Shown: positions 1-64,000 of the stretch, one piece after another | Numbering within the stretch: the stretch's first letter is position 1 | Layout of the letters: the number at the start of each line of letters is the position of its first letter | Assembly (NCBI GenBank): GCA_034430595.1 | Contig: DAOUEL010000078.1 | Coordinates: 141,160 to 205,159 of the forward strand | Direction of reading: 5' to 3' | Length of the DNA: 64,000 bases | DNA from: Anaerolineales bacterium | Lineage (GTDB): Bacteria > Chloroflexota > Anaerolineae > Anaerolineales > E44-bin32 | Position numbers and translations under genes: made by a program | The notes under the pieces: generated by a model | Told to the model about the DNA's origin: nothing | Database searches by the model: none | What the model saw: only the letters and a program-made list of their open reading frames with translations

Positions 1-1
1 C

Positions 2-2206
2 GATCGCCGCAACACGGCTTTCAGCGGGACGGTCGTGGCTTATGGCCGTGGCAGCGGAGTGGTGGTGAGCACCGGCATGCGGACCCAGATCGGTATGATC
101 GCCGCTATGCTGCAGTCTGTCCATGAAGAACCCACGCCGCTCCAGCGAAAGCTGGACGACCTTGGTAAAACCCTGGGCTGGGCAGCTCTGATCGTATGCG
201 GCCTTGTGTTCGGGCTGGGCTGGCTGCGCGGCATCGAGCCGATTGAGATGTTCCTGACCGCCGTCAGCCTGGCCGTCGCGGCTGTGCCCGAAGGCCTGGC
301 GGCTGTTGTCACGATTACCTTGGCGATGGGCATGCGTGAGATGATCACCCGCCATGCCCTGATCCGGCGCCTGGCTTCCGTCGAAACGCTTGGCTCGACA
401 ACGGTTATTTGCTCGGACAAGACCGGCACATTGACACAGAACCAAATGACCGTCACCCGCATCTGGGTCGATGGTGTAGATTTTAGCGTTACCGGGGGCG
501 GATTCGAACCGGTGGGTGAATTCCAGGTCAAGGGCGAGCCGATCGATTTTGGCGACTATCCTGCCCTGACCTCTGCACTGTGGGTTGCGGCACTGGCGAA
601 CGACGCGGAAATTGAGACCTCCGACGACATTGGTGGGGGGCGCTCAACACGCGTGGTCGGCGACCCGACCGAAGCGGCCTTGTTGATTGCGGCCGGAAAG
701 GCAGGAGCATTCCGTCCCGAACTGGAACGTGCCTACCCGCGCATCGATGAAATCCCCTTCGATTCGGCTCGCAAACGGATGACGACCGTGCATAAGATCA
801 AAGCCCCAGAGCCAGGCGATGCGAGCCCGTTCTATAACAGCGATCTGCGTGAATGGGAGGTAGCGGCGATCAAAGGCGCGCCGGACGTGGTGCTCAATCT
901 GTGTACGAATTACCAGTCGATGAGCGACAAGAAAACCCCGCTTACGGAGAAAATGAGGGACCGGATTTTTGAAGTCAACGCTGGCATGGCACGTTCTGCG
1001 CTGCGCGTGCTGGCCGTTGCGTACCGCGTCGAGCGTGACGTTCCCGACGAGGCCACCCCCGAAAAGGTAGAGCACGATTTCATCTTCCTGGGCTTGATTG
1101 GCATGATTGATCCGCCGCGGCGCGAGGCTGGACCGGCGATTGAGCGTGCCCGCCGGGCAGGCATCCGCACGCTGATGATCACCGGGGACTACCCCGATAC
1201 AGCCGAGGAAATCGCGGAAGAGATCGGACTGCTGCGCAGTGGGCATGGGGTTTTAACCGGTAATGAGCTCAACAGCCTGAGCGATGAAGATCTGATCGAG
1301 GCGCTCGGTCACACGGATGTCTTTGCACGCGTCTCGCCAGAGCATAAGGTACGCATCGTTGACGCACTAAAACAACGAGGCGAGGTCGTGGCTATGACCG
1401 GCGACGGAGTCAATGACGCGCCAGCGCTGAAACGGGCCGATATCGGCATCGCAATGGGGGTGACCGGAACCGATGTGGCAAAGGAAACGGCCGATATGGT
1501 GCTCACTGACGACAATTACGCCAGCATCGTCGCTGCAGTCGAGCAGGGACGGGTGATCTATTCCAACATCCGCAAGTTCGTCTTCTACCTGCTGTCCTGC
1601 AACCTGGCCGAAATTGCCGTCATCTTTCTCGCCATCCTGGCCGGGCTGCCTTCGCCGCTGACGCCGATCCAGCTGCTGTGGTTGAACCTGATCACGGATG
1701 GCGCTCCGGCACTGGCGCTGGGGTTGGAAGCGGGCGATCCGGACACCATGGACCGTCCGCCGCGACCGCCGAGCGAGCCGGTGATCAATAAGCCGATGCG
1801 CCTGCGGATCGGCATTCAGACCGTGGCCATCACCGGGGTCACGCTGGCCGCCTACCTGCTCGGAATCCAGCTCTACCCGGGTATTCCAGAGGAGGCGAAG
1901 ACGATGGCATTTGTCACGCTGTCCTTCTCGGAATTGCTGCGGGCCTTCACTGCCCGCTCGGAGAATTACCCGCTCCTCAGGGTAGGTCTGTTCAGCAACC
2001 GCTGGATGGTTATGGCGGTGCTGACCTCGCTCGCCTTGCTGATCGGCGTCATCTACCTTCCGTTCCTGCAGCCGATCTTCAACACGGTCCCGCTGGGTTG
2101 GTTGGAATGGGAGATTGTGCTGCCGCTGCTGCTGGTGCCGGCCGTGGTTGCCGAACTGACCAAGTTCATCAGCACCCGCCGTCTGCAGCGTGTATCGGCG
2201 CAGTGA
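2..2206 (+). CDS. Cation-transporting P-type ATPase (type IIA, Ca2+/Mg2+-like), 5' part outside window
   Basis: DKTGTLT phosphorylation motif, PEGL, KGAPD, TGD, GDGVNDAPALK; frame is open from base 2 (DRRNTAFSGTVVAYGRG). Confidence 0.95.
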   Translation, partial: DRRNTAFSGTVVAYGRGSGVVVSTGMRTQIGMIAAMLQSVHEEPTPLQRKLDDLGKTLGWAALIVCGLVFGLGWLRGIEPIEMFLTAVSLAVAAVPEGLAAVVTITLAMGMREMITRHALIRRLASVETLGSTTVICSDKTGTLTQNQMTVTRIWVDGVDFSVTGGGFEPVGEFQVKGEPIDFGDYPALTSALWVAALANDAEIETSDDIGGGRSTRVVGDPTEAALLIAAGKAGAFRPELERAYPRIDEIPFDSARKRMTTVHKIKAPEPGDASPFYNSDLREWEVAAIKGAPDVVLNLCTNYQSMSDKKTPLTEKMRDRIFEVNAGMARSALRVLAVAYRVERDVPDEATPEKVEHDFIFLGLIGMIDPPRREAGPAIERARRAGIRTLMITGDYPDTAEEIAEEIGLLRSGHGVLTGNELNSLSDEDLIEALGHTDVFARVSPEHKVRIVDALKQRGEVVAMTGDGVNDAPALKRADIGIAMGVTGTDVAKETADMVLTDDNYASIVAAVEQGRVIYSNIRKFVFYLLSCNLAEIAVIFLAILAGLPSPLTPIQLLWLNLITDGAPALALGLEAGDPDTMDRPPRPPSEPVINKPMRLRIGIQTVAITGVTLAAYLLGIQLYPGIPEEAKTMAFVTLSFSELLRAFTARSENYPLLRVGLFSNRWMVMAVLTSLALLIGVIYLPFLQPIFNTVPLGWLEWEIVLPLLLVPAVVAELTKFISTRRLQRVSAQ

Positions 2207-2242
2207 CGTCCGGGCTGGAATTCGCCTCAAGCAATTACAAGA

Positions 2243-3073
2243 TCAGGCGCCAGACTCTTGAACCAAAGCGCCGTAGAGTTCAGGCCGGCGATCACCAAAA
2301 AGATCAAGTTCGTATTCGCCGGGGATGAAAATGCGGCGCTTCTCGTCGCTCTCGTCCGCGGCGATATCGCAGATGAGCACTTCCGCACGGTCTTCGCTGC
2401 CCTCCGCCAGGACTGACCCGGAGGGGTTGATGATCAGGCTCCGCCCGAGGTAAGTCCCTGCGCCCTCCCGGCCGATGCGGTTTGCCGCCGCCAGGTAAAC
2501 GCCGTTTTCGGCAGCACGGGCCCGGGCCAGGAATTCGGGGTAAAGATGGGCGCTCGCGGGCCAGGCAGTTGAAACCAGGATGATCTGGGCCCCGAGAAGA
2601 GCCAGCACGCGAGCCGGCTCCGGAAAGCGCAGATCGTAGCAAATCAACGATCCGAGCCGGCCGAGATCGGTTTCCAGCACTGGGCCGATCTGCTCGCCCG
2701 GCGTGAGATAGCGATCGACACCGAGGTAAGGTAAATGCGTCTTGCGGTAGCTTCCAACCAGACCCCCGGGCGATACAAGCACGCAGCTGTTGTAGATTGC
2801 CCCGTCCCGTCCCTGCTCGAGCAAGCCAATCTGGAAGAACAGCCCGTGCTTCTGGGCCAGATCGACCAGAGCCGAGCTCTGCGGCCCGGGCAGCGGGTGT
2901 GCGAGGTGGGAAGCCTCATCCAGAGTGAGTTCGTAGCCGCTGAGGGCGCATTCGGGGAAAACTGCCAGCCGGACTCCCTGCGCCGCGAGTTCGCCCAGCA
3001 AGCGGTCGACCTGCGCCAGATTCGCACCCTGGTCCTTCCAGACTGGTTCCATCTGTACCGTTGCGATGCGCAT
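2243..3073 (-). CDS. Carbon-nitrogen hydrolase (nitrilase superfamily amidase)
   Basis: E-K-C triad motifs VFPECAL, YRKTHL, LICYDLRFPE; start placed at MRIATVQ (ATG 3073). Confidence 0.92.
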   Translation of the reverse strand: MRIATVQMEPVWKDQGANLAQVDRLLGELAAQGVRLAVFPECALSGYELTLDEASHLAHPLPGPQSSALVDLAQKHGLFFQIGLLEQGRDGAIYNSCVLVSPGGLVGSYRKTHLPYLGVDRYLTPGEQIGPVLETDLGRLGSLICYDLRFPEPARVLALLGAQIILVSTAWPASAHLYPEFLARARAAENGVYLAAANRIGREGAGTYLGRSLIINPSGSVLAEGSEDRAEVLICDIAADESDEKRRIFIPGEYELDLFGDRRPELYGALVQESGA

Positions 3074-3177
3074 CGTCAACCTGCACTTTCCATGAGCACG
3101 ATTGCTTGTTGGCTTGAATTCACGGTAGAGTATACAGGACCTCCGGGCAGTATTCGCACATCTTCTGGGAGACCGGA

Positions 3178-4467
3178 ATGAGCTTCTTGGACGCCTTTGA
3201 ACCATGGTGGCGGTTTGCGGCTGCCGTACTGATCGGCGCCCTGATCGGGATGGAACGAGAATTCGTTCAACAGCGCAGCGGAGAGCAGGAATTCGGCGGC
3301 ATCCGCACCTTTGCCCTGATGGCGCTATTAGGGGCTGTTGCGGCCTACTTCACCCACCGCTTCGGGCTGCTGCTTTTCATGGGCGCTTACCTCGGATTGA
3401 TTCTGCTGCTCTGGGCGAGCTACCTCGCCCCATCGATGCGCGGCGAAGAAGAAGGTATCACGACCGAAATTGCAGCCTTGATGACACCGCTGCTCGGAGC
3501 GATGGTCATCTGGGATGCGCCGGAGCTGGCGGCCGCACTTGGCGTGCTCACGGCACTGATCCTGGCGCTGAAACCCGGCCTTCACAACCTGGCCCGCAGT
3601 ATGAGTGCAGAGGATCTGCGCGCCACGCTTGAGTTTGCCATCATCACGGCTGTCATCCTGCCGCTGCTGCCGAATGAGGGTTATGGCCCCTTCAATCTAC
3701 TCAACCCGTCTTTGATCTGGCTGCTAGTGGTCTTCGTCTCGGGCATCGGCTTCATCGGCTATGTCCTGATGAAGGTCTTCGGCACGGCACGGGGCATCAG
3801 CCTGACCGGACTGCTCGGTGGCCTGGTAAGCAGCACGGCCACGACGCTCAGCTTCGCTGGGCGAAGCAAGACCAGTCAGGGTTTATCGAACGCCTTGGCA
3901 CAGGGCATTCTGCTTGCCTCAAGCGTGATGTTCCCGCGAGTTTTGGTTGAAGTGACAGTTGTCAATCGCGAATTGTTGCCGTTAATCATCGTCCCCCTGG
4001 GGGCGATGCTGTTGGTCGGTGCGCTGCTCGTCGGGCTGTACTGGCTGCGCCACCGTTCCCAAGATGAAGAGAAGCACTCTTCAACAGTAAAGTTAGGCAA
4101 CCCGCTGCGGCTCCAAACCGCGATCGGGTTTGGATTGCTCTTCGCGTTGGTACTCATCGCTGTCCGGGCGGCAAACGAATACCTGGGAACGGCCGGGGTC
4201 TACGCCGCCAGCATTCTCGCCGGCATCACCGACGTGGATTCGATCACGCTCAGCGTCGCTGACCTCTCAGCGAACGGATCGCTGGAGCCACGGGTTGCGG
4301 CCTTTTCAATTGTGCTGGCGACGCTGGTTAATACGACAGTGAAGATGATCGCCGCAGGCGCCCTGGGTTCGTCTGAACTCAGGCGCATCATCTGGCGCAC
4401 GTTTGGGCTAATGCTGCTAACCGGGGTCGTTGTGAGTGCGCTGACTTTCCTCGTCTTTGCTCCCTGA
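3178..4467 (+). CDS. MgtC/SapB-family membrane protein with DUF4010-like C-terminus
   Basis: N-terminal LIGALIGMERE...GGIRTF motif, GGLVSSTATT, ITDVDSITLS; multiple TM segments. Confidence 0.85.
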   Translation: MSFLDAFEPWWRFAAAVLIGALIGMEREFVQQRSGEQEFGGIRTFALMALLGAVAAYFTHRFGLLLFMGAYLGLILLLWASYLAPSMRGEEEGITTEIAALMTPLLGAMVIWDAPELAAALGVLTALILALKPGLHNLARSMSAEDLRATLEFAIITAVILPLLPNEGYGPFNLLNPSLIWLLVVFVSGIGFIGYVLMKVFGTARGISLTGLLGGLVSSTATTLSFAGRSKTSQGLSNALAQGILLASSVMFPRVLVEVTVVNRELLPLIIVPLGAMLLVGALLVGLYWLRHRSQDEEKHSSTVKLGNPLRLQTAIGFGLLFALVLIAVRAANEYLGTAGVYAASILAGITDVDSITLSVADLSANGSLEPRVAAFSIVLATLVNTTVKMIAAGALGSSELRRIIWRTFGLMLLTGVVVSALTFLVFAP

Positions 4468-4483
4468 CCCTCCTTCCGAAGGC

Positions 4484-5638
4484 TCAGCCGGCAATTCGTT
4501 CGAGGATGGTCGCAGTCGCCATACCGTGCCCGATGCACATCGTCTGCAGACCCCAGCGGGCTTGTCGGTTGGAGAGCTCGTGGACAAGCTTTGTCATCAG
4601 GACCGCACCCGTTGCGCCCAGCGGGTGTCCATGTGCAATCGCTCCGCCATCTGGGTTGACGCGCTCCAGGTCGGCGCCAAATTCCTTCGCCCAGGCGAGG
4701 ACGACGCTGGCGAAAGCCTCGTTGATCTCGACTACATCGATTCCGTCCAGCGTAAGCCCGGCCCGTTCCAGCACCGCCCTTGTCGCAGGGATGGGGCCGT
4801 CGAGCATCAGCACCGGGTCCGATCCGACCACCTTTCGGGCTACGATGCGGGCCATCGGTGTTAATTGAAATCGTTCCAGCGCCTGATCCGAGGCCAGCAG
4901 AAGCGCAGCCGCGCCGTCGCTGACCTGGCTGCTGTTGCCGGCCGTGATGACCCCGTCCTCCTTAAAAACCGGTTTCAGGGCAGCCATCTTCTCCCGGTCA
5001 GGTTGTAAGCGAACACCCTGGTCGTGCTCAACCAGCGTTCCCATACCATCCTTCATGACGTGAACGGGGGCAATCTGGGCTGCACTGCGGCCTGCGCTCA
5101 TCGCCTGAGCCGCTCGGCGATGGCTTTCGAAGGCGTAATCATCAAGCTCTTCTCGCGTTAAATTCCAGCGTTCGGCCATCATCTCCGCGCTCGTGCCCTG
5201 GTGAACCAGTGCGTAAGGGAAGTTTTCGGGCCAGCTTTCGGGATAATCGGCGCCCAGTGGTTGGTGCGACATCATCTCGATCCCGCCAGCGAGCACGAGG
5301 TCCATGTCACCGGCCAGGATGGCTTGGTTCGCAAAGTGGACGGCCTGCTGGCCGGACCCGCACATGCGGTTTAACTGCACGCCCGGTACCTGGTATGGAA
5401 AGCCCGCCTGCAGCAAAGACAGACGTGCGATGTTCGCTCCCTGGTCTCGGATTGGTGTAACGCAACCCAAGATCACGTCCTCAACGTGGCCGGCCTCGAC
5501 CCCGGCCCGATCGAGGGCCGCATTCAGGACGTGCGCGGCGAGATCTACCGGCGCAACCGGGGCCAGTGCGCCTTTGTCGGCTTTCCCGATCCCGATTGGT
5601 GAACGGACAGCGGCTACGATGTATGCATTTCGCGTCAT
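4484..5638 (-). CDS. Acetyl-CoA C-acyltransferase (thiolase)
   Basis: NRMCGSG catalytic Cys, NEAFA, GHPLGATG, CIGHG. Confidence 0.95.
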   Translation of the reverse strand: MTRNAYIVAAVRSPIGIGKADKGALAPVAPVDLAAHVLNAALDRAGVEAGHVEDVILGCVTPIRDQGANIARLSLLQAGFPYQVPGVQLNRMCGSGQQAVHFANQAILAGDMDLVLAGGIEMMSHQPLGADYPESWPENFPYALVHQGTSAEMMAERWNLTREELDDYAFESHRRAAQAMSAGRSAAQIAPVHVMKDGMGTLVEHDQGVRLQPDREKMAALKPVFKEDGVITAGNSSQVSDGAAALLLASDQALERFQLTPMARIVARKVVGSDPVLMLDGPIPATRAVLERAGLTLDGIDVVEINEAFASVVLAWAKEFGADLERVNPDGGAIAHGHPLGATGAVLMTKLVHELSNRQARWGLQTMCIGHGMATATILERIAG

Positions 5639-5787
5639 TTCCGGCCTTTCTGGAAAAGCACGCCCGTGGGCTCGATTACTAAGTGGAATTCCATTTGAGC
5701 ATAGGTCCCGCCACGTGGCGAGTCAAGAGCTAGTGACGGGCCATGATTGATTTTCGGGTGCGAGTACAATAGGTCGAGGTTTGGTCC

Positions 5788-6507
5788 ATGACAGAGATGA
5801 AGAGCCAGTTCCCCTCCCCGGGAAAAACTTTCCTGCTGGTCATGCTTACCCTGACCATTCTGATCGGGCCTGTTGCGTGCAAACCAGAAGTTTCGCCAAC
5901 AACCGTCAATATCGTCAACATGACTGATCTCCTGCGCATTCTGCGTGCGGCCGGAGCGGTTGTAGAGCCTTCACAAGAAGAACCGATTATCCCATCCCTG
6001 CCAGGCGAGATGCTGCAGGTGGATGGAGAGACAATTCAGGTGGGAGATCTTCAGGGGGATTTACCTAGAGCCCGCGCGCAGCTAGCAGGATCCGGGCCCG
6101 ACACGGAGGGCACGGCCCGGCCACTGACTTGGATGGGATCAGGCTGGTATGCGGTGTACGATGGGCGGGACGGCGGTTTGATTCTCCTGCTGAGCGGGTT
6201 GCTCGGCGATCCCATCCGTTCGACGCCGATTTCGGTCGAAGAACCTTTTCCCCCGGCCGTGCCAGGCGCAATGCGCGCCCTGGCCAAAGCGCTGGGTCGT
6301 GAACCCCAGGAAATTGTCGTCCTTGGATACCAGACCGTAATCTGGCCTGATGCATGCCTGGGTATTCCGAAGCCCGGCGAGATCTGTGCTCAGGCGGAAA
6401 CTCCAGGCTGGCTGATTCAAGTCTCATTGGATGAAAAGGTATATGCTCTCCACAGCGACGAGACGGGAGGGGTTGTTGCCTGGAACGAACCCCAACCCGA
6501 TCCTTAG
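5788..6507 (+). CDS. Hypothetical exported or lipoprotein
   Basis: Signal-like N-terminus ending PVAC; C-terminal WPDACLG...C...TPGW motif typical of uncharacterised Chloroflexi/Cyanobacteria surface proteins. Confidence 0.7.
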   Translation: MTEMKSQFPSPGKTFLLVMLTLTILIGPVACKPEVSPTTVNIVNMTDLLRILRAAGAVVEPSQEEPIIPSLPGEMLQVDGETIQVGDLQGDLPRARAQLAGSGPDTEGTARPLTWMGSGWYAVYDGRDGGLILLLSGLLGDPIRSTPISVEEPFPPAVPGAMRALAKALGREPQEIVVLGYQTVIWPDACLGIPKPGEICAQAETPGWLIQVSLDEKVYALHSDETGGVVAWNEPQPDP

Positions 6508-6533
6508 CATGGGCAGCATGGAGGAAGAGCGGC

Positions 6534-7823
6534 ATGAGCGAGCAATCAGCACAGAGCACTGAAGGGCATCACCTCAAGGACCTGCCGCGCAACGTCTGGG
6601 TGGTCACCCTCACCAGCTTTCTGACCGACGTCTCGTCCGAAATGCTCTTCAATTTGCTGCCGATTTTTCTTTACAGCGTCCTGGGAGTCAAAACCGCCTT
6701 TATCGGGTTGATCGAAGGCTTGGCGGAAGCGGTGGCAAGCTTGTTGAAGCTGGCCTCGGGCTGGTTGTCGGACAAACTGGGGATGCGCAAGCCGATTGCC
6801 GTTGCCGGCTACGCGCTCTCGACCCTGGCGAAACCCTTCCTCTACCTTACGACGAGTTGGACTGGAGTGCTGGCGGTCCGCTTTAGTGATCGGCTCGGGA
6901 AGGGCTTACGCACCGCTCCACGTGATGCGCTGGTCGCCGATACCGTGCGCGCGGAAGAACGCGGGCTCGCCTTTGGACTGCACCGCGCTGGGGATACCGC
7001 TGGGGCGGTGATTGGACTGGCAGTGGCGCTGATCGTCGTGCTCCTGACGCAGCGTGGAGATCCCGATCTCGAGCGGAGTACCTTTCAGAGCGTGGTGCTG
7101 ATCAGCATCCTGCCGAGTGTTGTCGCCGTGCTGATCCTGGCATTCGGCGCACATGATGTTCCAGTAAAAAAGGCTGAGAGTCCGGTGGTGGGAGACGCGG
7201 CAGCGCCGATCGGAGAATCGGTGCCAGCGAAGGCCTCACTCTGGCGGGTACCAGGTTTCCGCCGCTTCATCGTGCTGTTGGTGATCTTTACGCTAGGCAA
7301 CTCCTCGGATGCGTTCCTTATCTTACGCGCCCGCACAACCGGTCTGTCGGTCGCAGGTGTGCTGGGAATGATGATCACCTTCAACCTGGTCTATTCAGTG
7401 CTCTCTACGCCAGCCGGGTCGCTCTCAGATCGCGTTGGCCGCCGGAGCCTGCTGATCGCAGGTTGGGGCGTGTATGCGCTGGTGTACCTCGGCTTCGCCG
7501 CGGCGAAGAACAGCTGGCAGGCCTGGGCGTTGATGGGTGTCTACGGAATCTACTATGGCCTGTCCGAGGGTGCGGTGCGGGCGTTTGTGGCCGATCTTGT
7601 GCCGGCAGCGAACCGTGGAACGGCGTACGGCACGCTGTACACGGCCATAGGCTTCAGTGTGCTGCCGGCGAGTTTGATCGCCGGCCTGCTCTGGCAGGGG
7701 GCTGGAAACTGGAATGGGCTGGGCCCCAGCGCGCCGTTCTATTTCGGCGCGCTGATGGCGGTTATCGCAGCGGTAGGATTGTACGCGTTCGTCCCGGACC
7801 GAGCCGGGCAGCCTGTTACCTGA
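6534..7823 (+). CDS. MFS transporter
   Basis: About 12 hydrophobic segments, GWLSDKLG and GSLSDRVGRR MFS loops, RTAPRDAL. Confidence 0.92.
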   Translation: MSEQSAQSTEGHHLKDLPRNVWVVTLTSFLTDVSSEMLFNLLPIFLYSVLGVKTAFIGLIEGLAEAVASLLKLASGWLSDKLGMRKPIAVAGYALSTLAKPFLYLTTSWTGVLAVRFSDRLGKGLRTAPRDALVADTVRAEERGLAFGLHRAGDTAGAVIGLAVALIVVLLTQRGDPDLERSTFQSVVLISILPSVVAVLILAFGAHDVPVKKAESPVVGDAAAPIGESVPAKASLWRVPGFRRFIVLLVIFTLGNSSDAFLILRARTTGLSVAGVLGMMITFNLVYSVLSTPAGSLSDRVGRRSLLIAGWGVYALVYLGFAAAKNSWQAWALMGVYGIYYGLSEGAVRAFVADLVPAANRGTAYGTLYTAIGFSVLPASLIAGLLWQGAGNWNGLGPSAPFYFGALMAVIAAVGLYAFVPDRAGQPVT

Positions 7824-7833
7824 GAGGTTTTGC

Positions 7834-8955
7834 ATGGCGCTCGACCCTCTGCTTGGAAGAATCCACAAACCGGTCCGGCGGCGCGGGGCGGAGACCTATG
7901 TTCTGGTCACTCTGCTCAGTTTTGCCGCATCGGTTGGGGCCACACGGCTGTTCCTGGAGCTGACCGGGTACCCCCAGCTCGGCACAGGTCAGACGCATAT
8001 CGCGCACGTGCTTTGGGGTGGTCTGCTGCTCTTCAGCGCAGCCTTGATCGTGCTGATCCTTGCCAATCGTTGGGCTTTCATGCTGTCGGCGGTGCTGGCT
8101 GGCGCTGGTGTCGGTTTGTTCATCGATGAGGTCGGGAAGTTCATCACCCAGAATAACAACTACTTTCATCCGATCGCGGCTCCGATCATCTATGCATTCT
8201 TCCTGATCACGGTGTTTATTTACCTGCGGGTCCGCACTCGACCGAAGTTTGATCCGCGCGAGGAGCTTTACCTGGTCCTGAGTGAGTTGAGCGAGGTGCT
8301 TGATCATGACCTGGAGCCCGGTGAGCGGGCCGAGCTGGAAGCCCGGTTGGAGCTGATTGCTGAAAATGCCTCCTCGCCGAATTACGCCAAATTAGCCGAA
8401 AGCCTGCTAGCATTCTTGAATTCAACGGATCTCGAAATAACCCCGGAGAGGACTGGGATGCTGGAGCGCAACTTGGCTGGTCTTCAGCGCTGGGAAGAGC
8501 GCTGGCTCCCGCTCCGACGGTTGCGGGCGGCGTTGATCGGGGGCTTGATCGCGCTTGGGTTCCTGGCGCTCTCGGGCTTCCTTGAGCTGCTTCTGGCGAT
8601 GGGAGATCCCCTTCGATTAGAGCGCTTGGTTGCGAACCTGGTCGAACTAGGCCGGGTTTCTAGCACGACCGGTGTGTTCTGGTTCGCGGCACGCGTGACG
8701 CTCGAAGGCTTGGTCGGGTTCCTGCTATTTGCGTCTGGCATCATGCTGCTGTTCGGCCGCGAGCGGGCCGGGATCAACCTAGCCGTGATTGCGCTGCTGT
8801 TGTCGCTGGCGGGAGTCGACGTGCTGGTGTTCTACTTCGAACAATTTTCGACGATGTTGACGGCTGCAGTCCAGTTCACCCTGTTGCTGGGGCTGCTACG
8901 CTACCGCCAGCGTGCAGAGCGTATTCCCGCGCGCAGCCGGGCGGCCTCTACCTGA
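7834..8955 (+). CDS. Hypothetical integral membrane protein
   Basis: Long ORF, 7-8 TM segments, HIAHVLWGG and GLFIDEVGKFI motifs; function not recognised. Confidence 0.8.
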   Translation: MALDPLLGRIHKPVRRRGAETYVLVTLLSFAASVGATRLFLELTGYPQLGTGQTHIAHVLWGGLLLFSAALIVLILANRWAFMLSAVLAGAGVGLFIDEVGKFITQNNNYFHPIAAPIIYAFFLITVFIYLRVRTRPKFDPREELYLVLSELSEVLDHDLEPGERAELEARLELIAENASSPNYAKLAESLLAFLNSTDLEITPERTGMLERNLAGLQRWEERWLPLRRLRAALIGGLIALGFLALSGFLELLLAMGDPLRLERLVANLVELGRVSSTTGVFWFAARVTLEGLVGFLLFASGIMLLFGRERAGINLAVIALLLSLAGVDVLVFYFEQFSTMLTAAVQFTLLLGLLRYRQRAERIPARSRAAST

Positions 8956-9000
8956 TAAGACGAACACCTACACCCAGGACGGATCACTCCTGGCTATGTT

Positions 9001-9519
9001 TTAGTCGTGATCCTCGAAGACCTTTTCGCCAGCCTGTACCGCCACTTTGATCCGGTTTTCAGCCGGCGTGATCGGGCAGGACCAGTTAGCGTTGTACGCG
9101 CAATAGGGGTTGTAGGCCAGGTTGAAATCGACGTACAGGCGTCCACCCCCGGCTGGTTCGGGCTCGAGGTAGCGGCCTGCACCGTAGGTCTCCTTTCCGG
9201 CTTGGGCATCCGCAAAGGGCAGGAAGAATCCGTTTTCATTACGATAGACCGTAAGCTGCGCCGCCTGGCCGTTGACCTCGAACTCAAAGCGGCCGTATCG
9301 TTCGTACGTCTGGACGTCACCGGTATTGGTCTGAATCTGAACCTGTTCATCCTGGGAGAAGCGTTCGACCTCCACTTCCATTCGCAAATCGGGATTTTCA
9401 TCGAAGTAGCGCAGTCCGGTGAAGGCGGCTCGCTGCTCGGGAGAGAGCGGGCTTTGCGGACTTTGTTTAAAGAAGTCATCCTTTTGATGCCGGAATTCTT
9501 CCAAATCGGTCATTCTCAA
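9001..9519 (-). CDS. DUF1684-family protein
   Basis: FxDxxxGxETYGAGRYL and DFNLAYNPYCAYNxxWSCP motifs. Confidence 0.9.
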   Translation of the reverse strand: MRMTDLEEFRHQKDDFFKQSPQSPLSPEQRAAFTGLRYFDENPDLRMEVEVERFSQDEQVQIQTNTGDVQTYERYGRFEFEVNGQAAQLTVYRNENGFFLPFADAQAGKETYGAGRYLEPEPAGGGRLYVDFNLAYNPYCAYNANWSCPITPAENRIKVAVQAGEKVFEDHD

Positions 9520-9786
9520 CCTCCAGTGCGAGTCTTATGGTCAAACGATGATCGGTCTGATCTCACCAGGTTAATCACAACACCCGTTTAGTTTACAGCC
9601 AGCCAGGCGGGAAGCTGCAGTTCCTTTTTCCTGACGCCCCCTCCAGCACAGTTCTTACAGAAAAGACGCCATCGGCTGGCTGCAGGTTCGTGAGCTGATC
9701 TTCCTCCTACCCAATGTTAACGCTCCTCTAGCGCGCTTGACCTATGATGAAAGTTATAAACCCATGAAGGAATGAGGTGACGATTT

Positions 9787-11679
9787 ATGGCGAAGATTAT
9801 AGGTATAGATCTGGGCACGACGAACAGTGTCGTAGCTGTTATGGAGGGTGGCGACCCGACGGTAATCCCTACCGTCGAGGGCGGTCGTCTGTGTCCTTCG
9901 GTTGTCGCATTCAACAAGGGCGGCGAACGAATGGTGGGCCAGACCGCCAAGCGCCAGGCCGTTGTCAACTCCGAAAACACAATCTACTCGATCAAGCGCT
10001 TTATCGGCCGCCGCTTCGACGAGGTCGAGACCGAGCGCGAGATGGTGTCCTACGAAACAACCGAGGGCCCCAGCGGTGACGTTCGGGTGAAGATTCCTGC
10101 CACGAACAAGGAGTACACACCGCAGGAGATCTCGGCCATGATCCTGGCTAAGCTGAAAAGCGATGCGGAATCGTACCTGGGCGAGCCGATCACGAAAGCG
10201 GTCATCACCGTCCCGGCCTACTTCAACGATTCGCAGCGCCAGGCCACGAAGGATGCCGGAAAAATTGCCGGTCTCGAGGTGATGCGCATCATCAACGAGC
10301 CAACGGCTGCTGCGCTGGCGTACGGGCTCGATAAACAGGAGAACGAGACCATCCTGGTCTTCGACCTGGGTGGTGGCACGTTCGATGTGAGCCTGCTCGA
10401 TGTTGGTGAAGGTGTGGTCGAGGTTAAGGCGACCAACGGCGATACCCACCTGGGTGGCGATGACTGGGATCAGCGCATCCTGAGCTGGATCGCCGACGAA
10501 TTTAAGAAAGAACAGGGTATCGATCTGCGTGCCGATCGACAGGCGCTGCAGCGGCTGCGCGAGGCGTCCGAGAAGGCCAAGATCGAGCTCTCGACGGTAA
10601 CCGAGACCGAGATCAACCTGCCGTTCATCACCGCTGATGCCTCCGGCCCGAAGCACCTGCAGATGAAGCTGACACGGGCGAAGTTTGAGCAACTGACCGA
10701 AGACCTGGTCGATCGCATTCGCGGGCCGTTCGAGGCCGTCCTCAAGGACGGTAACGTAAAGACCAACGAGATGGACGAGGTGGTGCTGGTCGGTGGTGCG
10801 ACCCGTATGCCGATGGTGCAGGAGCTGGTACGCAACATGACCGGCAAAGAGCCTCACAAGGGCGTCAACCCGGACGAAGTTGTCGCGGTTGGCGCCGCCA
10901 TCCAGGGCGGTGTGCTGGCGGGCGAGGTGAAGGACGTCCTGCTGCTCGATGTCACGCCGCTTTCGCTCGGTGTCGAAACTCTGGGCGGCGTCATGACGAC
11001 GCTGATCGAGCGCAACACGACGATCCCGATCGAGAAGACCGAGGTCTTTTCGACCGCAGAAGATAGCCAGACAGCGGTCGACATCCATGTGCTGCAGGGT
11101 GAACGGCCTATGGCGACTGACAACATGACCCTGGGCCGCTTCCGGCTGGAAGGTATTCCGCCGGCGCCGCGCGGCGTCCCGCAGGTTGAAGTGACGTTTG
11201 ATATCGATGCCAACGGCATCCTTAACGTGACGGCCAAGGACCGCGCCAGCGGCAAGCAGCAGAAGGTGACGATCACCGCCTCCACCAACCTGGACAAAGG
11301 TGACGTGGAGCGGATGGTCCAGGAGGCCAAGTCGCACGAGGCCGATGACAAGCATCGGCGTGAACTGGCCGATGCCCGCAACGCAGGCGATACGCTGGCC
11401 TACCAGGCCGAGAAGACGCTGCGTGAGCTGGGGGACAAGGTCCCGGCGAGTGATCGATCACAGATCGAATCGAAGATCGCCGACCTGCGGCAAGCGCTGC
11501 AGGGTGATGACCTGGCCGAGATCAAGCGCCTGACTGAAGCCGTGCAGCAAGCCAGCTATGCACTGAGCCAGCAGCTCTATGCTCAAAACGCACAGCCGGA
11601 GGAACAAACCAATGGCGGCAGCACTCCTGAAGGTGAAGATAAAGGTGATGTCGTTGAAGGCGAGTTCCGCGAAGCCTGA
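9787..11679 (+). CDS. dnaK: Chaperone DnaK (Hsp70)
   Basis: [46 protein letters not shown]. Confidence 0.99.
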
Positions 11680-11707
11680 TCAATAACAGGTTTGATCGAA
11701 ACGTGAC

Positions 11708-11736
11708 GGAAGCCCGGAGATTTCCCCCGGGCTTCC
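11708..11736 (+). terminator. Hairpin after dnaK, probable intrinsic terminator
   Basis: GGAAGCCCGG-N9-CCGGGCTTCC perfect 10-bp stem followed by GCTGTTT. Confidence 0.6.
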
Positions 11737-11818
11737 GCTGTTTAAGCCTATGGTAAACTCCCTGCGTGAGGGAACGTGAGTTTTTCCGCGAACATAGGAC
11801 AATCGTCCAAAGGTCGTC

Positions 11819-11848
11819 TTGAACGGGGTTTCTCGCCCGGGCTATAAT
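11819..11848 (+). promoter_or_regulatory. Sigma70-like promoter for ilvE
   Basis: TTGAAC-N18-TATAAT about 70 bp upstream of a GTG start with RBS AGGAGGT. Confidence 0.55.
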
Positions 11849-11918
11849 GGGGCAGAGTCGCATTATTGAAGTGCATTTCGGCGCTTAGAGCTCAAGGACC
11901 AACAGGAGGTTAAACGCA

Positions 11919-12866
11919 GTGACGCTCCCCAAGTTTGCTTACTTTCAAGGCAAGATCGTCCCCTATAGTGAAGCAAAAGTCGGCGTCATGACCCACGCGT
12001 TGAACTACGGCACCGGCGCGTTTGGAGGCGTACGGGGATATTGGAACGAGGAACACGAGCAGCTTTACGTATTCCGTCCCGCTGATCACTACACGCGGCT
12101 GTTAAATTCTGCCAAATTATTGGCAGCCGAGATCAATTACACGATCGAAGACCTGACACGCATCACGCTTGAGTTGGTCCGGAAAGAAGGCTACAACGAG
12201 GACATCTATATCCGCCCCTTGATCTACAAGGCGGACGAGATCATCGGCGTCAAGCTGCATGGCTTGCGTGATGAATTAACCATCTTCGCCGTTCCGTTTT
12301 CGCGTTACATCGAGAAGGATGACGGAGCGCATGTCACGTTCTCGTCCTGGCGTCGGATCGACGACAACGCTATCCCGGCGCGCGGCAAACTCACCGGAGC
12401 CTACATTAATTCGGCGTTCATCAAGACTGACGCGGTGCGTTCCGGTTTTGATGAGGCGCTGGTGCTGAACAACGACGGGCATGTCTCGGAAGGCAGCGCC
12501 ATGAATTTCTTCATGCTGCGTGATGGCGTACTGATCACTCCACCCGTGACAGATAATATTCTGGAAGGCATCACCCGCCGCTCAATCATGACGCTGGCCG
12601 AACAGGAATTAGGCTTGACGGTCAAGGAACGCTCAATCGATAAAACCGAAGTCTTCTTATGCGAAGAAGCCTTCCTGACCGGCACCGCCGCCCAAGTGAC
12701 AGCTGTCACGATGGTCGATCATCGACCGATCGGTAATGGTGTCATGGGACCGGCGACGACCCGACTGCGCCAGATTTTTGATGATGTTGTACGCGGCCGC
12801 GTCCCGCGTTATAAAGGTTGGCTCGAGACGGTATATGTGACCGAGACGGCGATGAGCATAAAATGA
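11919..12866 (+). CDS. ilvE: Branched-chain amino acid aminotransferase
   Basis: HALNYGTGAFGGVRGY, GKLTGAY (PLP Lys), EGSAMNFF, ILEGITR, GTAAQV; GTG start. Confidence 0.95.
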   Translation: MTLPKFAYFQGKIVPYSEAKVGVMTHALNYGTGAFGGVRGYWNEEHEQLYVFRPADHYTRLLNSAKLLAAEINYTIEDLTRITLELVRKEGYNEDIYIRPLIYKADEIIGVKLHGLRDELTIFAVPFSRYIEKDDGAHVTFSSWRRIDDNAIPARGKLTGAYINSAFIKTDAVRSGFDEALVLNNDGHVSEGSAMNFFMLRDGVLITPPVTDNILEGITRRSIMTLAEQELGLTVKERSIDKTEVFLCEEAFLTGTAAQVTAVTMVDHRPIGNGVMGPATTRLRQIFDDVVRGRVPRYKGWLETVYVTETAMSIK

Positions 12867-12942
12867 CACGCCTCCCGGCAAGGTCAAATTCCTGCCCGTA
12901 GCCCGAACAGCACCAGAATCTCTTGTTTCTGCCTGGATTGGC

Positions 12943-13845
12943 ATGGAATACCATCCTCCGCGATCGGCCGGACTGGCAATCGATCTCTTTGCAATTTTCG
13001 CACTGCTGACAGCAGCGCTGTTCGGATTGATTCAAGTCTCACGCGCCTCACTCTCCCTCTTAACCGTGCTCTGGATCCTGCTGCCGCTGCTCGGGGTGCC
13101 GCTGAGTTTGTTCTTGCTCTATGATCTCTATGGCCTGTTGACCGCACGCTACCTCCTCGACCGGGATGGACTGCGGGTGCGCTGGGGTTGGGCCGTCGAG
13201 CAGCTGCCAATCGGGAAGATTCGCTCCATGCGAGCTATTGGCCGGCAGGAAGGCTTATCGCTGCTTGCAAGCGGGGTGCGCTGGCCTGTGACTACGGTCG
13301 GATCCTCGCAGTCGGAGGGCGGGGCAAAACTTGATTACTTCCTGGGACTGGGAAGCGAAGATCTGGTGCTGGTCGAAGGAGACGGCCGTATAATTCTCCT
13401 CTCCCCGGTGACCGCGGCCGGATTTCTCGAGACCTACCAACAAGCGACAATGCTCGGCTCGCTGCAGCCGATGCAGGCCCTATCCCAGCGCCCGCGTTTT
13501 GCGGTGATGGAGCTTCTGGCTGACCGAGTTGGGCGACTGCTCCTGCTGGCTGGAATCGCGCTTCCTCTGATCCTGCTTGGCTATCTCGCTGTGCGCGTCC
13601 CCGATCTGCCAGCCCAGGTCCCCTTCGGCTTCAATCCTCAGGGATTGCCGGAGACGTTCGCTCCGCCCGGGCGGCTGCTGCTGCTGCCGCTGATAAGCAG
13701 CCTATGCTGGTTGTTCAACTTCAGCCTTGGGTTGTGGTTGTACCGCCAGCCGGCGCAGCGGCTGCTTGCCTACGCACTCTGGATGGCCTCAATCATCGTT
13801 GGGCTTTTATTCTGGGGGGCAATGCTCCACCTGTTGAGCGCCTGA
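12943..13845 (+). CDS. Membrane protein with bacterial PH-like domain and C-terminal DUF1648-like TM hairpin
   Basis: TM pair, YLLDRDGLRVRWG, LPAQVPFGFNPQGLP. Confidence 0.65.
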   Translation: MEYHPPRSAGLAIDLFAIFALLTAALFGLIQVSRASLSLLTVLWILLPLLGVPLSLFLLYDLYGLLTARYLLDRDGLRVRWGWAVEQLPIGKIRSMRAIGRQEGLSLLASGVRWPVTTVGSSQSEGGAKLDYFLGLGSEDLVLVEGDGRIILLSPVTAAGFLETYQQATMLGSLQPMQALSQRPRFAVMELLADRVGRLLLLAGIALPLILLGYLAVRVPDLPAQVPFGFNPQGLPETFAPPGRLLLLPLISSLCWLFNFSLGLWLYRQPAQRLLAYALWMASIIVGLLFWGAMLHLLSA

Positions 13846-13851
13846 CGGATT

Positions 13852-13903
13852 TTATCCACAGCTGCCGTTGGATTATCCACAGGTTTCTTGCGGGTTATCC
13901 ACA
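13852..13903 (+). promoter_or_regulatory. Cluster of three perfect DnaA boxes
   Basis: TTATCCACA at 13852, 13873 and 13895, same orientation, in an 82-bp intergenic gap. Confidence 0.8.
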
Positions 13904-13927
13904 GCCTGATCACACGGAGTCCACAAT

Positions 13928-14704
13928 TTGCTGTATCAAGGCCTGATTCTGGGCTTTATCATCTCAGGCATCGCCTACGCCGCTGGCGCGCTCTCTGGCA
14001 GCGGAATGGTCGCCGCCGGGCTATTGGGTGGAATTACGTTCGGCCTGGGCGGTCTCCCCCCTTCCCTGCTGCTGCTGTGGTTCTTCCTGAGCTCAAGCCT
14101 GCTGACCCGCCTGTTCCATAAAAGAAAAAGGGCTGTCAACCTCGAGTACGCCAAGGGTGGCCCCAGAGACCTGCCCCAGGTCCTGGCCAACGGAGGTGTC
14201 GCCGGGGTGGCGCTTGTGGTCTATGTCCTGGGAGGTCTGCAGCCAGCGCAATACGCGTTTGTCGGGGCGCTGGCGGTGGCCAATGCCGACACCTGGGCGA
14301 CAGAGTTGGGCGTACTCTCGCGCCGTCTGCCTCGCTTGTTAACGAATGGAAGACAGGTCCCTGCTGGAACCTCGGGTGCGGTGAGTGGGGTGGGATTTAT
14401 CGCCGCTCTCGCAGGTGCGGGGACGATCGCGTGCCTGGCTGGCTGGCTCTTTGCGGATCTGTGGCTTATACCCGCGGCGATGATAGCCGGATTTCTGGGC
14501 TCTGACCTGGATAGTTATCTTGGCGCATGCTGCCAGCGGGTCTATTATTGTCCTGCTTGCCAGAAAGAAACCGAAAAGCACCCGCACCATTCCTGCGGAG
14601 CGGCGACCGAGGTGTTGCGCGGTCCCGCCTGGCTGGGTAACGATGCGGTTAACGCGCTGGCAACGCTGCTTGGAGCAGTGCTTGCGGCTGTGTTCATGCT
14701 CTGA
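13928..14704 (+). CDS. DUF92 (TMEM19-like) membrane protein
   Basis: GGPRDLPQVLANGG, ADTWATELG, VPAGTSGAVS; TTG start. Confidence 0.88.
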   Translation: MLYQGLILGFIISGIAYAAGALSGSGMVAAGLLGGITFGLGGLPPSLLLLWFFLSSSLLTRLFHKRKRAVNLEYAKGGPRDLPQVLANGGVAGVALVVYVLGGLQPAQYAFVGALAVANADTWATELGVLSRRLPRLLTNGRQVPAGTSGAVSGVGFIAALAGAGTIACLAGWLFADLWLIPAAMIAGFLGSDLDSYLGACCQRVYYCPACQKETEKHPHHSCGAATEVLRGPAWLGNDAVNALATLLGAVLAAVFML

Positions 14705-14731
14705 GCCAGGTTGCAGCCGAGGAGGTCCAGC

Positions 14732-14935
14732 ATGGAAGGAAGCCGTGAACAGATCAGGCGACTTCTAAAGACGTTCGGCATCGAGGCAGACGAGGCTATG
14801 ATCGCCCATGTTGCCCGACTGCCCGGGAAGAAAGCGCTCCGCATCCGGCTCGTCCTGGACGATCTTACCGACTACGGTACGAACCCGCCGGAGATTCCGC
14901 TGCACCTCGAGATCGAGGGAGTGATCGAAGGCTGA
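14732..14935 (+). CDS. Small hypothetical protein (67 aa)
   Basis: GGAGG RBS ahead of ATG 14732; SREQIRRLLKTFGIEADEAM helix; lies between two same-strand genes. Confidence 0.65.
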   Translation: MEGSREQIRRLLKTFGIEADEAMIAHVARLPGKKALRIRLVLDDLTDYGTNPPEIPLHLEIEGVIEG

Positions 14936-15007
14936 TCATGGCCAGTACTTCTCGGCCGGCCGCCTCGCTCGCGCAATGGCTCCCGGTGGTGGGGCCTGGA
15001 GGGTGTT

Positions 15008-16261
15008 ATGCCGAATGCTGATGTGCTCGGATTGATCCTCGGAGGAGGCCGCGGCTCGCGCTTGTGGCCATTGACCAAGCTGCGGGCGAAACCTGCCGTC
15101 CCCATCGGCGGGAAATACCGCCTGGTCGACATTCCGCTCAGCAACTGCCTCAACTCAGGGATAAACCGCATCGCGGTCATGACCCAGTTTAATTCCGTAT
15201 CGCTGCACCGCCATATCACGCAAACCTACAACTTCGATCTCTTTCACTCCGGTTGGGTTCAAATCCTGGCTGCTGAGCAGACTCTTACCAGTCATGATTG
15301 GTACCAGGGAACAGCCGACGCCGTTCGCAAGCAGATGTCCGAGATCGAAGTGACCGGTGCGCGGGACGTGCTCATCCTGGCCGGCGACCATCTTTACCGC
15401 ATGGATTACCGCGATATGATCGAGCGCCACCTGCAGGCGGAAGCCGATGTCACGGTGGCCGTCAAGCCGGTTGCGCCGCAAGAAGCGGGGCGCTTTGGCG
15501 TTCTTAAACAGGATCAGGATGGCCGCATCACCGCCTTCATCGAGAAGCCGCAAGAAGAGTCGGTCCTGCAGGCGTTTGCCAGCCGCCCGGACGAAGCGCG
15601 CCCATATTTGGGCTCGATGGGTATCTACATCTTTAAAAGGGACGTCCTGGCTGAGCTGCTCGAATCCGAACACGACGATTTCGGTGGGGATGTACTGCCG
15701 GCGGCGATTGAATCACACCGGGTGTTTGGCTATTGTTTCGATGATTACTGGGAGGACATCGGCACAATCGAGGCTTTCTACCGCGCCAACCTGGCGCTGA
15801 CCGAGGCAGTACCGCCCTTTAGCTTTCATGACCCGGTAAGCCCGATTTACACCCGGCCGCGCTTTCTACCCGGTTCCCGCATCTATAACGTATGTCTCGA
15901 TCGGGTCAAACTAGCGGATGGCTGTGTCATCGAGGGCGCCGAAATTCAGAACGCGGTTATCGGTATCCGCAGCATCATCTCGGAAGATGTCATTCTGCGC
16001 GATTCGGTCATGATGGGAGCCGACTACTACGAGGGCGAACGGGAGCAGGTTCAACCTGACGTTCCTCCGATTGGGATCGGGCGCGGCTCTCGCATCGCCG
16101 GCGCCATTATCGATAAGAACGCTCGCATCGGGGCCGGCGTGGTCATCGAGCCGCACTACGGCCAACCTGATGTTGATACCGAATCATGGTCGATTCGCGA
16201 CGGGATCGTTGTTATCCCGAAGCACGCCGTCGTTCCCGCAGGAACCGTCCTCGTTCCTTAA
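15008..16261 (+). CDS. glgC: Glucose-1-phosphate adenylyltransferase
   Basis: ILGGGRGSRLWPLTKLRAKPAVPIGGKYRL, WYQGTADAV, ILAGDHLYRMDY, YWEDIGTI. Confidence 0.97.
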   Translation: MPNADVLGLILGGGRGSRLWPLTKLRAKPAVPIGGKYRLVDIPLSNCLNSGINRIAVMTQFNSVSLHRHITQTYNFDLFHSGWVQILAAEQTLTSHDWYQGTADAVRKQMSEIEVTGARDVLILAGDHLYRMDYRDMIERHLQAEADVTVAVKPVAPQEAGRFGVLKQDQDGRITAFIEKPQEESVLQAFASRPDEARPYLGSMGIYIFKRDVLAELLESEHDDFGGDVLPAAIESHRVFGYCFDDYWEDIGTIEAFYRANLALTEAVPPFSFHDPVSPIYTRPRFLPGSRIYNVCLDRVKLADGCVIEGAEIQNAVIGIRSIISEDVILRDSVMMGADYYEGEREQVQPDVPPIGIGRGSRIAGAIIDKNARIGAGVVIEPHYGQPDVDTESWSIRDGIVVIPKHAVVPAGTVLVP

Positions 16262-16298
16262 ATTCACCGTCTTCTCGTTACAGCATGAAACACCCCAT

Positions 16299-17495
16299 TT
16301 AAGCTCTCTGCGTAACCCGAATGCGTGTCACCGCCAGCATCGCCAGGGCGAGGAAGATGGCGCTGAAGATCCAGATCCAGCGGTGGTCGGTGAGGTCGAT
16401 CAGCCAGCCGGCCAGAATGGGACCGGTGATCGCGGCGGCGGAAGAGGCGAAATAGTACAGGCCGGTGTAAACGCCGATGCTGCCTTCGTCACCGAGGTCA
16501 TAAACCATCGGCAGCGAGTTGATGTTGACCAATGCCCAGAAGGCACCCATCAGCGCCAGCGTTACCAGCAGCATGGTTGAATCGCGAATGAAGAACCCGG
16601 CCACCAGGCCGAGCAGCATCCCGGCCAGGCCGGCCATGATGGTCGGTTTACGGCCGATGCGTGTGGCCAGCAGGCCGCTGGGGATGGCGAAGAGGATCAG
16701 CGTGGCCGCAAAGGCGGTCAGCATTTGGGTTCCGGAACCGACATCAATCCCCAGCACGTTGCGGGCGTAGATGGTGAAGAAGGCTTCCATCGCATTCCAG
16801 CCGACGAACCAGAAAAAGATCGCGCTCAGCAGCGCCAGTGGGCTGTATTCTGGCCCGCGCAGCACGCTCTGAATACTTGCCCACAGGCCAGGAGCGGCGA
16901 CGGCGGCTTCCGGCTCGGGCAGTGCGGGTTCACGCACCGCCAGCACGACTACCAGGATCGCCAGCACCATGATCCCAGCGCCGACGATGAACGGCAAGGG
17001 CACGCCGAGCTTGTACAGCGCCCCGCCGCCGAAAAGCGCTACCGCCCCACCCAGGCCGCCCATCAGGTTGATCACGCCGTTCGCCTTGCTGCGATCCACC
17101 GGCTTAAAGAGATCGCCCAGATAGGCGATCGTTGGAGAGCGGAAGACCGCCATACCAAGATTTGTGCCCAGGATCGCCAACGCGATCAAGATAAAGTTCT
17201 CGCGCACGAACGGCACCAGGATGAAGAACAGCCCGGCAGCAGGCGCACCGAACATCAGGAACGGTTTACGGCGTCCAAAGCGCGAGCGGGTGCGGTCCGA
17301 CAGGCTGCCCACCCAGGGCTGGACGAACATGTTGATGATGTTATCCCAGGTGAGGATGAATCCGACGGCCAACGCGGAAAGCCCGAGATCCTCCAGCATT
17401 GGGGGAATCAGGCTGTTGAAGAGCGGCCAGATGATGCTGATGCCAAAAAAGCCAAATCCAAGCAGAAAAGTGCGCCGGTATGGAAAGCCTTCCAT
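16299..17495 (-). CDS. MFS sugar transporter (maltose/SLC45-like)
   Basis: GSLSDRTRSRFGRRKPF, ANGVINLMGGLG, YTGLYYF; ATG 17495 with RBS GAGGAGGT. Confidence 0.85.
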   Translation of the reverse strand: MEGFPYRRTFLLGFGFFGISIIWPLFNSLIPPMLEDLGLSALAVGFILTWDNIINMFVQPWVGSLSDRTRSRFGRRKPFLMFGAPAAGLFFILVPFVRENFILIALAILGTNLGMAVFRSPTIAYLGDLFKPVDRSKANGVINLMGGLGGAVALFGGGALYKLGVPLPFIVGAGIMVLAILVVVLAVREPALPEPEAAVAAPGLWASIQSVLRGPEYSPLALLSAIFFWFVGWNAMEAFFTIYARNVLGIDVGSGTQMLTAFAATLILFAIPSGLLATRIGRKPTIMAGLAGMLLGLVAGFFIRDSTMLLVTLALMGAFWALVNINSLPMVYDLGDEGSIGVYTGLYYFASSAAAITGPILAGWLIDLTDHRWIWIFSAIFLALAMLAVTRIRVTQRA

Positions 17496-17524
17496 GGTGC
17501 CCACCTCCTCGATGAGTGCTTGAT

Positions 17525-17538
17525 TGTAAACGCTAGCC
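17525..17538. promoter_or_regulatory. Possible LacI-family/cre-like operator upstream of the sugar MFS gene
   Basis: TGTAAACGCTAGCC matches 13 of 14 positions of TGWAARCGYTWNCW and lies 30 bp from the start codon. Confidence 0.35.
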
Positions 17539-17756
17539 CAGAGGGTGCAAGTGCTTTGAACCATGGTTGACCCTCTCCAGTATGAGATATACAATGCAGT
17601 ACATCAGTGCACCGTTCAGGTGCATTTACTGCGCGCCGTCATCTTCAGACGGAGCGCAGTATAGTTATCATTCAGGAGGGAGGTGGTGGAAAGTAAAGAG
17701 AGGTAACCGATATCCTTGTACCACCTAGACACCCTTGAATTCAGGAGGAGAATACT

Positions 17757-19445
17757 GTGAAACGCCGAAAGATATTTATGCTTCTAAGCCTGCTCGTACT
17801 GGCCAGCATGATTCTCACGGCCTGCGGTACGCCGGCGACGGAAGCCCCTGCTGCTCAGCCCACGGAAGCGCCAATGGCCGAATTTGTGGGCAACAGTCTG
17901 GCCGCGCCGAACTGCGACTACGGCGGACTCTTCAAGAAAATTGAAGCCGTCGACCGCTATACCGTGGTCTTCGAGCTGTGCAACCCATTCCCGCCCTTTC
18001 TCGCAACGGTGGCCTTCAGCGTCTTCTCGATCTATCCCGAGGAGTGGATCGCTGCGACAGCCGGCGCCGAGACCCGCACGACCGAGGGCCTCGATAACCC
18101 GGTCGGCACCGGGCCGTACATGGTGAAGGACTGGGTGCGCGGCGAGAGCCTGACCTTCGAACGCAACCCGTATTACTATGGCGATCCCGCAATCCCAAGC
18201 ACGCTGGTCTTCCGCTGGAACTCCGAAGGCGCAGCCCGGTTGCTTGAACTGCAGGCTGGCACGGTAGATGGCATCGACAACCCGAGCCCGGACGATTTCC
18301 CGGTCATCGCAGCTGATGACAGCCTGAATCTCGTGAACCGCCCAGCGCTGAACATCTTCTACGTTGGCATCACCAACACCTTTGCACCGTTCGATGACGT
18401 TCACGTCCGCCAGGCAGTTGCGATGGGCATCGACCGGCAGCGCATCGTTGACAACTTCTACCCGCCAGGGTCCGAGGTTGCCACGCACTTCACGCCCTGC
18501 TCGATCCCGAACGGCTGCGCCGGTGATGACTGGTATGCCTTCGATCCGGAAGCCGCACGGGCTTTGCTGGCTGACGCCGGCTACCCGGATGGCTTTGAAA
18601 CCACCATCTACTATCGTGATGTCTTCCGCAGCTACCTGCCCGAGCCCGGCCGCGTGGCTGAAGAGCTCCAGGCACAGCTGGCCGACAACCTGAACATCAC
18701 CGCCAAAATCGAGGTGATGGAATCAGGTGCCTTCATCGAAGCCTCCAGCGTTGGCAGCTTGAACGGCCTACACCTGCTCGGCTGGGGTGCGGACTATCCA
18801 CACGTGTACAACTTCCTAGACTTCCACTTCGGACGTAATGGCGAGCAGTTCGGCACGCCGTATCCTGACGTGTACGAGAACCTGGAAGCCGGGTCGCAGA
18901 TTGTGGACCCGAAGGAAGCTGAGCCGTACTATGTGGCTGCAAACAACGCCATCAAGGAAAACGTTCCGATGGTGCCGATCGCCCATGGTGGTTCGGGCGT
19001 TGCCTACCGCGCCGATGTTGAAGGCGCCCAGGCCAGCCCGCTCGGCAACGAGTACTTCGCGGTGATGGATCCCGGTGGACGCGATACCTTCGTCTGGATG
19101 CAGAACGCTGAGCCGATCAGCCTGTTCTGCGCTGATGAAACCGACGGCGAATCGCTGCGCGCTTGCGAGCAGGTAACACAGGCGCTATACGGCTACGAAA
19201 TCGGTGGCACAGCTACTGAGCCGCAGCTGGCAACCTCCTGCGAGCCGAATGATACGCTCGATGTCTGGACCTGCACCCTGCGTGAAGGCGTGAAGTTCTC
19301 GGACGGATCGTCCTTCGACGCCAATGATGTTGTCGCCACGTTCACGATGGGCCTGGATGCCTCCAGCCCGCTGCACGTCGGCAACACCAATGTCTGGGAT
19401 TACTACGACTATCTCTGGGGCCTGATGAACGTTCCTGCTGAGTAG
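17757..19445 (+). CDS. dppA: Peptide ABC transporter substrate-binding lipoprotein, family 5, circularly permuted
   Basis: Lipobox LTAC; NPVGTGPY, PFDDVHVRQA, FDPEAARALLADAG; the usual N-terminal segment (PQLATS...WTCTLREGVKFSDG...FDANDVV) is at the C-terminus. Confidence 0.92.
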   Translation: MKRRKIFMLLSLLVLASMILTACGTPATEAPAAQPTEAPMAEFVGNSLAAPNCDYGGLFKKIEAVDRYTVVFELCNPFPPFLATVAFSVFSIYPEEWIAATAGAETRTTEGLDNPVGTGPYMVKDWVRGESLTFERNPYYYGDPAIPSTLVFRWNSEGAARLLELQAGTVDGIDNPSPDDFPVIAADDSLNLVNRPALNIFYVGITNTFAPFDDVHVRQAVAMGIDRQRIVDNFYPPGSEVATHFTPCSIPNGCAGDDWYAFDPEAARALLADAGYPDGFETTIYYRDVFRSYLPEPGRVAEELQAQLADNLNITAKIEVMESGAFIEASSVGSLNGLHLLGWGADYPHVYNFLDFHFGRNGEQFGTPYPDVYENLEAGSQIVDPKEAEPYYVAANNAIKENVPMVPIAHGGSGVAYRADVEGAQASPLGNEYFAVMDPGGRDTFVWMQNAEPISLFCADETDGESLRACEQVTQALYGYEIGGTATEPQLATSCEPNDTLDVWTCTLREGVKFSDGSSFDANDVVATFTMGLDASSPLHVGNTNVWDYYDYLWGLMNVPAE

Positions 19446-19481
19446 GATGTTTGTGAGGTCTCAGCCCGGGTAACCCTGACT

Positions 19482-19520
19482 ATGACGCGGGATGGACCTG
19501 AAAAGGCCATCCCGCGTCAT
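19482..19520 (+). terminator. Intercistronic 14-bp stem-loop after the binding-protein gene (mRNA stabiliser or partial terminator)
   Basis: ATGACGCGGGATGG ... CCATCCCGCGTCAT perfect inverted repeat. Confidence 0.7.
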
Positions 19521-19542
19521 CCTTGCCAAGCCCTAAGGTGAA

Positions 19543-20625
19543 ATGATGGTTCGCTATATCGCTCGACGACTCATCTACGCCATCCCGGTGATGATTGGCA
19601 TCCTGGTCGTTGTCTTCGTACTGGCGCGCTTGATCCCCGGCGATCCATGCACGGCGATCCTGGGCGAGAAAGCGACGCCGGAGGCTTGCGCCCGTTTAAA
19701 TACCCAGCTCGGGCTCGACAAACCGATTACGACCCAGTTTGTGATCTACATAGAGCGCTTCATCCAGGGCGACTTCGGAAACTCGATCCGCTTCTCCCGA
19801 CCGGTTAGCCTGATTCTGGTGGAGCGGCTGCCAACGACAATCGAACTGACATTATTAGCACTGATAATTGCCGTAGCCATCGGAATTCCCGCCGGTGTGA
19901 TTTCGGCGGTCCGGCATAACTCGGCCATCGACGTCACTACGATGATCGGAGCCAACATCGGCGTCTCGATGCCGGTCTTCTGGTTGGGCCTCATGCTGGC
20001 CTATTTATTCGCCATACTTTTAAAGGACACGCCTTTATGGCTGCCGCCCTCCGGCCGACTTTCGGCCGGGGTAAGCGCCGTGCCGTTCTTCGAAGCCTGG
20101 GGCTGGAACGTCCAACCCGACTCAAAAGGCTTTAAATTCCTGGAATTTTTCGCTAACCTGTATATCCTGGACGCGATCCTCACTCAGAATTGGGCGTTAT
20201 TAGGCGATACCCTCAAGCATCTCATTCTTCCGGCGCTGGCTTTGAGCACAATCCCGATGTCGATCATCGCCCGCATGACTCGCTCCAGCCTGCTGGAAAC
20301 GCTGGGCATGGATTACATCCGCACCGCGCGCGGTAAAGGAGTGCCCGAGAGGCTGGTGGTGATGCGCCACGCGTTGAAAAACGCCCTGCTGCCAGTCGTC
20401 ACGATCATCGGCCTGCAGCTCGGCGGGCTGCTGGGTGGTGCCGTCCTGACCGAGACAATCTTTGGCCTTTCGGGCGTCGGCCGGATACTGTACGAAGCAA
20501 TTACCGCGCGCGATTACCCCATCATCCAGGCCTTCACCTTTATCATCGCGGCTGGCTATGTTGCGATCAACCTGCTGGTCGATATCTCCTACACCTTCCT
20601 CGATCCGCGCGTGAGACTGCAATGA
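19543..20625 (+). CDS. dppB: Peptide ABC transporter permease (DppB/OppB)
   Basis: LIPGDP, GDFGNS, EAA loop DYIRTARGKGV, RDYPIIQ. Confidence 0.93.
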   Translation: MMVRYIARRLIYAIPVMIGILVVVFVLARLIPGDPCTAILGEKATPEACARLNTQLGLDKPITTQFVIYIERFIQGDFGNSIRFSRPVSLILVERLPTTIELTLLALIIAVAIGIPAGVISAVRHNSAIDVTTMIGANIGVSMPVFWLGLMLAYLFAILLKDTPLWLPPSGRLSAGVSAVPFFEAWGWNVQPDSKGFKFLEFFANLYILDAILTQNWALLGDTLKHLILPALALSTIPMSIIARMTRSSLLETLGMDYIRTARGKGVPERLVVMRHALKNALLPVVTIIGLQLGGLLGGAVLTETIFGLSGVGRILYEAITARDYPIIQAFTFIIAAGYVAINLLVDISYTFLDPRVRLQ

Positions 20626-20640
20626 CGGACGGAGCAGCAC

Positions 20641-21594
20641 ATGGCTTCTGACACCGCGACCTTGCCGCTCTTTCCAGAAAGCGAAACGAAGGGGAAGGAT
20701 CTTTACCGCTCCGCGCTTGGAAGGCTGTTCCGCCGCCGTTCGGCGCTGGTTGGAATGGGAATTCTTATTACGCTTGTGATCGTGGCAATCTTCGCTCCGC
20801 TGATTGCCCCGTACGATCCGGAACAGGTCCTGATCGGGGTTGAGGATGTCAAACGGCGCCAGGCGCCGTGCATCCACCTGTTAGGATGCCCGAAGGATCA
20901 GCCCCAGCACATCATGGGCATTGACGGCAATGTACGCGATCAATTCAGCCGCGTCATTTTCGGCTCGCGTTTTTCGCTCATCATCGGCTTCACAACCGTT
21001 GGTTTTGCGATCGTAATCGGGTCCGTGCTGGGCGCGGTCGGCGGATTTGTTGGGGGTTGGGCGGATAACGCCATTATGCGCGTGATGGATGTGCTGTTAG
21101 CCTTTCCATCTCTGCTGCTGGCGATTGCTATCGTGGCGGTGCTTGGGCCAGGCTTGATCAACGCCTTGATTGCGATTGGTGTGGTATCCATCCCGGCCTA
21201 CGCACGCGTGATGCGGGCCAGCGTGCTGTCCACGAAGGAAAACGACTACGTCCTTGCTGCTCGCTCACTCGGATCGAGCTCCACCCGTATTCTCATCCGC
21301 ACCATTTTGCCGAACGCGATCACCCCGCTCATCGTGCAGGGCACGCTTGGCATCGCCACCGCGATTCTCGACGCAGCGGCACTGTCGTTTCTCGGTCTTG
21401 GAGCACAGCCACCGACACCCGAATGGGGTTCGATGCTGGGCACCGAGCGCAACCAGGTCTTTACCGCCCCACACCTGGTTTTCTTTCCCGGGCTGGCGAT
21501 TATGCTGACCGTGCTCGGTTTCAACCTGCTGGGTGATGGCCTGCGTGACGCGCTCGATCCACGGTTGGGCGAAAAGGGCGTCGTTCCGAAATAG
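20641..21594 (+). CDS. dppC: Peptide ABC transporter permease (DppC/OppC)
   Basis: MGIDGNVRDQFSRVIFGSR, DYVLAARSLG, FLGLGAQPPTPEWG, FNLLGDGLRDALDP. Confidence 0.93.
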   Translation: MASDTATLPLFPESETKGKDLYRSALGRLFRRRSALVGMGILITLVIVAIFAPLIAPYDPEQVLIGVEDVKRRQAPCIHLLGCPKDQPQHIMGIDGNVRDQFSRVIFGSRFSLIIGFTTVGFAIVIGSVLGAVGGFVGGWADNAIMRVMDVLLAFPSLLLAIAIVAVLGPGLINALIAIGVVSIPAYARVMRASVLSTKENDYVLAARSLGSSSTRILIRTILPNAITPLIVQGTLGIATAILDAAALSFLGLGAQPPTPEWGSMLGTERNQVFTAPHLVFFPGLAIMLTVLGFNLLGDGLRDALDPRLGEKGVVPK

Positions 21595-21618
21595 CTTTGA
21601 GGTGAACGAACTTTTTCC

Positions 21619-21869
21619 GTAGGGGCGACTGGCCGGTCGCCTCTACCTGCATTCTCGATAGCTCGCATCGCATCGACTATAGGCACTGCCCCGTCGTGCC
21701 CCTACAACCATGGGACATCCACGCGACCATGCACAGGCATGATTTCGTGCCTCTATGAAAATGGCATCCTCGTATTTTATCGCCGAGGCGCACGGCCGTG
21801 CGCCCCTACGTGATTCTACTGATATATCGTCCCGCACCCTGTAGGGGCACGGCGGCGCCGTGCCCCTAC
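21619..21869. repeat. Cluster of four REP-like palindromes (GTAGGGGC...GCCCCTAC family)
   Basis: Copies at 21619-21646, 21679-21705, 21786-21809 and 21841-21869; the last is a near-perfect palindrome. Confidence 0.8.
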
Positions 21870-21935
21870 AAATTAAAAGATCCGGTGTTATAGCGTATAT
21901 GTTGGAAAATCAGGATGACCGCATGGAGGGTCGAG

Positions 21936-22763
21936 TTAGGTCTTCCCCTTCAGGATAATTTCCTGGGTCGGGAAGGGCATCTCGATCCCTTCCCGCTCGA
22001 AGGCCTTCTTGATCGCTGTGACGACGATATTCGTCACCGGCAGCAGACCCACGGCCCGAGTATTCCACCAGACATAAAGCGTAAAATCGATCGTAGTGCC
22101 GCCAAAATTATCAAAGACGACCTGCGGCGATGGTTCCTTGAGCACTTCATCGATCGATTCAAGCGTTTCCAAGGCGACCTTTGTCACCCGGTCGAGATCT
22201 GATTCGTACGAGATTCCAATCGGGATCGCGATCCGGCGGCGCGGCGTGCGGGTGTTGTTGATGATCCTGCTGCTGAAGACATCGGCGTTGGGGAAAATGA
22301 CGTAGCGGCCATCCTGAGCACGAATTTCGGTCGAGCGCAGGTTGATCTCAAGCACTTCGCCGATGATATCTTCGATTTCAATGCTGTCACCAATTCGGAA
22401 CGGCTGCAGCAGCAGGATCAGCAGGCCAGCGATGAAATTCTTGGCCACATCCTGCAGCGCAAAACCGATCGTAAAGCCGGCCACCCCCAAACCGGCCAGC
22501 AGCGTGCCGAAACGTCCGGGAGCGATCTGCTCCAGGGCCCAGATAACGCCGATTGCCAGGATCCCCCAGCGGGCGATGAGCTGCATGAGTACAATCAATT
22601 CCTGGTCGTGGCCGCGGCTCGCCAGCGTCCGCTTGAGGACACGCGCGACCCAGACGGATATCAGGCTTGCGGCAATGAAAATCAGAATTGCCAGTGCTAG
22701 ATTGGGCAGGAAGTCGACCACGGATTGAAGGATCGAGTCGAGCGAGAAATTGCTGAAGGTCAT
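21936..22763 (-). CDS. mscS: Small-conductance mechanosensitive channel
   Basis: GFTIGFALQDVAKNFIAG, PFRIGDSI, INLRSTEI, IGISYESD, GIEMPFP. Confidence 0.93.
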   Translation of the reverse strand: MTFSNFSLDSILQSVVDFLPNLALAILIFIAASLISVWVARVLKRTLASRGHDQELIVLMQLIARWGILAIGVIWALEQIAPGRFGTLLAGLGVAGFTIGFALQDVAKNFIAGLLILLLQPFRIGDSIEIEDIIGEVLEINLRSTEIRAQDGRYVIFPNADVFSSRIINNTRTPRRRIAIPIGISYESDLDRVTKVALETLESIDEVLKEPSPQVVFDNFGGTTIDFTLYVWWNTRAVGLLPVTNIVVTAIKKAFEREGIEMPFPTQEIILKGKT

Positions 22764-23823
22764 GAAACACCCCGCAGAAAGTGCATCGGCCGAACTCGAT
22801 CATAGCACACCGCTGGTGTCGGTGCTGATGCCATGCTTCAACGCGGCCGATACGCTCGACGAAGCGATTTCCTCGATCGTCGACGGCACCTTTCCTGCGC
22901 TCGAGATCGTCGCCGTTGACGATGGCTCGACTGATGGCACGCCCGGAAAGCTTGCCGAGTGGGCAAGCCGCGACCGGCGTGTGCGCGTGCTTACGCTCGA
23001 GCACGGCGGGATCATCCCCGCGCTCAATGCAGGGATTCAAGCATCAAAGGGCAATTTGATCGCCCGCATGGACGCCGACGACCGCTGCCATCCCGAGCGA
23101 CTGGAGCGGCAGGTGGAATTGATGGGTGCCCGGCCCGACCTGGCGCTCGTCAGCAGCCTGGTGGAGGGTTTCCCGGCGGGCGAGGTGCGGGGCGGGTTTC
23201 AGGCTTATATCGACTGGCTCAACCGTCTCGTCGACCACGAGTCGATCGCCCGCGAGATCTTCATCGAGAGCCCGCTCGCCCATCCCTCGGTCACCTTCCG
23301 CAAACGCTGGGTAGAGCAAGTCGGCGGCTACCAGGAGCATGGCTGGCCGGAGGATTATGACCTGTGGCTACGGCTTTTTCTAGCCGGGGCACACTTTGAG
23401 AAAGTCCCGGAAGTGCTGCTCTCTTGGCGCGAGCACGCCGACCGGCTGACGCGCACCGATTCGCGCTACGCCGTGGAACAGTTCTTGCGGGCGAAGGCGC
23501 ACTACCTGATGTTGGGGCCGCTGCGCGATTGCGACGCGCTCATCATCTGGGGTGCCGGACAGATGGGACGACGCATCGCCAAGCACCTCGACCGGGCTGG
23601 CGCTCCACTGGCGGTGTTCATCGACATCGATCCGGCCAAGATCGGACGGCAGAAGCGTGGGAAGCCCATCCTTTCACCTGACTCGCTGCGGGAGGAGCTT
23701 GCTCGCTACAAGAAACCCGTCGTGCTGGCGGCGGTCGGTTCGCGCGGCGCCCGGGCTTTGATTCGCGAGCGCTTGAGCGGCATGGGGCTGCGCGAAGGCG
23801 TGGATTGGTGGGCAGTCGCGTAG
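22762..23823 (+). CDS. Glycosyltransferase family 2 with C-terminal Rossmann-like extension (start uncertain)
   Basis: VSVLMPCFN, VDDGSTD, ARMDADD, EDYDLW, IWGAGQMG. Confidence 0.9.
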   Translation: MKHPAESASAELDHSTPLVSVLMPCFNAADTLDEAISSIVDGTFPALEIVAVDDGSTDGTPGKLAEWASRDRRVRVLTLEHGGIIPALNAGIQASKGNLIARMDADDRCHPERLERQVELMGARPDLALVSSLVEGFPAGEVRGGFQAYIDWLNRLVDHESIAREIFIESPLAHPSVTFRKRWVEQVGGYQEHGWPEDYDLWLRLFLAGAHFEKVPEVLLSWREHADRLTRTDSRYAVEQFLRAKAHYLMLGPLRDCDALIIWGAGQMGRRIAKHLDRAGAPLAVFIDIDPAKIGRQKRGKPILSPDSLREELARYKKPVVLAAVGSRGARALIRERLSGMGLREGVDWWAVA

Positions 23824-23850
23824 TGATTGAACGATAAGAGCCGGAGCGGA

Positions 23851-25008
23851 TCAGCCGATGAAAGCCCAGAGGACGAATAAACCTGCCAGGTAAAGTTGTA
23901 TTGCCCCCGAGATGATGATAGCCAGAAAGCGTCTGCGCCCCGACCCGAAAAACGCCGGCAGGGCAGCGAAGAGTGGATAGCCCGAAAGTGCATAGCGGCC
24001 AAACCCTGCCAGGAATTCATTTTGGGTTCCAGTTGCAAGAAGGAGCAAGACCAATCCACCCTGATAAGCAGCATGCTGCAAGGGAACATTCTTTGCTGCC
24101 CAGTAGATCGCGATTATGGCCACTACAGCGATAAGAATATTGGGCCACGAGCGCAAAAGGAGGACTGGCCAACCCAGGTGCTCTTGCGCTTGAACCAGTG
24201 CGATCCAGGGCGCAATCCATTGCCGACCCCAGATCGATCGAAGCAGTTCGCTGAAGTCGGGGTATCCTGCAGCGATACGCCAGGATAGGAAGAGACCCAT
24301 CCCGAGCGGTGGGCCCAACGCAGCCAAAAAGCGTCCTAAGGCTCGACGCGGGCTGGGCCAAAGGATAAACACGATGGAGAGCGGCAGCGCGGTTGAATGC
24401 GTTAGACCTGCGGCCAAACCCGTGATTAAAGCCAATCCCCAGTGCCCGCTGGCAGCGCTCCAAATTCCAAGCAGGATGAGCAGCAGAAGCAGGGAGTGGG
24501 GATAACCCGCGACCAGGAAGAATGCTGTCGGAAACAGCGCCAGTCCTGCCAGAGCCAGCGGCGCCTGCTCTTCCCGTCCCAGTGCGACCATCCAGTGATC
24601 TAAAAGATAGAACGAGAGCAGTGCGGCCAGGTTGCTGACGAGCAGCAGGCCCATCCAAGCATCCCCTCCAAACAGCCAGCCGACTGCGCGCCCGAGCAGT
24701 GGATAGAGAGGAAAAAAACCGGAACGTACATCTCCGGCATACCCCAGCTGTGCGATGCGCAGATAGTGGACGCTGTCCCAGCGCAGCCACACATCGACGA
24801 ACAGGCCACGAAAGCCAGTCGTGATAGGCTGGACCCCCTCCAATGCAGGAATCCCGCTTGCAGCTTGCGGCAGGCCCATCGCCTGGATCAGCGAGAACCA
24901 CAGGCTGCTAATGATGCGTAAGCCGAAAAAGGCAATCAGCGTTCGGCGCCAGGAAGGGTCAAGGTGTTGTACTAAGTTTCGGTAGGAGCGTTTGAAAAAG
25001 GTAACCAT
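23851..25008 (-). CDS. GT-C fold (PIG-V-like) mannosyltransferase
   Basis: RWDSVHYLRIAQLGY, FFPLYPLL, LFPTAFFLVAGYPHSL; multi-TM. Confidence 0.75.
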   Translation of the reverse strand: MVTFFKRSYRNLVQHLDPSWRRTLIAFFGLRIISSLWFSLIQAMGLPQAASGIPALEGVQPITTGFRGLFVDVWLRWDSVHYLRIAQLGYAGDVRSGFFPLYPLLGRAVGWLFGGDAWMGLLLVSNLAALLSFYLLDHWMVALGREEQAPLALAGLALFPTAFFLVAGYPHSLLLLLILLGIWSAASGHWGLALITGLAAGLTHSTALPLSIVFILWPSPRRALGRFLAALGPPLGMGLFLSWRIAAGYPDFSELLRSIWGRQWIAPWIALVQAQEHLGWPVLLLRSWPNILIAVVAIIAIYWAAKNVPLQHAAYQGGLVLLLLATGTQNEFLAGFGRYALSGYPLFAALPAFFGSGRRRFLAIIISGAIQLYLAGLFVLWAFIG

Positions 25009-25350
25009 CTTGGCTCCTGGGGATAGGCGGTCGTGTCATTACAGCATAGCGCGAAACTTTCCCGCGTGCACCCGTGGTCGAAACAATGATGAGCTGAAAG
25101 GGCGGCTAATTTGCATTTGTGTCATGCTTAATCCCTGCGCACAAATCCCACATCATTCATCCTATTCAGAAGGAATGTATGGGTCTATAATTTCCGCCGT
25201 ACCGCATCACGCTCTCCCCGGTGAGGGGAATCCTGATTGCAAAAAGCTGTTTACAGAGCCAGGCCGCGCACTCACTGATCAAGGTGCGTGGCGTGCTGGC
25301 GTGGAATGAACCCGGTCCAAGGCGCTTGGGCTGGCTGCGAGGAGCGCGGA

Positions 25351-26922
25351 ATGAAGCAAAAGAATAAACGAGCACGTATCATCGCCTGGGGGTTAGCGAT
25401 CCCCGTCATCGCCGTCAGCGTGACCAAGGCGATTGTCAGTTTGACTGGACAGCCAGCGCTCGATGATCCGGTCGAAGTCCTGGGCTGGGGATTGACGCTT
25501 CCATTGGCGTTTTCGGTGCTGGCGGCGTTGATCATCGCCCGCCAACCCGGCAACCGGGTCGGATGGCTGATGATGATCATCGGCTTGTCGGGCGGATTGA
25601 GCAACATGAATGACCTTGTGCTGGTGTCTTATACTTATTCACCTCCGGAGCATCTGACCCTGGGCTTGTGGTTGATACTGTACCTGCACAACGGAGGTTG
25701 GGTATTTTCGTTCTTCCCTCTCTTTCTCATCCCGCTTTATTTCCCGACTGGCAATCCCCCCTCGCCGCGCTGGCGCTGGGTCGCTTGGCTCGCACTGGGG
25801 ATGGTGCTGACCTTTGTTGTGCTGGGAGCCTTTTTTGAGAACTTCGAGACCTCGAATTGGACGATCCCCAACCCAATAGGCGTCATCCCGGCTAGTTTCT
25901 GGGAAGGCGGTTTCATGCTTCTCTGGACAGTCGGTCTGCTCGTGGTTGTTGCCGGCTCCGTCGCTTCGCTGTACATGCGTTATTGGGGAGCGGGCAGCGG
26001 TGAACGGCAGCAGATCAAGGTGCTGCTTTTGGCGGGCGTGATGTTCGCAGTCTTTTATTCACTGGTTGCACTCTTCTTCTCAAATGCGGAGGGCGGTTTT
26101 AGCCTCCTGGCCAACTTGCTTTTTTTTCTCACCATTCTGGGCATCCCTGTGGCGATCGCAATTTCCATCTTCCGCTACCGGCTGTGGGACCTGGACGTTG
26201 TGATCAACCGGGCGCTGATCTACGGCCCACTGACGACCCTCATGGCGGGCACATTCGCCATGGTGATCGCGCTGACGACTGAGCTCACGAAAGAGGCGCT
26301 CGGCGACCAGTCGAAGGCGCTTGGGGCGGCGATATCAGCCGTTATCGTGGCGGTTGTCTTTCAACCACTTCGCAGCCGGATTGAAGATTTCGTTGATAAG
26401 CGCTTTTACCCCCAGAAGCTCGACCTGGCATCCGGGTTGGTGGAGGTGATGCCCGAATACTGGAGCTTTCTCGACCGCGAGACGCTGATGGAATTAGCGA
26501 TGGAGCATGTGAGGAGCGTGCTCGGCACCGAGCATGCGGCTTTCTACCTCGCCACCGGCCCGGACCGCTTCCAACTGGCCAGTCAGCTGAACGGTGCCGC
26601 GCGAGAACATCCTATGATCATGCTTTCGAAGAAGCAGCACGAAGAGCTGCAGAAGAAGCGCGTTGTTGCCAGCGAGGGCATGGCTAACCTCGCCGGACAC
26701 GTGCCGCTCTTCATCGACCGCGGGAAATCGAACGAGCTGCTCGGCCTGCTTTCGGTTGGTTCCCGGGCGAGCGGCAAGGGCTATTCAGGGGATGACCTGA
26801 AGGGGCTGGTCGACTTGGGGAACAAGATCGGCCTGGCGCTGAACGCCATCCGCATGGCCGAGAAGCGGAAAGCGTCCGAATCGCCCTTGACGACTCCTAA
26901 CGCTGCCGTCGCACAGTTGTAA
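25351..26922 (+). CDS. Multi-TM sensor-like protein with C-terminal GAF-like domain and no output domain
   Basis: RQPGNRVGW, FPTG...SPRWRW, NPIG, ERQQIK, IFRYRLWDLD, then GAF-like LGLLSVGSR...YSGDDL; ATG 25351 after GAGGAG. Confidence 0.75.
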   Translation: MKQKNKRARIIAWGLAIPVIAVSVTKAIVSLTGQPALDDPVEVLGWGLTLPLAFSVLAALIIARQPGNRVGWLMMIIGLSGGLSNMNDLVLVSYTYSPPEHLTLGLWLILYLHNGGWVFSFFPLFLIPLYFPTGNPPSPRWRWVAWLALGMVLTFVVLGAFFENFETSNWTIPNPIGVIPASFWEGGFMLLWTVGLLVVVAGSVASLYMRYWGAGSGERQQIKVLLLAGVMFAVFYSLVALFFSNAEGGFSLLANLLFFLTILGIPVAIAISIFRYRLWDLDVVINRALIYGPLTTLMAGTFAMVIALTTELTKEALGDQSKALGAAISAVIVAVVFQPLRSRIEDFVDKRFYPQKLDLASGLVEVMPEYWSFLDRETLMELAMEHVRSVLGTEHAAFYLATGPDRFQLASQLNGAAREHPMIMLSKKQHEELQKKRVVASEGMANLAGHVPLFIDRGKSNELLGLLSVGSRASGKGYSGDDLKGLVDLGNKIGLALNAIRMAEKRKASESPLTTPNAAVAQL

Positions 26923-26987
26923 GTTCAGTACCACCCGCCACCGAGGGTGGAGTCCACGAAGGCCAGGGAAGAACCCCTCTTGCAGCT

Positions 26988-27311
26988 TTATTCCTTATAC
27001 AGGAGCAGCAGCATCGTCACCGGGGTGCGGGCGCGCACGCTGTGCGGCAGGCGGGCCGGCATGCGAACCCACGTGCCGGGTGCGGCTGTGAGTTCATCCT
27101 CGCCGAGCTTGAGGTCGGCCTCGCCTTCAATAAAATGCAGAATCGCGGGCTGCGAGGCGGTGTGCTCGGAGAGCTCCTGGCCGGTGGCGAAGGAAAAGAG
27201 AATCGCCTTCAACCGATCGTCTTCAAAAAAGGTTCGGCTTAGAATCGAATCGGACGGAACGTCCGGGGCAAGGTCGTCGATTTTTTCGAAGTACGTATAG
27301 TCTTGGCTTAT
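26988..27311 (-). CDS. Cupin-domain protein, probable non-canonical ATA start
   Basis: GQELSEHTA...G...MPARLPHSV cupin motifs; coding-like frame extends 33 codons above TTG 27212 to ATA 27311, with an in-frame TAA just upstream. Confidence 0.75.
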   Translation of the reverse strand: MSQDYTYFEKIDDLAPDVPSDSILSRTFFEDDRLKAILFSFATGQELSEHTASQPAILHFIEGEADLKLGEDELTAAPGTWVRMPARLPHSVRARTPVTMLLLLYKE

Positions 27312-27420
27312 GATCCCTCTTCTCCCGGCTGATTAAAATGAACAGAAGTCATGTTCTCGAGCAGGCATTCCAAAGCGCCTACCCCGGCTAATGGCAATCT
27401 GAACGTCTCACAGGCAAGCA

Positions 27421-28002
27421 TCAGGGAGCGAACGGTCCGAGGACCTGCTGAAGCCAGGTGTCAAACGCGGCCGGCGCGAGTGCTTCAAATCCCCCCAGGA
27501 ACAGGCAGCTAAGGCCAGCCAGAACCACCAAGACGCCGAGAAATCGCAGCGGTATGTGAAGCAGCGCCTGCCATACACTTGTGTTCCAGTCCGGCGGTCC
27601 AAGCGCCATCCCGGTTCCGAGTCCGCCCAGGAGCAGTGCGGCTACTACCAACCCGGCGGCCGGATGCTGTTTCAGGTACTCCAGGAAGGACGCGTCAAGC
27701 CCGAAAGTCCGCAGCAATCCAATACCGAAGAGTGAGACCCCCAGAACGAAAACTGCAAAACCCCAGGGAACGGCAGCCGGGCCGAGGTAGGGGGAGCCTT
27801 CGCGGAAGAACTCAAGTACGCGCACCCGGCGGGTGGTGAAGGCGCCCAACCCGCTCAGGCTCAGGCCGAGGCCGAAAGCGAGCATACAGGCGGTGTAGAG
27901 CCACGGCCATTCGAACTGGCTGGCACCGACCAGCATCAGCAGCCCTAGCGCGAGGGCTCCGGTCTCAATCCATTTCAAACGCTCGAAGAATGTCTCTGTC
28001 AT
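27421..28002 (-). CDS. Small multi-TM membrane protein (194 aa), last gene of the secreted-protein cluster
   Basis: 5-6 hydrophobic segments; start 7 nt after the stop of the 999-aa gene. Confidence 0.75.
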   Translation of the reverse strand: MTETFFERLKWIETGALALGLLMLVGASQFEWPWLYTACMLAFGLGLSLSGLGAFTTRRVRVLEFFREGSPYLGPAAVPWGFAVFVLGVSLFGIGLLRTFGLDASFLEYLKQHPAAGLVVAALLLGGLGTGMALGPPDWNTSVWQALLHIPLRFLGVLVVLAGLSCLFLGGFEALAPAAFDTWLQQVLGPFAP

Positions 28003-28009
28003 CACCTGC

Positions 28010-31009
28010 TCACGGATTGGAGGCCGGCATCTGGGTGCTCCAGCTGGTCTTCGAGACGCAGGGCAGTCCAACCGTCTGATTATCGGCGCCCAGGGTCAGG
28101 AAATAGGGGCCACTCATGTTAAATGTGGCCTGTGATCCGTAGTAAAGCAAGTGCCACTGGCCTACGTCAAGTTCGGTGTATCCGGCGATGATCGTGCCGG
28201 GCGGCGATTGCAGGTCAGGCGAGAAGCCCGCCGGCGGGTTCCACGGTGAGCGGTCGAGCAGGATCGGGATAGTCATCGATGCGCCCGGATCGAGCGGCGG
28301 GATGTCCAGGCCGACTGCCTCGAAGAGCTGCCCTTCGATGTTCTCCCCGCCGATGGCGTTTGTCGCGTGGTTGTACACCGAGAGACCGCAGCGCTCGATA
28401 TCGGTTTTGGGGATCCCCGCTGTCTCGATCCGCCGGCTGACGCGCACTGTGAGCACGGCCGGCTGGACCGAGGCGAGTGGGTGCGGTTCCCACAGGTTGA
28501 AGGCCGTCTGGCCCGACTGCCCAAAGGGGCCGATGTCGAATGAGTCCGTGCCCGCTTTTAGGTTCTGCTTGATCACCGCCTCGCAGTCCTGGTCGCAGGG
28601 TATGCCCTGGCTGTTGAGATAGTCGGCAGCCTGCTGAGCGGCATGGTTCAGCGCCTGGTCGAGGTACTTCCCAGCGTCGAGGTCGCCCTTGACGGCATCC
28701 TTGACGATGCCCTTGCACAGATCATCGCAGTTGACGCCGTGCTTCTGCAGTTCTTCCTGGGCCAGCTGCAGGCCGTAATCCAGGCCCTCGTTGACCAGCT
28801 TGTCGGGATGCGCCAGCAGATCGAGGCCTTTGCGGATGGAATCCTGACACAGTGGGTCACAGCCGGTCACCTCGGAGATGGCAGTCTGGACCGCGTACTC
28901 GAGGCCCTGGTCCAGCAGTTGATCGAAATTTGGCAGTTCCGGAGGGATGCCAAGATAGGCAAGCCCGATATTGACCCCCAGGTTGATGGCAGCCTTGCAG
29001 GTGTCCTTCGCGTCGCCCGAGAACGCGGAACAGCCGATATTTCCCACGAAGTCGACCACGGCGTTCTTGAGGTTGTTATAGGTCTTGGCCACCCAGCTGA
29101 AGAAGTCCTTGACGAGCCCGCCGAGGGTATCGAGCCCCTTCTGCAGGTGGCAGGCCAGATTCCAGCCGCAGCCGCTGTCGGAAGACTTGCAGGTCACACC
29201 CGGACAGCCGCAGGAAAGAGAACCGGCCGGGAGCAGCGTGGTGCATGTGAGCTCAGGTTCGCTTGGGGAACTGTTAGGGTTGATGCTGTTCAGGATGTCT
29301 TCGAAGCTCTTCGTCCCTTGCTGGCTGCACTGCTGCAGCGGCTTGGAGAGCACCATGCAGGAGGCATAGCTCGGGTCAGCCGGACGGTAGGGCTGGAATC
29401 CAATCACCTGCACGTCATAGAGCGGGCCAGTCTCGGCGTTGACTGGAATCTGCTCCGGAGGCCCATAGCGAACGATCACCGTATTCGATGGTTGGAGCAG
29501 TTTTCCACCCTGGGCGATCGGGATGACACGGATGTAAAAAGTTGTCGGAAGCAGGCTGTTGATGTCCGTCAAGCGTTGGATCTGATTCTGCAGTGATTCA
29601 ATAGCTTGCTGGATAGCATTAAATGGATTGCTTGAAGGTGCCTGCCCTTCGGGGAAATCGATGTACTTCGAAAAATCAACCGAGAATTTTGCCGGAACAA
29701 GTTTGGTTTCCGAGGCTGGAAATGGAAAGCCGGATTTCTTCGTAACGTACTTTGGAGGCGATGTTTTTCCAGTGGCGATGACATCCGGCGTCCAGAACAG
29801 GCCCGATTCAAAGGGCTTGGTTGAAACCTGCCAGATTCCCGCATTGATGCTGCCTTCGAGCGAGGACCAGCGAAAGACCTGGTTATAACCCTGGAAGTAG
29901 CCTTCGATCGGGCTGGGGATCGTCCACTCGCTAACATAGCTGGTCTGGTTACGAATCGTGCCGATAATATCCAGCCGGGTTGTCGTGAGTGTACCCAGAA
30001 AGGCATAGGCCTGGTTCTCACCGAGAACGCCCCCTTGGCGGCCCAGATAAACCAGTTGTCCACCGTTCCAGCCCCAGGCTTCAGCCTCAAAGGGCGTGGG
30101 TTTGGGTAAATTCGTAAGCGCGTCAGGAGGGATGAGGCCGGCCAGGTCGTAGGCACCAGATGTTGGCTGCAGGAATGTGTTCTTGTCGCTCGGGAAGCGC
30201 AGCCATGGCCCGCCGGCAAGCGAGGCGTAGAGGTATAGCTTATCCACGGGTGACTTGGGAATCAGGATTCCATCCTTGATCACGAAACCGGGTGCGAGCG
30301 GCAGGTTCAACTGGGCCAGATTCACCTGCAGGGAGTTTGGCTGGGTGTTGTCAGCCGGCTCCGGCGTGGGCGGAAGCGGCTGCGAAGGCGGAGCCGCTGG
30401 TTGACCATCCTGCGGGCTCACAGGTGCGGAATTCGGAACCGGCACCGGGATACTGATCTCCTGGCCCAGTGCCAGCGAGGCATCAGGATCGAGACCGGGA
30501 TTTGAATCCAGGATTGCCTGCGGGTCGGTTTCGAATGCCTGAGCTAATCCTGCGACGGTCTCGCCGCCATCTGCGGTGAAAGGCAATGGAAACCGTACAT
30601 CCGCCTCTCGGATCGCGGTCAGGGTTAATGGCTCGGATTGTGTGATGTTGCCCTTTGTATCTGTAGCTCGCAGCAGAAATTTGTGCTGGCCCTCGCCCGA
30701 GGGCGTCCACGACCAAAACTCCTGCAGCACAGCTTCGGCCGGAGAATAATCTTTCGCCTCCCAGAGTTGATCATTGACCCATAGCTCGACCCGGGTGAAG
30801 CCAGGTGTTGAAAGACCTTCGCCGGCAATCGCGACGGTGCTGTGCAGTGGAACGGTTGAGCCGTCGGTTGGTTCAGAGAGGCTCAGCACCGAGCGGGTAG
30901 CGGCGTTGAGCTGAGCCACTTGCCAGGGTTTCCAGATCAAAAGGCCAGCTGCCAGGCCTCCGACCAGCACGACTGTGATAAGTAAGACAATCCAACGACG
31001 AGTACTCAT
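28010..31009 (-). CDS. Large surface protein: TM anchor, Ig-like domain, LysM, Pro linker, uncharacterised core with three CxxxC helical repeats
   Basis: N-terminal hydrophobic helix; Ig-like WTPSGEGQHKFLLRATD; LysM GETVAGLAQAFETDPQAILDSNPGL...LGQEISIP; core paralogous to 35324-37807. Confidence 0.85.
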   Translation of the reverse strand: MSTRRWIVLLITVVLVGGLAAGLLIWKPWQVAQLNAATRSVLSLSEPTDGSTVPLHSTVAIAGEGLSTPGFTRVELWVNDQLWEAKDYSPAEAVLQEFWSWTPSGEGQHKFLLRATDTKGNITQSEPLTLTAIREADVRFPLPFTADGGETVAGLAQAFETDPQAILDSNPGLDPDASLALGQEISIPVPVPNSAPVSPQDGQPAAPPSQPLPPTPEPADNTQPNSLQVNLAQLNLPLAPGFVIKDGILIPKSPVDKLYLYASLAGGPWLRFPSDKNTFLQPTSGAYDLAGLIPPDALTNLPKPTPFEAEAWGWNGGQLVYLGRQGGVLGENQAYAFLGTLTTTRLDIIGTIRNQTSYVSEWTIPSPIEGYFQGYNQVFRWSSLEGSINAGIWQVSTKPFESGLFWTPDVIATGKTSPPKYVTKKSGFPFPASETKLVPAKFSVDFSKYIDFPEGQAPSSNPFNAIQQAIESLQNQIQRLTDINSLLPTTFYIRVIPIAQGGKLLQPSNTVIVRYGPPEQIPVNAETGPLYDVQVIGFQPYRPADPSYASCMVLSKPLQQCSQQGTKSFEDILNSINPNSSPSEPELTCTTLLPAGSLSCGCPGVTCKSSDSGCGWNLACHLQKGLDTLGGLVKDFFSWVAKTYNNLKNAVVDFVGNIGCSAFSGDAKDTCKAAINLGVNIGLAYLGIPPELPNFDQLLDQGLEYAVQTAISEVTGCDPLCQDSIRKGLDLLAHPDKLVNEGLDYGLQLAQEELQKHGVNCDDLCKGIVKDAVKGDLDAGKYLDQALNHAAQQAADYLNSQGIPCDQDCEAVIKQNLKAGTDSFDIGPFGQSGQTAFNLWEPHPLASVQPAVLTVRVSRRIETAGIPKTDIERCGLSVYNHATNAIGGENIEGQLFEAVGLDIPPLDPGASMTIPILLDRSPWNPPAGFSPDLQSPPGTIIAGYTELDVGQWHLLYYGSQATFNMSGPYFLTLGADNQTVGLPCVSKTSWSTQMPASNP

Positions 31010-31090
31010 AAGTGTCTCCAGATCCCTGCCTGCAACGAAGGGTCGCTATCTAAACTCGAAAACCGGTAATGAAACCCATCGGCTCGGACA

Positions 31091-31993
31091 TCACCTGATC
31101 ACAGGCACGGTCGGCGTGACGGTCACCAGGATCATCGGCGGCAGAATGGTGATGGCATTGCAGCGCGCAAGCTGCAGGTCGGTGTAGACCGGGCTGCGCA
31201 CGAGTTCACCCTGGTTGGGCTGCAGCGCGAACTGGTAGTGCACGATGCCGCCGTCTCCGCCAAAGCCGCTCGTGCGTGCCAGGCTGTCACCGGTCTTCGT
31301 AATAGCGAAGGCCCCGTTGCCCTGAACGTTCATCGCTTCACCCTGGGACCAGGCAGTTTGCTCGCCGCTGGCCGCGTCCTCCACCCGGTAAAAGAACACC
31401 ACCACCTTTACCCCGCCGGCGGCACTGGCGCTGGCATGGAAGGTGACCTGCGCCGGGTCGCAGCTCGTCCCGCCGAAGTACACCCGCCCGGTGGAGAGCG
31501 GCAGGCCGGCAATACCGCCTGGCAAGGATGTTGAGGTTGGCGTGGGCGATGGGCTGGCGGTCGGCGTAGGGGTTTCTGTGGGACCGGTCGTTGGGGTTGG
31601 CGAGGGTGTGGCGATATCACCAACTGTAACTACGACCTGGGATGGATCGCTCCAGTTGCCATCGCCGTCCTGGGCGCGTACGGCCAATGTGTACCGCCCC
31701 GGCTCGGGCGGATGCCAGGTCCACTTGACGTGTGACAGGCGGTCGCCGGTATCGGCCGGGATTTCAGTCTCGGGCGAGGCACCGTTTACGGTGAACTCGA
31801 GTTGGGCAACCCCGGCCTGATTTGCGCCGTGCGCGATAACCTCCTGCGGGGCAAGCGGGAGCAAGCTGCCGTCGAGCGGCGCATCGATCCATGCCATCGG
31901 TCCGGTTGTGGGTGAATTGGTGCAGCTGGCGAGCAGGAGCAGTAGCCCCGGCAGAATCAAGCGAACTACTGCTGGTCGTGATGTCTTTGCCAT
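31091..31993 (-). CDS. Lipoprotein with Ig-like domain, Thr/Pro linker and C-terminal beta domain
   Basis: Lipobox LASC; WHPPEPGRYTLAVRAQD Ig-like strands; TPSPTPTT linker. Confidence 0.82.
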   Translation of the reverse strand: MAKTSRPAVVRLILPGLLLLLASCTNSPTTGPMAWIDAPLDGSLLPLAPQEVIAHGANQAGVAQLEFTVNGASPETEIPADTGDRLSHVKWTWHPPEPGRYTLAVRAQDGDGNWSDPSQVVVTVGDIATPSPTPTTGPTETPTPTASPSPTPTSTSLPGGIAGLPLSTGRVYFGGTSCDPAQVTFHASASAAGGVKVVVFFYRVEDAASGEQTAWSQGEAMNVQGNGAFAITKTGDSLARTSGFGGDGGIVHYQFALQPNQGELVRSPVYTDLQLARCNAITILPPMILVTVTPTVPVIR

Positions 31994-32316
31994 GAGCGAA
32001 CCATCCTTTGATCGAGGATTGACGTTGGCCGTGACACGAATCCATGGCCGTCACTCAATCTGCATCCTGCGGAATGAGCAATCCGATCGGTGCGCGCCAT
32101 ATCCGCACCGGTATGGCGGAATCCGGGCAATGCGGTTGTCGATGGTTGGGGGATCGATCGGCGGTCCGCGTCGTCCAAGCCTATGCGCGTTGTATACGAT
32201 AAATAAGCCCGACTACGTACGATATCAATAATATATTATGTGACAAAACCCCACTCGTGGCAAGGCGTGAATCCCCGGCGACGATCGCGCCGGTGAGATC
32301 CGGTTGCGAGCCGCGA

Positions 32317-32988
32317 TCAGGGCTGGCTGACCATGAAATTATCAAAAAGCACTTCCGTGACGCCGCTGCCCGAACCTCCAGCGCCGAAACCAACATCACC
32401 GGTAGGGATCTCGAGCTGCGCAGCATAGAGGAACTGAACGCCGTCAAGATAAACGACCATTTCCGTCCCCGTGCAGTCCAGTTCAAAGTGATTCTGAGAC
32501 GGGGCAACTCCACTGGGGAAGTCGTCAACCACGATCACCTGTTCATCTTCAAGGTAGGCGCCAATCGAAAGCATGCCATCGCCGTCGAGTTCGGCGTAGT
32601 AGTAATTTTCATTGTCCTGGTAGCGGCAGATCAGGTAGGCTCCGGCGCTCTCGGAGCCAGAGACACGTTCGGTGTCCACCTCCACCCGCACATCCCCGAA
32701 GCTGTGGCCGGATACTGCGAGCGGAAAGATGTATGGATTTTCATCCTGATCGATGCGGATACGGTATGCCCCTTCGTCATAGCCTCGAAAGTAATAGGTA
32801 TCGTCGATGGGCCAGCCGGAGCCGGGATTGGAAAAATCGTCAAAGAGAAGCACTCCGTCGGAGGAGGTTTTCGCCACCGTGCTCGGTGCTGCCGTATCTT
32901 CCGCAGGAGCTTCGTTTGAAGTTCCACAAGCCGCGCCGGCCAGGATCAATCCGGTCAGGATCAACGCGGGCCAGGATTTTCTCTTCAC
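32317..32988 (-). CDS. Lipoprotein with concanavalin A-like (DUF1080-like) beta-sandwich
   Basis: Lipobox GAAC; FDDFSN, FGDVRVEVD, GDVGFGA, FDNFMV; GTG 32988 chosen from RBS spacing (ATG 32994/33018 are alternatives). Confidence 0.78.
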   Translation of the reverse strand: MKRKSWPALILTGLILAGAACGTSNEAPAEDTAAPSTVAKTSSDGVLLFDDFSNPGSGWPIDDTYYFRGYDEGAYRIRIDQDENPYIFPLAVSGHSFGDVRVEVDTERVSGSESAGAYLICRYQDNENYYYAELDGDGMLSIGAYLEDEQVIVVDDFPSGVAPSQNHFELDCTGTEMVVYLDGVQFLYAAQLEIPTGDVGFGAGGSGSGVTEVLFDNFMVSQP

Positions 32989-33060
32989 GTGCATCCACTC
33001 CTCCATATTCATGTCCATCGGGCACCGGGATGATACCCGACGTGGGGTCGATCAACATTC

Positions 33061-35277
33061 CTAGTGGCGGTTGTATTTAATGGGTTTTGCCAATTGCCCA
33101 CCACCCAGATCGTAGGATAGATAAAGCTCGCCCGCCTTCTCATCACAGGTGTACTGTGCTGCCCCGGTCAGCCCATTTGAGAGGGAGGGTCCCATGCCAC
33201 TTAGCAGGTCACCGTCTCCAGGCACCTCCTGCCCATTGATCAGGATCTTTTGCGTCATGCTGACATTGTCGTCAAGCAGGGAGAAAATGAGGTGGTCGAC
33301 ATTGTCGTTGGCGTATTCGGCCGAACCGTCACCGGTGATGTCGAGCAGCACCTGGGCCAGCACGCCAAACCCAGAGCCGCCGCCGGTTTGATCCAGTTCG
33401 TAGGCCACGAAGTAGTTGTACTCTCCGGTGACGACCGACTGCTGTGTAAACTCCAGGCGCCAGACTCCACCCATGCTGTCGATGCTGAAGAACCCCGGAT
33501 CGGTATTCTTGAAAGGTGCCGCTAGGTACTCGGCGAAGCTGGGCGTATCGATGTCCCACACACCAATCAGGCAGGTATCGCAGGTCGTCTGCGCGGTGGC
33601 CGGCTGGTCGACGGTAATCTCCAGTTTAACCTGGCGGGGGTTGGCAAGAATGGTACCGGTTGCCGTGAAGAGGGCGACATAGTTCGCGCAGCCCGTCTCG
33701 CGATCGACAGCGACCGGAAGCCACTGCGTGGGTGTTGGTAGTGTCCCGATCACCTGCAGCACTTCCGCGTCCGTTTTCGCGAGAGCAATATGGAACCCTT
33801 TTCCAGGCCCGAGCGAGAGCAGGTATCTGCTCAACGAAAAATCTTTCACATCGAGGTCCAGTGGCTGGCTTGCCTTGAACAGGTATGTTTCGTTGTACTG
33901 GATCTCGGTCTTGATTTGCTTCTTGTTTGAATCCACAACTTCCCCGTTAACGAAGGCCTGACCGAAGGCATGCCAGATTTGGTCGATGTTGGTATAACCG
34001 CTCAGTGCTGCAATTTGCTCGGCCGCACCTCCCGATGTGGGCAACAGGGAAATCAAACTCAGGATGGCCGGGATGTCATGATCTGGGCGGTTGTTGAGGT
34101 ATTGAAAGAAGAGGTACGCCTCGTAGCTCATCTCGACGATCGGCTTGTAGCGCGAGTAGGAATTGAAGGTAGACAGCCAGCGGTGCTCCAGGTCTATCGA
34201 TGGATACACGAGATTGCTAAAGAACTCGGCCGAACCTTCCACCCACCAGTCGGATGCTTTGAGGACGACCTTTGGGACGGTGAAGTGTGTGTATTGAAAA
34301 CAGTGAAAGACCTCATGTGCGACGATCTGCTTGAAGGCCTCGGGTGTCTTGCCCAATGAAACGGGATAGAGCGCGATCGTGCAGGGATTTCCAGCCTGTG
34401 CGCCGGCCGAGTCAGCCCAGGTGACGAAATTATTCTTCTTGGGCAAATCGAGAACCGTAAAGACAAAGTTAATCGATTCCTGTGCACCGTAAGCGTTGTA
34501 GTGCTTGACGGCGGTCTGGGCTGCTTCGAAGGCCGCATCCACCCAGGGTTTCTGGGCACCGCCTTGTGATCCCCAATCGAGAGGATAGTAGAGGCGGTAG
34601 GTATTTCCGTTGAAGGAAAAATTTTGATATTGAAAACAGGCAATCGCCTTATCTTTAGGGAAACCGTCGAGAGCGAGGCTCTTGCAGTTTACCAGCAAAG
34701 TTCTGCTTGAAAGCCCGGGAGCGCGGGAAGCAGCCTGCTCAGCGGAAACGCTGTACGCATCGAGTGTCTCGGCGTCGGGGGATAGCGCCTGCAGTAAGCG
34801 CTGCAGTTCGGCAGTTGTCTGTGTATCGCCGCTCTGTTCGATATAACTGCGTACCAGACCCAGGAAACCGGTGGCCTCACCGAAGGTGACCTCGCCGATT
34901 TCCGGAACTGCCTCGGCCTCAAGCGCTCCGGCAAGGTAGCGGGTGAGAGTCAGCAGCCCCTGCTCCTGGCTCCATATTCCCGCAGCGATGTTTTGTTCGA
35001 GTAGCGCCCTGAAATCCGCCGGGAGCTCATTCGGTTCCTGGTAGGGAACCTCGAGCGGTCCTTCCAATGAGGTGGGGACAAGAGCAGAAGTATCAGCTGT
35101 GGATGACGCGGCACCGCCGTCCTGGTCCCCGGACGGACCATCAGAGGCTGCGCCATGCGTGCCTGCAGGGCGATTGCAGCCCGCGGATAGGAGCAGCACG
35201 AGCAGGAATGCTCCAATCATTGGCAGGATACGTTGCGGCGAATTGGTTTTCCACAGCTTTGGGCTGCTACGCTTCAT
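33061..35277 (-). CDS. Lipoprotein zinc metallopeptidase (HEXXH+E, gluzincin-like) with C-terminal beta domain
   Basis: Lipobox SAGC; AHEVFHCFQ followed by WWVEGSAEF; GGAG RBS. Confidence 0.8.
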   Translation of the reverse strand: MKRSSPKLWKTNSPQRILPMIGAFLLVLLLSAGCNRPAGTHGAASDGPSGDQDGGAASSTADTSALVPTSLEGPLEVPYQEPNELPADFRALLEQNIAAGIWSQEQGLLTLTRYLAGALEAEAVPEIGEVTFGEATGFLGLVRSYIEQSGDTQTTAELQRLLQALSPDAETLDAYSVSAEQAASRAPGLSSRTLLVNCKSLALDGFPKDKAIACFQYQNFSFNGNTYRLYYPLDWGSQGGAQKPWVDAAFEAAQTAVKHYNAYGAQESINFVFTVLDLPKKNNFVTWADSAGAQAGNPCTIALYPVSLGKTPEAFKQIVAHEVFHCFQYTHFTVPKVVLKASDWWVEGSAEFFSNLVYPSIDLEHRWLSTFNSYSRYKPIVEMSYEAYLFFQYLNNRPDHDIPAILSLISLLPTSGGAAEQIAALSGYTNIDQIWHAFGQAFVNGEVVDSNKKQIKTEIQYNETYLFKASQPLDLDVKDFSLSRYLLSLGPGKGFHIALAKTDAEVLQVIGTLPTPTQWLPVAVDRETGCANYVALFTATGTILANPRQVKLEITVDQPATAQTTCDTCLIGVWDIDTPSFAEYLAAPFKNTDPGFFSIDSMGGVWRLEFTQQSVVTGEYNYFVAYELDQTGGGSGFGVLAQVLLDITGDGSAEYANDNVDHLIFSLLDDNVSMTQKILINGQEVPGDGDLLSGMGPSLSNGLTGAAQYTCDEKAGELYLSYDLGGGQLAKPIKYNRH

Positions 35278-35323
35278 GGGTTCGTCTCCTTACTCGACAG
35301 TTCGCTCACGATGTGTGGCGGGT

Positions 35324-37807
35324 CTATTGCCCGAAAGACTGGTTCGGGTCACCCAGGATCGAAGCGCTCTTGCTGCAGGGGTTGTAAACCCACAGGTCCA
35401 TCTCGCCGTTCCAGTACCATGTGCTCCACGCGCTCTGTGCGTCGTTGTAGGAGGTCCACGGGTTCCCCCAGTAGTTGTTGATGGTCGGCTTCAGCACGAC
35501 CGGTACGAGCTGCGTTTCGCCCAGTCCCAGCTGGGGCAGCGGCACGTACATCGACTCGTACAGGTAGTACGCATAGTCAGCCTTCATCTTCTGTTTCGTC
35601 GATGAAATCCAGTCGTTGAAGTTCTGCGCGTGCTCGGCCGATACCACGACCGTGGTGTCAATAAAGAGCGTGCCCTTCTGCCCCGGCTGGCCGCTGCAGA
35701 AATCCGCTTCAAGCGGAACCGTGGGATCGCGCGTGACCTTGAGTATCATCGTCGGTGGCTGGTAATCCCCGAACGGATCGGGCTTGACGGGCACCCCGTC
35801 CGGTATCCAGCTTACGGAGCTGGAAAGCGCGTACTGGGCTGCTTCAAGCCCCTGCTGCAGGCCTTGCTTGAGCTGTTTTTCGGCCTCGGCCCGCCAGGCT
35901 GCTTCCGCCTCGCTGACTGCCAAATCAAAAGCCGCATCGGTCAGGAAATCCCCCGGTTTAATTGCGTCGGTGACCTCCGGGGGGATATTGAGCTGCGCTG
36001 CAGCCTGTGAAGCCAGGTACTCCAAGCCTTCGTTCATCAACTGGTCGAAATTCGGGATGCTGGGCGGGATGCCGAGCGCCATCAGGCCGGCATCGAGCAG
36101 CGTGCCCAGACAGGCTTTATTGCAGATCACGTCGGGCACGAAATTCGCCACGATGCTGACGACGGTGTCCTTGAGGTCGTTATAGGCGGTGCTGACCCAG
36201 TTCACCGCGTCGACGACAAAGTCGACCACCGCCTCGTACCAGGATTTGCTCTTCGGTTTGGGCGGGCAAAATTTATCGCCTGCTTTGTACGATGCCGGAA
36301 CGCCGCCGATTTTGACCGTGGTGTCTTTCGTGACGAGGTAGCAGCCCACATGCCCATTTTTGGGGGCGACGATGCCGTGGTAGCCGGCGATCTCAACGAT
36401 AAAAGGTTTGAGCGGCGGCGGCACCGGCGTCGGGCAACCTGGTGCGCTCGGATTCTGCTGGCATTCCTGGCCCTTCTTGATGACGTCGGCTAAGGGGTCC
36501 TCGCCGTACCACTGGATGCGCACCGGGTTGCTGGCCGAGCCTGCGGCCTGCTGGTTGTACACGGGTATGATCCGGAAGTAATAGGTGGTGATGAGCGGCG
36601 GCATGATCTTGCCAGTATCGACGAGGTTAACGAAGTTGCCAGGCTGCTGCGAGGCGCCCGTCATGATCGGCGCCCCGGGGGCCTCCGGCGTCTGCTTGGT
36701 AAAGATCGCTTTCACCCAACCCAGGAGCTGGTTGAACACCTTGCCCGCAGCCTGCCAGGCCTGCTGGAGGAAATTCTGCTTCGCCGGCTGGGATTGTGAG
36801 CCGGCTGGAGGCTCGATGGCCAGGCTCGAGACGTCGACCGTAAAGGTGCAGTTGACGCAGGTAACATCCCATTCAACGACCAATCCCGGCGGCGAGAACA
36901 GGTCGCCCTCCGTCTTGCTCGGAAACGGCATCAGGCTGGCTTGGAGTTTACCGCCCTGGATGTTTGGCAGGACCGTCTCCCACTTGAAGGTTTGATAATT
37001 GCCCTTCGGGCTGGTGGAAAACTCGATATCTGTTGTCCACACTCCTCCTGCAAAGACCTCCCCCATCTGTGCCCCTGGGATCGTCTTCCCCAGCGAGGAA
37101 GCTAGAAGCGAAGCGCCCCCGGGGAGAGCGAAGGTCGTGTGGATTGAGCTTCCCGGTGTCCAGTTGTCGATACCGCTCTCCTCGCCGGTCGGGCAGTCGG
37201 GCGAGTTCAGGTGCAGATCGAGGGCGAAGAGGTCGCCTGGCTTTGCCGGCGGCGGGTCGAAGACAAACAATCCGGATGCGCCGCCCGGCTGTACCGGCAC
37301 CCGGATCGATTCGCCCGAGGCCTGAATGTTCCTATAGATTCGCCGGAAGGTAAGCTTGACCTCCTCCGCTGGTGGATCGCAGCCGAGGATGGTAAGCGTA
37401 TTCGTACCACTATAGGGGACGACATCGACTGGCGCTTCGCTTGTTCCGGTCGCTGTCGGCGTCGGTGTGGGCGTCGCCAGACTCGAGGCCAGTGTGGCGG
37501 TAGGCGTATCCCTGCGCGGAGGTGGAGGGCTGGTCGGCGTATAGCGCGGGGGCAGCGTTGGTGTTGGGGTGGGCTGGCGGCCGATCGGCGTCGACGTCGG
37601 GATTTCACGCTGTGCCGGCCTGGCGAAGCTGACTTGACCATCCTCACTGATCACACCCGAGGCTGGCGAGCTCTCTCTAGGGGTTATGCTTCCAGCCGAG
37701 ACGGTCCCGACCGGCAAGAACGAGGTGGCGAGCACCGCGGCCAGCAGAATCAGATGTATGCCAACTAAGCGCACCCGCTGTTTCGGCCCTTTTTTTTGCT
37801 TTAACAT
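35324..37807 (-). CDS. Large secreted protein, paralog of 28010-31009 (signal peptide, Pro/Thr linker, uncharacterised core)
   Basis: ATG 37807 with GGAGGA RBS; signal peptide ending TVSA; shared blocks YYFRIIP, SNPV, NWVSTAYNDLK, LGIPPSIPNFDQL. Confidence 0.85.
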   Translation of the reverse strand: MLKQKKGPKQRVRLVGIHLILLAAVLATSFLPVGTVSAGSITPRESSPASGVISEDGQVSFARPAQREIPTSTPIGRQPTPTPTLPPRYTPTSPPPPRRDTPTATLASSLATPTPTPTATGTSEAPVDVVPYSGTNTLTILGCDPPAEEVKLTFRRIYRNIQASGESIRVPVQPGGASGLFVFDPPPAKPGDLFALDLHLNSPDCPTGEESGIDNWTPGSSIHTTFALPGGASLLASSLGKTIPGAQMGEVFAGGVWTTDIEFSTSPKGNYQTFKWETVLPNIQGGKLQASLMPFPSKTEGDLFSPPGLVVEWDVTCVNCTFTVDVSSLAIEPPAGSQSQPAKQNFLQQAWQAAGKVFNQLLGWVKAIFTKQTPEAPGAPIMTGASQQPGNFVNLVDTGKIMPPLITTYYFRIIPVYNQQAAGSASNPVRIQWYGEDPLADVIKKGQECQQNPSAPGCPTPVPPPLKPFIVEIAGYHGIVAPKNGHVGCYLVTKDTTVKIGGVPASYKAGDKFCPPKPKSKSWYEAVVDFVVDAVNWVSTAYNDLKDTVVSIVANFVPDVICNKACLGTLLDAGLMALGIPPSIPNFDQLMNEGLEYLASQAAAQLNIPPEVTDAIKPGDFLTDAAFDLAVSEAEAAWRAEAEKQLKQGLQQGLEAAQYALSSSVSWIPDGVPVKPDPFGDYQPPTMILKVTRDPTVPLEADFCSGQPGQKGTLFIDTTVVVSAEHAQNFNDWISSTKQKMKADYAYYLYESMYVPLPQLGLGETQLVPVVLKPTINNYWGNPWTSYNDAQSAWSTWYWNGEMDLWVYNPCSKSASILGDPNQSFGQ

Positions 37808-37884
37808 ATCGTCCTCCGGTGCAATCCGCACATCTATCGAGTCGGATCGGCTTGCCAAAGAATCCCGTTTTTGAATCCGTCCTG

Positions 37885-38532
37885 CTACGGCATGTGGGGA
37901 AGCGCCAGGCGGGCGATTTCCTGAGTCATGCTGAACGCCTGGTCCTGCTGATCCTCCGGGTGCCATGTGACGACCTGGAAGACCTGGTCCCCGACCCGTA
38001 CCCGCAGCAGCCCGGACATAAAGACTGCCTCGTCCCCTAGCCCGGCGACGGGGGTGGGAACCACCTCAAACATCGAAGCGCTGCTTTCGTTATCGGCCTT
38101 GAACTGGTCAGCCGTTTCATTTGTTACTTGCAGGATGATCATCTTGCCGCCAGACTGGCTGGTGAGCATACAGCTCCGGTAGGGGCCGATGCTCTCGGGC
38201 GCGGCATCCGTCGCCATAGGTTCCTCAAAGAAGCTTTCAACCTCGGCCTGGGTGAGCATTTCGCAGGGGTTGAAACCGGCCAGGATGTCATTTCCCCCGC
38301 CCGCAGGTGCTGGCGCATTGTTCTCGCTTTCCTGGGATGGTGGCAGCGCGCTTTCCGAGGCCGCAGGCGAGCTAGAGTTCTCATTGGATGGAGCCGCGGG
38401 GGCTTCTTCTTTCCCGCCGCAGGCGGAGAGCAGCGCCAGCATTAAAACCATGGCCGGGATTTGAAGCCGTAATCCGTGCCGGGAGTGGGAATCCTTCCAG
38501 AAGATAACAGGGGAATATTCGATTTTCGACAT
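37885..38532 (-). CDS. Lipoprotein, DUF3558-like
   Basis: Lipobox LSAC; NPCEMLTQAEV, SC, VAGLGDEAV pattern; ATG 38532 with AAGGAG. Confidence 0.7.
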   Translation of the reverse strand: MSKIEYSPVIFWKDSHSRHGLRLQIPAMVLMLALLSACGGKEEAPAAPSNENSSSPAASESALPPSQESENNAPAPAGGGNDILAGFNPCEMLTQAEVESFFEEPMATDAAPESIGPYRSCMLTSQSGGKMIILQVTNETADQFKADNESSASMFEVVPTPVAGLGDEAVFMSGLLRVRVGDQVFQVVTWHPEDQQDQAFSMTQEIARLALPHMP

Positions 38533-38648
38533 CGGTTGACTCCTTGTCTGTGTTTGTTTGTTTTGTTTTCTCTGTTGCAGCAGCCGACGTATGGAGGGGG
38601 CTCTGGGTGGTCGCATACGGCAGGCGTGGAAAACCAGTCCTCCCTCGA

Positions 38649-39368
38649 CTAGGGCTGCGTCACTTGAAGGTTATCGAAGCGGACTTCGCTGAAACCCAGC
38701 GAGCCTCCACCTGCGCCCAGGCCGATCTCTCCATTCGGGTAATAGGAGGCGTCGAATTCCCGTTCAAGCAGAAGCTCGCCATTCAGGTAGAGCGAAAGAT
38801 TTTTACCGATGCAGTCAGCCCGCAGATGGTTCCATCCGGGTTGGATCGTCCCTTCAGATAGCGGGTACATTCGGGCGATTTGCTCTTCACCATCGAGGTA
38901 GTCGGTGATCTCGGCCAGGCCATCGGCGCTGATCCGCAGGAAATAGAAATTGCCTTTGAGCTGGCTGCCGCGACAGATGATGTATGCGCCGGCTTCTTCG
39001 CCGGAAACGAAGCGGACGTCGACTTCGACCTGGACATCACCATAGCTCTCGCTGGATGACGCCGTGACGAGATCGTAGGCAGCCTGGTTATTGTTAATCC
39101 AGGCTCGGAACTCGCCGTCGGTGCACTCGTAGCCCTGGGTCGAGCCGGCTTGTAGCTTCCCGAAAAGGCAGTTTTGATTTGAGAAGTCATCCTGAAACGC
39201 AGCGCCGGATAACGCAGGCTGTGGAGATGGACTGCTGCACGCGGACAGGATCGAGATCGTCAATAGAAGGAGAATGACGGCAAGCTGTGGATGTGCTGGC
39301 TTGCTCCCTTCGGCGTGACCTTGTGCAAACGAATTGCTGCAGAAACGGGCCATTGTATTTGTCTCCAT
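38649..39368 (-). CDS. Lipoprotein with concanavalin A-like (DUF1080-like) beta-sandwich, paralog of 32317-32988
   Basis: Lipobox LSAC; FQDDFSN, YGDVQVEVD, GEIGLGAGG, FDNLQVTQP; alternative ATG 39353. Confidence 0.78.
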   Translation of the reverse strand: METNTMARFCSNSFAQGHAEGSKPAHPQLAVILLLLTISILSACSSPSPQPALSGAAFQDDFSNQNCLFGKLQAGSTQGYECTDGEFRAWINNNQAAYDLVTASSSESYGDVQVEVDVRFVSGEEAGAYIICRGSQLKGNFYFLRISADGLAEITDYLDGEEQIARMYPLSEGTIQPGWNHLRADCIGKNLSLYLNGELLLEREFDASYYPNGEIGLGAGGGSLGFSEVRFDNLQVTQP

Positions 39369-39379
39369 CTCTTCAGCCT

Positions 39380-39580
39380 CTAGGATTCCAGTTCAGTTCC
39401 GTCCACGTCTGGGGCTGTACCAGCGCCAGCGGAGGCATCGCCGAGATCGCGGTCAGGAACTTCATTTTCGATTCGATCAGCAAGCCTTCCCGGATCTTCT
39501 CCGGGCAGAACCTCAAACCAGCTCACCGACCATTCGGTGGTGTTGACCCGCCGGATCAGGCGGCGAAAGACACGGCGCAT
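39380..39580 (-). CDS. 66-aa small protein, first gene of the secreted-protein cluster
   Basis: GGAGG 9 nt upstream of ATG 39580; MRRVFRRLIRRVNTTEWSVSWFEVLPGEDPGRLADRIE...; stop 11 nt before the next start. Confidence 0.55.
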   Translation of the reverse strand: MRRVFRRLIRRVNTTEWSVSWFEVLPGEDPGRLADRIENEVPDRDLGDASAGAGTAPDVDGTELES

Positions 39581-39642
39581 GGGGGCATCCCTCCAGGTCG
39601 ACCTGATCTTATGACATCCCGAGAGCTGTAACTTGACATTTC

Positions 39643-39672
39643 TTGCCAAGATTGACGCCATAGCTTTATAAT
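39643..39672 (+). promoter_or_regulatory. Sigma70-like promoter for the XRE-NTPase-TPR regulator
   Basis: TTGCCA-N18-TATAAT in an AT-richer stretch about 120 bp upstream of the start. Confidence 0.5.
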
Positions 39673-39789
39673 GCAACCGGCCAGCACCCCTCTGCTGGCC
39701 TTTTAAGCAGAACACGAGCGTCTCCACGAACAGTACACCCCTTCTGCGGGGTAATCCGCCTGCGGAGCACTCGAGGAGATCGATCTTCG

Positions 39790-42630
39790 GTGGCTGGTTT
39801 GTCCCGGGTTCTTCAAGCTGAAACGTTCGGTGCCATGCTCCGACTGCTGCGCCGCCAGGCCCAGCTGACCCAGATGGAGTTCGGTATCCAGGTTGGATAC
39901 AGCGAGGCGCACATCTCGCGCCTCGAAGGCGAGCAGCGTACGCCAGACCCGGTGATCGTTGCCACACGCTTTGTACCGGCACTTCGACTCGAAGAAGAGC
40001 CTGAGACCGCCGCCCGGCTGGTCGAGCTGGCCGATCGGGCCAGTGGGGGCATACTGCAGAGCCTGCACTATGCGACCTTGTCGGCGGATAAACACGAGCA
40101 GCTGGAGGAAGTTGGTGCGCTGGAATCTGTCCCTGCGCCGCCCAGCGTGGAGGTTGAACGAACGGATGCGTATGACCGTCTGGCGTCACTCGTGAATAGC
40201 CAGGGAGCTGCCGCCTTGATCGGAATGCCAGGCATCGGAAAAACTACGCTCGGGTCCCGGATTGCACGCGAGCAGAAGGATCCGGTTTTCTGGGTCACAT
40301 TCAGCGCTGCGGTAAGCCCGACACTCGAAACGGTCATCCGGCAGCTGGCGCTCTTCTTACTGCTGGAGGGACAGGAGCAGGTCAGCTTCCTTCTCGGTTC
40401 AAGTACGCCGGCCCCCACGTACGATCAGCAGATCAACATCATCGCTTCTGCATTGGCCGAGACCCAGGCGCTGCTCTGCTTCGACGATGTCCATGAGTTA
40501 AAGGAAGAACTCGCGTGGGAGGCACTGCGGTGTTGGATGAAGGTGCAAGGATTGCACTTCCTCTTCATCAGCCGTGAGGAGCTGCCTGGTCTTGGTATTC
40601 CACAATTGCGGTTGGAAGGCCTGAACCGGCAGGAAAGCGAGGCGCTAATTCTTGCCATCGGCAGCGGCCTCGAGCCGGAGCTCGCCGGAAAAATACACGG
40701 CATCACAGCCGGAAATCCGATGCTGATTCGCCTTGCTCTGGGCCAGATGCTGACCGGCAGGCTCTCTGCCGGTCAGCATCTGGATGAGCTGGCACTTGAA
40801 CCGGCTGTCTCGGCCTACATCCTGGATGCCATCTTGAACGATCTTCACCCTGCCACCCGCCAGCTGCTGGCGTGGCTGTCGCTCTTCCGCTTCCCACTCG
40901 ATCTCTACCAGTCGGCGGTCGGGGATTGCCTGCGCGAGATCCTGCCCGAACCTGAAGCGCCGGCCCGGGCGATTGATGAAGCGCGCCGGCGCCAGTTGAT
41001 CGACCGGCCAACGCAGGCTGCCCTGCACCCGCTGATCAGCTCGCATATTCAACACCGATTAAAGACCGAGCCGGGTAACCGCCGCCAGCTGCATCTGCAC
41101 GCAGCCGAGTATCTGATGAGCGCCGGAGGCGGTGATGCAGCCGAGGCAGCCTATCACCTAGCCCAGGCCGGAGAATATGAAGAGGCCGTCGATTGGCTTA
41201 CCGATCAGGTGAGCGATCTGCGCAACCGTGGGTTAGCAGCGGACGCAGCCCAGGTTGTTGACGAGATGCTGGCTGAGCTGCCTGGGCCAGGTAGCGATGT
41301 CAGTTTGCAGCGCAGGCTGCAGACCTTGCTGGGCGACCTGCTTGTGAATACGACGCGCGCGCAGGAGGCTGAAGAGGCGTATCGCCGGGCACTGGACCTC
41401 ACTCCACGCGAACAGGTTGGGCCAGTCCACTGGTCCCAAATGGCGCTGCGCCTGGCAAACTGCCTGATGCAGCGCACCAAGGTGCAGGAATCGCTCGATC
41501 TGCTTCGAGAGGCGCTGACCGTAATGGGGGAAGGGTCGCCGCTGGTCCGGATCCAGCTTTCGGCTTCCATGGCGCGGGCCCAGCTAATGACGACACAGCT
41601 GGCTTCAGCCGAGGAGAGCGCTCGGGCTGCGCTGGCGATGGTGAAAGAGGTCGAAGCCTTCGCTCCACATGCTGCTGCGGAAGCCAGTGGAGCTGCCCAT
41701 AGCGTGCTCGGCATCATCCTGCGCATCCGGCGTGATTACACCGGCTCGATTGAGCACTGGGACCAGGCGATACGGGCAGCCCGGCGAACAGGTCAGCTAG
41801 AGATGGAATATCGTTCGATGGTCAACCTGGCCGGTACCTATTATGAGCAGGGCGATCTGGACCGTGCACTGGACATTTGTGAGAAAGCCCGGACAGGTTT
41901 GATTGCCATCGGAGACAGCTACGCGCTGGCACGGGTGCTCAACACCATGGCGCTGCTGCATCATGTGAGGGCTGAACTTGACCAGGCTCTGGAGCGCACG
42001 ATCGAAGCCCGCGATTTGAAAGCGCTCATTGGAGACCAGCAGGGATGGGCAAATAGCGAGGCGCAGCGCGCGATTATCCTGCTCAATCTCGGTCAAATCG
42101 AGCAAGGCAGGCAGGTGATCGAGAATGTTATCGAGGCCACTCGTGATACCGGTGAGCAGCGCGCTCAGGCAATCTACCTTGACACGCTCGGCATGGCACA
42201 ATCGCTGGATGGGGATGGGAAGCAGGCCGAGGTCACGCTCGAGCGTGCGCTCGCGATCTCGGGGAAACTCGAGGACAACCGACTGCGCGGGAACCTGGAA
42301 AATCACCTCGTCCAGGCTTATCTGGAACAGGGAAAACTGGCCGAGGCTGAATCGCTTGCCTTCGGGACAACTCCGGATGGCGCAGGCCCGGAAGTCGAAC
42401 TTGAACGGGAGCTCAACCGCTCGATGGTGCTGGCGGCAAAGGGTGAGACCCTGCAGGCAATCGAGGTGGCAGATTCCGCTGCTAAACAGGCAAGTGATGA
42501 GGGCTTCCAGCTGCTGGGGAGGCTGGCTGAACAGCTCGCCGTTTCCGCATCCGAGCGGCTGGACGGGGTCGAACTCCTGAGACGAGGCTGGGTGCTTCAA
42601 AGCGGAAAAACCCCCAAGCAGCGCCTTTAA
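39790..42630 (+). CDS. XRE-HTH + NB-ARC/STAND-like NTPase + TPR transcriptional regulator
   Basis: FGAMLRLLRRQAQLTQ...GYSEAHISRLE HTH; Walker A GMPGIGKTT; Walker B LCFDDVH; GNPMLIRL; long TPR-like C-terminus. Confidence 0.88.
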   Translation: MAGLSRVLQAETFGAMLRLLRRQAQLTQMEFGIQVGYSEAHISRLEGEQRTPDPVIVATRFVPALRLEEEPETAARLVELADRASGGILQSLHYATLSADKHEQLEEVGALESVPAPPSVEVERTDAYDRLASLVNSQGAAALIGMPGIGKTTLGSRIAREQKDPVFWVTFSAAVSPTLETVIRQLALFLLLEGQEQVSFLLGSSTPAPTYDQQINIIASALAETQALLCFDDVHELKEELAWEALRCWMKVQGLHFLFISREELPGLGIPQLRLEGLNRQESEALILAIGSGLEPELAGKIHGITAGNPMLIRLALGQMLTGRLSAGQHLDELALEPAVSAYILDAILNDLHPATRQLLAWLSLFRFPLDLYQSAVGDCLREILPEPEAPARAIDEARRRQLIDRPTQAALHPLISSHIQHRLKTEPGNRRQLHLHAAEYLMSAGGGDAAEAAYHLAQAGEYEEAVDWLTDQVSDLRNRGLAADAAQVVDEMLAELPGPGSDVSLQRRLQTLLGDLLVNTTRAQEAEEAYRRALDLTPREQVGPVHWSQMALRLANCLMQRTKVQESLDLLREALTVMGEGSPLVRIQLSASMARAQLMTTQLASAEESARAALAMVKEVEAFAPHAAAEASGAAHSVLGIILRIRRDYTGSIEHWDQAIRAARRTGQLEMEYRSMVNLAGTYYEQGDLDRALDICEKARTGLIAIGDSYALARVLNTMALLHHVRAELDQALERTIEARDLKALIGDQQGWANSEAQRAIILLNLGQIEQGRQVIENVIEATRDTGEQRAQAIYLDTLGMAQSLDGDGKQAEVTLERALAISGKLEDNRLRGNLENHLVQAYLEQGKLAEAESLAFGTTPDGAGPEVELERELNRSMVLAAKGETLQAIEVADSAAKQASDEGFQLLGRLAEQLAVSASERLDGVELLRRGWVLQSGKTPKQRL

Positions 42631-42677
42631 TAGAGTCGGTTCCTCTGCATGGTGTGCTTATCAGGCGAGCGCCTGGT

Positions 42678-43298
42678 TTACATTCTAGGTCGCATCCAGA
42701 GGCGTGGGATCAGTCGTGGAACCTGCTTGCGGTATTCGATATAGGCTGGGCCGAACTCGCGCACGAGCCGGCGCTCCTCGAACACGCTCCCGAGGTACAG
42801 ATAGACGGATATTCCAAGGTTCAGCGCGAGTACACTGGTCGTCATGACCGGCGTGAGCCAGATGAAGAGCAGGCCTGCGCTGTAAAGCGGGTGGCGGACG
42901 TAGCGGTAGATTCCACCTGTCGTCAGCTCCGCCGCGGGAGCCAGAGCATTTTGGGTCAGCTGCCTAAGCCCGAGAAAATGCCAGGGATCGGTCTGGCGCA
43001 AACCGGCCAGCAGCAAAGCCACAGCCAGGGCTTGTCCCAGGGTCGAAAGGAGCGTCCAGGGCAACGGGATGGTATATAGATGCATCCCGGGGTAAGCAGC
43101 CGTGATGGCCAACACGGGTAAAAAGCTCAATCCCCCGACGATGTTGTAGAACAAACGGTAGAGGCGAGCAGCGCCTGATCCAAGGGCAACCTCTGCAAGC
43201 CGCTTGGCCCGGTTCGTCGCCAGCAGGCTGTGCAAAACACCGTATAGCATAACGGCAAGCAGGGTGAGGATCGGACCGGCTATCATCTCAGTCTCCAT
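42678..43298 (-). CDS. Isoprenylcysteine carboxyl methyltransferase/MddA-like membrane methyltransferase
   Basis: HFLGLRQL, GGIYRYVRHPLY, GSVFEERRL. Confidence 0.75.
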   Translation of the reverse strand: METEMIAGPILTLLAVMLYGVLHSLLATNRAKRLAEVALGSGAARLYRLFYNIVGGLSFLPVLAITAAYPGMHLYTIPLPWTLLSTLGQALAVALLLAGLRQTDPWHFLGLRQLTQNALAPAAELTTGGIYRYVRHPLYSAGLLFIWLTPVMTTSVLALNLGISVYLYLGSVFEERRLVREFGPAYIEYRKQVPRLIPRLWMRPRM

Positions 43299-43311
43299 GC
43301 TTCAACGTCAA

Positions 43312-43342
43312 CACGAGGTGGCCATCAATTGGCCACCTCGTG
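43312..43342. terminator. 13-bp perfect stem-loop between the DUF2892 and methyltransferase genes
   Basis: CACGAGGTGGCCA-TCAAT-TGGCCACCTCGTG; no clear U-tract, so it may stabilise rather than terminate. Confidence 0.55.
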
Positions 43343-43374
43343 AAGGAGCTTCCGCCCCGGGGTGAAATGTGATT

Positions 43375-43608
43375 TTATTCTTCGATCTTCGCTCGTAACT
43401 CTGCCCCTCGAAACGGTGTCCGCAGGAAAAGCGCGCCGATGACGCAGACATCGAAGACTCCCGCCAGAAACGGAACCGCGCCGACAACGGCCAGGACGAT
43501 GCCCCAAACTCCCTGGACGAGGAAGATGCCGATTGCGATCAGCGCCGCGCCGGCGATGATGCGAATCCAGCGGCCTAAATTGCTTGACATGAATCTTGCA
43601 AATCCCAT
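43375..43608 (-). CDS. DUF2892 (YgaP-like) small membrane protein
   Basis: GRWIRIIAG...G...GVFDVC pattern; ATG 43608 with GGAGG. Confidence 0.8.
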   Translation of the reverse strand: MGFARFMSSNLGRWIRIIAGAALIAIGIFLVQGVWGIVLAVVGAVPFLAGVFDVCVIGALFLRTPFRGAELRAKIEE

Positions 43609-43722
43609 TTTTGCCTCCATAGCATGTGCACAATCCCTGTGCATTACATTGGATGCGAGCGCCATGCGAATCGTTACATACCCATCCGGTCCCTGCCTGC
43701 TCGATAAGGCTCGGCCCTGGTG

Positions 43723-44946
43723 CTAGAGGGGCGCATTCATTTTCTGCCTGTCCGGGTCTTCGGGCCGATAACGGGCTCTGGCCGGGCTGACGCTGAGCAG
43801 CATGATGGCCGTGATCAGAATCGCTGATGTCAGACACCACGCGCAGCTCGCTCCCAGCACAAACGGTTCGAGGAAGGTCAGGTAAAGCGAGAATAAAGTC
43901 CCCAGCACGCTGGCTGCAAATACGCCAAGCACCGCCGGACGGGCTGCTGCCGGTTGAGCATAGCGGGCAGTTAACCATCCGATAAGAATGACCGCGTATC
44001 CAGCCACGCCGAGGAATCCGTTAGGGATGCCCAACAACAGCCCCGAGTACTCACTCCGGGCGACGGTGTTGCAGTCGCCGACCGGACCACAGGCGGCATC
44101 GTTCCCCGAGACCGCAATATACGCCAGATAGCCGGCGACCACGATCCCTGCAATGGCCAAGGGCGGGATCCAGATCGAGACCGGCTCTGGCCGGCGGGGG
44201 GCGAAGCGCCCGCTCCAGCGCAGGCCGACGGCAAGCACGCTGAGCAGCATGCCGACCAGAACGACAATGGCAATCGAATTGCCGGCAGGGTCGAGCATAA
44301 TGCGCTCACCAAGAGGCAGTTCGGCAGGATTTCGATCCAACGCCCCCGGAAGTGCTGCCGGCTCCTGCGTGGGTGCTGCGCTGGTCGCGCCAGTTGCCTC
44401 TGTCGGTGTGGGTGCTTCCGGAACTTCCTGGCCGGGGAACGGCTGCAAGGCCTCGATATATGCTGCCAACCCGGGGATATCCGGCCAATTGATTCCACCG
44501 CTGCCCAGGGCTTGCTCGGCAATCAGCGGCAGCTGCTCGGGGATATCGACGGACCCGGTAAGAATCGTGTCCTCGATGACGAGCAGAGGAACGACCCAGT
44601 TTTCCTGCGGGATTGAGTAGCGTTCGATCGCCGCAGCATAAAGTGCGTTCCCGAGTTCGCTGGCGGTGTCGACGTAAAGAACCTGGAGTGCGTTGCCCAG
44701 CAACGCAACCAGTGGAGGCGTATCCTCGCTGGTCGGATCGTAATCCTCGCCGTAGAAGTCCCAGGTCACGCTGCTGTTAAATTGCTGCGAGATCTGGGGC
44801 ATGTAGGTCGTGATGACCAGTTGACAGTGCGGGCATGTGGGGGAGTAGAACAAAACCGCTCGAACAACGTCGGTCTGGGCCGCGACCGGGGTGCCGGGCG
44901 CGAGCATGATCACCAGGGTCAGAATTGTGAACGCAATGCGTTTCAT
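43723..44946 (-). CDS. Thioredoxin-like domain fused to vitamin K epoxide reductase (VKOR), disulfide-formation protein
   Basis: Signal peptide, CPHC motif; CGPVGDCNTVARSEY and CAWC VKOR cysteines. Confidence 0.85.
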   Translation of the reverse strand: MKRIAFTILTLVIMLAPGTPVAAQTDVVRAVLFYSPTCPHCQLVITTYMPQISQQFNSSVTWDFYGEDYDPTSEDTPPLVALLGNALQVLYVDTASELGNALYAAAIERYSIPQENWVVPLLVIEDTILTGSVDIPEQLPLIAEQALGSGGINWPDIPGLAAYIEALQPFPGQEVPEAPTPTEATGATSAAPTQEPAALPGALDRNPAELPLGERIMLDPAGNSIAIVVLVGMLLSVLAVGLRWSGRFAPRRPEPVSIWIPPLAIAGIVVAGYLAYIAVSGNDAACGPVGDCNTVARSEYSGLLLGIPNGFLGVAGYAVILIGWLTARYAQPAAARPAVLGVFAASVLGTLFSLYLTFLEPFVLGASCAWCLTSAILITAIMLLSVSPARARYRPEDPDRQKMNAPL

Positions 44947-44989
44947 ATTGGCTCCAAGGGCTGGAAGTGGACTGCAGTATGAGCAGAGA

Positions 44990-45715
44990 TTATACCGTTC
45001 CCCGGGACCGATGCAGATCCCAGAGCCTGCTGCAGGCAGCCTCCAATCTTGACAGCAGCGGTTCCCCTCCTCCGGTTGTTACGTCGTCCTCGTTTTCAAG
45101 GGTGAAGTAAGGGACGTTCACTCCGGCGCTCTCCAGGTAGCCACTCGGGGCGGATGCAAATAACATCCAATCATCCTCCCTGTACAGCCGTTCCATCTTT
45201 TTATCGGACAGACCGTGTTCAAGGATGCTGTCCGGGCGATTCGGGTTATAGCGAGCGCGATTCTTGCGCAGCGATTCAGCATAGGACACCTGGACGTACA
45301 GGCTGACAGCCTGGCCCAGGATCGTTAGCCCCAGGTGTGGGTAGGCTTGGCGATAGCCGCCGTGGGAGGCGCCGCGCGAGAATTCGATCACCACGGTGTG
45401 CATACTGCCGTTGTCCCGCCGGTACTTCTCATACTCCTGGGCCAGGCGGCGAATGAGCAGGTGCCAGTAATCATCAGTCAGGAAGTAGCCATCTGGTGTC
45501 GTGTACAGACGGGGACGCTGGAAGACGGTTTCCAGCAGCATATCTTCTTCGAACCATGTCCACAGCATGGGGAAGTCGTCCAGGATGTATATCGGACCGA
45601 TGTGAAATTGATCGAGGCGCTCCTGATCCGGGATTTCGCGCAGGGCATGGATGATCTCGCTTTTTCCGGCAGCCGGACGGGCGTTAAGGATCAAGATTGG
45701 AAAGTGGGATTGCAT
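44990..45715 (-). CDS. Uncharacterised P-loop (NMP-kinase-like) protein
   Basis: ILILNARPAAGKSE Walker A variant, LDDF, VVIEFSRG, lid-like SLRKNRAR. Confidence 0.65.
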   Translation of the reverse strand: MQSHFPILILNARPAAGKSEIIHALREIPDQERLDQFHIGPIYILDDFPMLWTWFEEDMLLETVFQRPRLYTTPDGYFLTDDYWHLLIRRLAQEYEKYRRDNGSMHTVVIEFSRGASHGGYRQAYPHLGLTILGQAVSLYVQVSYAESLRKNRARYNPNRPDSILEHGLSDKKMERLYREDDWMLFASAPSGYLESAGVNVPYFTLENEDDVTTGGGEPLLSRLEAACSRLWDLHRSRGTV

Positions 45716-45809
45716 TAAGTTCTCCTCGCAAATTGAAGGACAGCGGTTCCATTCTGGTGTGCTTGTCCGGAGAGGTCAAGTCCCATCGGTGAGCGCCTCT
45801 TGGGCTGCA

Positions 45810-45818
45810 TGGTAGAAT
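45810..45818 (+). promoter_or_regulatory. Extended -10 element upstream of the HIT-LOG-DinB-sbcDC run
   Basis: TG-G-TAGAAT 70 bp upstream of the HIT start. Confidence 0.4.
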
Positions 45819-45887
45819 GACGACGCGGTCAGGCTTTTGCCGACGAACGATCACCAACCTCCGTACCAAAAAGGAGCCAGCCTCTGA

Positions 45888-46352
45888 ATGAACGTCGAGG
45901 ACAATTGTGTCTTTTGCGGCATCGCCCGCGGCCAGAGTGAAGCGAGTTTCATTTATCAGGATGAGCTTGTTTCCGCATTCATGGATCTTTTTCCGGTAAC
46001 GCCAGGGCATATTCTGGTCATTCCCAACGAGCACTTTCAGGACTTCAGCGACGTCGAACCGGATACGGCTGGGCGCATGTTGATTCTAGGAAGGGCGCTG
46101 GGGGAAGCGCTGCGAAAGAGCGGCTTGCAGCTGGAGGGAATCAGCTACTTCCTGGCCGAGGGTGCGGCCGCGGGCCAGGCGGTGCCCCATGCACATCTGC
46201 ACATCATTCCGCGCTTCCCTGGCGATGAATGCGGACTGCGGCTGCACACGGGCCTCCCCCGCAGGGCAACGCGTGACATCCTTGAGGTGCATGCACAGAG
46301 CATCCAGAATCTGCTTCCGGGCGATGTGATGTCCAGCGCCGGCCAGGCCTAG
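45888..46352 (+). CDS. HIT-family nucleotide hydrolase
   Basis: CVFC, PVTPGHILVIP, QAVPHAHLHIIPR histidine triad. Confidence 0.93.
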   Translation: MNVEDNCVFCGIARGQSEASFIYQDELVSAFMDLFPVTPGHILVIPNEHFQDFSDVEPDTAGRMLILGRALGEALRKSGLQLEGISYFLAEGAAAGQAVPHAHLHIIPRFPGDECGLRLHTGLPRRATRDILEVHAQSIQNLLPGDVMSSAGQA

Positions 46353-46360
46353 GGGGCGAC

Positions 46361-46954
46361 ATGCCGGTAGGGCGTATTTGTATTTATTGCGGTTCAAGCG
46401 ACCAATCCAATTCGACCTACTTTGATGCAGCCCGAAAGATGGGAGAGGTGTTGGCTAGCCGCTCGATCACGCTTATCTACGGCGGAGGCAGGACAGGTAT
46501 GATGGGCATCCTGGCCGATGCAGTGCTGGAGAATGGGGGCCAGGTGATTGGCATCATTCCAGAGTTATTCGATACTCCAGCCCTGGTGCACCGCGAGCTG
46601 ACGGAGCTGCAAGTCGTCCGATCGATGCACGAGCGAAAAGCGCGCATGGCCGAGACGGCAGATGCCTTTGTCGCTCTTCCGGGTGGTTTCGGCACATTCG
46701 AGGAGTTGTTTGAGATCCTGACCTGGTCACAAATCGGGCTCCACCGCAAGCCAATCGGTATTTTGAATGTGGACAGTTACTTCGACCCCCTGCTGGCCTT
46801 GATCGATCACGCACGCTCAGAAGGCTTCATCTACAGCGAACATACCGACCTTTTGATCAATGAACATGAGCCCACTGAGCTGCTGGATCGCATTGAAGCT
46901 TACACGCTTCCCCCGGGCCTGGATAAATGGGTTCATCGGAAGGAGGGGCTATGA
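46361..46954 (+). CDS. LOG-family phosphoribohydrolase (TIGR00730-like)
   Basis: ICIYCGSS, YGGGRTGMMG, MHERKARM, PGGFGTFEE. Confidence 0.93.
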   Translation: MPVGRICIYCGSSDQSNSTYFDAARKMGEVLASRSITLIYGGGRTGMMGILADAVLENGGQVIGIIPELFDTPALVHRELTELQVVRSMHERKARMAETADAFVALPGGFGTFEELFEILTWSQIGLHRKPIGILNVDSYFDPLLALIDHARSEGFIYSEHTDLLINEHEPTELLDRIEAYTLPPGLDKWVHRKEGL

Positions 46955-47415
46955 ACGCGGCGCAGTTCTTCGACCAGTGGATTCCGGTCTGGCGTGATCT
47001 GGTGCTCGCAGTCTCGATGCTCAAGGACGAAGAGCTTAAGTTCGTTCCCAGTGAGCACTACGCCCGCAGCGTCGGGGATATCCTGCGCCACATCATCAAC
47101 GTCGAACGCGGCTGGATCCATTACGTGATCCGCCGGCAGTACGAATCCTGGCCGGACGAGGATGCGCGGGCGCTTTCCAGCGTTTCGGCTTTGCGGGCGG
47201 AGATGGAGCGGGTGCACGCAGCGACGATGGATTACCTCGAATCGGTCGATGTAGACGAATTCACCCGCATCGTGCAGGTACCAGGGGACGGCACACCCAA
47301 ATTGGCCTGGATCCTGTGGCACGTCTTCGAGCAGGAAATCCACCACCGCGGGGAACTATATCTCTGCTTGAGCTTGCTGGGATATGACCGGCCAAAGACA
47401 AACCGGCCGGGTTGA
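46951..47415 (+). CDS. DinB-superfamily protein
   Basis: SVGDILRHI...ERGW, EQEIHHRGEL; ATGA overlap with the LOG stop. Confidence 0.85.
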   Translation: MNAAQFFDQWIPVWRDLVLAVSMLKDEELKFVPSEHYARSVGDILRHIINVERGWIHYVIRRQYESWPDEDARALSSVSALRAEMERVHAATMDYLESVDVDEFTRIVQVPGDGTPKLAWILWHVFEQEIHHRGELYLCLSLLGYDRPKTNRPG

Positions 47416-47451
47416 GTTCCAGGATGCTGCTGGCGAGATGAGAGAAATCCG

Positions 47452-48669
47452 ATGAGCGCAGTTATCCGCATGCTCCATTTTGCCGATATCCACATCGGCA
47501 TGGAAAACTACGGCAGTCTCGATCCAAACACCGGTACCTCAAGCCGGGTGTTCGATTTCCTGCAGCGTCTGGATGAAGTGATCGATTACGCTCTAGCAAA
47601 CGAAGCCGACCTGGCCGTGTTTTCGGGCGATGCCTTCAAGGATCGCAATCCAGAACCCACCCAGCAGCGCGAATTTGCCCAGCGTATCAAACGCCTGGCG
47701 GACGCAGTGCCCACGCTGCTGCTGGTGGGCAACCATGATATGCCGGGCATGGCAGTGAAAGCGAACAGCCTCGACATCTTCCGTGCACTTGAAGTGCCGG
47801 GTGTTATCGTCGGCTACCGCGACGAAGGCCGTGTGATTGAAACCCGGCATGGTCCGGTCTTCCTGGCCTGGATGCCGTATCCGATGCGCAACCGGCTTAT
47901 GTCCTGGAAGAAGTACCAGGGCAAATCGATCGACGAGCTCAATCAGGGACTGCGGAGCGAAGTCGCCGGACGGTTGGAACAGCTTGCGGAACAGGCACGG
48001 ACGATGGATATGCCGCGCGTCCTGGCCGGTCACTTCGGGGTCGATACAGCCCGCTTCGGGTCGGAACGTTCCGTTATGCTCGGACGGGATCTACCGCTGC
48101 TGACCTCAATGGTGACCGATGAGGCCTGGGATTATGTTGCCCTCGGTCACATTCACCGGCACCAGAATTTAAATCCGGCCGGCTACCCGCCTGTCGTCTA
48201 CAGCGGTTCGCTGGAACGGATCGATTTCGGCGAGGAGGCGGAAGAGAAAGGCTTCTGCTGGGTCGAATTGAAGCGTGGTGAAACAGAGTGGCGTTTTGTG
48301 CCCGTTGCCGCCCGACCGTTTATCACGTTGGATGTCGATGTGCGTGAGTCGAAGGACCCAACGGCGGATGTGCTCTCAGCCATTGCCGGGCGTGACCTGG
48401 AGGGCAGCGTCGCACGCGTGCGCATCCAGCTTACAAATGATCAAACCAGATTGTTGGACGAACGTCCAATCGAGACCGCTCTAAAGCCAACGGCAAATTT
48501 CATCATTGCCCGTGAGCTTGAGATTGAAGCCCGCAGCCGGCTTGGCGACCTGGCTCCGGAGGAGCTTACGCCATTTGAGTTAGTGGAGCGCTACTTCAAG
48601 AGCCGTGACGTCGAACCCGAAAGGCTCGCTGAGCTGATGGAAAAAGCTGGGGAGCTGCTGCATGAATGA
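47452..48669 (+). CDS. sbcD: Exonuclease SbcD (Mre11 family)
   Basis: ADIHIG, GDAF, VGNHD, ALGHIH, YSGSLERIDFGE. Confidence 0.93.
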   Translation: MSAVIRMLHFADIHIGMENYGSLDPNTGTSSRVFDFLQRLDEVIDYALANEADLAVFSGDAFKDRNPEPTQQREFAQRIKRLADAVPTLLLVGNHDMPGMAVKANSLDIFRALEVPGVIVGYRDEGRVIETRHGPVFLAWMPYPMRNRLMSWKKYQGKSIDELNQGLRSEVAGRLEQLAEQARTMDMPRVLAGHFGVDTARFGSERSVMLGRDLPLLTSMVTDEAWDYVALGHIHRHQNLNPAGYPPVVYSGSLERIDFGEEAEEKGFCWVELKRGETEWRFVPVAARPFITLDVDVRESKDPTADVLSAIAGRDLEGSVARVRIQLTNDQTRLLDERPIETALKPTANFIIARELEIEARSRLGDLAPEELTPFELVERYFKSRDVEPERLAELMEKAGELLHE

Positions 48670-48720
48670 GGCATGCAGTGAACACACCGCCTACGGGCTG
48701 TCCGGTTTCGTGATCCGCCG

Positions 48721-50814
48721 ATGATCCCGCTCGAACTTGAACTGAAGAACTTTCTCGCCTACCAATCCCCCCCGCCGCTTAACTTCGAGGGCGTGCATGT
48801 CGCTTGCCTGGCAGGCGAAAATGGGGCAGGAAAATCATCTCTGCTGGACGCAATCACCTGGGCGCTCTGGGGGCGTGCTCGCAGCAACAGCCCCGATGAC
48901 CTAATTCACCAGGGGAAGACCGAAATGCGGGTAGCGCTCACTTTTGCGCAGGGGTTGGATCGCTACCAGGTCATCCGTCAACGAAAGGCCGGCAAGCGCG
49001 GCACGTCGGTGCTTGAGTTTCAAGTCTGGTCTCCCGAAAGCGAGTCATGGCGCGGCCTGTCAGGATCGGCAATTCGGGAAACACAGCAGCGGATCGATGA
49101 ACTGCTGCGCCTGGATTACGAAACCTTCACCAACTCCGCTTTCCTGGTCCAGGGCCAGGCTGATGCTTTTACGACCAAGACACCGACCCAGCGCAAGCAG
49201 GTGCTGGCAAATATTCTCGGCCTCGGGATCTGGGAAGTCTACGAAGCCCGCGCCCGGGAGCGGATCAATACGACCCAGGCTGAAATCCAGCGTCTTGAGG
49301 GGAGCCTGGAAGAGATCCAGCGTGAGCTGTCTCACCGGGGGGAATACGAAGCCGAACTGGAAGGGGCGAGCAAACTGGCCGAGCAGGTGGGGCTCAAGCT
49401 GGCCGAGGCCGAGAAGCAGTGGGCCGACCTGGAGGGAGCGCGTGCCGAAATGGTCAGCCTGCAGCGCGGGATCGATGATCTGACCCGGCGCATCAGCAAC
49501 CGCCAGAACGAGCTGGCTGAGCTTTCCAAAGAACGGGCAGAGCTTCGGGCACGAGCTGACGGGAGTGCGGTCGAGGCAGCGCTGGCCGAGATTACTGAGA
49601 ATCTCGAGACTCTGGCACCGCTCCAGGAGCAGTTCGACGAGCTTGGTGAGCGCAGGGCAGCGCTTTTAGAGCAAACCGCCAGCTTGCGAGGTATGAACGA
49701 GGCGCTCGGTCCGGAGACCGAACCTTTGAAGGCACGCCTGCAGACTCTGGCGCAAGCGGATCAGCCCATCTGCCCGACCTGTGCCCAACCGCTGACCGAA
49801 GGGCACCGCCATGACCTGGTCCAGGAGCTCGAGGGTGAAATTGCGATCCGCCGAGAACAGTATCGCGAAAACCGGGAGCAGATTGCCGAGCTCGAGACAG
49901 ACCTAGGCCAGGTGCGCAAAGAACAGTCCGGTCTGCAGGTGCGGTTGAAAGAACGCCCAGCGCTGGAAAAGCGATTGGGGGAACTGCAGGCCGCGCGGGC
50001 GCATGTCGACCAGGCGCAAAAACAGCTGGAGGTGCTTGAAGAACGCATTCAGCGCTGGGAGGTGGAGCTTGGGGCTGATATATCCCGGCGGGAGGAACTC
50101 GAGAAGAGCATCAAAGCCAGTGAGAGCCGGGTGCAGGCCGCGGCGCTGACTGAAGCGGACCTAGAACAATTGCGGCGGGAAAAGCGAATGTCCGATGAGC
50201 GTGTGGGGGGCGCACGGCAGAAATTAGCGGCGCTGAATTCGTTCGAAAAACAGCGCACGGAACGGCAGGCAGCGCGGCAGCGCTGTGCAGTCGATCTCGG
50301 AACCTACGAAGCGCTGCGCGATGCATTCAGCAAGCGCGGTGTGCCGGCCATGATCATTGAAACGGCCGTCCCGGAGCTCGAGCGTTCGGCAAACGAGCTT
50401 CTGGCGCAGATGACGGATGGCCGGATGCACGCCCGCATCGAAACACAGCGTGAGATCAAGACCGGGGAGCTGCGCGAGGCGCTCGACATCATCATCTCCG
50501 ACGAGCTAGGGAGCAGGCCATACGAAATGTACTCCGGCGGCGAGGCGTTCCGCATCGATTTTGCGATCCGGATTGCCCTCTCGCGCATGCTTGCCCGGCG
50601 GGCAGGAGCCCAACTACGCAGCCTGTTCATCGATGAGGGGTTCGGAACCCAGGACACTCGCGGCCGAGAGCATCTTGTTTCAGCCATAAACAGCATCCAG
50701 GATGACTTCGACCTGATCCTGGTTATCACGCACATCGATGAACTGAAAGAAGCTTTTCCGGCTCGCATCGAAGTCACCAAAACCAGCCAGGGTTCAACCT
50801 ACCAATTTGCCTGA
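48721..50814 (+). CDS. sbcC: SbcC/Rad50 SMC-family ATPase
   Basis: Walker A GENGAGKSS, coiled coils with CPTC zinc hook, YSGGE signature, LFIDEG, ITH. Confidence 0.93.
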   Translation: MIPLELELKNFLAYQSPPPLNFEGVHVACLAGENGAGKSSLLDAITWALWGRARSNSPDDLIHQGKTEMRVALTFAQGLDRYQVIRQRKAGKRGTSVLEFQVWSPESESWRGLSGSAIRETQQRIDELLRLDYETFTNSAFLVQGQADAFTTKTPTQRKQVLANILGLGIWEVYEARARERINTTQAEIQRLEGSLEEIQRELSHRGEYEAELEGASKLAEQVGLKLAEAEKQWADLEGARAEMVSLQRGIDDLTRRISNRQNELAELSKERAELRARADGSAVEAALAEITENLETLAPLQEQFDELGERRAALLEQTASLRGMNEALGPETEPLKARLQTLAQADQPICPTCAQPLTEGHRHDLVQELEGEIAIRREQYRENREQIAELETDLGQVRKEQSGLQVRLKERPALEKRLGELQAARAHVDQAQKQLEVLEERIQRWEVELGADISRREELEKSIKASESRVQAAALTEADLEQLRREKRMSDERVGGARQKLAALNSFEKQRTERQAARQRCAVDLGTYEALRDAFSKRGVPAMIIETAVPELERSANELLAQMTDGRMHARIETQREIKTGELREALDIIISDELGSRPYEMYSGGEAFRIDFAIRIALSRMLARRAGAQLRSLFIDEGFGTQDTRGREHLVSAINSIQDDFDLILVITHIDELKEAFPARIEVTKTSQGSTYQFA

Positions 50815-50931
50815 TTGAGGCCAGGTTATACAAGACACCCCGGGCGCCGGTTTCCATCGAACCCAGACCGGCGGCCCTGTGTTTATTTCCATGAGTCCTG
50901 GCACAATCCGCTAGGGCTTTTCGGAGGGAAG

Positions 50932-51939
50932 ATGCGAGTAATGATCGCCGGTGGGACCGGCTTTATCGGCCGATATATTAGCCGCTTTGCACTTGAGCGG
51001 GGCTGGGATGTCAACCTGTTGGTGCGCAACCCGGCCAGCCCTGCCGCACGTGCTCTGGAGGAGCGAGGTGCACACCTGGTCGCGGGTGACATCACAAAGA
51101 AGGAATCCCTGCAGGCCGCCTTTAAAACCGTACAGCCTGATGTGTATATGCATAATGCGGGCTGGTACGAGCTGGGCATCCCGCGCGGCAAGCACGAGGC
51201 AATGCGCCGAGTAAACGTCGACGGTCTCGCCAATGCATTGGCTGCGGCCGAGGAAGTGAATGTAGAGCGTGTGATTATGACCTCCAGTACGACCGCCCTC
51301 GGAGACACCGCCGGCCAGCTAGTTGAAGAGGGCTTTCAACGCACCGCGCAACCCTCGAGTTGGTACGAGCGCACGTTAATCGAGGCACGCGAGCTGGCCG
51401 ACGGCTATCGAGAACGGGGTTTTCCCTTAATCCTGGGCTGTCCTGCTCAGGTCATCGGCCCAGGCGATCACTCAACCTACGGTCACTTGTTCCGGCTCTA
51501 CCTGCGGCGCTTGCTCCCACCTACGGTCTGGGGGCCGGGAGGTGCCTTCTCCTTTGTTCATGTCGAAGATACGGCTCACGCGCTGCTCGGGCTGGTCGAG
51601 CATGGCTCACCGGGCGGTGAGTATTTCATTGCGGGGAGTGTGATGACCAACCGCGAGATGCTTTCGACCTGGGCTGAAGGGCTGCACCGCAGGACTCGCT
51701 TCCTGTGGCTGCCTTATCCGATTGCGCTGGCTGCTGGCCTGGCAGCGACCCCTTTACTACGCCTGTCGGGGCAGCCCGCATTCATCTCGGCCGAGGTTGT
51801 GCGTTCAAGCTGCGCCTCATTTCGCTACCGGGCGGATAAGATACAGCAGACGACCGGGGTGAAACTCAGGAGTGCAAGGCAGGCTTGGCTGGACACAATT
51901 GAGGCTGAGCGTGGTATTCTGTCGACGGGTACGCGTTAG
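50932..51939 (+). CDS. NAD-dependent epimerase/dehydratase (extended SDR)
   Basis: GGTGFIG, HNAG, SSTTALG; ATG 50932 after GGAGG. Confidence 0.88.
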   Translation: MRVMIAGGTGFIGRYISRFALERGWDVNLLVRNPASPAARALEERGAHLVAGDITKKESLQAAFKTVQPDVYMHNAGWYELGIPRGKHEAMRRVNVDGLANALAAAEEVNVERVIMTSSTTALGDTAGQLVEEGFQRTAQPSSWYERTLIEARELADGYRERGFPLILGCPAQVIGPGDHSTYGHLFRLYLRRLLPPTVWGPGGAFSFVHVEDTAHALLGLVEHGSPGGEYFIAGSVMTNREMLSTWAEGLHRRTRFLWLPYPIALAAGLAATPLLRLSGQPAFISAEVVRSSCASFRYRADKIQQTTGVKLRSARQAWLDTIEAERGILSTGTR

Positions 51940-54900
51940 TTCAAAGCGTCGGGAGGTCCTTCAACCGGCAGCCAGACGGCAAAGCATGAGCCCTGCCCGA
52001 GGCCGCCGCTGTAGACGTGGATATGCCCTCCATGGCGTTCGGCGATCTCATGGCAAATTGCCAGCCCGAGGCCGGTACCAGGAGCCCCCGTCTCCTGGCT
52101 CGCCGTCCCACGGAAGAACCGCTTGAAGATTTCGCTCTGTTCACCCGGCGCAATGCCCAGGCCGGTATCCTCGACTTCTGCTATGACCCACGCTGTCTGA
52201 CCCTCGTGGTGGACTCGAGACCGAAGCGTGATCTGTCCGCCTTCTGGAGTGTAGTTCATGGCATTTGTCAGCAGGTTGGTGAAGACCTGGCCCAGCAAGC
52301 GTTCATCGCCGAGGATCGTTGGAACACCTTCGGCAGCCTGCAAGTTGAGCTGCAGCTCGCGTTCAGCTGCGAGCGATGACCGGTCCTGTACCAGGGCGTC
52401 AAGCAACTGATTGACATCGACCGGCCGGGCGTAGAGCGGCGAGGCACCCACATCAAGCCGCGAAAGAGAGAGCAGGTCATCGATCAGGTTTGCCAGGCGG
52501 TCGCTCTCGCGTGATAGTGTTTCCAGATAGCGTGTAACTTTTTTCTGGTCACGCACCCGTTCCAGCAAATCCAGATAGAGCCGTATATTGGTCAGCGGTG
52601 TGCGCAGTTCGTGCGAAACATCGGAGACGAACTGCGATTTCAGCCGGTCGAGCTCCTTCAATGCGCTGATGTCATGGTAGACACTGACGTAGTTGAGGAC
52701 CGCATTGTCCGGCCCGACGACAGGCGTGATCGTTAATGCCGCCTCATAGGTGCTGCCGTCTTTGCGCATGTTGACGACCTCGGCCTTGAAGGTGTCGCCG
52801 GCTTCGATCGTGGCCAGCATCGATTTGTAGAAGTCATCGCTCTGTTTCCCGGTGCGCATAAAACTTGGCGTCTTGCCGAGCACTTCGCTGGAACGATAGC
52901 CGTTCAAACGCTCCCAGGCCGGATTGACGAATTGAATTAAGGCCTCGCGATCCGTTACCATCACCGCATCGCCAACGTGGGTGAGCATGGCGTCCAGCCG
53001 GTCGCGCTCCGCTTTCAGTGCCTCCTCCAGGGTGATGCGTTCAGAGATGTCCGTCACCAGCCCCGTCAGCCCTTGCGGTTGACCTGCCTCGTCCAGGATC
53101 AAGCTCACGCCAACCATGGCCGGTATTTCGTGTCCAGAACGGGAGCGGAAGGTCGTCTCGTACACATCGGCCTGTGGTAGGTCGCCGCTCAAGCGAGAGT
53201 GGAAGCGCTGCAATGTTTCCTGCAGGTGCTGCTCATCAAGGAAGCCGCTCTCCTGGAATTCTTGCCCGACAATCTCGTCCACCGGGGCCTCGGCCATGCG
53301 TGCCAGCGCCTGGTTCGCATACAGAATGATGCCTTCAGCGCTGATCTGGAATATTCCGGATTGGGCTGTCTCAACCAGCGAGCGATAGCGTGCTTCTGAC
53401 AGTGCGAGTTCACGCGTGCGTTCCTCAACCTGGCGTTCAAGGCGCTGGGCTTGTGCTTCGATCTGTCCGTAGAGGTGCGCATTTTCGATCGAGACCGCCG
53501 CCTGGGCCGCAAAGGCCCGCAGGAGGTCAAGCTCGTCGGAGGTAAAAGGCCGCTCCAACCCAAGGCGCCGGACGGTCATCGCCCCCAGGGTGCGCTGGCG
53601 GATGGAGAGCGGGACGATAGCTAGGCATTCGAGCTCGTCTTCCTGGGTACCGGGGACTTGAATGCCGCGCGGATCTCGGGATGGATCGTTTATCATCAAA
53701 GATTGTCCGCTCTCGACCACGTGGCCAGTCAAACCCTGGCCGAGCGGCAGATCGAAATTCATGATCGCTCGAGCATTAGGTTCGAGGGCTACCACGCAGC
53801 GCAGGGCATTTTCGGTGTAGTCGACGAGATGGATACGGCTGCCGTCGCCGTTCAATAGGTCATTTGCCTGACGGGCAATCTCGTTCAGCACGGTCTCAGT
53901 ATCAAGCGATGATGAAATCGAACGGGCGGTGTTGATCAAGGTCTGGGCTTCCTCTGCCCGCCGCTGGGCCTGGCTGAAGAGCCGGGCGTTGCGCACGGCG
54001 ATTGCCGCCATGCTGGCGATGGCCTGGGCTTGTTCGATTTGTTCTGAACCAAAGTGCTGTTTGTCAGCGAAGCTGAACAGCCCGAGTCCGCCGATCGCTT
54101 CCTCCCCGATCATCAGCGGCACACCGAGGAAGGCCTGCGCCCCTGCTTCCACCCAGTCATCGAATGCGAACGGCACTTCGCTGTAGGCCGGTACGAGGAT
54201 CGGCCGCTTGCTTTTAACGAGCTGCCGGGCGAAGCCGCCCTTGAATTCTGCGGCTCGATCAGCCCCGTTCGCTGGGAGTCCGATTACGCACGGGTAGCTT
54301 ATCTGCTCGGGGTTGTTCTCAACCATGCCGATCGCGCCCGCATCGGCGCCAATCACTTCAAGTGCCAGGTGCACGATCGCTTCGAATACCTGGTCGGTTG
54401 CCCGCGCGCTGGCGACCTCTTCGATCACCTGGTTTCTCAAGCGCTGCAGCTGCAGCGATCGCTCAAGCTTCTGGCGTGCTCTCACCTGACCAAGGGCGAT
54501 CGCGATGTGGTCGGCCAGGGCGGCGACCATCGGGGTATCTTCTACACTGAGCCAATCCGCCACCACGTTTAATGTGCCGATCACGTCGTCGCCGAGGAGC
54601 AGCGGAGCCAGGATCACATGTTCATCCCCGAGGACCTTCATCACCTGCTTCAGCAGGGGCTGCAGAGCCTGAGGCATCAATTGGGCGACAATTGCTGAGC
54701 GGTCTTCCGTGAAGAGCGGTTCGCGGCTTTTGATTACTCTGGAATAGAGGTCTACGGTGGATGGGTCGAAGCTGTATCCGGCTGGAGATAAGCCGGTGAT
54801 GCGGTGCAGCGACTTGATGATGGGCGGAGGCAGTGAGGGAGTGCTGACCTCGAGCTGGCCGTTCTCATCAAGCAGGGCAACTGTACCGCGCAGTTTGAGG

Positions 54901-55037
54901 CGGGTCAGTTCCTCGGAAACGGCGCGAATCACGTCCCCTTCGCCTGAGGTCGCCTGGCGGGCGACGCCGGCCGCAGCGCGCAGGGCAGAGACCCAGATGG
55001 TCTCGTGGACCTCCTCCGGTTTCCTGTGCTCGGTCAA
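51936..55037 (-). CDS. Cytoplasmic GAF-GAF-GAF-PAS-PAS histidine kinase
   Basis: H-box SHELRTPL, N-box LLTNAMNY, DTGLG, GTGLGL; no TM; no response regulator adjacent; TTG start. Confidence 0.92.
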   Translation of the reverse strand: MTEHRKPEEVHETIWVSALRAAAGVARQATSGEGDVIRAVSEELTRLKLRGTVALLDENGQLEVSTPSLPPPIIKSLHRITGLSPAGYSFDPSTVDLYSRVIKSREPLFTEDRSAIVAQLMPQALQPLLKQVMKVLGDEHVILAPLLLGDDVIGTLNVVADWLSVEDTPMVAALADHIAIALGQVRARQKLERSLQLQRLRNQVIEEVASARATDQVFEAIVHLALEVIGADAGAIGMVENNPEQISYPCVIGLPANGADRAAEFKGGFARQLVKSKRPILVPAYSEVPFAFDDWVEAGAQAFLGVPLMIGEEAIGGLGLFSFADKQHFGSEQIEQAQAIASMAAIAVRNARLFSQAQRRAEEAQTLINTARSISSSLDTETVLNEIARQANDLLNGDGSRIHLVDYTENALRCVVALEPNARAIMNFDLPLGQGLTGHVVESGQSLMINDPSRDPRGIQVPGTQEDELECLAIVPLSIRQRTLGAMTVRRLGLERPFTSDELDLLRAFAAQAAVSIENAHLYGQIEAQAQRLERQVEERTRELALSEARYRSLVETAQSGIFQISAEGIILYANQALARMAEAPVDEIVGQEFQESGFLDEQHLQETLQRFHSRLSGDLPQADVYETTFRSRSGHEIPAMVGVSLILDEAGQPQGLTGLVTDISERITLEEALKAERDRLDAMLTHVGDAVMVTDREALIQFVNPAWERLNGYRSSEVLGKTPSFMRTGKQSDDFYKSMLATIEAGDTFKAEVVNMRKDGSTYEAALTITPVVGPDNAVLNYVSVYHDISALKELDRLKSQFVSDVSHELRTPLTNIRLYLDLLERVRDQKKVTRYLETLSRESDRLANLIDDLLSLSRLDVGASPLYARPVDVNQLLDALVQDRSSLAAERELQLNLQAAEGVPTILGDERLLGQVFTNLLTNAMNYTPEGGQITLRSRVHHEGQTAWVIAEVEDTGLGIAPGEQSEIFKRFFRGTASQETGAPGTGLGLAICHEIAERHGGHIHVYSGGLGQGSCFAVWLPVEGPPDALN

Positions 55038-55109
55038 CGCTCTATTCCCAGCCCTCTCCTCGCAACTATATCATGCGTTCAACGGTTGGGTCCTGCGATC
55101 CGGTCGCGA

Positions 55110-56339
55110 TCAGGGATCACTGTCCAACCACTTGACGATCGTTGCTTCTCCCTGACCCACTCCGACGCACAACGTCGCCAGGCCGTAATAGGGACGGCTG
55201 GTGCCTGGCGCTCTCCGCCCCATTTCGTGCAGCAGCGTGACCATGATCCGTGCGCCTGATGCCCCGAGTGGATGCCCGAGCGCGATCGCCCCGCCGTTGA
55301 CGTTGGTGATCGAGTGTTGCAGCCCGAGCTCTTGCATTACGGCCAGCGCCTGGACGGCAAAGGCTTCGTTCAATTCAACCAGCCCCAGGTCCGAGATCGA
55401 CAATCCAGCCCGATCGAGCGCTTTACGCGTGGCCGGGATCGGGCCTAGGCCCATTGTGCGCGGCTCGACTCCCGCTGCAGCGCTCGACACGACCCTCGCA
55501 AGCGGGCGCAGCCCAAGGTCCTTTGCCCGGGTATCTGACATGAGCACGAGAGCGGCCGCCCCATCATTAATGCCGGAGGCATTGCCGGCGGTGACGGCAC
55601 CGTTTTCCCGGAAAGCGGGCTTTAACCGCGCCAACGCTTCTGGGGTAGTGTCGCGCCGGGGGCGCTCGTCGGTTTCGAAGATGAGCGGGTCGCCTTTGCG
55701 CTGCGGGATGGTGACAGGCACGATTTCCTCGGCGAACTTTCCGCTGTCGATGGCCTCGATCGCACGGCGATGGCTTTCGTAAGCGAACGCATCCTGCTCC
55801 TGGCGTGAGATTTCGGGATGGATTTCGTAAATATTCTCGGCCGTCTCGCCCATCGCATCATTGCCATAGGCAGCTTTTAAGTCCGGGTTGGGGAAGCGCC
55901 ACCCAAGAGTAGAATCCCACATTGTGAGGTTGCCCCACGGATAACCGCTCCCGGCTTTGGCGACGGCGTAGGGAGCGCGTGACATGCTTTCTACACCGCC
56001 AGCAACGAAAACATCCCCCTCGCCAACCCGGATGGCCCGGTAGGCGGCGTTGATCGCTTGCAGGCCTGAGGCGCACAAGCGGTTGAAGGTGACAGCCGCT
56101 ACCTCGACCGGAAGGCCTGCCAGGAGCGAGGCCATTCGGGCAACATTGCGGTTATCCTCGCCGGCCTGGTTTGCGCACCCCATGTAGACCTCTTCGATTG
56201 AGGCCGGATCGATCCCTGCCCGTTCGACCGCCTCGCAAATCACCAGTGCGGCCAGGTCGTCCGGCCGCACTGCGGCCAATCCACCACCGTGGGCGCCGAT
56301 TGCGGTCCGGACTGCGGAAACGATGACAGCTTCGGGCAT
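55110..56339 (-). CDS. Thiolase (PcaF/PaaJ-like 3-oxoadipyl-CoA thiolase)
   Basis: [39 protein letters not shown]; ATG 56339 after GGAGG. Confidence 0.93.
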
Positions 56340-56407
56340 GCGCGCCTCCATCTAAGTTGGACGTCTACGAGCGATTGTACTCCAGCTTAGTGAAGGGTTT
56401 AAAAGGG

Positions 56408-56436
56408 TTGACAGGCGGAGAACAATATGCTAGAGT
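56408..56436 (+). promoter_or_regulatory. Sigma70 promoter of the exporter operon
   Basis: TTGACA-N17-TAGAGT with extended TG. Confidence 0.8.
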
Positions 56437-56458
56437 ACTCTATGAAACAGAGTACTCT
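56432..56458. promoter_or_regulatory. Palindromic operator overlapping the -10 element and start site
   Basis: AGAGTACTCT-N7-AGAGTACTCT: each half is a palindrome, so the site is both a direct and an inverted repeat. Confidence 0.75.
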
Positions 56459-56470
56459 GGAGGTTGAGAA

Positions 56471-57025
56471 ATGGACCCACTACAGGCATCACAATCGCTG
56501 GAGCTAATCAATGAAGCCGGAAGGGCTACCCGCAGGGCGATGGCCCGCGCCGGGGCTGGGTACCAGTTTATTATCTGGGGAATCGTCTGGCTCTTTGGTT
56601 ACCTTGGCACTCAAGTTCTAAAGGGCCCGGCTTCCGGTTACCTATGGCTCGCGCTCGATTCCTTCGGCGTGCTGGCAAGCGCATACGCGGTTGTGCGCCT
56701 GAGCCGGCGTGTACGCTCGCCCGACGCCTGGAAGTTTGGCATCTTCTGGATGCTGCTGCTAGCCTTCGGCGGCCTGATGATGTGGACGATGTGGCCGTTA
56801 ACAGACGAACAATACCTGCTCTTCGTAACGCTTCTTATTTCGATGGGCTACGCACTCTTCGGTCTATGGGCTAGTACACCACTGTTGATTGTCGGCGTCG
56901 CAATTGGCATTCTCGCCGTCCTGGGCTGGCAGTTTCTCCCGGCCTATCTCGGTTACTGGCTAGCTTTTACCGGAGGGGGCGGCTTGATTGGCGCAGGGCT
57001 GTATATCCTGCGTGCGTGGCAGTGA
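56471..57025 (+). CDS. Hypothetical membrane protein
   Basis: About 6 TM segments; first gene after the promoter. Confidence 0.78.
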   Translation: MDPLQASQSLELINEAGRATRRAMARAGAGYQFIIWGIVWLFGYLGTQVLKGPASGYLWLALDSFGVLASAYAVVRLSRRVRSPDAWKFGIFWMLLLAFGGLMMWTMWPLTDEQYLLFVTLLISMGYALFGLWASTPLLIVGVAIGILAVLGWQFLPAYLGYWLAFTGGGGLIGAGLYILRAWQ

Positions 57026-57028
57026 CCG

Positions 57029-57325
57029 ATGACTGAATTTGACCCTGTTATCCACCAGCCTGTCCGGCTACGGATCATGGCCTCGCTGGCTGCCTTGGGC
57101 AAAGGCGAATCGATGGATTTCACATTCTTGCGCGATACGCTCGATTTGACCGACGGCAACCTGGGCGCCCACCTTCGCAGGCTGGAAGAAGCTGGGTACG
57201 TGCACCTGGAAAAGACCTTCGTCGATCGCAAACCGAGAACCTATGTGGAGCTGACGGCATCCGGACAGCGGGCATTCGACGAACATGTTCGAGCGCTGAG
57301 GGAGATTCTCAACAGCACCGAGTAA
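57029..57325 (+). CDS. Winged-helix transcriptional regulator (HTH_34-like)
   Basis: FDPVIHQPVRLRIMASL, LTDGNLGAHLRRLEEAGYV, KPRTYVELT. Confidence 0.9.
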   Translation: MTEFDPVIHQPVRLRIMASLAALGKGESMDFTFLRDTLDLTDGNLGAHLRRLEEAGYVHLEKTFVDRKPRTYVELTASGQRAFDEHVRALREILNSTE

Positions 57326-57352
57326 GACTGGAGAATCGGCGCGCAGGAGGTT

Positions 57353-58270
57353 TTGATGACAGCCATCGTTCGGGTTGAAGATTTGAAAAAGAAGTACGGC
57401 GAGCTGGAAGCAGTTAAAGGCCTTTCGTTCGAGGTTGAGCAGGGCGAGATTTTTGGCATGGTCGGTCCTAATGGGGCAGGAAAGACGACAACGATTGAGT
57501 GCCTGGAGGGTCTGCGAAGCCCAGACAGCGGTCAGTTGTCCGTGTTCGGCCTCGATCCATGGCGTGATCGATCGCGTTTTGTGGAGAAAATCGGGGTTCA
57601 ACTGCAGGAGTCGACCCTTCCGCCCAGGCTGCGGGTGAGTGAGGCACTTTCTCTCTTTGCTGCGCTTTACCCAGACCCCGCTCCAGGCGAGGAATTGCTT
57701 GAACGGATGGGTTTAAGCGAGAAGCGAAATGTGGCAATCGCGAAACTGTCCGGCGGCCAGAGACAGCGGCTTCATATTGCACTAGCGCTCATCAACCGGC
57801 CAGAGCTTGTTTTCCTCGACGAGCTTACCACGGGCCTCGATCCTCAAGCCCGCCGGTCGATGTGGGATCTTGTGCGGGAGATACGCCAGGACGGTTGTAC
57901 GGTATTTCTGACGACTCATTTCATGGAGGAGGCTGAACGGCTCTGCGACCGGGTAGCCATTCTAGATGAAGGCCAACTGATTGCTTTAGATTCACCGCAG
58001 GCGATGATCAGATCGCTCGAACGCAAGAAATGCGTCGTATTTGAGCTCCTTAACGGAAATGCCAAGCAGCAGTTGGCCGCGATCCCAGAAGTGACCGGGG
58101 TGGAGATCAACGGCGAGCGGGTAAGTGTAGAGGGTTTCGGCGAACGCTTCATCAGCAGCGTTGTCGCTTCGCTCGAAAACGGTGGAGCCGAATTCCGTGA
58201 TTTGAGAACTGAGCAGCCCTCATTGGAGGACGTGTTCCTTCAGTTGACCGGGCGAAAGATGAGGGAATAG
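57353..58270 (+). CDS. ABC exporter ATP-binding protein (DrrA-like)
   Basis: GPNGAGKTT, LSGGQ, FLDELTTGLD, TTHFMEEA. Confidence 0.95.
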   Translation: MMTAIVRVEDLKKKYGELEAVKGLSFEVEQGEIFGMVGPNGAGKTTTIECLEGLRSPDSGQLSVFGLDPWRDRSRFVEKIGVQLQESTLPPRLRVSEALSLFAALYPDPAPGEELLERMGLSEKRNVAIAKLSGGQRQRLHIALALINRPELVFLDELTTGLDPQARRSMWDLVREIRQDGCTVFLTTHFMEEAERLCDRVAILDEGQLIALDSPQAMIRSLERKKCVVFELLNGNAKQQLAAIPEVTGVEINGERVSVEGFGERFISSVVASLENGGAEFRDLRTEQPSLEDVFLQLTGRKMRE

Positions 58271-58272
58271 TC

Positions 58273-59016
58273 ATGCGCGGTTTGAAGCAATTAGCTCTGA
58301 TCACATTCAAACTATACCTCCGAGAGCCGGTGGCGGCTTTCTTCACCCTCGCTTTCCCGACTATGCTGGTGCTGTTATTCGGGTCGATTTATGGCAATGA
58401 GCCGGCTGCGATCTTCGGCGGCCGTGGCAGTATGGACGTTTCGCTGCCAGCTTACAGCGGCTTGATTGTCGGGACGATTGGCTTGATGTCCGTTCCGATC
58501 ACGACTGCTGGGTACCGTGAGCAAGGCATCCTGCGGCGCTTTCGCGTGACACCGCTAAAACCATGGACCTACATCCTGGCGGATCAATGCACCAATCTCT
58601 TGATGACGCTGATGGGGATGGCGCTGGTGAGCGGTGTGGCATGGCTGCTCTATCACGTTCAATTCGAAGGCCAAATTTGGGCCGTTCTCCTGGCCGTCGT
58701 ACTCGGCACACTGGCCATGAGTGCGCTTGGCTACATCATCGCCAGCGTGGCGAAAGGAGCCCGCATGGCACAGGTCGTGAGTATGGTGATCTTCTATCCC
58801 ATGCTCTTCCTTTCTGGAGCTGGAATGCCAATCGAGATTCTGCCGGACTCGATCCGCCGAGTTTCAGATTTCTTGCCGCTTACCTATGTCGTCCGTTTGA
58901 TGCGTGGTCTGTGGTTCGGAGATGCATTCAGCGCCCACTGGATAGAGGTCGGTATCTTAGCTGGCATCACTGTCGCTGGAGGGTTGCTGGCGGCCCGGCT
59001 TTTCCGGTGGGAGTAA
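58273..59016 (+). CDS. ABC-2 type exporter permease
   Basis: FFTLAFP, REQGILRRF, FLSGAGMP...LP...FLPLTY. Confidence 0.92.
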   Translation: MRGLKQLALITFKLYLREPVAAFFTLAFPTMLVLLFGSIYGNEPAAIFGGRGSMDVSLPAYSGLIVGTIGLMSVPITTAGYREQGILRRFRVTPLKPWTYILADQCTNLLMTLMGMALVSGVAWLLYHVQFEGQIWAVLLAVVLGTLAMSALGYIIASVAKGARMAQVVSMVIFYPMLFLSGAGMPIEILPDSIRRVSDFLPLTYVVRLMRGLWFGDAFSAHWIEVGILAGITVAGGLLAARLFRWE

Positions 59017-59114
59017 TGAACTGAGAGAGGTTGGGTGCAGCACAGCCGGGGCGGCAATCTGGTCGGGATCGCTGTTGAATTTCTGAGGATTCGCGGAGAA
59101 GCGATCTATCGATG

Positions 59115-59152
59115 GCGGGCCACGATACGGCCCGCAATTTTTGATTTTTTTC
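59115..59152 (+). terminator. Intrinsic terminator of the exporter operon
   Basis: GCGGGCC-N7-GGCCCGC followed by a T-rich run. Confidence 0.65.
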
Positions 59153-59231
59153 ATCATCCCGTTGAGAATCCTGTACAACGTTCGTTGAAGGGGTTAGACT
59201 CAAATTCAGACGTAATTGGTGAGGGATACCT

Positions 59232-60245
59232 ATGTCATTGATAGCGAACTGGAAGGAAGTACTTGATACCGCCAATCTGTCTCCTGACAAGGAGATGGAT
59301 ACGGTCAGCAAATGGCTGATCATCACCCGTGCAGCGGTCTTCTCGATGACGGCCACTTCGGGCTTGATCGGCGGGCTGCTGGCTGCGGCGTTGGCCGCGA
59401 AACCGAATTACCTTCATTTCGGATTGGCGCTGATTGGCCTGGTCCTGGCCCATGCCGCCAACAACATGATCAATGACTATTTCGATTTGCAGGGCGGTGT
59501 TGACGATGATGAGTACACGCGCGCTCTGTACGCACCCCACCCGGTGCTTTCCGGGCTGCTGACGAAGCGCCAGCTGCTGACGGCGATCGCGATCGTCAAT
59601 GTGATCGATGCCCTGATCATGGCCTACTTCGTCATTAACGTGGGCTGGCTGACGCTGGCCTTCGCGCTGACCGGGCTGTTCATCAGCGTTTTCTACGTCG
59701 CTCCACCTCTGAAGCTCAAGCATCATGGCTTGGGAGAGCCGAGCGTGTTCCTTGTCTGGGGTCCGCTGATGATCGGTGGGACCTACTATGTCACCGCGGG
59801 TCAGCTGCCGCCGGCGGGTGTATGGCTGGCTTGTGTTCCCTATGCACTTGTGGTGACGACGGTCTTGATCGGTAAGCACATCGACAAACTAGAAGTCGAT
59901 AAGGCGAAGGGCATCCACACCCTGCCGGTGATGATCGGGGAGCGGCCTTCCCTGATCTTGAACCAGGCGCTGATGATCGCTTACTACTTGGTTGTGCTGG
60001 CGCTGGTCCTGACCGGCACGCTCGGCGTCTGGGTGCTGCTCATCGTCCTGGCCCTGCCCCGCCTGCGGGAGGTGCTCAAAATTTATAACGAACCCAAGCC
60101 AAGCGAACGGCCGGAAAATTACCCCGTCTGGCCGCTGTGGTTCGTCTCGGCCGCGTTCTATCACAACAAACTCGCCGGCGGGATGTTCGTGCTGGGCTTG
60201 ATCCTGAATTTGATCCCGGCAATCAGCTTTACGATTGGCGGCTGA
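59232..60245 (+). CDS. menA: UbiA-family prenyltransferase, MenA-like
   Basis: NMINDYFD, YVAPPLKLK..GLGE, HIDKLEVDKAKGIHTL. Confidence 0.75.
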   Translation: MSLIANWKEVLDTANLSPDKEMDTVSKWLIITRAAVFSMTATSGLIGGLLAAALAAKPNYLHFGLALIGLVLAHAANNMINDYFDLQGGVDDDEYTRALYAPHPVLSGLLTKRQLLTAIAIVNVIDALIMAYFVINVGWLTLAFALTGLFISVFYVAPPLKLKHHGLGEPSVFLVWGPLMIGGTYYVTAGQLPPAGVWLACVPYALVVTTVLIGKHIDKLEVDKAKGIHTLPVMIGERPSLILNQALMIAYYLVVLALVLTGTLGVWVLLIVLALPRLREVLKIYNEPKPSERPENYPVWPLWFVSAAFYHNKLAGGMFVLGLILNLIPAISFTIGG

Positions 60246-60260
60246 AGACTGGTTGAAGAA

Positions 60261-60294
60261 AAAGCGGGGCGGCTGATCAGCCGCCCCGCTTTTG
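60261..60294. terminator. Bidirectional intrinsic terminator
   Basis: 34-nt perfect palindrome AAAAGCGGGGCGGCTGATCAGCCGCCCCGCTTTT between convergent genes. Confidence 0.85.
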
Positions 60295-60305
60295 ATACCT
60301 CATGG

Positions 60306-60333
60306 GCAGGGGCACACGGCCGTGTGCCCCTGC
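60306..60333. repeat. Single REP-like palindrome, same family as 21619-21869
   Basis: GCAGGGGCACACGGCCGTGTGCCCCTGC perfect 28-nt palindrome. Confidence 0.7.
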
Positions 60334-60355
60334 GGATTCCACCCGGCATGACGCC

Positions 60356-61342
60356 TTACTTCTGGCTCATCAATAACTTGACATACTGTGCCCGTTCGAA
60401 TCCGAATGGATCCTCAATCTTCTTCTGGCTCATCTTGCCGCGTACCTCTTGCAGGTTCTCGTAGCCGTGTTCGTCCATCCAGCCCTCAAGCTCGCGTAGC
60501 ATCGTGGAGAGATAGGGGATGCCGTTTTCGAGCAGGGCTGAAGCGATCTGCACGATCTGGGCTCCGGCCAGGAAGGCTTTCGCCGCATCGGTCCCGGAGT
60601 GCACGCCGGTGTTAAGCGCTAGGTCGGCCTTCACTCGCCCGTAAAGCAGCGCCACCCAGCGCAGCGGGAGCTTAAGCTCCTCCGGCGAGCTGTAAACCAT
60701 CTCCTGCTTCAAACTCTCCGTGCCCGGATCGATGTCGGGCTGCAGGAAGCGGTTGAAGAGCACCAGCCCTTTCACGCCGCGCTTATCGAGCTCGGCCGCG
60801 ACGTTTGCGACCGAGGTGTAGAAGGGGCTCATTTTGACCGAGACCGGAATCTTCACTTCACCCACGACCGATTCGACAATCTTAAAAAGTGTCTTCTCGA
60901 GCTGTGCACCGCTGACTTCCGGATCAGCGGCAACCGCGTAAATATTTAATTCGAGCCCGTCCACGCCGGTCGATTCGAGCTGCTTGGCATACTTGGTCCA
61001 GGCACCAGGTGAGACCGCATTCAGGCTGGCGACAAGGGGCAGTTTTGTCCCGGCGCGCGTCTTCTCAATCCACATCAGGTGTTCATCGGCTCCGCCATGC
61101 TCGATGTTCGGAAAGTACGTTGTCGCCTCAGCGAAACTTTCGGAACCGACCGAGAGCGACTCCTCCAGCCGAAGCGCATCGAGCTGGATCTGCTCCTCGA
61201 AGAGCGAGCGGATGACGAGCAGGCCGGCGCCAGCTTGCTCGGCGGATTGGATGCGTTCCAGAAAGCTCGAAATCGAACTGGCGGCGACGACCAGCGGTGT
61301 CTCAAGCTCGATGCCCATGTAAGTTGTTTTAAGTGATGCCAT
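60356..61342 (-). CDS. Dihydroorotate dehydrogenase-like flavoprotein
   Basis: TTYMGIELETPLVVAAS, IRSLFEEQI, ELNIY, PVSVKMSP, LVLFNRFLQPDID. Confidence 0.85.
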   Translation of the reverse strand: MASLKTTYMGIELETPLVVAASSISSFLERIQSAEQAGAGLLVIRSLFEEQIQLDALRLEESLSVGSESFAEATTYFPNIEHGGADEHLMWIEKTRAGTKLPLVASLNAVSPGAWTKYAKQLESTGVDGLELNIYAVAADPEVSGAQLEKTLFKIVESVVGEVKIPVSVKMSPFYTSVANVAAELDKRGVKGLVLFNRFLQPDIDPGTESLKQEMVYSSPEELKLPLRWVALLYGRVKADLALNTGVHSGTDAAKAFLAGAQIVQIASALLENGIPYLSTMLRELEGWMDEHGYENLQEVRGKMSQKKIEDPFGFERAQYVKLLMSQK

Positions 61343-61547
61343 GCTGCCTCCCGGGGAACATTGCTAGCTTTTAAGGATGGTTTAAAAGGGCACCCTGGAA
61401 TAGTGACAAGTATCCTCCAGTTTAGGGTGCCCTAGTACACTATTGACTGCCCCTAAAGCTGAATAGACTTGATGGGAATTGCCCAAAGGATACCCCTTTA
61501 ATATACCCCCGCGACACCTAAAACGCGTCGGCTGAAAGGAGCTTTTC

Positions 61548-64000
61548 ATGGCGAAGAAGAAAGTTAAGCGCGAGCTGGTACCGTACGATGGTAACAGTGC
61601 TGCCGCGCATGTCGCCTATGCAACCAACGAAGTGATCGCGATTTACCCGATTACACCTTCATCTCCCATGGGTGAGATCGCGGACGAAAAAGCCGCCAAC
61701 GGCGAGCCGAACATCTGGGGCATGGTTCCAAACGTGACCGAGATGCAGGCAGAAGGCGGAGCGGCCGGCGCCGTCCATGGTGCGCTGACAACCGGTGCGC
61801 TGACTACGACCTTCACCGCCTCCCAGGGCTTGCTGCTGATGATCCCGAACATGTTCAAGATCGCCGGCGAGTTAACGTCGGCGGTGTTCCACATTGCGGC
61901 CCGCTCGATCGCTGCTCAGGCCCTCTCGATCTTCGGGGATCACTCGGACGTGATGGCCGCCCGCACTACCGGCTGGGGGATGTTGGCCTCCAACAACCCG
62001 CAGGAAGTGATGGACATGGCGCTGATCGCCCAGGCCAGCACGTTGAAAGCGCGGCTCCCATTCCTGCACTTTTTCGACGGTTTCCGGACGTCCCACGAAA
62101 TTCAGATGATCGAAGAATTGACCCAAGATGATATGCGGGCCATGATCGATGATGATGACGTCATCGCCCACCGCCTGCGCGGCCTCTCACCTGACCGGCC
62201 GGCTGTGCGTGGTACGGCGCAGAACCCGGATGTCTTCTTTGCCGCCCGTGAAACCGTTAACCCATATTATGAGAAAGCACCGGCTATCGTCCAGGATGCT
62301 ATGGATCGCTTTGCCAAGGTGGTCGGTCGGAAGTATCACCTGTTCGACTACGTGGGTGCTCCGGATGCTGAGCGAGTTGTTATCCTGATGGGGTCGGGCG
62401 CAGACACGGTGCATGAGGTCGTGGACCACCTGTCGGCTCAGGGCGAGAAAGTGGGCATGATCAAAGTTCGCCTGTACCGCCCATTTGATGGAAGTGCGCT
62501 GATTGCAGCCCTCCCGGCAAGCGTGCGCAAGATCGCCGTTCTCGACCGAACAAAAGAGCCGGGGGCTTCTGGAGAACCACTGTATCTCGACGTTCAAAAT
62601 GCGATCGCCGAAGCCGTGTCAAGCGGGAAATTGGCTGTAAAGGATATGCCGGTCGTCGTCGGCGGGCGCTACGGCCTGGGTTCGAGCGAATTCAACCCGG
62701 GCATGGTGAGGTCGGTTTACGACAACCTGGCCGAGAAACAGCCCCGCAACCACTTCACGGTTGGAATCCACGATGACCTGGCAGGCACCAACCTGCCCTG
62801 GGATGACGACTACGAGTCCCAACCTGAGGGTGTCCACCGGGCGATGTTCTATGGTCTCGGAGGTGATGGGACGGTCGGTGCGAACAAGAATTCGATTAAG
62901 ATCGTCGGCAAGGCGACCGATTTCTACGCTCAAGGGTATTTCCAGTACGACTCGAAGAAATCGGGCCAGATGACAATTTCGCACCTGCGGTTCAGCCCCA
63001 ATCCCATCCGCAGCAGCTACCTGCTCAAGCGGGCGGAGTTCCTGGCCTGCCACGCCTTCCCGTTCCTCGAGCGCTACGACATCATCAGCCACCTGAAGCA
63101 AGGTGGGACCTTCCTGCTCAACAGCCCCTATCCACCAGAAGAAATCTGGGAGCAGCTCCCCTTCGAGGTGCAGCAGGGCTTGATCGAAAAGCAGGCTGAG
63201 TTCTATGTGCTCGACGCCTATTCCCTGGCCCGCTCGCTGGGCCTGGGTGGACGCATCAACATCATCATGCAGGCCGCGTTCTTCGCCATCTCCGGCGTGC
63301 TGCCGAAGGAAGAAGCGATGAAGATGGTATCGCTTGCGGTGGAAGACACCTACGGCGACAAGGGCCAGTCTGTGGTCGATATGAACATCAAGGCCGCGGA
63401 TCTGGCGGTGGAGCGCATCCACCGCATCGAACTGCCGGCCAAGCCAAGCTCTGATCTTCACATGCGGCTGCCCGTACCGGCAGATGCGCCGGAATTCGTG
63501 CAACAGGTTACCGGGATGATGATCGCCGGCAAGGGCGGGCAGATTCCGGTCTCATACCTGCCGAACGACGGAACATACCCGGTTGGTACGACTCACTACG
63601 AGAAACGAAACATCGCGCTCGAGATCCCGGTCTGGGATCCTGAGGTCTGCATCCAGTGCAACCAGTGCGCCTTCGTCTGCCCGCACGCGACGATCCGGCC
63701 CAAAATCTACTCGGCTGAATTCGCCAGCGGCGATGCACCGGCTGGATGGCAAGCGGTGCCGGCCAAGGGCCGCGGCATGGATGGCATGCTCTACACACTG
63801 CAGGTCGCCCCGGAGGACTGCACCGGCTGCGGGACCTGTGTTTACATATGTCCGGCCTTCGCCAAGGATGAGAAAGGCAACAAGACCGAACGCAGGGCGA
63901 TCAATATGGAAGCGCAAACACCGCTGCGCGAACAGGAAGTCGCCAAGTGGGAGTACTTCCTCTCGATCCCCGATACCGATCCGGAGCTGGTAAACCGCTT
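61548..64000 (+). CDS. nifJ: Pyruvate:ferredoxin/flavodoxin oxidoreductase, runs off the 3' end of the window (absent from the ORF track)
   Basis: ATG 61548 after AAAGGAG; DGNSAAAHVAY, IYPITPSS, EMQAEGGAAG, GLGGDGTVG, ferredoxin motifs CIQCNQCAFVCP and CTGCGTCVYICP. Confidence 0.97.
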   Translation, partial: MAKKKVKRELVPYDGNSAAAHVAYATNEVIAIYPITPSSPMGEIADEKAANGEPNIWGMVPNVTEMQAEGGAAGAVHGALTTGALTTTFTASQGLLLMIPNMFKIAGELTSAVFHIAARSIAAQALSIFGDHSDVMAARTTGWGMLASNNPQEVMDMALIAQASTLKARLPFLHFFDGFRTSHEIQMIEELTQDDMRAMIDDDDVIAHRLRGLSPDRPAVRGTAQNPDVFFAARETVNPYYEKAPAIVQDAMDRFAKVVGRKYHLFDYVGAPDAERVVILMGSGADTVHEVVDHLSAQGEKVGMIKVRLYRPFDGSALIAALPASVRKIAVLDRTKEPGASGEPLYLDVQNAIAEAVSSGKLAVKDMPVVVGGRYGLGSSEFNPGMVRSVYDNLAEKQPRNHFTVGIHDDLAGTNLPWDDDYESQPEGVHRAMFYGLGGDGTVGANKNSIKIVGKATDFYAQGYFQYDSKKSGQMTISHLRFSPNPIRSSYLLKRAEFLACHAFPFLERYDIISHLKQGGTFLLNSPYPPEEIWEQLPFEVQQGLIEKQAEFYVLDAYSLARSLGLGGRINIIMQAAFFAISGVLPKEEAMKMVSLAVEDTYGDKGQSVVDMNIKAADLAVERIHRIELPAKPSSDLHMRLPVPADAPEFVQQVTGMMIAGKGGQIPVSYLPNDGTYPVGTTHYEKRNIALEIPVWDPEVCIQCNQCAFVCPHATIRPKIYSAEFASGDAPAGWQAVPAKGRGMDGMLYTLQVAPEDCTGCGTCVYICPAFAKDEKGNKTERRAINMEAQTPLREQEVAKWEYFLSIPDTDPELVNR

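Follow-up and report, generated by a model that had tools for sequence, protein, structure and literature searches.

What is the role of a row of perfect DnaA boxes that lies away from any dnaA gene, in the 82-bp spacer between two genes for membrane proteins of an Anaerolineales bacterium? We addressed this question in a 64-kb stretch of one contig, hereafter the window, and in related loci from other genomes and metagenomes. The window contains three exact copies of the 9-mer TTATCCACA and no more, each on the plus strand, with start-to-start distances of 21 and 22 bp, so that the three copies extend over 52 bp of the spacer (Table 1). Dinucleotide shuffles give an expectation of 0.19 exact copies per 64 kb against the three observed, and none of 100 shuffles reached three. 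A degenerate fourth box ends 2 nt before the start codon of the downstream DUF92 gene and overlaps its Shine-Dalgarno-like sequence. Our recount of the window agrees in these respects with the initial annotation, which had reported three exact 9-mers at 21 and 22 bp in one orientation, a degenerate fourth copy at 13917 over the ribosome-binding site of the DUF92 gene, and an arrangement very unlikely to arise by chance. Box 3, the candidate weak site CTGATCACA and box 4 follow one another with 2-bp gaps throughout, two of these three sites being weak; the strong boxes are separated from each other by 12–13 bp. A recent tandem duplication was ruled out as the source of the array, given that the sequences between the boxes are unrelated to each other and that Tandem Repeats Finder gives no hit.

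Table 1. Features of the array and of the genes around it, in window coordinates
Feature	Position	Strand	Remarks
dnaK	9787-11679	+	Part of the co-directional string
Promoter-like TTGAAC-18-TATAAT	11819-11848	+	Ahead of BCAT gene; consensus scan, the better match
Class IV aminotransferase (BCAT)	11919-12866	+	Pfam, gene calls
Promoter-like GTGACC-16-TAAAAT	12837-12864	+	Ahead of bPH_5 gene; consensus scan only
Membrane protein with bPH_5 and DUF1648 domains	12943-13845	+	Upstream of array; Pfam
82-bp intergenic spacer	13846-13927	+	Holds the entire array; bPH_5 stop to DUF92 TTG start
DnaA box 1, perfect TTATCCACA	13852-13860	+	Sequence match
DnaA box 2, perfect TTATCCACA	13873-13881	+	Sequence match
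DnaA box 3, perfect TTATCCACA	13895-13903	+	Sequence match
Candidate weak in-phase site CTGATCACA	13906-13914	+	5/9 positions; 2-bp gaps to boxes 3 and 4
GGAG, Shine-Dalgarno-like, DUF92 gene	13916-13919	+	Overlaps box 4; 8 nt before TTG start
Degenerate box 4, GAGTCCACA	13917-13925	+	6/9 positions; 22 bp beyond box 3
DUF92/TIGR00297-family integral membrane protein	13928-14704	+	TTG start; downstream of array; Pfam 6.4e-64
67-aa ORF (orf67)	14732-14935	+	Called in all related contigs
glgC, glucose-1-phosphate adenylyltransferase	15008-16261	+	End of the co-directional string; NCBIfam equivalog NF002772, 564 bits; Pfam

Judged by its sequence, the repeat matches the general DnaA consensus exactly. 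Substitutions among the boxes follow the same motif. In an alignment of 55 boxes from 17 arrays, which were chosen by similarity and phase and are therefore counted with a bias toward the consensus, CAC at positions 6–8 is invariant, T4 is retained in 54 boxes and A9 in 53. Changes are concentrated at positions 1, 2, 3 and 5, as the relaxed DnaA consensus TTWTNCACA would allow. Position 10 is occupied by G in 37 of 54 boxes; several E. coli DnaA sites bound in vivo likewise carry this G and read TTATCCACAg (PMC11317965). The 12–13 bp gap between strong boxes fits one extra 9-mer with 1–2 bp on each side. Across 36 such spacers the best box match within the gap averages 4.5 of 9 positions, compared with 3.59 ± 0.15 in shuffled sequences, and none of 2000 shuffles scored as high; with five of the lineages being related, this is suggestive only of weak sites between the strong boxes. 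Elsewhere in the window, two near-boxes with one mismatch each start at 47462 and 47486 (region 47462–47494), 24 bp apart, within the first 45 nt of an sbcD-like gene. They were dismissed, coding being the probable explanation: the second one encodes part of the D-I-H-I-G stretch of the protein.

Conservation in close relatives, a check put forward with the initial annotation, was examined in five lineages: the window, L006, L007, L011 and L008. Their DUF92 proteins are 86% (L006), about 70% (L007 and L011) and 58% (L008) identical to that of the window, and the gene order is kept. The spacer measures exactly 82 bp in all five, whereas other intergenic spacers of the same loci differ in length among the relatives. 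Within it, 31 of the 36 alignment columns in boxes are invariant, as against 7 of the 46 columns outside them. Boxes 2 and 3 are invariant at all nine columns, and box 1 at seven, with TTATGCACA, TTTTGCACA or TTCTGCACA as the variants in relatives. Box 4 maintains a TCCACA or TTCACA core at an unchanged position in every one of the five lineages, and the overlapping GGAG or GGAA is also kept. The boxes thus persist while the DNA between them drifts—pairwise identity of the non-box spacer DNA ranges from 39 to 78%—and in the alignment the 9-mers together with their spacing form a clear phylogenetic footprint. Loss of the boxes in close relatives, which the initial annotation had named as a refuting outcome, is thus not what is seen; their retention speaks for an element of DnaA boxes that is under selection outside oriC.

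The array is not restricted to these close lineages. A DUF92 protein scan over one genome per GTDB species yielded 80 Anaerolineae-type loci, and 13 of the species representatives carry same-strand arrays of two to four boxes at 20–22 bp spacing (L011, L016, L021, L022, L024, L034, L039, L043, L051, L058, L060, L062 and L070). The array is located at the bPH_5/DUF92 junction in 12 of the 13, L021 being the exception. Further carriers at this junction are the close lineages L006 and L008 and, among the matches listed, the metagenome contigs L114 and L154; about 18 Anaerolineae lineages have same-strand arrays at 20–22 bp spacing at the bPH_5/DUF92 junction. Conservation between the same flanking genes, which the initial annotation had also named as a check, is therefore found in deep lineages of the class, where identity to the window is only ~50% for DUF92 proteins and ~30% for bPH_5 proteins. 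All boxes lie on the plus strand in every carrier lineage. TTWTNCACA boxes no more than 60 bp apart form 23 pairs in 1.32 Mb of related sequence, and every one of these pairs is part of the array. The carriers found are MAGs or metagenome contigs throughout, and the array is absent from relatives belonging to three cultured genera: Bellilinea (L044), Leptolinea (L033 and L036) and Brevefilum (L019, L047 and L076). Carriers group together in a neighbour-joining tree of DUF92 that also holds about 55 other lineages without the array. Such a distribution is what vertical inheritance followed by losses would produce, and the grouping of the carriers points to an array passed on vertically.

The position of the array relative to its flanking genes varies among the carriers. 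In the clade of L034, L039, L043 and L070 only 5 nt separate the end of the last box from the ATG of DUF92, and this distance still holds in L039 with 260 bp inserted 5' of the array. The array is 260 bp away from the bPH_5 stop codon in L039; in L062 the distance is 120 bp. In several lineages the stretch from the last box to the ATG is devoid of a Shine-Dalgarno sequence. L024 and L114 have kept the array by the bPH_5 stop codon, and DUF92 is about 330 bp away; L114 has a hairpin between the array and DUF92, and L024 has a TATAAT near the start of DUF92. L021 carries a perfect triple array behind the bPH_5 stop codon, with DUF92 8 kb off, past an IS630 fragment. Two identical 12-nt spacers are found at this locus (L021:2020–2660), followed by the fragment of the IS630-family transposase, and one lone box is located upstream of DUF92; the identity of the spacers suggests a recent unit duplication that kept the number of boxes. 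Other repeats occupy the same junction in some lineages. In L069 (3343–3420) three copies of TATCCCACA and a degenerate TATCCCAAA at 11–12 bp spacing take the place of TTATCCACA at 21–22 bp. The bPH_5–DUF92 spacers of the array-lacking L028, L055, L017, L035, L065, L067 and L084 often contain other short repeats, for example acgcagtacgcaatacg units or ccttcaacc-type units, some of them as inverted repeats.

In the window the array is embedded in a co-directional string of genes: dnaK, BCAT, the bPH_5 membrane gene, the array itself, DUF92, orf67 and glgC. The DUF92 protein also matches NCBIfam TIGR00297, with a score under the curated cut-off. The plant phytyl-phosphate kinase VTE6 is presumably a member of the same family; a literature search on DUF92 and VTE6 gave nothing usable. 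The product of orf67 is 68–94% identical among relatives in the clade of the window and has no family match in Pfam or NCBIfam. The bPH_5 and DUF92 genes are adjacent in nearly all of the 80 Anaerolineae loci, and the gap between them is mostly <60 bp, so the pair looks operon-like. The near-universal pairing of bPH_5/DUF1648 with DUF92 implies a functional link between these two uncharacterised membrane proteins. Consensus scans of the 82-bp spacer found no promoter-like site on the plus strand and no terminator-like site. The promoter-like site ahead of the bPH_5 gene is a possible source of transcripts crossing the array. An antisense promoter built from two of the boxes on the minus strand (TGGATA-18-GATAAT) was rejected, as the window and L006 alone, of the lineages compared, have the flanking base that it requires. 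Farther along the window, positions 25288–39400 hold large ORFs of 544, 999, 738, 880, 243 and 239 aa with little or no family assignment, the 999-aa ORF having a single LysM match only; the minus strand encodes all but the 544-aa ORF.

The array is not a replication origin. It does resemble oriC in being a cluster of DnaA boxes, three exact ones accompanied by weak ones. GC skew is positive on both of its flanks, and the cumulative skew climbs across the whole window. In the local sequence of 14 array loci, the flanks have skew of equal sign in 11, the other three having either a value near zero on one side or a short flank, and the sign at the array differs between lineages. There is no AT-rich tract: among 40-mers up to 400 bp away the minimum is 40% GC, reached around the DUF92 start in a locus of 59% GC, and in other GC-rich relatives the corresponding minimum is 42–50%. 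No repeated 3-nt trio pattern was seen on reading the array sequence. Pfam scans of about 48 window ORFs detect neither dnaA nor dnaN, and a tblastn search with E. coli DnaA finds nothing in the window and no DnaA homologue within 10 kb in any of about 90 related loci. Neither gene is found in about 7 kb past each window end, which extends the surveyed DNA of the source organism to about 80 kb in total. The initial annotation had already noted the lack of dnaA and dnaN and of an obvious AT-rich unwinding element in the window, and both statements stand. Its suggestion of an atypical origin does not: skew inversion is lacking in the window and in 13 related loci, there is no unwinding element or nearby dnaA, and the array lies inside an operon-like string, and for these reasons we reject an origin. 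Despite the perfect phased cluster and a like architecture beside dnaA in other phyla, it is extremely improbable that an element of only 82 bp, which has co-directional genes on both sides and which most relatives lack, serves the source lineage as chromosomal origin, be it whole or as half of a bipartite one.

The exact geometry of the array is widespread. A metagenome scan for three perfect TTATCCACA boxes at 21–22 bp returned at least 120 stretches (L091–L210), and such three-box arrays are present in at least 119 viral contigs of IMG/VR (L217–L296 and onward). About 15 of the metagenome arrays, among the matches listed, adjoin a DnaA homologue by tblastn, four of which were confirmed by Pfam. 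In L157 (1260–1460) nine same-strand boxes with a period of 21–22 bp lie directly upstream of a dnaA gene recognised by Pfam; the named proteins most similar to its product are from Firmicutes (Clostridiales and Defluviitaleaceae). The proteobacterial-like contigs L121 and L160 have a phased triple and AT-rich DNA directly downstream of a Pfam-confirmed dnaA, and the layout is the same in L170 and L177 beside dnaA homologues seen by tblastn only. These oriC-type arrays share the motif, the single orientation and the 21–22 bp period with the array of the window. They differ in being longer (5–9 boxes), in flanking dnaA and, in L121, L160, L170 and L177, in having AT-rich tracts; the array of the window has neither dnaA nor such a tract. 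The phased arrays beside dnaA show that the geometry occurs where DnaA action is expected. A literature search found nothing on DnaA boxes spaced by helical turns.

By its sequence features the array is closest to the non-origin DnaA-box clusters of Bacillus subtilis, and next to the DnaA operators of E. coli. In B. subtilis eight intergenic regions outside oriC stably bind DnaA, for example yqeG-sda, ywlC-ywlB, yydA-yycS and gcp-ydiF (Ishikawa et al. 2007, PMC2533591). These clusters have 4–8 boxes at average distances of 3.7–21 bp and are partly conserved across Bacillus, and the same study proposes both titration and gene regulation as their function (PMC2533591). Like the array, they are short, intergenic, composed of consensus and near-consensus boxes, kept in relatives and adjacent to genes that may be regulated by DnaA. 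The box distances overlap as well, the array having 12–13 bp from edge to edge, and the array too is conserved at the same gene junction in relatives. Boxes with at most one mismatch to TTATNCACA are fewer in the array, three in the window and three or two in relatives compared with the 4–8 of the Bacillus clusters (PMC2533591, Table 2), box 4 and CTGATCACA having 3–4 mismatches to the box consensus. The array also differs in phylum, in its unrelated flanking genes, in its strict phasing and single orientation and in its position inside an operon-like string, and DnaA binding, observed for the Bacillus clusters, is a prediction for the array.

The operators of the E. coli DnaA regulon at dnaA, nrdD, polA, purH and mioC consist of double boxes 2–3 bp apart (Stringer, Fitzgerald and Wade 2024, PMC11317965). 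They share the extended motif TTATCCACAG with the array, and in both cases the site closely precedes the start of a gene. Toward the 3' end of the array, box 3, CTGATCACA and box 4 obey the 2-bp rule of these operators, two of the three being weak. By contrast, the strong boxes of the array are 12–13 bp apart, and the putative targets are DUF92 and glgC rather than nucleotide or replication genes. In E. coli, datA, DARS1 and DARS2 are non-coding DnaA-box clusters off oriC whose position is conserved among relatives (PMC4585315). The array is likewise non-coding, away from oriC and conserved in position, but has no sequence homology to either datA or DARS. A datA-type site is origin-proximal, contains an IHF site between its essential boxes and stimulates the hydrolysis of DnaA-ATP, whereas DARS sites reactivate DnaA by release of ADP. 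No match to the IHF-type site WATCARNNNNTTR occurs within 3 kb of the array, although this consensus may not be the preference of Chloroflexota. The DARS core has three boxes of opposed orientation, unlike the boxes of the array, all of which are co-oriented. The initial annotation had proposed a datA-like or DnaA-regulated element; what remains of this proposal is a selected DnaA-box element outside oriC, and a strict datA or DARS identity is unsupported because of the missing IHF-type site and the uniform orientation of the boxes.

The explanation that we consider probable, if by a modest measure, is that the array is a non-origin DnaA-box cluster that blocks transcription into DUF92–glgC depending on its occupancy by DnaA and at the same time serves as a DnaA sink. 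Its predicted composition is three high-affinity boxes and one or two weak ones, in one orientation and two helical turns apart. With a period of 21–22 bp the strong boxes all face the same side of the helix, where several DnaA molecules could bind next to each other. E. coli DnaA in vivo favours boxes paired 2–3 bp apart and leaves a lone perfect box empty (PMC11317965), so the 12–13 bp between the strong boxes of the array needs explaining. The strong boxes might act as anchors, and the weak in-phase sites in the gaps would then fill at high DnaA-ATP. A complex of this kind would cover the DNA from the bPH_5 stop codon to the DUF92 start codon and could form a roadblock or operator against read-through of RNA polymerase into DUF92-orf67-glgC, while the bound DnaA would be kept off the origin. 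Control of read-through is favoured by the lack of a promoter or terminator in the gap, by the frozen length of 82 bp and by the last box standing 5 nt from the ATG in the L034/L039/L043/L070 clade. Persistence of the array apart from DUF92 in L024, L114 and L021 counts against this explanation and fits a DUF92-independent role. Both DnaA binding and an effect on transcription are what we infer from the sequence, and titration and gene regulation may both apply, as the two are not mutually exclusive. A more far-reaching version, in which the array is the Chloroflexota counterpart of datA/DARS—a dedicated and deeply conserved DnaA-ATP-sensing locus of alternating strong and weak in-phase sites that would time initiation and gate an operon for envelope lipid (DUF92) and glycogen (glgC)—is doubtful. 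If true, it would be the first replication-control locus defined in Chloroflexota.

The evidence for DUF92-independent persistence bears most directly on a purely titrating role, in which the array would be a site of the DnaA cycle, similar to datA or to the Bacillus clusters, that binds DnaA and perhaps alters its nucleotide state, with a merely historical gene position and no real effect on expression. Such a site could be expected to survive with DUF92 at a distance, as in L024 and L114 (about 330 bp) and L021 (8 kb), or apart from the bPH_5 stop codon, as in L039 (260 bp) and L062 (120 bp). The unit duplication suggested by the identical spacers of L021 would have preserved the number of boxes, and the array is the sole box cluster in the 1.32 Mb of related DNA. 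Conserved clusters without a clear gene-regulatory role exist in B. subtilis, for instance downstream of gcp (PMC2533591). Titration alone is harder to reconcile with a length of 82 bp and distances to the stop and start codons that are frozen in five lineages in which other spacers vary, or with a last box that abuts the DUF92 start in several lineages. The capacity of only 3–4 boxes is small, and the closest match to the IHF-type consensus is 3.5 kb off. We therefore regard this reading as unlikely, though clearly one to be reckoned with.

The geometry of the repeats also recalls operators of other regulators with a DnaA-box-like site, for example response regulators of the LytTR type, which bind 9-bp direct repeats set 12 bp apart and for which a G at position 10 matters (PMC2766830). 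The array has the geometry of LytTR operators of the AgrA, ComE and SilA type: 9-bp direct repeats, spacers of 12–13 bp and a frequent G at position 10. Its repeat, by contrast, matches the DnaA consensus exactly and shows the pattern of variation of DnaA boxes. The GTT core typical of LytTR sites is missing from it, and there are 3–4 repeats abutting a start codon instead of two at a –35 element. Pfam scans of about 48 window ORFs reveal no gene for a LytTR or other regulator near the array, and identically phased arrays flank true dnaA genes elsewhere; an operator for a LytTR-type or other non-DnaA regulator is accordingly quite improbable. Even less credible is an RNA-level element in the bPH_5–DUF92 transcript controlling the translation of DUF92. 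Repeats on the sense strand that extend into the ribosome-binding region would suit it, as would the lineages without a Shine-Dalgarno sequence between the last box and the ATG. The predicted fold, by contrast, is about as stable as that of shuffled sequence (z = –0.77), the alignment fold shows no compensatory changes and there is no Rfam match. The 21–22 nt period corresponds to two turns of the DNA helix and would indicate binding on DNA.

Replication control is, to our knowledge, little explored beyond a few model phyla, and we know of no DnaA-regulatory site described for Chloroflexota, a limited literature search having found nothing relevant. What appears to be new in the array is its phylum, its gene junction, the strict two-turn phasing in one orientation and the depth of its conservation. 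It offers a clean and testable candidate: an 82-bp fragment with three perfect boxes, held at one junction between proteins that have diverged to 30–50% identity. The array bears on how DnaA engages boxes two helical turns apart, and the same question applies to arrays of like spacing in origins, phages and plasmids. Several of the metagenome matches look phage-like, with lysin-type genes or a pyrimidine-dimer glycosylase close by. In L149 (10782–10832) a three-box phased array starts 5 bp past a gene for a 715-aa Prim-Pol/AAA_25 protein of primase-helicase type, which suggests the origin of a mobile element. The number of boxes in some of the metagenome arrays is very high: L158, L125, L142 and L208 have very long arrays, and L115 (493–1350) has up to 25 boxes at a strict period of 22 bp.

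Follow-up and report, generated by a model that had tools for sequence, protein, structure and literature searches.

Nine co-oriented minus-strand genes (positions 27421-39580), found in a 64,000-nucleotide stretch of DNA from an uncultured Anaerolineales bacterium (hereafter the window), stand divergently from an XRE-HTH/P-loop/TPR regulator. They may form an accessory, regulator-linked operon pair giving a Chloroflexota (Anaerolineae-like) cell a surface-tethered assembly, a reading that is possible rather than probable. The assembly is tentatively interpreted as an inducible platform that would bind and trim glycan-bearing polymers, such as peptidoglycan debris. It is built around two large paralogs, BIG1 and BIG2, whose family, judged from its sequences, is real, new and non-enzymatic in appearance. 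The initial annotation had tentatively read the cluster as an inducible apparatus for binding, degrading or permeabilising another cell or a glycan-protein substrate; the observation itself is confirmed and the interpretation is partly supported.

Gene content of the cluster

All nine ORFs are present where they were first placed, and the genes called independently on the organism's public contigs agree (66, 239, 215, 827, 738, 233, 300, 999 and 193 aa). They encode five lipoproteins, the two large paralogs, one small membrane protein and a 66-aa product. Two starts most likely differ from those first given, lying at 37807 for BIG1 (827 aa) and at 38532 for the DUF3558 gene (215 aa). The five lipoboxes reported earlier all fall within the first 45 residues. 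The description of the cluster as all-exported holds for eight of the nine proteins, the exception being the 66-aa ORF (39380..39580, minus strand as for all cluster genes), which has neither a hydrophobic/TM segment nor a lipobox and therefore no export signal. Its product, basic at the N-terminus and acidic at the C-terminus, matches no family, and the ORF is called as a gene on the public contigs. It is probably a real gene, since its N-terminal ~35 residues are 65% identical at the same position in loci L089 and L090.

Pfam matches are counted here above the gathering score, unless stated otherwise. Lectin lipoprotein A (38649..39368, lipobox ILSAC) displays a ConA-like/3-keto-disaccharide-hydrolase (DUF1080-type) fold. 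Its PF06439 (3keto-disac_hyd) match, 38.8 bits for a cut-off of 26.8, is a fold assignment, glycan binding being putative. A 60% identical homolog adjoins a BIG2-type gene in L002. Lectin lipoprotein B (32317..33018, AGAAC) is a paralog of A (36% identity, E 3e-28) with a 59% identical ortholog in L089; it has no Pfam match of its own and is named a lectin through its similarity to A only. The DUF3558 lipoprotein (37885..38532, LLSAC; PF12079, 43.8 bits vs a cut-off of 34.1) lies directly upstream of BIG1, as do its orthologs in L010, L011, L090 and L168, and DUF3558-like lipoproteins are also carried by L002, L093 and L101. The gluzincin-like HExxH lipoprotein (33061..35277, 738 aa, LSAGC) harbors HEVFH followed by WWVEGSAEF, bearing out the HEXXH+E motif reported earlier. 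Four homologs, the most distant at 27% identity, all keep H321, E322, H325 and E347. Its family scores stay below the cut-offs (DUF6055, 24.1 vs 27; MXAN_6640_HExxH, 32.1 vs 140), and sequence and profile searches against the PDB found nothing. The Ig lipoprotein (31091..31993, LLASC) comprises a Big_7 Ig domain (29.6 bits vs a cut-off of 24.1), a PT-rich linker and a second domain with a disulfide; its Ig domain is common to the N-terminus of BIG2 (E 1e-5). The small membrane protein (27421..28002, 193 aa), which starts 7 nt past the BIG2 stop, has no Pfam match and at least four hydrophobic segments by TM scan, in line with its earlier multi-TM description.

BIG proteins are composed of an anchor or signal peptide, a wall-binding module (Ig and LysM in BIG2), a Pro-rich stalk, and a head in which Ig/FN3-like domains are followed by a helical domain and a C-terminal β-sandwich. 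BIG1 (35324..37807) begins with a signal/anchor helix resembling a signal peptide (…VSA/GS), followed by a ~100-aa Pro/Thr-rich linker, Ig/FN3-like β domains, the helical signature domain (…AVNWVSTAYNDLK…GIPPSIPNFDQL…) and the β-sandwich; it has no match in Pfam, NCBIfam, PHROG, PADLOC or PDB sequences. It evolves faster than the neighbouring genes, being 45% identical to its L090 counterpart vs 67-75% for those neighbours. BIG2 (28010..31009, 999 aa) has an apparently uncleaved N-terminal membrane anchor, a Big_7-like Ig domain, the LysM proposed earlier (24.9 bits vs a cut-off of 20.9), a Pro-rich stalk, β domains, a helical signature domain with three CDxxC motifs and a C-terminal β domain. 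The two were correctly taken for paralogs (25% identity over 442 columns, E 4e-18). Structural modelling, as had been suggested, gave an AF2 model of BIG1 (pLDDT 74.6) with a stalk and a β/helical head, for which Foldseek returned generic Ig/FN3 matches only and no ligand-binding or catalytic homology.

Clustering at 50% identity leaves 542 representatives of the family, which itself matches nothing in Pfam, NCBIfam or the PDB. Its signature is a ~90-aa helical region whose C-end reads G-[IV]-P-P-S-[LI]-P-N-F-D-Q-L, within which the G-[IV]-P-P-x-[LI]-P-N loop is invariant; the residues that never vary, Gly, Pro, Asn, Tyr and Arg, are not a catalytic-type set. The BIG C-terminus is conserved rather than variable. 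Members occur sparsely across several phyla (Chloroflexota, CPR, Bacillota, Caldisericota and others), a motif scan confirming at least 141 matches among 185,579 species genomes. Phosphitispora sp. TUW77 is a culturable carrier of a BIG gene. All 18 homologs of BIG2 (25-75% identity) are unnamed, and both of the organism-labelled ones are from Anaerolineales. N-terminal modules vary among distant members and include LysM (8 of 50), SLH (one), Cu_amine_oxidN1 (one), Big_7 and others. A VasX_N match in one distant member is a sub-threshold artefact within FG-GAP repeats.

No cluster protein was matched to a known toxin, S-layer locus, secretion system or defence system by searches of Pfam, NCBIfam, PADLOC and PHROG, in agreement with the earlier statement that none is a known secretion component. 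Glycosyltransferase genes adjoin the cluster. An Opp-type transport system lies ~6 kb away in the window and was not seen on the contigs examined for other cluster loci.

Regulator and transcription units

The divergent regulator (39790..42630, plus strand) carries an XRE-type HTH, a P-loop NTPase (Walker A GMPGIGKTT, Walker B LLCFDD) and TPRs. HTH_31, AAA_22, NB-ARC and TPR_12 score over their cut-offs, TPR_MalT just under (44.5 vs 45), and NCBIfam scores are far under the family cut-offs (34.8 vs 537; 36.7 vs 1430). Its architecture is STAND/MalT-like. In L011, L089 and L090, orthologs of 58-68% identity are placed divergently in the same way. In L168, a close relative at the same chromosomal position, the PEMT/VKOR flank leads directly to DUF3558-BIG1, without regulator, small ORF or lectin A; the regulator is therefore dispensable. 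Clusters of other lineages have a different STAND type, BTAD-NB-ARC-TPR, and the cluster-linked STAND regulators come in two or three kinds.

A candidate operator/promoter block (39633..39672) consists of an inverted repeat, TTGACA-N5-TGCCAA, overlapping a promoter-like TTGCCA-18-TATAAT directed at the regulator (11/12 matches in a promoter scan); it is kept in L089 and L090 although the surrounding intergenic DNA has diverged. A second promoter-like site, TTGCCA-17-CATAAT (10/12 matches), stands with a ~230-nt conserved leader (31994..32263, minus strand) inside the 323-nt gap 5' of the Ig gene. L089 and L090 keep both of its hexamers and several leader blocks, and the leader has no Rfam match. 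The initial annotation had drawn two modules, [lectin, DUF3558-like, big 1, peptidase] and [lectin, Ig, big 2, membrane]. As the conserved promoter falls between lectin B and the Ig gene, this division does not stand, and the predicted transcription units are [66 aa, lectin A, DUF3558, BIG1, HExxH, lectin B] and [Ig, BIG2, membrane protein].

Recurrence of the neighbourhood

BIG2-type proteins pair with a small membrane protein and an Ig lipoprotein of the same Ig-domain kind, BIG1 pairs with a DUF3558 lipoprotein, and, in this clade, ConA-like lectin lipoproteins and an HExxH metallopeptidase lipoprotein join the BIG core. An Ig lipoprotein and a BIG gene are adjacent in 15 loci, with full-length homologs of the former beside BIG in 14 loci besides the window, including L029 and L034 of CPR; this pair is the deeply conserved unit. 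The membrane protein is linked to BIG in seven loci (downstream homologs in L011, L089, L090, L091, L101 and L167), and HExxH homologs adjoin BIG genes in L002, L011, L089-L091, L093, L101, L109 and L120, amounting to ~eight lineages when the search starts from BIG. The wider set (Ig, BIG, membrane protein, DUF3558-like, ConA-like lectin, HExxH) recurs in ~eight divergent Chloroflexota-type lineages, at identities down to 25-37% for BIG and 26-32% for HExxH; gene order is shuffled among them, lectin and peptidase are fused in some, and components are at times replaced by non-orthologous ones. Since the same component types recur adjacent in so many lineages, the grouping of these ORFs is not accidental.

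Lectin and peptidase are fused in a single ORF in L093, L101, L111 and L120, and a discoidin-domain lipoprotein replaces the DUF1080 lectins in L090. Amidohydrolase lipoproteins with PG_binding_1 or lectin domains accompany the BIG core in sister loci, as exemplified by the Amidohydro_3 and PG_binding_1 lipoproteins of L002 and L120. A STAND-type regulator is found on the contig in six lineages (L002, L011, L089, L090, L091/L109 and the window), and none was seen on the examined stretches of L093, L101 and L120. When the search starts from the peptidase gene, 4 of the 16 loci that have 2 kb or more of flanking sequence show an adjacent BIG gene, as do 3 of the 6 that have 4 kb or more; the chance expectation, by our estimate, is ~1% (one-or-two-copy gene family, 20-kb flank); most HExxH homologs are solitary among housekeeping genes. 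The earlier view of the cluster as a system is thus partly supported: its components recur across lineages, but all nine genes occur together only in a narrow clade, and elsewhere BIG is mostly solitary (Bacillota, Caldisericota) or has other partners.

Possible functions and known systems

In the tentatively preferred reading, the STAND regulator would sense a small-molecule ligand via its TPR/NTPase part and then turn on the divergent operon. BIG proteins and their partners would form a scaffold through and past the wall, lectin modules may catch glycan-bearing polymers (peptidoglycan fragments, glycoproteins, cell debris), and the tethered metallopeptidase may trim their peptide portions at the cell surface, the main purpose of the assembly being scavenging. 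Lectin-peptidase coupling, seen in the fusions and the lectin replacement, points this way, as do the peptidoglycan theme of the sister loci, the wall-binding modules of BIG proteins, the several STAND kinds with a conserved operator-like repeat, the recurring neighbourhood, and an accessory, shuffled, paralog-expanding gene content typical of substrate-use loci. However, the cluster has no uptake transporter conserved alongside it, the BIG head lacks detectable ligand-binding or catalytic homology, PF06439 shows a fold and not glycan binding, most HExxH homologs stand alone, and the regulator is missing from L168. Furthermore, BIG genes stand alone in most phyla and persist in the small genomes of CPR, which suits a structural or adhesive function more than a catabolic one.

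BIG proteins might accordingly be structural tethers that connect the cytoplasmic membrane to the peptidoglycan and to an outer layer or sheath of protein, with the lipoproteins and peptidase as assembly or maturation factors for that layer, a minority possibility on the unlikely side. The TM anchor, LysM/SLH modules, Pro-rich stalk and non-enzymatic head would suit a tether, as would the solitary BIG genes, the BIG-Ig lipoprotein pair of reduced CPR genomes and the adjoining glycosyltransferase genes. Against this, BIG is sparse and patchy in distribution and BIG1 evolves faster than its neighbours. Unlike envelope-biogenesis genes, which are usually stable core genes, the cluster includes a pair of paralogs, accessory hydrolases that are shuffled and STAND regulators of ligand type. 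Atypical multilayered envelopes have been reported for Chloroflexota (PMC13319060), in keeping with such tethers.

Remodelling of the producer's own wall is unlikely. An autolysin-like set, positioned by BIG and LysM, would trim the cell's own peptidoglycan peptides (filament septa, fragmentation, turnover). Every enzyme is membrane-tethered and would thus act close to the producer's wall, and the LysM of BIG2, the PG_binding_1-amidohydrolase lipoproteins of L002 and L120 and an Rpf-like DUF348-G5-3D gene near BIG in L166 are consistent with this role. Against it, the window cluster has none of the recognised peptidoglycan hydrolase domains (amidase_2/3, NlpC/P60, M23, GH25/73, LD-carboxypeptidase), lectin-peptidase fusions and lectin swapping point at varied glycan targets, and gene content is accessory and variable.

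It is decidedly unlikely that lineage-specific rearrangement merely joined two or three independent units (Ig-BIG2-membrane protein, DUF3558-BIG1, lectin/peptidase with regulator). The internal promoter sets the first of these apart, L167 has Ig-BIG2-BIG1-membrane protein without peptidase or lectin, L168 has DUF3558-BIG1 without regulator, and solitary HExxH lipoproteins and BIG genes are common; yet the component types re-associate, in different orders and with different paralogs, in ~eight lineages, a pattern difficult to account for unless linkage is selected. Contact-dependent antagonism or predation, as first suggested, in which the assembly would bind and damage neighbouring cells, is very improbable: surface display, LysM, lectin and peptidase could in principle attack a foreign wall, and in M. 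abscessus the expression of DUF3558 lipoproteins goes together with that of secreted ESX-4 substrates (PMC13491425), but specific support is absent, with no toxin, pore-forming or polymorphic C-terminal domain (the VasX_N match being spurious and the BIG C-terminus conserved), immunity-gene pattern, secretion machinery, or PADLOC or PHROG match.

The mycobacterial DUF3558 lipoproteins of the SigM/ESX-4 regulon (PMC13491425) likewise stand directly beside a large exported protein with presumed co-expression; phylum and envelope differ, and the cluster has no ESX, WXG100 or PE/PPE genes. The HExxH lipoprotein resembles MXAN_6640, DUF6055 and flagellinolysin metallopeptidases locally at the active site (HExxH with a downstream Glu), at sub-threshold scores over only ~100 residues, leaving its ~300-aa N-terminal and ~170-aa C-terminal regions unmatched. 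MalT/AfsR-type STAND regulators share the DNA-binding domain, P-loop NTPase (AAA_22/NB-ARC) and TPR sensor region, with weak model similarity; MalT, however, has a C-terminal LuxR HTH and AfsR-type proteins an N-terminal SARP/BTAD, in place of the N-terminal XRE HTH (HTH_31) found here. LysM-/SLH-anchored and S-layer-associated proteins of monoderms also combine an N-terminal wall-binding module, an Ig/FN3-like stalk and a distal head. In contrast, the BIG head with its GIPPSLPNFDQL signature belongs to no described family, and BIG is not a known S-layer protein and has no LPxTG sortase signal.

Sus-like PULs of Bacteroidota and their Gram-positive counterparts are not known to have an equivalent of the BIG-Ig lipoprotein core. 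The cluster differs from them by its lack of a SusC/TonB transporter, a conserved ABC importer and a glycoside hydrolase, its enzyme being a metallopeptidase. It resembles them in the regulator beside a cluster of surface lipoproteins, in the combination of carbohydrate-binding modules and hydrolases, and in the gene shuffling, paralog expansion and inter-locus domain fusions of its loci.

Gene content and predicted control of the cluster

The minus strand of the window carries nine co-oriented genes between positions 39580 and 27421, as seen by ORF listing and translation. Public gene calls on contigs of the same organism (L003-L005) give products of 66, 239, 215, 827, 738, 233, 300, 999, and 193 residues, and both sources agree with the nine co-oriented ORFs of the initial annotation. 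The five lipobox proteins that it proposed have all been located: the lipoboxes (ILSAC, LLSAC, LSAGC, AGAAC, and LLASC) accompany an N-terminal hydrophobic stretch and lie within residues 20-44, as in N-terminal signal peptides, and these proteins are predicted Lgt/Lsp lipoprotein substrates. Its description of the cluster as all-exported holds for eight of the nine products, but not for the 66-residue one, which has zero TM-like segments; the 193-residue membrane protein has at least four. The 66-residue product, the large protein BIG1, and the membrane protein have no family match in Pfam, NCBIfam, PADLOC, or PHROGs. These four collections also return no marker of secretion systems, S-layers, defence systems, or phages except low-complexity linker matches, in keeping with the earlier remark that known secretion-machine components are absent.

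Lectin A matches PF06439 (3-keto-disaccharide hydrolase/DUF1080, ConA-like fold) with 38.8 bits against a cut-off of 26.8. Lectin B has no Pfam match of its own, and its similarity to lectin A (36% identity, E 3e-28) is its sole link to PF06439. The fold is thus assigned to lectin A by profile match, and glycan binding is a prediction. The 215-residue DUF3558 lipoprotein (lipobox LLSAC) matches PF12079 with 43.8 bits against 34.1, over model positions 1-172 of 173. In the Ig lipoprotein (300 residues), a Pro/Thr linker joins a Big_7 domain (29.6 against 24.1) to another domain. The lipobox Cys is invariant in 11 homologs, and among Ig lipoproteins an AWIDAPL motif shows, like this Cys, complete or almost complete conservation.

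The 738-residue HExxH lipoprotein displays a HEVFH motif, with WWVEGSAEF farther downstream. Gluzincins are recognised by HExxH and a third-ligand Glu ~20-30 residues downstream, conserved in homologs; here none of H321, E322, H325, and E347 varies among four homologs with identity down to 27%. The gluzincin mark noted previously is therefore present, and the protein classifies from its sequence as a gluzincin-type zinc metallopeptidase of predicted activity. It falls below every named HExxH family cut-off, including DUF6055 (PF19527, 24.1 against 27), MXAN_6640_HExxH (NF045524, 32.1 against 140), and flagellinolysin (NF033876, 19.3 against 205), and PDB sequence searches gave no match at all.

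The regulator gene (39790-42630, plus strand, 946 residues) faces the nine-gene cluster. Its Pfam matches are HTH_31 (36.6 against 27), AAA_22 (38 against 27), NB-ARC (27.8 against 23.5), and TPR_12 (71 against 30.1), and Walker A (GMPGIGKTT) and Walker B motifs are readable. With P-loop, TPR, and HTH all above cut-off, the STAND-type assignment of the initial annotation is upheld: the predicted architecture is that of a MalT-like STAND NTPase, with an NB-ARC/AAA_22 P-loop, a TPR sensor, and a DNA-binding domain. The intergenic block at 39633-39672 is kept in two other loci, L089 and L090 (L numbers designate loci or contigs of other genomes or metagenomes). It contains an inverted repeat, TTGACA-N5-TGCCAA (39633-39649); a promoter-like TTGCCA-18-TATAAT directed toward the regulator overlaps this repeat, and the block may serve as operator for this XRE-type protein.

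The sole long gap inside the cluster, of 323 nt, separates lectin B from the Ig gene. A sigma-70-like TTGCCA-17-CATAAT in this gap is conserved in L089 and L090. Because of this promoter-like site, the genes probably form two transcription units, one comprising the 66-residue ORF, lectin A, DUF3558, BIG1, HExxH, and lectin B, and the other Ig, BIG2, and the membrane protein; these units differ from the two modules originally drawn. The ~230-nt leader that follows the site (31994-32263 for site and leader together, minus strand) shares several strongly conserved blocks with L089 and L090, for instance CCGCATTGCCCGG..TCCGCC. It has no Rfam match, and the three sequences gave no convincing consensus structure; it could be an undescribed cis-regulatory RNA.

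The genes on either side of the cluster are those of an ordinary chromosome (DnaK, an Opp-type ABC system, MscS, glycosyltransferases, VKOR, HIT, SbcCD-like). Nothing points to a mobile island: GC content is even, and tRNA genes and Rfam elements are both absent from the window. A co-oriented Cupin_2 gene (26988-27311, minus strand, 107 residues on public gene calls) is found ~110 nt past the membrane protein gene and may be a tenth gene of the unit; L089 also has a downstream Cupin_2 gene. The adjoining segment 22750-26922 encodes a GT2 glycosyltransferase, a PIG-V-like GT-C mannosyltransferase with 7 TM-like segments, and a 544-residue protein with 8 TM-like segments and no Pfam match. Several cluster proteins contain Pro/Thr-rich linkers, which are typical O-glycosylation sites. 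An Opp-type peptide ABC system (17757-21594; SBP_bac_5 and two permease-sized ORFs) lies some 6 kb away from the end of the cluster; it was left out of the cluster because it is not seen on the contigs of the cluster-bearing loci L089, L090, and L091.

The BIG protein family

The two large exported proteins, BIG1 (827 residues, 35324-37807, minus strand) and BIG2 (999 residues, 28010-31009, minus strand), are paralogs as first proposed, with 25% identity over 442 columns (E 4e-18). BIG2 harbors a LysM domain (PF01476, ~43 residues) at residues 149-188 (24.9 bits against 20.9), also precomputed for most of its homologs, and a sub-threshold Big_7 homologous to that of the Ig lipoprotein (E 1e-5). 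BIG1 was the query of an exhaustive HMMER search covering 1.84 billion cluster representatives. Of these, 542 match with E <= 1e-3, among which 229 have E <= 1e-10 and 39 have E <= 1e-30; the family comprises at least 542 clusters at 50% identity.

When 50-67 members are aligned, very strong conservation is seen over ~90 residues: W-[YF]-E…DF…A-V-N-W-V-S-x-A-Y-x-D-L-K…V-V…(C…C)…G-L…G-L-A-A-L-G-[IV]-P-P-S-[LI]-P-N-F-D-Q-L…G-x-D-Y-L-A. Membership was defined by the helical signature W-[YF]-E…DF…A-V-N-W-V-S-x-A-Y…K…G-[IV]-P-P-x-[LI]-P-N-[FL]-[DE]-x-L…G-x-D-Y, preceded by an FN3-like strand pair, Y-V-R-V-x-P…G-x-P-S-N. BIG1 and BIG2 both carry the signature, which includes the GIPPSIPNFDQL loop, and the family HMM matches them with E 3.8e-181 and 1.6e-130. 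In 67 sequences, G579, P581, P582, P585, and R412 are invariant; N586, Y597, and Y410 are near-invariant. Such residues suggest a structural or binding role more than a catalytic one. The C-terminal domain is conserved across the family, and the N-terminal accessory domains vary: among 50 distant members, LysM occurs in 8, Big_7 in 4, and SLH, Cu_amine_oxidN1, FG-GAP, PAN, CARDB, and BON in single cases. In the helical region of BIG2 that follows the signature (residues ~715-830), three C-D-x-x-C motifs (GCDPLC, NCDDLC, and PCDQDC) stand ~45 residues apart; the consensus of the BIG2 subfamily retains them, BIG1 lacks them, and they may form disulfide-stapled helical repeats.

A species-level scan (one genome per species) confirmed 141 BIG loci, a lower bound, as the scan requires the exact motif. 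It used a motif-only alignment, the full-length alignment A1 being too divergent; of three word-indexed homolog searches, those with alignments A1 and A3 gave 10 matches each and added little. The loci are found in Chloroflexota (Anaerolineae, Dehalococcoidia, and Caldilineales), in CPR (Falkow-, Wirth-, Sacchari-, Gracili-, and Dojkabacteria), in Bacillota (Clostridia, Erysipelotrichaceae, Christensenellaceae, Peptococcaceae, and the isolate Phosphitispora sp. TUW77), and in Caldisericota and a few other MAGs. The same BIG gene, with identical BLAST statistics, is present in MAGs labelled Dehalococcoidia and Phycisphaerales (L019:8198-10852 and L021:686-3340), which probably reflects misbinning or contamination in public MAGs; short matches labelled Lysobacteraceae, Gammaproteobacteria, and Methanotrichaceae may have a similar cause. 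In all sources, BIG proteins are labelled "hypothetical" or after an accessory domain, and literature searches found no account of the cluster or of the family. BIG is a new protein family, sizeable, wholly unannotated, and with a striking invariant motif; family and motif are sound at the level of annotation, and the function is inferred.

An AlphaFold2 model of BIG1 on the 67-sequence alignment reached a mean pLDDT of 74.6 (64.8 for an earlier model on 27 sequences) and a pTM of 0.48. In this model, a helix (8-28) is followed by a disordered Pro/Thr-rich linker of ~100 residues, Ig-like β-domains (136-325), a β-region (406-434, YYFRIIP…GSASNPV) that may be read as FN3-like, further β-structure (469-507), a helical bundle (523-664) bearing the signature, and a C-terminal β-sandwich (674-819). 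The G-I-P-P-S loop is the least confident part. Foldseek comparison of the two models with the PDB and BFVD gave generic tandem Ig/FN3 matches only (TM <= 0.12), and zero PDB matches at E <= 1e-3 for the better model. PDB sequence searches reached E 0.5 at best with the BIG core, and gave no match with the BIG profile. BIG1 may be read from the model as a tethered stalk displaying a non-enzymatic head without specific fold match in the PDB or BFVD.

Conserved neighbourhoods

The ORFs flanking 88 BIG loci were compared by BLAST, HMM, and all-against-all clustering, and six more contigs were added. The deepest conserved pair is that of the Ig lipoprotein and a BIG2-type protein, adjacent in 15 loci (the window, L001, L002, L007, L008, L011, L029, L030, L034, L089, L090, L101, L120, L166, and L167) and present in Wirthbacteria, Saccharibacteria, and Caldilineales. 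An iterative HMM seeded with the Ig lipoprotein drifted into BIG proteins via their shared Big_7, and a curated alignment was used instead. The small membrane protein lies 3' of the BIG gene in seven loci. BIG1-type genes are preceded by the DUF3558 lipoprotein in the window's clade (L010, L011, L090, and L168), and by an unrelated anchored protein of ~250 residues in nine Dehalococcoidia/Anaerolineae-type loci, its stop overlapping the BIG start by 4 nt in the three checked (L015, L017, and L019). That the latter is itself a DUF3558 protein in the Dehalococcoidia-type loci was tried and not detectable (hhalign probability 0.05).

The wider gene set recurs in shuffled order. L011 reads regulator, DUF3558, BIG1, lectin A, HExxH, lectin B, Ig, BIG2, and membrane protein. 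L090 reads regulator, small ORF, DUF3558, BIG1 (45% identity), HExxH (67%), Ig, BIG2 (75%), membrane protein, and a discoidin-domain lipoprotein. The latter (L090:12393-14168, 591 residues, F5_F8_type_C) lies 3' of the membrane protein in a locus without DUF1080-type lectin lipoproteins, an apparent non-orthologous replacement of the predicted glycan-binding component. L089, devoid of BIG1, reads regulator, small ORF, DUF3558, a different HExxH paralog (31%), lectin B (59%), Ig (70%), BIG2 (69%), and membrane protein. L091 and L109 carry a BIG2-like gene, a BTAD-NB-ARC-TPR regulator, a lipoprotein, HExxH (26%), BIG1-like (37%), and the membrane protein; L002 carries an AAA_16/TPR protein, amidohydrolase and lectin lipoproteins, a PG_binding_1 protein, Ig, BIG2-like (30%), lectin A (60%), DUF3558-like, and HExxH; L167 is limited to Ig, BIG2, BIG1, and the membrane protein. 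In L168, an Anaerolineales MAG contig, the PEMT-VKOR-HIT-Metallophos flank leads directly to DUF3558-BIG1, without regulator, small ORF, or lectin A, so that these three genes (~4 kb) represent an indel between close relatives. The flank itself (PEMT/ICMT-VKOR-HIT-Metallophos, 42678-48669) is syntenic with L168:1-6783.

Metagenomes were also scanned with the HExxH alignment, to view the linkage from the peptidase. This yielded 74 loci, mostly on short contigs, 34 of them with full-length homologs (E < 1e-60). Sixteen loci retain 2 kb or more of flanking sequence, and in 4 of these (L093, L101, L109, and L120) a BIG gene adjoins the peptidase gene; with a minimum of 4 kb, the figure is 3 of 6. 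We estimate chance adjacency at ~1% for a family of one or two copies. L101 reads Ig, BIG2-type, membrane protein, DUF3558-like lipoprotein, and a lectin-HExxH fusion. Lectin and peptidase form a single ORF in L093, L101, L111, and L120; L120 and L002 add lipoproteins combining Amidohydro_3 with PG_binding_1 or with a GH43_C2 ConA-like domain. In L093 (1072-8437), a BIG gene is immediately followed by three tandem HExxH paralogs; the first carries a fused lectin domain, and a DUF3558 lipoprotein separates it from the second. Many other HExxH lipoproteins are solitary among housekeeping genes, so the linkage is recurrent and not obligatory.

Possible function and relation to known systems

The cluster is real, clade-restricted, regulator-linked, and made of exported proteins; BIG-partner pairs are conserved, and lectin and peptidase are coupled. 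The view that these genes form a system survives in part: the set recurs, but in complete form it is confined to a few uncultured lineages, and the BIG genes of Bacillota and Caldisericota stand essentially alone, with generic two-component genes as the only recurrent neighbours. Our best guess, held tentatively, is an inducible surface-tethered platform that binds and trims glycan-bearing polymers, mainly scavenging cell-wall or glycoprotein debris. A ligand-gated STAND regulator would induce the platform, BIG/partner complexes would span the wall, with BIG2 fixed by its anchor and LysM, lectin modules would capture the polymers, and the tethered metallopeptidase would trim their peptide parts; PG-binding amidohydrolases would perform related work in sister loci. 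The accessory, shuffled, and paralog-expanding behaviour of the cluster, its lectin swaps and fusions, its peptidoglycan-binding modules, and its catabolic-style regulators argue for this reading. Against it count the lack of a conserved transporter and of ligand-binding homology in the BIG head, and the loss of the regulator in L168.

The solitary state of BIG in most phyla and the retention of BIG and the Ig lipoprotein in small CPR genomes also count against the platform reading. An envelope tether or structural layer is a rather unlikely alternative. Somewhat more speculatively, BIG and the Ig lipoprotein might form an unrecognised envelope-spanning structure of new fold in Chloroflexota, CPR/Patescibacteria, Bacillota, and Caldisericota, whose G-[IV]-P-P-x-[LI]-P-N loop would contact a universally conserved envelope ligand or partner, the Anaerolineae-type cluster being a lineage-specific elaboration that docks lectins and hydrolases under a ligand-gated STAND switch. 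Remodelling of the cell's own wall, for which the same peptidoglycan-binding modules would serve, seems doubtful. Slightly more doubtful still are independent units merely co-located, a reading that the solitary peptidases suit and the recurrence of the component types in several lineages does not. Antagonism or predation, as initially inferred, is very improbable, as the cluster products contain no toxin domain, no immunity-gene pattern is seen, and the BIG C-terminus is conserved, not variable, unlike the variable C-terminal toxin and adjacent immunity gene of polymorphic toxin or contact-dependent inhibition systems. A match to VasX_N, a T6SS pore-forming toxin, in one distant BIG member is spurious, lying below cut-off inside FG-GAP repeats.

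Should ordinary scavenging be correct, the value of these findings is mainly one of annotation; should BIG be an envelope organelle, they bear on the architecture of monoderm and atypical envelopes. BIG members come mostly from little-studied, often uncultured lineages (Chloroflexota, CPR, Caldisericota) with poorly understood envelopes. Anaerolineae-type bacteria are common in sediments and digesters, and their set of BIG, Ig lipoprotein, membrane protein, DUF3558 lipoprotein, lectin-peptidase pair, and STAND regulator is a testable one for possible polymer capture and processing at the cell surface.

Among known systems, MalT and AfsR share the STAND architecture of the regulator, which differs by its XRE HTH and scores below both equivalog cut-offs (34.8 against 537 for MalT). 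In the SigM/ESX-4 regulon of M. abscessus, DUF3558 lipoproteins lie next to secreted ESX-4 substrates (PMC13491425); the cluster likewise has a DUF3558 lipoprotein beside a large exported protein, but no ESX genes, and DUF3558 lipoproteins thereby gain a second, independent genomic context. Closest in logic are the substrate-induced surface utilisation loci, which also combine lipoproteins with binding modules, hydrolases, and a dedicated regulator, whereas the cluster lacks a transporter and glycoside hydrolases and its core has no described counterpart. The locus is of an already known kind, that of regulated surface proteins and hydrolases, built around a core protein family that is new.

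Follow-up and report, generated by a model that had tools for sequence, protein, structure and literature searches.

A family of exported proteins with a shared core and interchangeable N-terminal modules, represented by two distant paralogs in an Anaerolineales bacterium

The 64,000-nucleotide stretch of Anaerolineales DNA analysed here (the window) encodes two large proteins, A and B, that appear to be related and differ at their N termini. The original prediction held that they share a core that is not a named domain, joined to different targeting modules, and that this core is an effector delivered in a cell-tethered, glycan-binding form (A) and a released form (B). Is the shared core genuine, how widely does it occur, and what might it do once exported?

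Gene A starts at an ATG at 31009 with GGAG 8 nt upstream, and gene B at an ATG at 37807 with GGAGG 7 nt upstream. A longer reading frame beginning at 37966 is possible for B. We set its start at 37807 because of the GGAGG, because this choice keeps B clear of the gene before it, and because it agrees with a public gene call (P0019, 827 aa) that is identical to B across a 560-aa query. A and B are the only family members in the window (Table 1). Both are acidic, with a pI of 4.6-5.0 (family median 4.67), and contain 18 and 12 cysteines, respectively, cysteine making up about 1.6% of residues across the family. The window contains a VKOR gene, and in another locus (L002) a DsbA gene lies near the A-type gene; both fit with disulfide-bonded exported proteins.

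Table 1. Positions, within the window, of the two family members, their parts and the neighbouring features.
Feature	Coordinates	Strand	Basis
Gene A, A-type family member, 999 aa; TM anchor, Ig-like domain, LysM, Pro-rich linker, core	28010..31009	-	ORF and translation
A residues 6-26, hydrophobic segment (signal-anchor or TM)	30932..30994	-	WIVLLITVVLVGGLAAGLLIW after MSTRR
A residues 42-93, Ig-like (Big_7-like) domain	30731..30886	-	Pfam
A residues 149-188, LysM domain	30446..30565	-	Pfam PF01476
A residues 356-970, core common to A and B	28100..29944	-	B-type HMM and hhalign
A G687-F695, loop G-I-P-P-E-L-P-N-F	28925..28951	-	Alignment
Gene B, B-type family member, 827 aa; signal peptide, Pro/Thr linker, core	35324..37807	-	ORF and translation
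B residues 1-38, predicted Sec-type signal peptide	37694..37807	-	Direct sequence reading
B residues 39-124, Pro/Thr-rich low-complexity linker	37436..37693	-	Sequence
B residues 255-810, core common to A and B	35378..37045	-	A-type HMM and hhalign
B residues 523-664, predicted five-helix bundle	35816..36241	-	AF2 model md9327dbb0adf
B G579-F587, loop G-I-P-P-S-I-P-N-F between helices 2 and 3	36047..36073	-	Conservation
B residues 674-820, predicted C-terminal beta-sandwich with two inserted helices	35348..35788	-	AF2 model
300-aa lipoprotein (lipobox LLASC) with Big_7 Ig, Pro/Thr linker and C-terminal domain	31091..31993	-	Pfam
Promoter-like site in the gap (323 nt) ahead of the Big_7-A gene pair	32235..32263	-	Consensus match
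233-aa lipoprotein (lipobox LAGAAC)	32317..33018	-	Translation
738-aa putative metalloprotease lipoprotein, HExxH (HEVFH), between B and A	33061..35277	-	NCBIfam/Pfam
243-aa DUF3558 lipoprotein (lipobox LLSAC), directly upstream of B	37885..38616	-	Pfam, E 3.6e-11
239-aa DUF1080 / 3-keto-disaccharide-hydrolase-like (lectin-fold) protein	38649..39368	-	Pfam PF06439, E 1.3e-9
Divergent HTH, NB-ARC/AAA and TPR (STAND-type) regulator	39790..42630	+	Pfam

Direct comparison of A with B by BLASTP gave a single significant HSP (134 aa, 35% identity, E 3e-14), which spans the NWVSTAYNDLK and LGIPPSIPNFDQL blocks; pairwise BLAST is not sensitive enough for the remaining blocks, which reach significance once profiles are used. 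An HMM built from 18 A-type homologs (identity to A down to 25%, every one named 'hypothetical'), with B left out, matches B in two collinear stretches. HMM positions 379-529 correspond to B 268-435 (E 5.5e-14) and cover the FKWET and YYFRIIP..SNPV blocks, and positions 626-859 correspond to B 514-775 (E 1.1e-30) and cover the other four, so that all six collinear blocks listed in the original prediction lie inside significant profile matches. Reciprocally, a B-type HMM matches A at 357-714 (E 2.7e-39) and 736-969 (E 2.5e-12), and hhalign aligns the A-type and B-type family profiles over 453 columns with a probability of 100% and an E of 6e-56. The approximate limits of the core in Table 1, close to those first estimated, therefore follow from BLASTP, the reciprocal HMMs and hhalign together. 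MAFFT also aligns the stretches just upstream (A 240-355 and B 125-254), but no profile test supports their homology and we do not count them as part of the core. On this profile evidence, A and B are true, distant paralogs and their duplication is ancient. Their identity is about 22% and each type has its own orthologs, so the modules were not exchanged recently in this genome.

The core is widespread. A profile search recovered 2145 clusters (50% identity) at E<=1e-3 and 595 at E<=1e-30, all of them named 'hypothetical protein', from Chloroflexota, Bacillota, Caldisericota, Patescibacteria, Coprothermobacterota and a few other groups. The hosts in which the family mainly occurs belong to lineages usually regarded as single-membrane (monoderm). 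All genome matches are to uncultured organisms (MAGs or Candidatus strains), and a GTDB scan seeded with the alignment of members carrying S-layer homology (SLH) domains, using the same peptide pattern as the first scan, returned no cultured organism. As first suspected, the core belongs to no named domain: scans of A and B against Pfam, NCBIfam, PADLOC and PHROGs gave no match for it, a profile search of PDB sequences found only a low-complexity linker match (8zvk) and noise, and Foldseek identified no named relative. No match was found by tblastn of the family against plasmid and phage collections, and literature searches yielded nothing on it. The family is absent from the copies of Pfam and NCBIfam searched, and its members are clearly exported and wall- or membrane-anchored.

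The means of anchoring differ from member to member. In A, the hydrophobic N-terminal segment is kept among A-type homologs and probably stays uncleaved. The LysM match (E 2e-5, 24.9 bits) lies above its gathering cut-off of 20.9, and many A-type homologs also carry a precomputed LysM annotation. The Big_7 match (PF17957; E 0.0038, 18.3 bits against a cut-off of 24.1) is sub-threshold; at homologous positions in relatives Big_7 passes the cut-off, being found in 19 of 50 diverse members (best E 1.2e-7), and 16 of the same 50 have LysM. B starts with a basic n-region and a hydrophobic stretch leading to VSA/GS at residues 36-40, where the signal peptide would be cleaved; typical signal peptides, with VSA/Q or AxA/Q at the end, are seen in other B-type members. 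A Pfam scan found no SLH domain in A or B. The N termini first read for the two proteins (TM anchor, Ig and LysM in A; signal and Pro/Thr linker in B) are thus confirmed, with the Ig domain of A below its cut-off.

Across the family, 80 of 157 full-length members have an Ig/LysM N-terminus and most of the others a Sec signal peptide. SLH domains occur in a Cryosericum protein as well as in 6 of the 9 long members scanned (about 1000-1150 aa, mostly Bacillota), and the core HMM nevertheless recognises these long SLH-type members, with E 1e-40 to 1e-77. By lineage, SLH anchors are found in Bacillota and Caldisericota, and TM-Ig-LysM or a signal peptide alone in Chloroflexota. Cu_amine_oxidN1, F5_F8_type_C (discoidin), CARDB and BON each appear once among the 50 diverse members. 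The CARDB case (P0065), the sole one in the family, has about 360 extra residues before its main core match, and CARDB (PF07705) matches neither A nor B, the C-terminal sandwich having been tested. As judged from these domain matches, swapping of N-terminal modules recurs family-wide, and the difference in targeting modules proposed for A and B extends to SLH, TM-Ig-LysM, signal peptide only, Cu_amine_oxidN1, F5/8-type-C and BON.

Two AlphaFold (AF2) models (pLDDT 78.4 and 85.9) predict Ig-like sandwiches, a five-helix bundle and a C-terminal sandwich. The core would accordingly be read as one or two Ig-like sandwich modules with W-Q-V-S..P-F and Y-Y-x-R-x-x-P motifs, together with a small beta domain, the five-helix bundle and the C-terminal beta-sandwich. 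In model md9327dbb0adf (pLDDT 85.9, pTM 0.77) the helices span model residues 20-51, 61-74, 84-102, 107-111 and 121-161, and the loop at B G579-F587 is non-helical. This loop, G-x-P-P-x-x-P-x-F, has its G and three P 100% conserved in 101 sequences, and G687, P689 and P693 are invariant in the A-type alignment. Foldseek of the whole B core against the PDB returned generic Ig-like matches only (best E 1.1e-3, TM 0.12-0.13), the helical-plus-sandwich module gave nothing significant (best E 0.048 in the PDB and 0.069 in BFVD), and the C-terminal sandwich had only non-significant Ig-like or arrestin-like neighbours. Top neighbours of the sandwich domains, all non-significant, were complement/alpha-2-macroglobulin MG domains, Gram-positive pilins such as SpaD, the arrestin/TXNIP N-lobe, the TcpF C-terminal domain and archaeal FlaF. 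The resemblance to such Ig-like chains is one of generic fold only. The core lacks a thioester domain and pilin or sortase motifs. A relationship to alpha-2-macroglobulin/complement MG domains was considered and rejected on a TM of 0.12 and the lack of a thioester-type domain in the model.

Small partner proteins accompany both types. Homologs of the Ig-like lipoprotein of about 300 aa encoded next to A (Big_7 match, E 1.1e-6) lie on the same strand as the family gene, adjoining it in most of 12 loci and a few kb away in 4 of the 12. The promoter-like site upstream of this gene pair reads TTGCCA-17-CATAAT (10/12 matches; a consensus match only). B-type genes usually follow directly on a gene for a membrane-anchored protein of about 240 aa (7 loci plus 4-6 more), and the stop and start codons of the two genes often overlap. 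The DUF3558 lipoprotein upstream of B has counterparts at the same position in three loci (L001, L007 and L008) and weak matches in two others (L028 and L032). No homology was detected between the two kinds of small upstream partner (hhalign probability 0.4%). B is thus only a putative released form: the small membrane-anchored protein encoded just upstream could hold B-type proteins at the surface.

We propose, with a probability of about 0.5, that A and B represent an unnamed family of exported, surface-displayed, acidic proteins, in which a non-enzymatic structural or binding core is held by an interchangeable N-terminal module. This module would set how the core is held at the surface. SLH repeats bind cell-wall polymers, and LysM is a peptidoglycan and chitin (GlcNAc) binding module. 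In the Bacillota and Caldisericota relatives, SLH repeats might hold the core to cell-wall polymers, and A-type proteins such as A could combine a membrane anchor with LysM on peptidoglycan. B-type proteins such as B, which have a signal peptide only, may be retained at the surface by the small upstream-encoded membrane-anchored protein. The Pro-rich loop on the helical bundle might provide a protein-protein contact, serving either self-association into a surface layer, and hence lattice formation, or docking of the adjacent Ig-like lipoprotein.

In the most specific version of this proposal, the core protein is possibly an S-layer-like or S-layer-associated envelope protein. Like the SLH S-layer proteins Sap/EA1 of Bacillus anthracis and SbsB of Geobacillus, family members are large (800-1100 aa), acidic and exported, and the Bacillota and Caldisericota relatives share the layout of an N-terminal wall anchor followed by a beta-sandwich chain. 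A further likeness is the apparently monocistronic arrangement of SLH-type family genes, which have promoter-like sites of their own and are flanked by terminators. However, neither the PDB profile search nor Foldseek linked the family, by sequence or by fold, to a solved S-layer protein. Classic S-layer proteins contain almost no cysteine, whereas the family is cysteine-rich and has a predicted five-helix bundle and an invariant Pro-rich loop; A and B have no SLH, and a lattice in the family is only putative. A also resembles LysM-anchored surface proteins in having a bona fide LysM between membrane anchor and core, but here LysM is an anchor only, and the remainder of A bears no relation to the hydrolase or intimin-type domains usual in such proteins. 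A bolder reading, which we consider doubtful, would make the core a family with a fold of its own, new and self-assembling in the envelope, and the main building block of an S-layer or sheath, with the loop as lattice contact and lineage-specific anchors. If this were true, many uncultured Chloroflexota, Caldisericota, Clostridia and Patescibacteria would be hosts of such an S-layer or sheath, and SLH, LysM plus TM, and a separate lipoprotein partner would be ways in which one surface-layer module has been re-fitted to different wall chemistries.

Alternatively, the core could be an adhesin or substrate-capture scaffold that binds particles, polymers or cells from outside, passes them to co-encoded enzymes such as the HExxH protease and forms no lattice. 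A chain of Ig-like sandwiches is typical of adhesins, discoidin or CARDB fusions occur occasionally, and the gene row of B also encodes lectin-fold lipoproteins and a putative metalloprotease, with a STAND-type regulator beside it, so a nutrient-capture or substrate-binding role would also fit. The 738-aa protein matches MXAN_6640_HExxH (NCBIfam, E 9.4e-8) and, weakly, Pfam DUF6055, both below their cut-offs. The DUF1080 gene heads the minus-strand row, and a homolog of it adjoins the B-type gene in L001, where a TPR_MalT protein lies at the position of the STAND-type regulator; this regulator may be linked to the gene cluster. In L003, an HExxH gene again lies between the B-type and A-type genes and the order B, HExxH, Big_7, A recurs. 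The 233-aa lipoprotein, which has no Pfam or NCBIfam match, is missing there, only about 280 nt being present in its place. However, the protease and lectin neighbours are kept in close relatives only (4 loci), the core is conserved across phyla in their absence, and it shows no recognisable ligand-binding motif. We therefore view this reading as improbable.

Less likely still is a role as a new enzyme that acts on the cell wall or degrades polymers, brought to the wall or a glycan substrate by LysM or SLH, in which case A would be its tethered and B its soluble isoform. LysM and SLH, found in A and in relatives, respectively, commonly carry wall hydrolases and glycosidases, one relative has a discoidin (F5/8 type C) carbohydrate-binding module, and DUF1080 lectin-fold proteins and the HExxH protease are neighbours. 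SLH and LysM anchor many enzymes, so the anchors by themselves are no sign of a structural role. Most conserved positions of the core are G, P, C, W, Y or L; S506, K546, N586 and R693 are conserved as well. S506 and K546, both about 90% conserved, could conceivably form an unusual catalytic dyad. Against this, the core alignment has no conserved Asp/Glu/His cluster and no evident catalytic set, the invariant residues are Gly and Pro, Pfam and NCBIfam identify no catalytic domain, and the predicted Ig-like sandwiches and coiled helical bundle have no cleft-forming, enzyme-like PDB neighbour. These observations suggest that the core is probably non-enzymatic.

Polymorphic toxins have a conserved N-terminus, a variable C-terminal toxin and an immunity gene. 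The effector or toxin module acting on other cells that was first suggested, with B released and A cell-tethered and glycan-binding, is very improbable: both proteins are exported, they are large and modular like polymorphic toxins and contact-dependent effectors, and the long amphipathic helices of the bundle recall some alpha-pore-forming toxins (a resemblance only), but the modularity is reversed, with a conserved C-terminal part and a variable N-terminal anchor, there is no evident catalytic set, no conserved small immunity-like gene was found beside the family genes (the conserved partners being Ig-like or lipoproteins), toxin, defence and phage libraries gave no match, Foldseek gave none to pore-forming toxins, and the family is chromosomal, absent from the plasmid and phage collections searched and syntenic among close relatives.

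Little is understood of the envelopes of Chloroflexota, Caldisericota and candidate-phyla bacteria, and most of their major surface proteins have yet to be identified. The definition of the family described here still holds if its core proves to be an enzyme or an adhesin. Naming it would annotate thousands of 'hypothetical' proteins of 800-1100 aa. With a surface scaffold as the preferred reading, the family becomes a definite candidate for a part of the envelope or S-layer of such bacteria, and it illustrates how one core has been anchored anew in nature through SLH, LysM or a partner lipoprotein.

When A and B, the two large exported paralogs of the window, were compared by BLASTP, a single stretch of 134 aa was significant (35% identity, E 3e-14), and profiles were required to detect the rest. 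An HMM from which B was left out, made from 18 A-type homologs (members resembling A, with a transmembrane anchor, Ig-like and LysM domains), gave two collinear matches on B (residues 268-435, E 5.5e-14, and 514-775, E 1.1e-30), and all six sequence blocks on which the original prediction had based the relationship lie within them. The reciprocal HMM of B-type homologs (signal peptide alone, as in B) matched A at 357-714 (E 2.7e-39) and 736-969 (E 2.5e-12), and hhalign of the two family profiles returned a probability of 100% (E 6e-56, 453 columns, 22% identity). Taken together, these sequence comparisons indicate that the paralogy of A and B is real and ancient, with a common C-terminal core of approximately A 356-970 and B 255-810. 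MAFFT also aligns the domains directly upstream of the core in A and B, yet no statistical test was passed there.

The core had not been recognized as a named domain, and our searches agree: it had no match in Pfam, NCBIfam, PADLOC or PHROGs, and the family profile had no real match among all PDB sequences. Searching plasmid and phage collections with tblastn gave no match either, and all source names of family members read ‘hypothetical protein’, except for one A-type ‘LysM repeat protein’. The AlphaFold2 model of B 125-827 (55-sequence alignment; pLDDT 78.4, pTM 0.52) places two beta-sandwiches, the second broken by a low-confidence insert, ahead of a small beta domain, a helical region and a C-terminal sandwich. 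In a second model, of B 504-827 (101 sequences; pLDDT 85.9, pTM 0.77), five helices, two of them long (32 and 41 residues), form a bundle that packs on a beta-sandwich bearing two inserted helices. Foldseek returned nothing significant: the best match of the whole core (E 1.1e-3, TM 0.12) fell among complement MG domains, pilins and antibodies, and the helical-plus-sandwich module reached at best E 0.048 (PDB) and E 0.069 (BFVD). As modeled, the sandwiches are generically Ig-like and the predicted bundle-plus-sandwich unit has no recognizable solved neighbor.

A HMMER profile search over 1.84 billion representative proteins yielded 2145 family clusters at E<=1e-3, of which 1069 remained at E<=1e-10 and 595 at E<=1e-30, the helical bundle and C-terminal sandwich being the most widely common part. 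Relatives are encoded at 72 loci (one genome per GTDB species), all from MAGs or Candidatus strains. Full-length matches occur in Chloroflexota (Anaerolineales, Dehalococcoidia), and the core is also found in Bacillota/Clostridia, Caldisericota, Patescibacteria and Coprothermobacterota. For the proteins of Bacillota and Caldisericota, E values against the core HMM range from 1e-40 to 1e-77; they begin with a signal peptide (SLH repeats in those scanned) and one or two sandwich modules bearing W-Q-V-S..P-F and Y-Y-V-R motifs, and end with a helical bundle carrying G-I-P-P-S-L-P-N-F, followed by the C-terminal sandwich. A few bins carry labels of other phyla, where mis-binning is possible. Contigs L016, L026, L031, L038, L039, L042/L047 and L075 were binned as Phycisphaerales, Lysobacteraceae, Devosiaceae, Methanotrichaceae, Nitrospiraceae and Woeseiaceae; the short ones among these are likely mis-binned, and odd-binned contigs of 50-360 kb may reflect real transfer.

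The N-termini of A and B are as originally described, on reading the sequences and, for A, on Pfam. A begins with MSTRR and a 21-residue hydrophobic segment, probably uncleaved; next come an Ig domain matching Big_7 below threshold, a LysM that exceeds the Pfam cut-off, and a Pro-rich linker. In B, the n-region is basic and precedes a hydrophobic stretch and VSA|GS, where the signal is probably cleaved, and then some 85 Pro/Thr-rich residues. Pfam placed Big_7 in 19 and LysM in 16 of 50 diverse members, with Cu_amine_oxidN1, F5/8 type C, CARDB and BON as single cases; one Bacillota locus carries Cu_amine_oxidN1. Of nine long members scanned, mostly Bacillota, six had an N-terminal SLH, as did a Cryosericum protein; an Ig/LysM N-terminus was present in 80 of 157 roughly full-length members, most others having plain Sec signal peptides. 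These surveys extend the proposed swapping of N-terminal targeting modules from A and B to the whole family. Each identified N-terminal module binds wall, membrane or glycan.

The genes for exported proteins form a minus-strand row at 28010-39368, with no further family copy in the window. Neighboring genes in the row lie 32-81 nt apart; only the gap ahead of the Big_7 gene is larger (323 nt), and a promoter-like site was found there by consensus match only. The A and B products agree with public gene calls; B starts at ATG 37807 (GGAGG 7 nt upstream) and A at ATG 31009 (GGAG 8 nt upstream).

Features of the gene row and its surroundings (window positions)
Feature	Position	Strand	Source
544-aa protein, just past the 3' end of gene A	25288-26922	+	
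A, 999 aa	28010-31009	-	gene row
Big_7 lipoprotein, 300 aa	31091-31993	-	gene row
Small lipoprotein, 233 aa, without family match	32317-33018	-	gene row
HExxH lipoprotein, 738 aa	33061-35277	-	gene row
B, 827 aa	35324-37807	-	gene row
DUF3558 lipoprotein	37885-38616	-	gene row
DUF1080-like protein (3-keto-disaccharide hydrolase match), small, exported	38649-39368	-	gene row
Promoter-like site (11/12 matches), near the divergent STAND regulator gene	39643-39672		
HTH/NB-ARC/TPR regulator, 946 aa, divergent to the gene row	39790-42630	+	Pfam
407-aa protein, C-terminal VKOR domain; syntenic in L001	43723-44946	-	

The related contig L003 preserves this order (B-type, HExxH, Big_7, A-type) minus the 233-aa gene, which in the window flanks the B-HExxH block together with the DUF1080-like gene. 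The HExxH lipoprotein, between B and A in the window and L003, carries an HEVFH zinc-metalloprotease motif, with weak sub-threshold matches to MXAN_6640_HExxH, flagellinolysin and DUF6055 and no matches for its long C-terminal region; its gene is kept only among close relatives. In L001, the B-type gene lies between DUF3558 and DUF1080 genes with a TPR regulator adjoining, and a fragmented A-type gene follows ~6 kb downstream. The TPR_MalT protein of L001 occupies the position of the window regulator, a MalT/AfsR-like STAND protein (HTH, NB-ARC/AAA and TPR). In L001, which shares its contig with L007, the A-type gene (18158-20773) was split in the gene calls into an ORF of 261 aa with a faint LysM and one of 583 aa holding the core; a frameshift, a pseudogene or an assembly error could explain this. 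L008, L036 (486 + 94 + 499 aa) and L072 contain comparable splits. In L002, the 2.4 kb (7616-10001) that immediately precede the A-type gene P0009 contain no called gene. For the 544-aa protein, similarity to PrsK, a PEP-CTERM system histidine kinase, is weak (E 1.3e-8, falling far short of the cut-off), as is a match to GAF.

Clustering of neighbor genes across 78 loci placed a Big_7-like protein of ~300 aa on the same strand near the family gene in 12 loci, mostly directly adjacent. A membrane-anchored protein of ~240 aa lies immediately upstream of B-type genes in seven loci, often with start-codon overlap, and the DUF3558 type takes that position in four loci plus two weak matches; homology between the two partner types was not demonstrable. 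B has no anchor of its own; it may be released, in line with the original prediction, or held by such a co-encoded small membrane protein. Judging from consensus scans only, the SLH-type genes of three Bacillota loci appear monocistronic, having promoter-like sites of their own and terminators on their flanks. In Caldisericota (L043, L056, L058, L060), a 420-510-aa protein (cluster c13; weak C-terminal DUF2325 match in L060) directly follows the SLH-type gene and may be a lineage-specific partner.

Four residues in the helix 2-helix 3 loop (G579, P581, P582, P585; B numbering) are 100% conserved in 101 sequences. The remaining positions with >=75% conservation are chiefly Gly, Pro, Cys, Trp, Tyr and Leu, joined by S506, K546, N586 and R693; this pattern recurs in the SLH-type alignment. 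Both the conservation and the predicted architecture favor a scaffold or binding protein over an enzyme; the function of the core is a reasoned guess from sequence and models. The chief competing reading is an adhesin or substrate-capture role, to which we give perhaps one chance in a few. A novel wall-active enzyme comes next and is improbable: no Asp/Glu/His set as expected for a hydrolase was seen among the conserved positions of the 101 sequences. The effector role originally proposed finds no support, given a modularity opposite to that of polymorphic toxins, no immunity-like partner and no toxin, defense or mobile-element signals.

The SLH anchor with its chain of sandwiches, the size, the acidity (family median pI 4.67) and the seemingly monocistronic SLH-type genes resemble S-layer and S-layer-associated proteins. 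The Cys content of the family (~1.6%) and the absence of homologs among known S-layer proteins speak against this, and we therefore consider an S-layer-like or S-layer-associated role tentative. Such a Cys content is in keeping with the VKOR gene of the window and with a DsbA gene near an A-type gene in L002, both consistent with extracytoplasmic disulfide formation in these exported proteins. Re-anchoring of one functional region by SLH or LysM is a well-known principle; the core itself is unnamed, large, phylogenetically broad and without a detectable solved structural relative. Collectively, these results describe a modular family of exported proteins held at the cell surface, in which a conserved C-terminal core is combined with an interchangeable N-terminal anchor.
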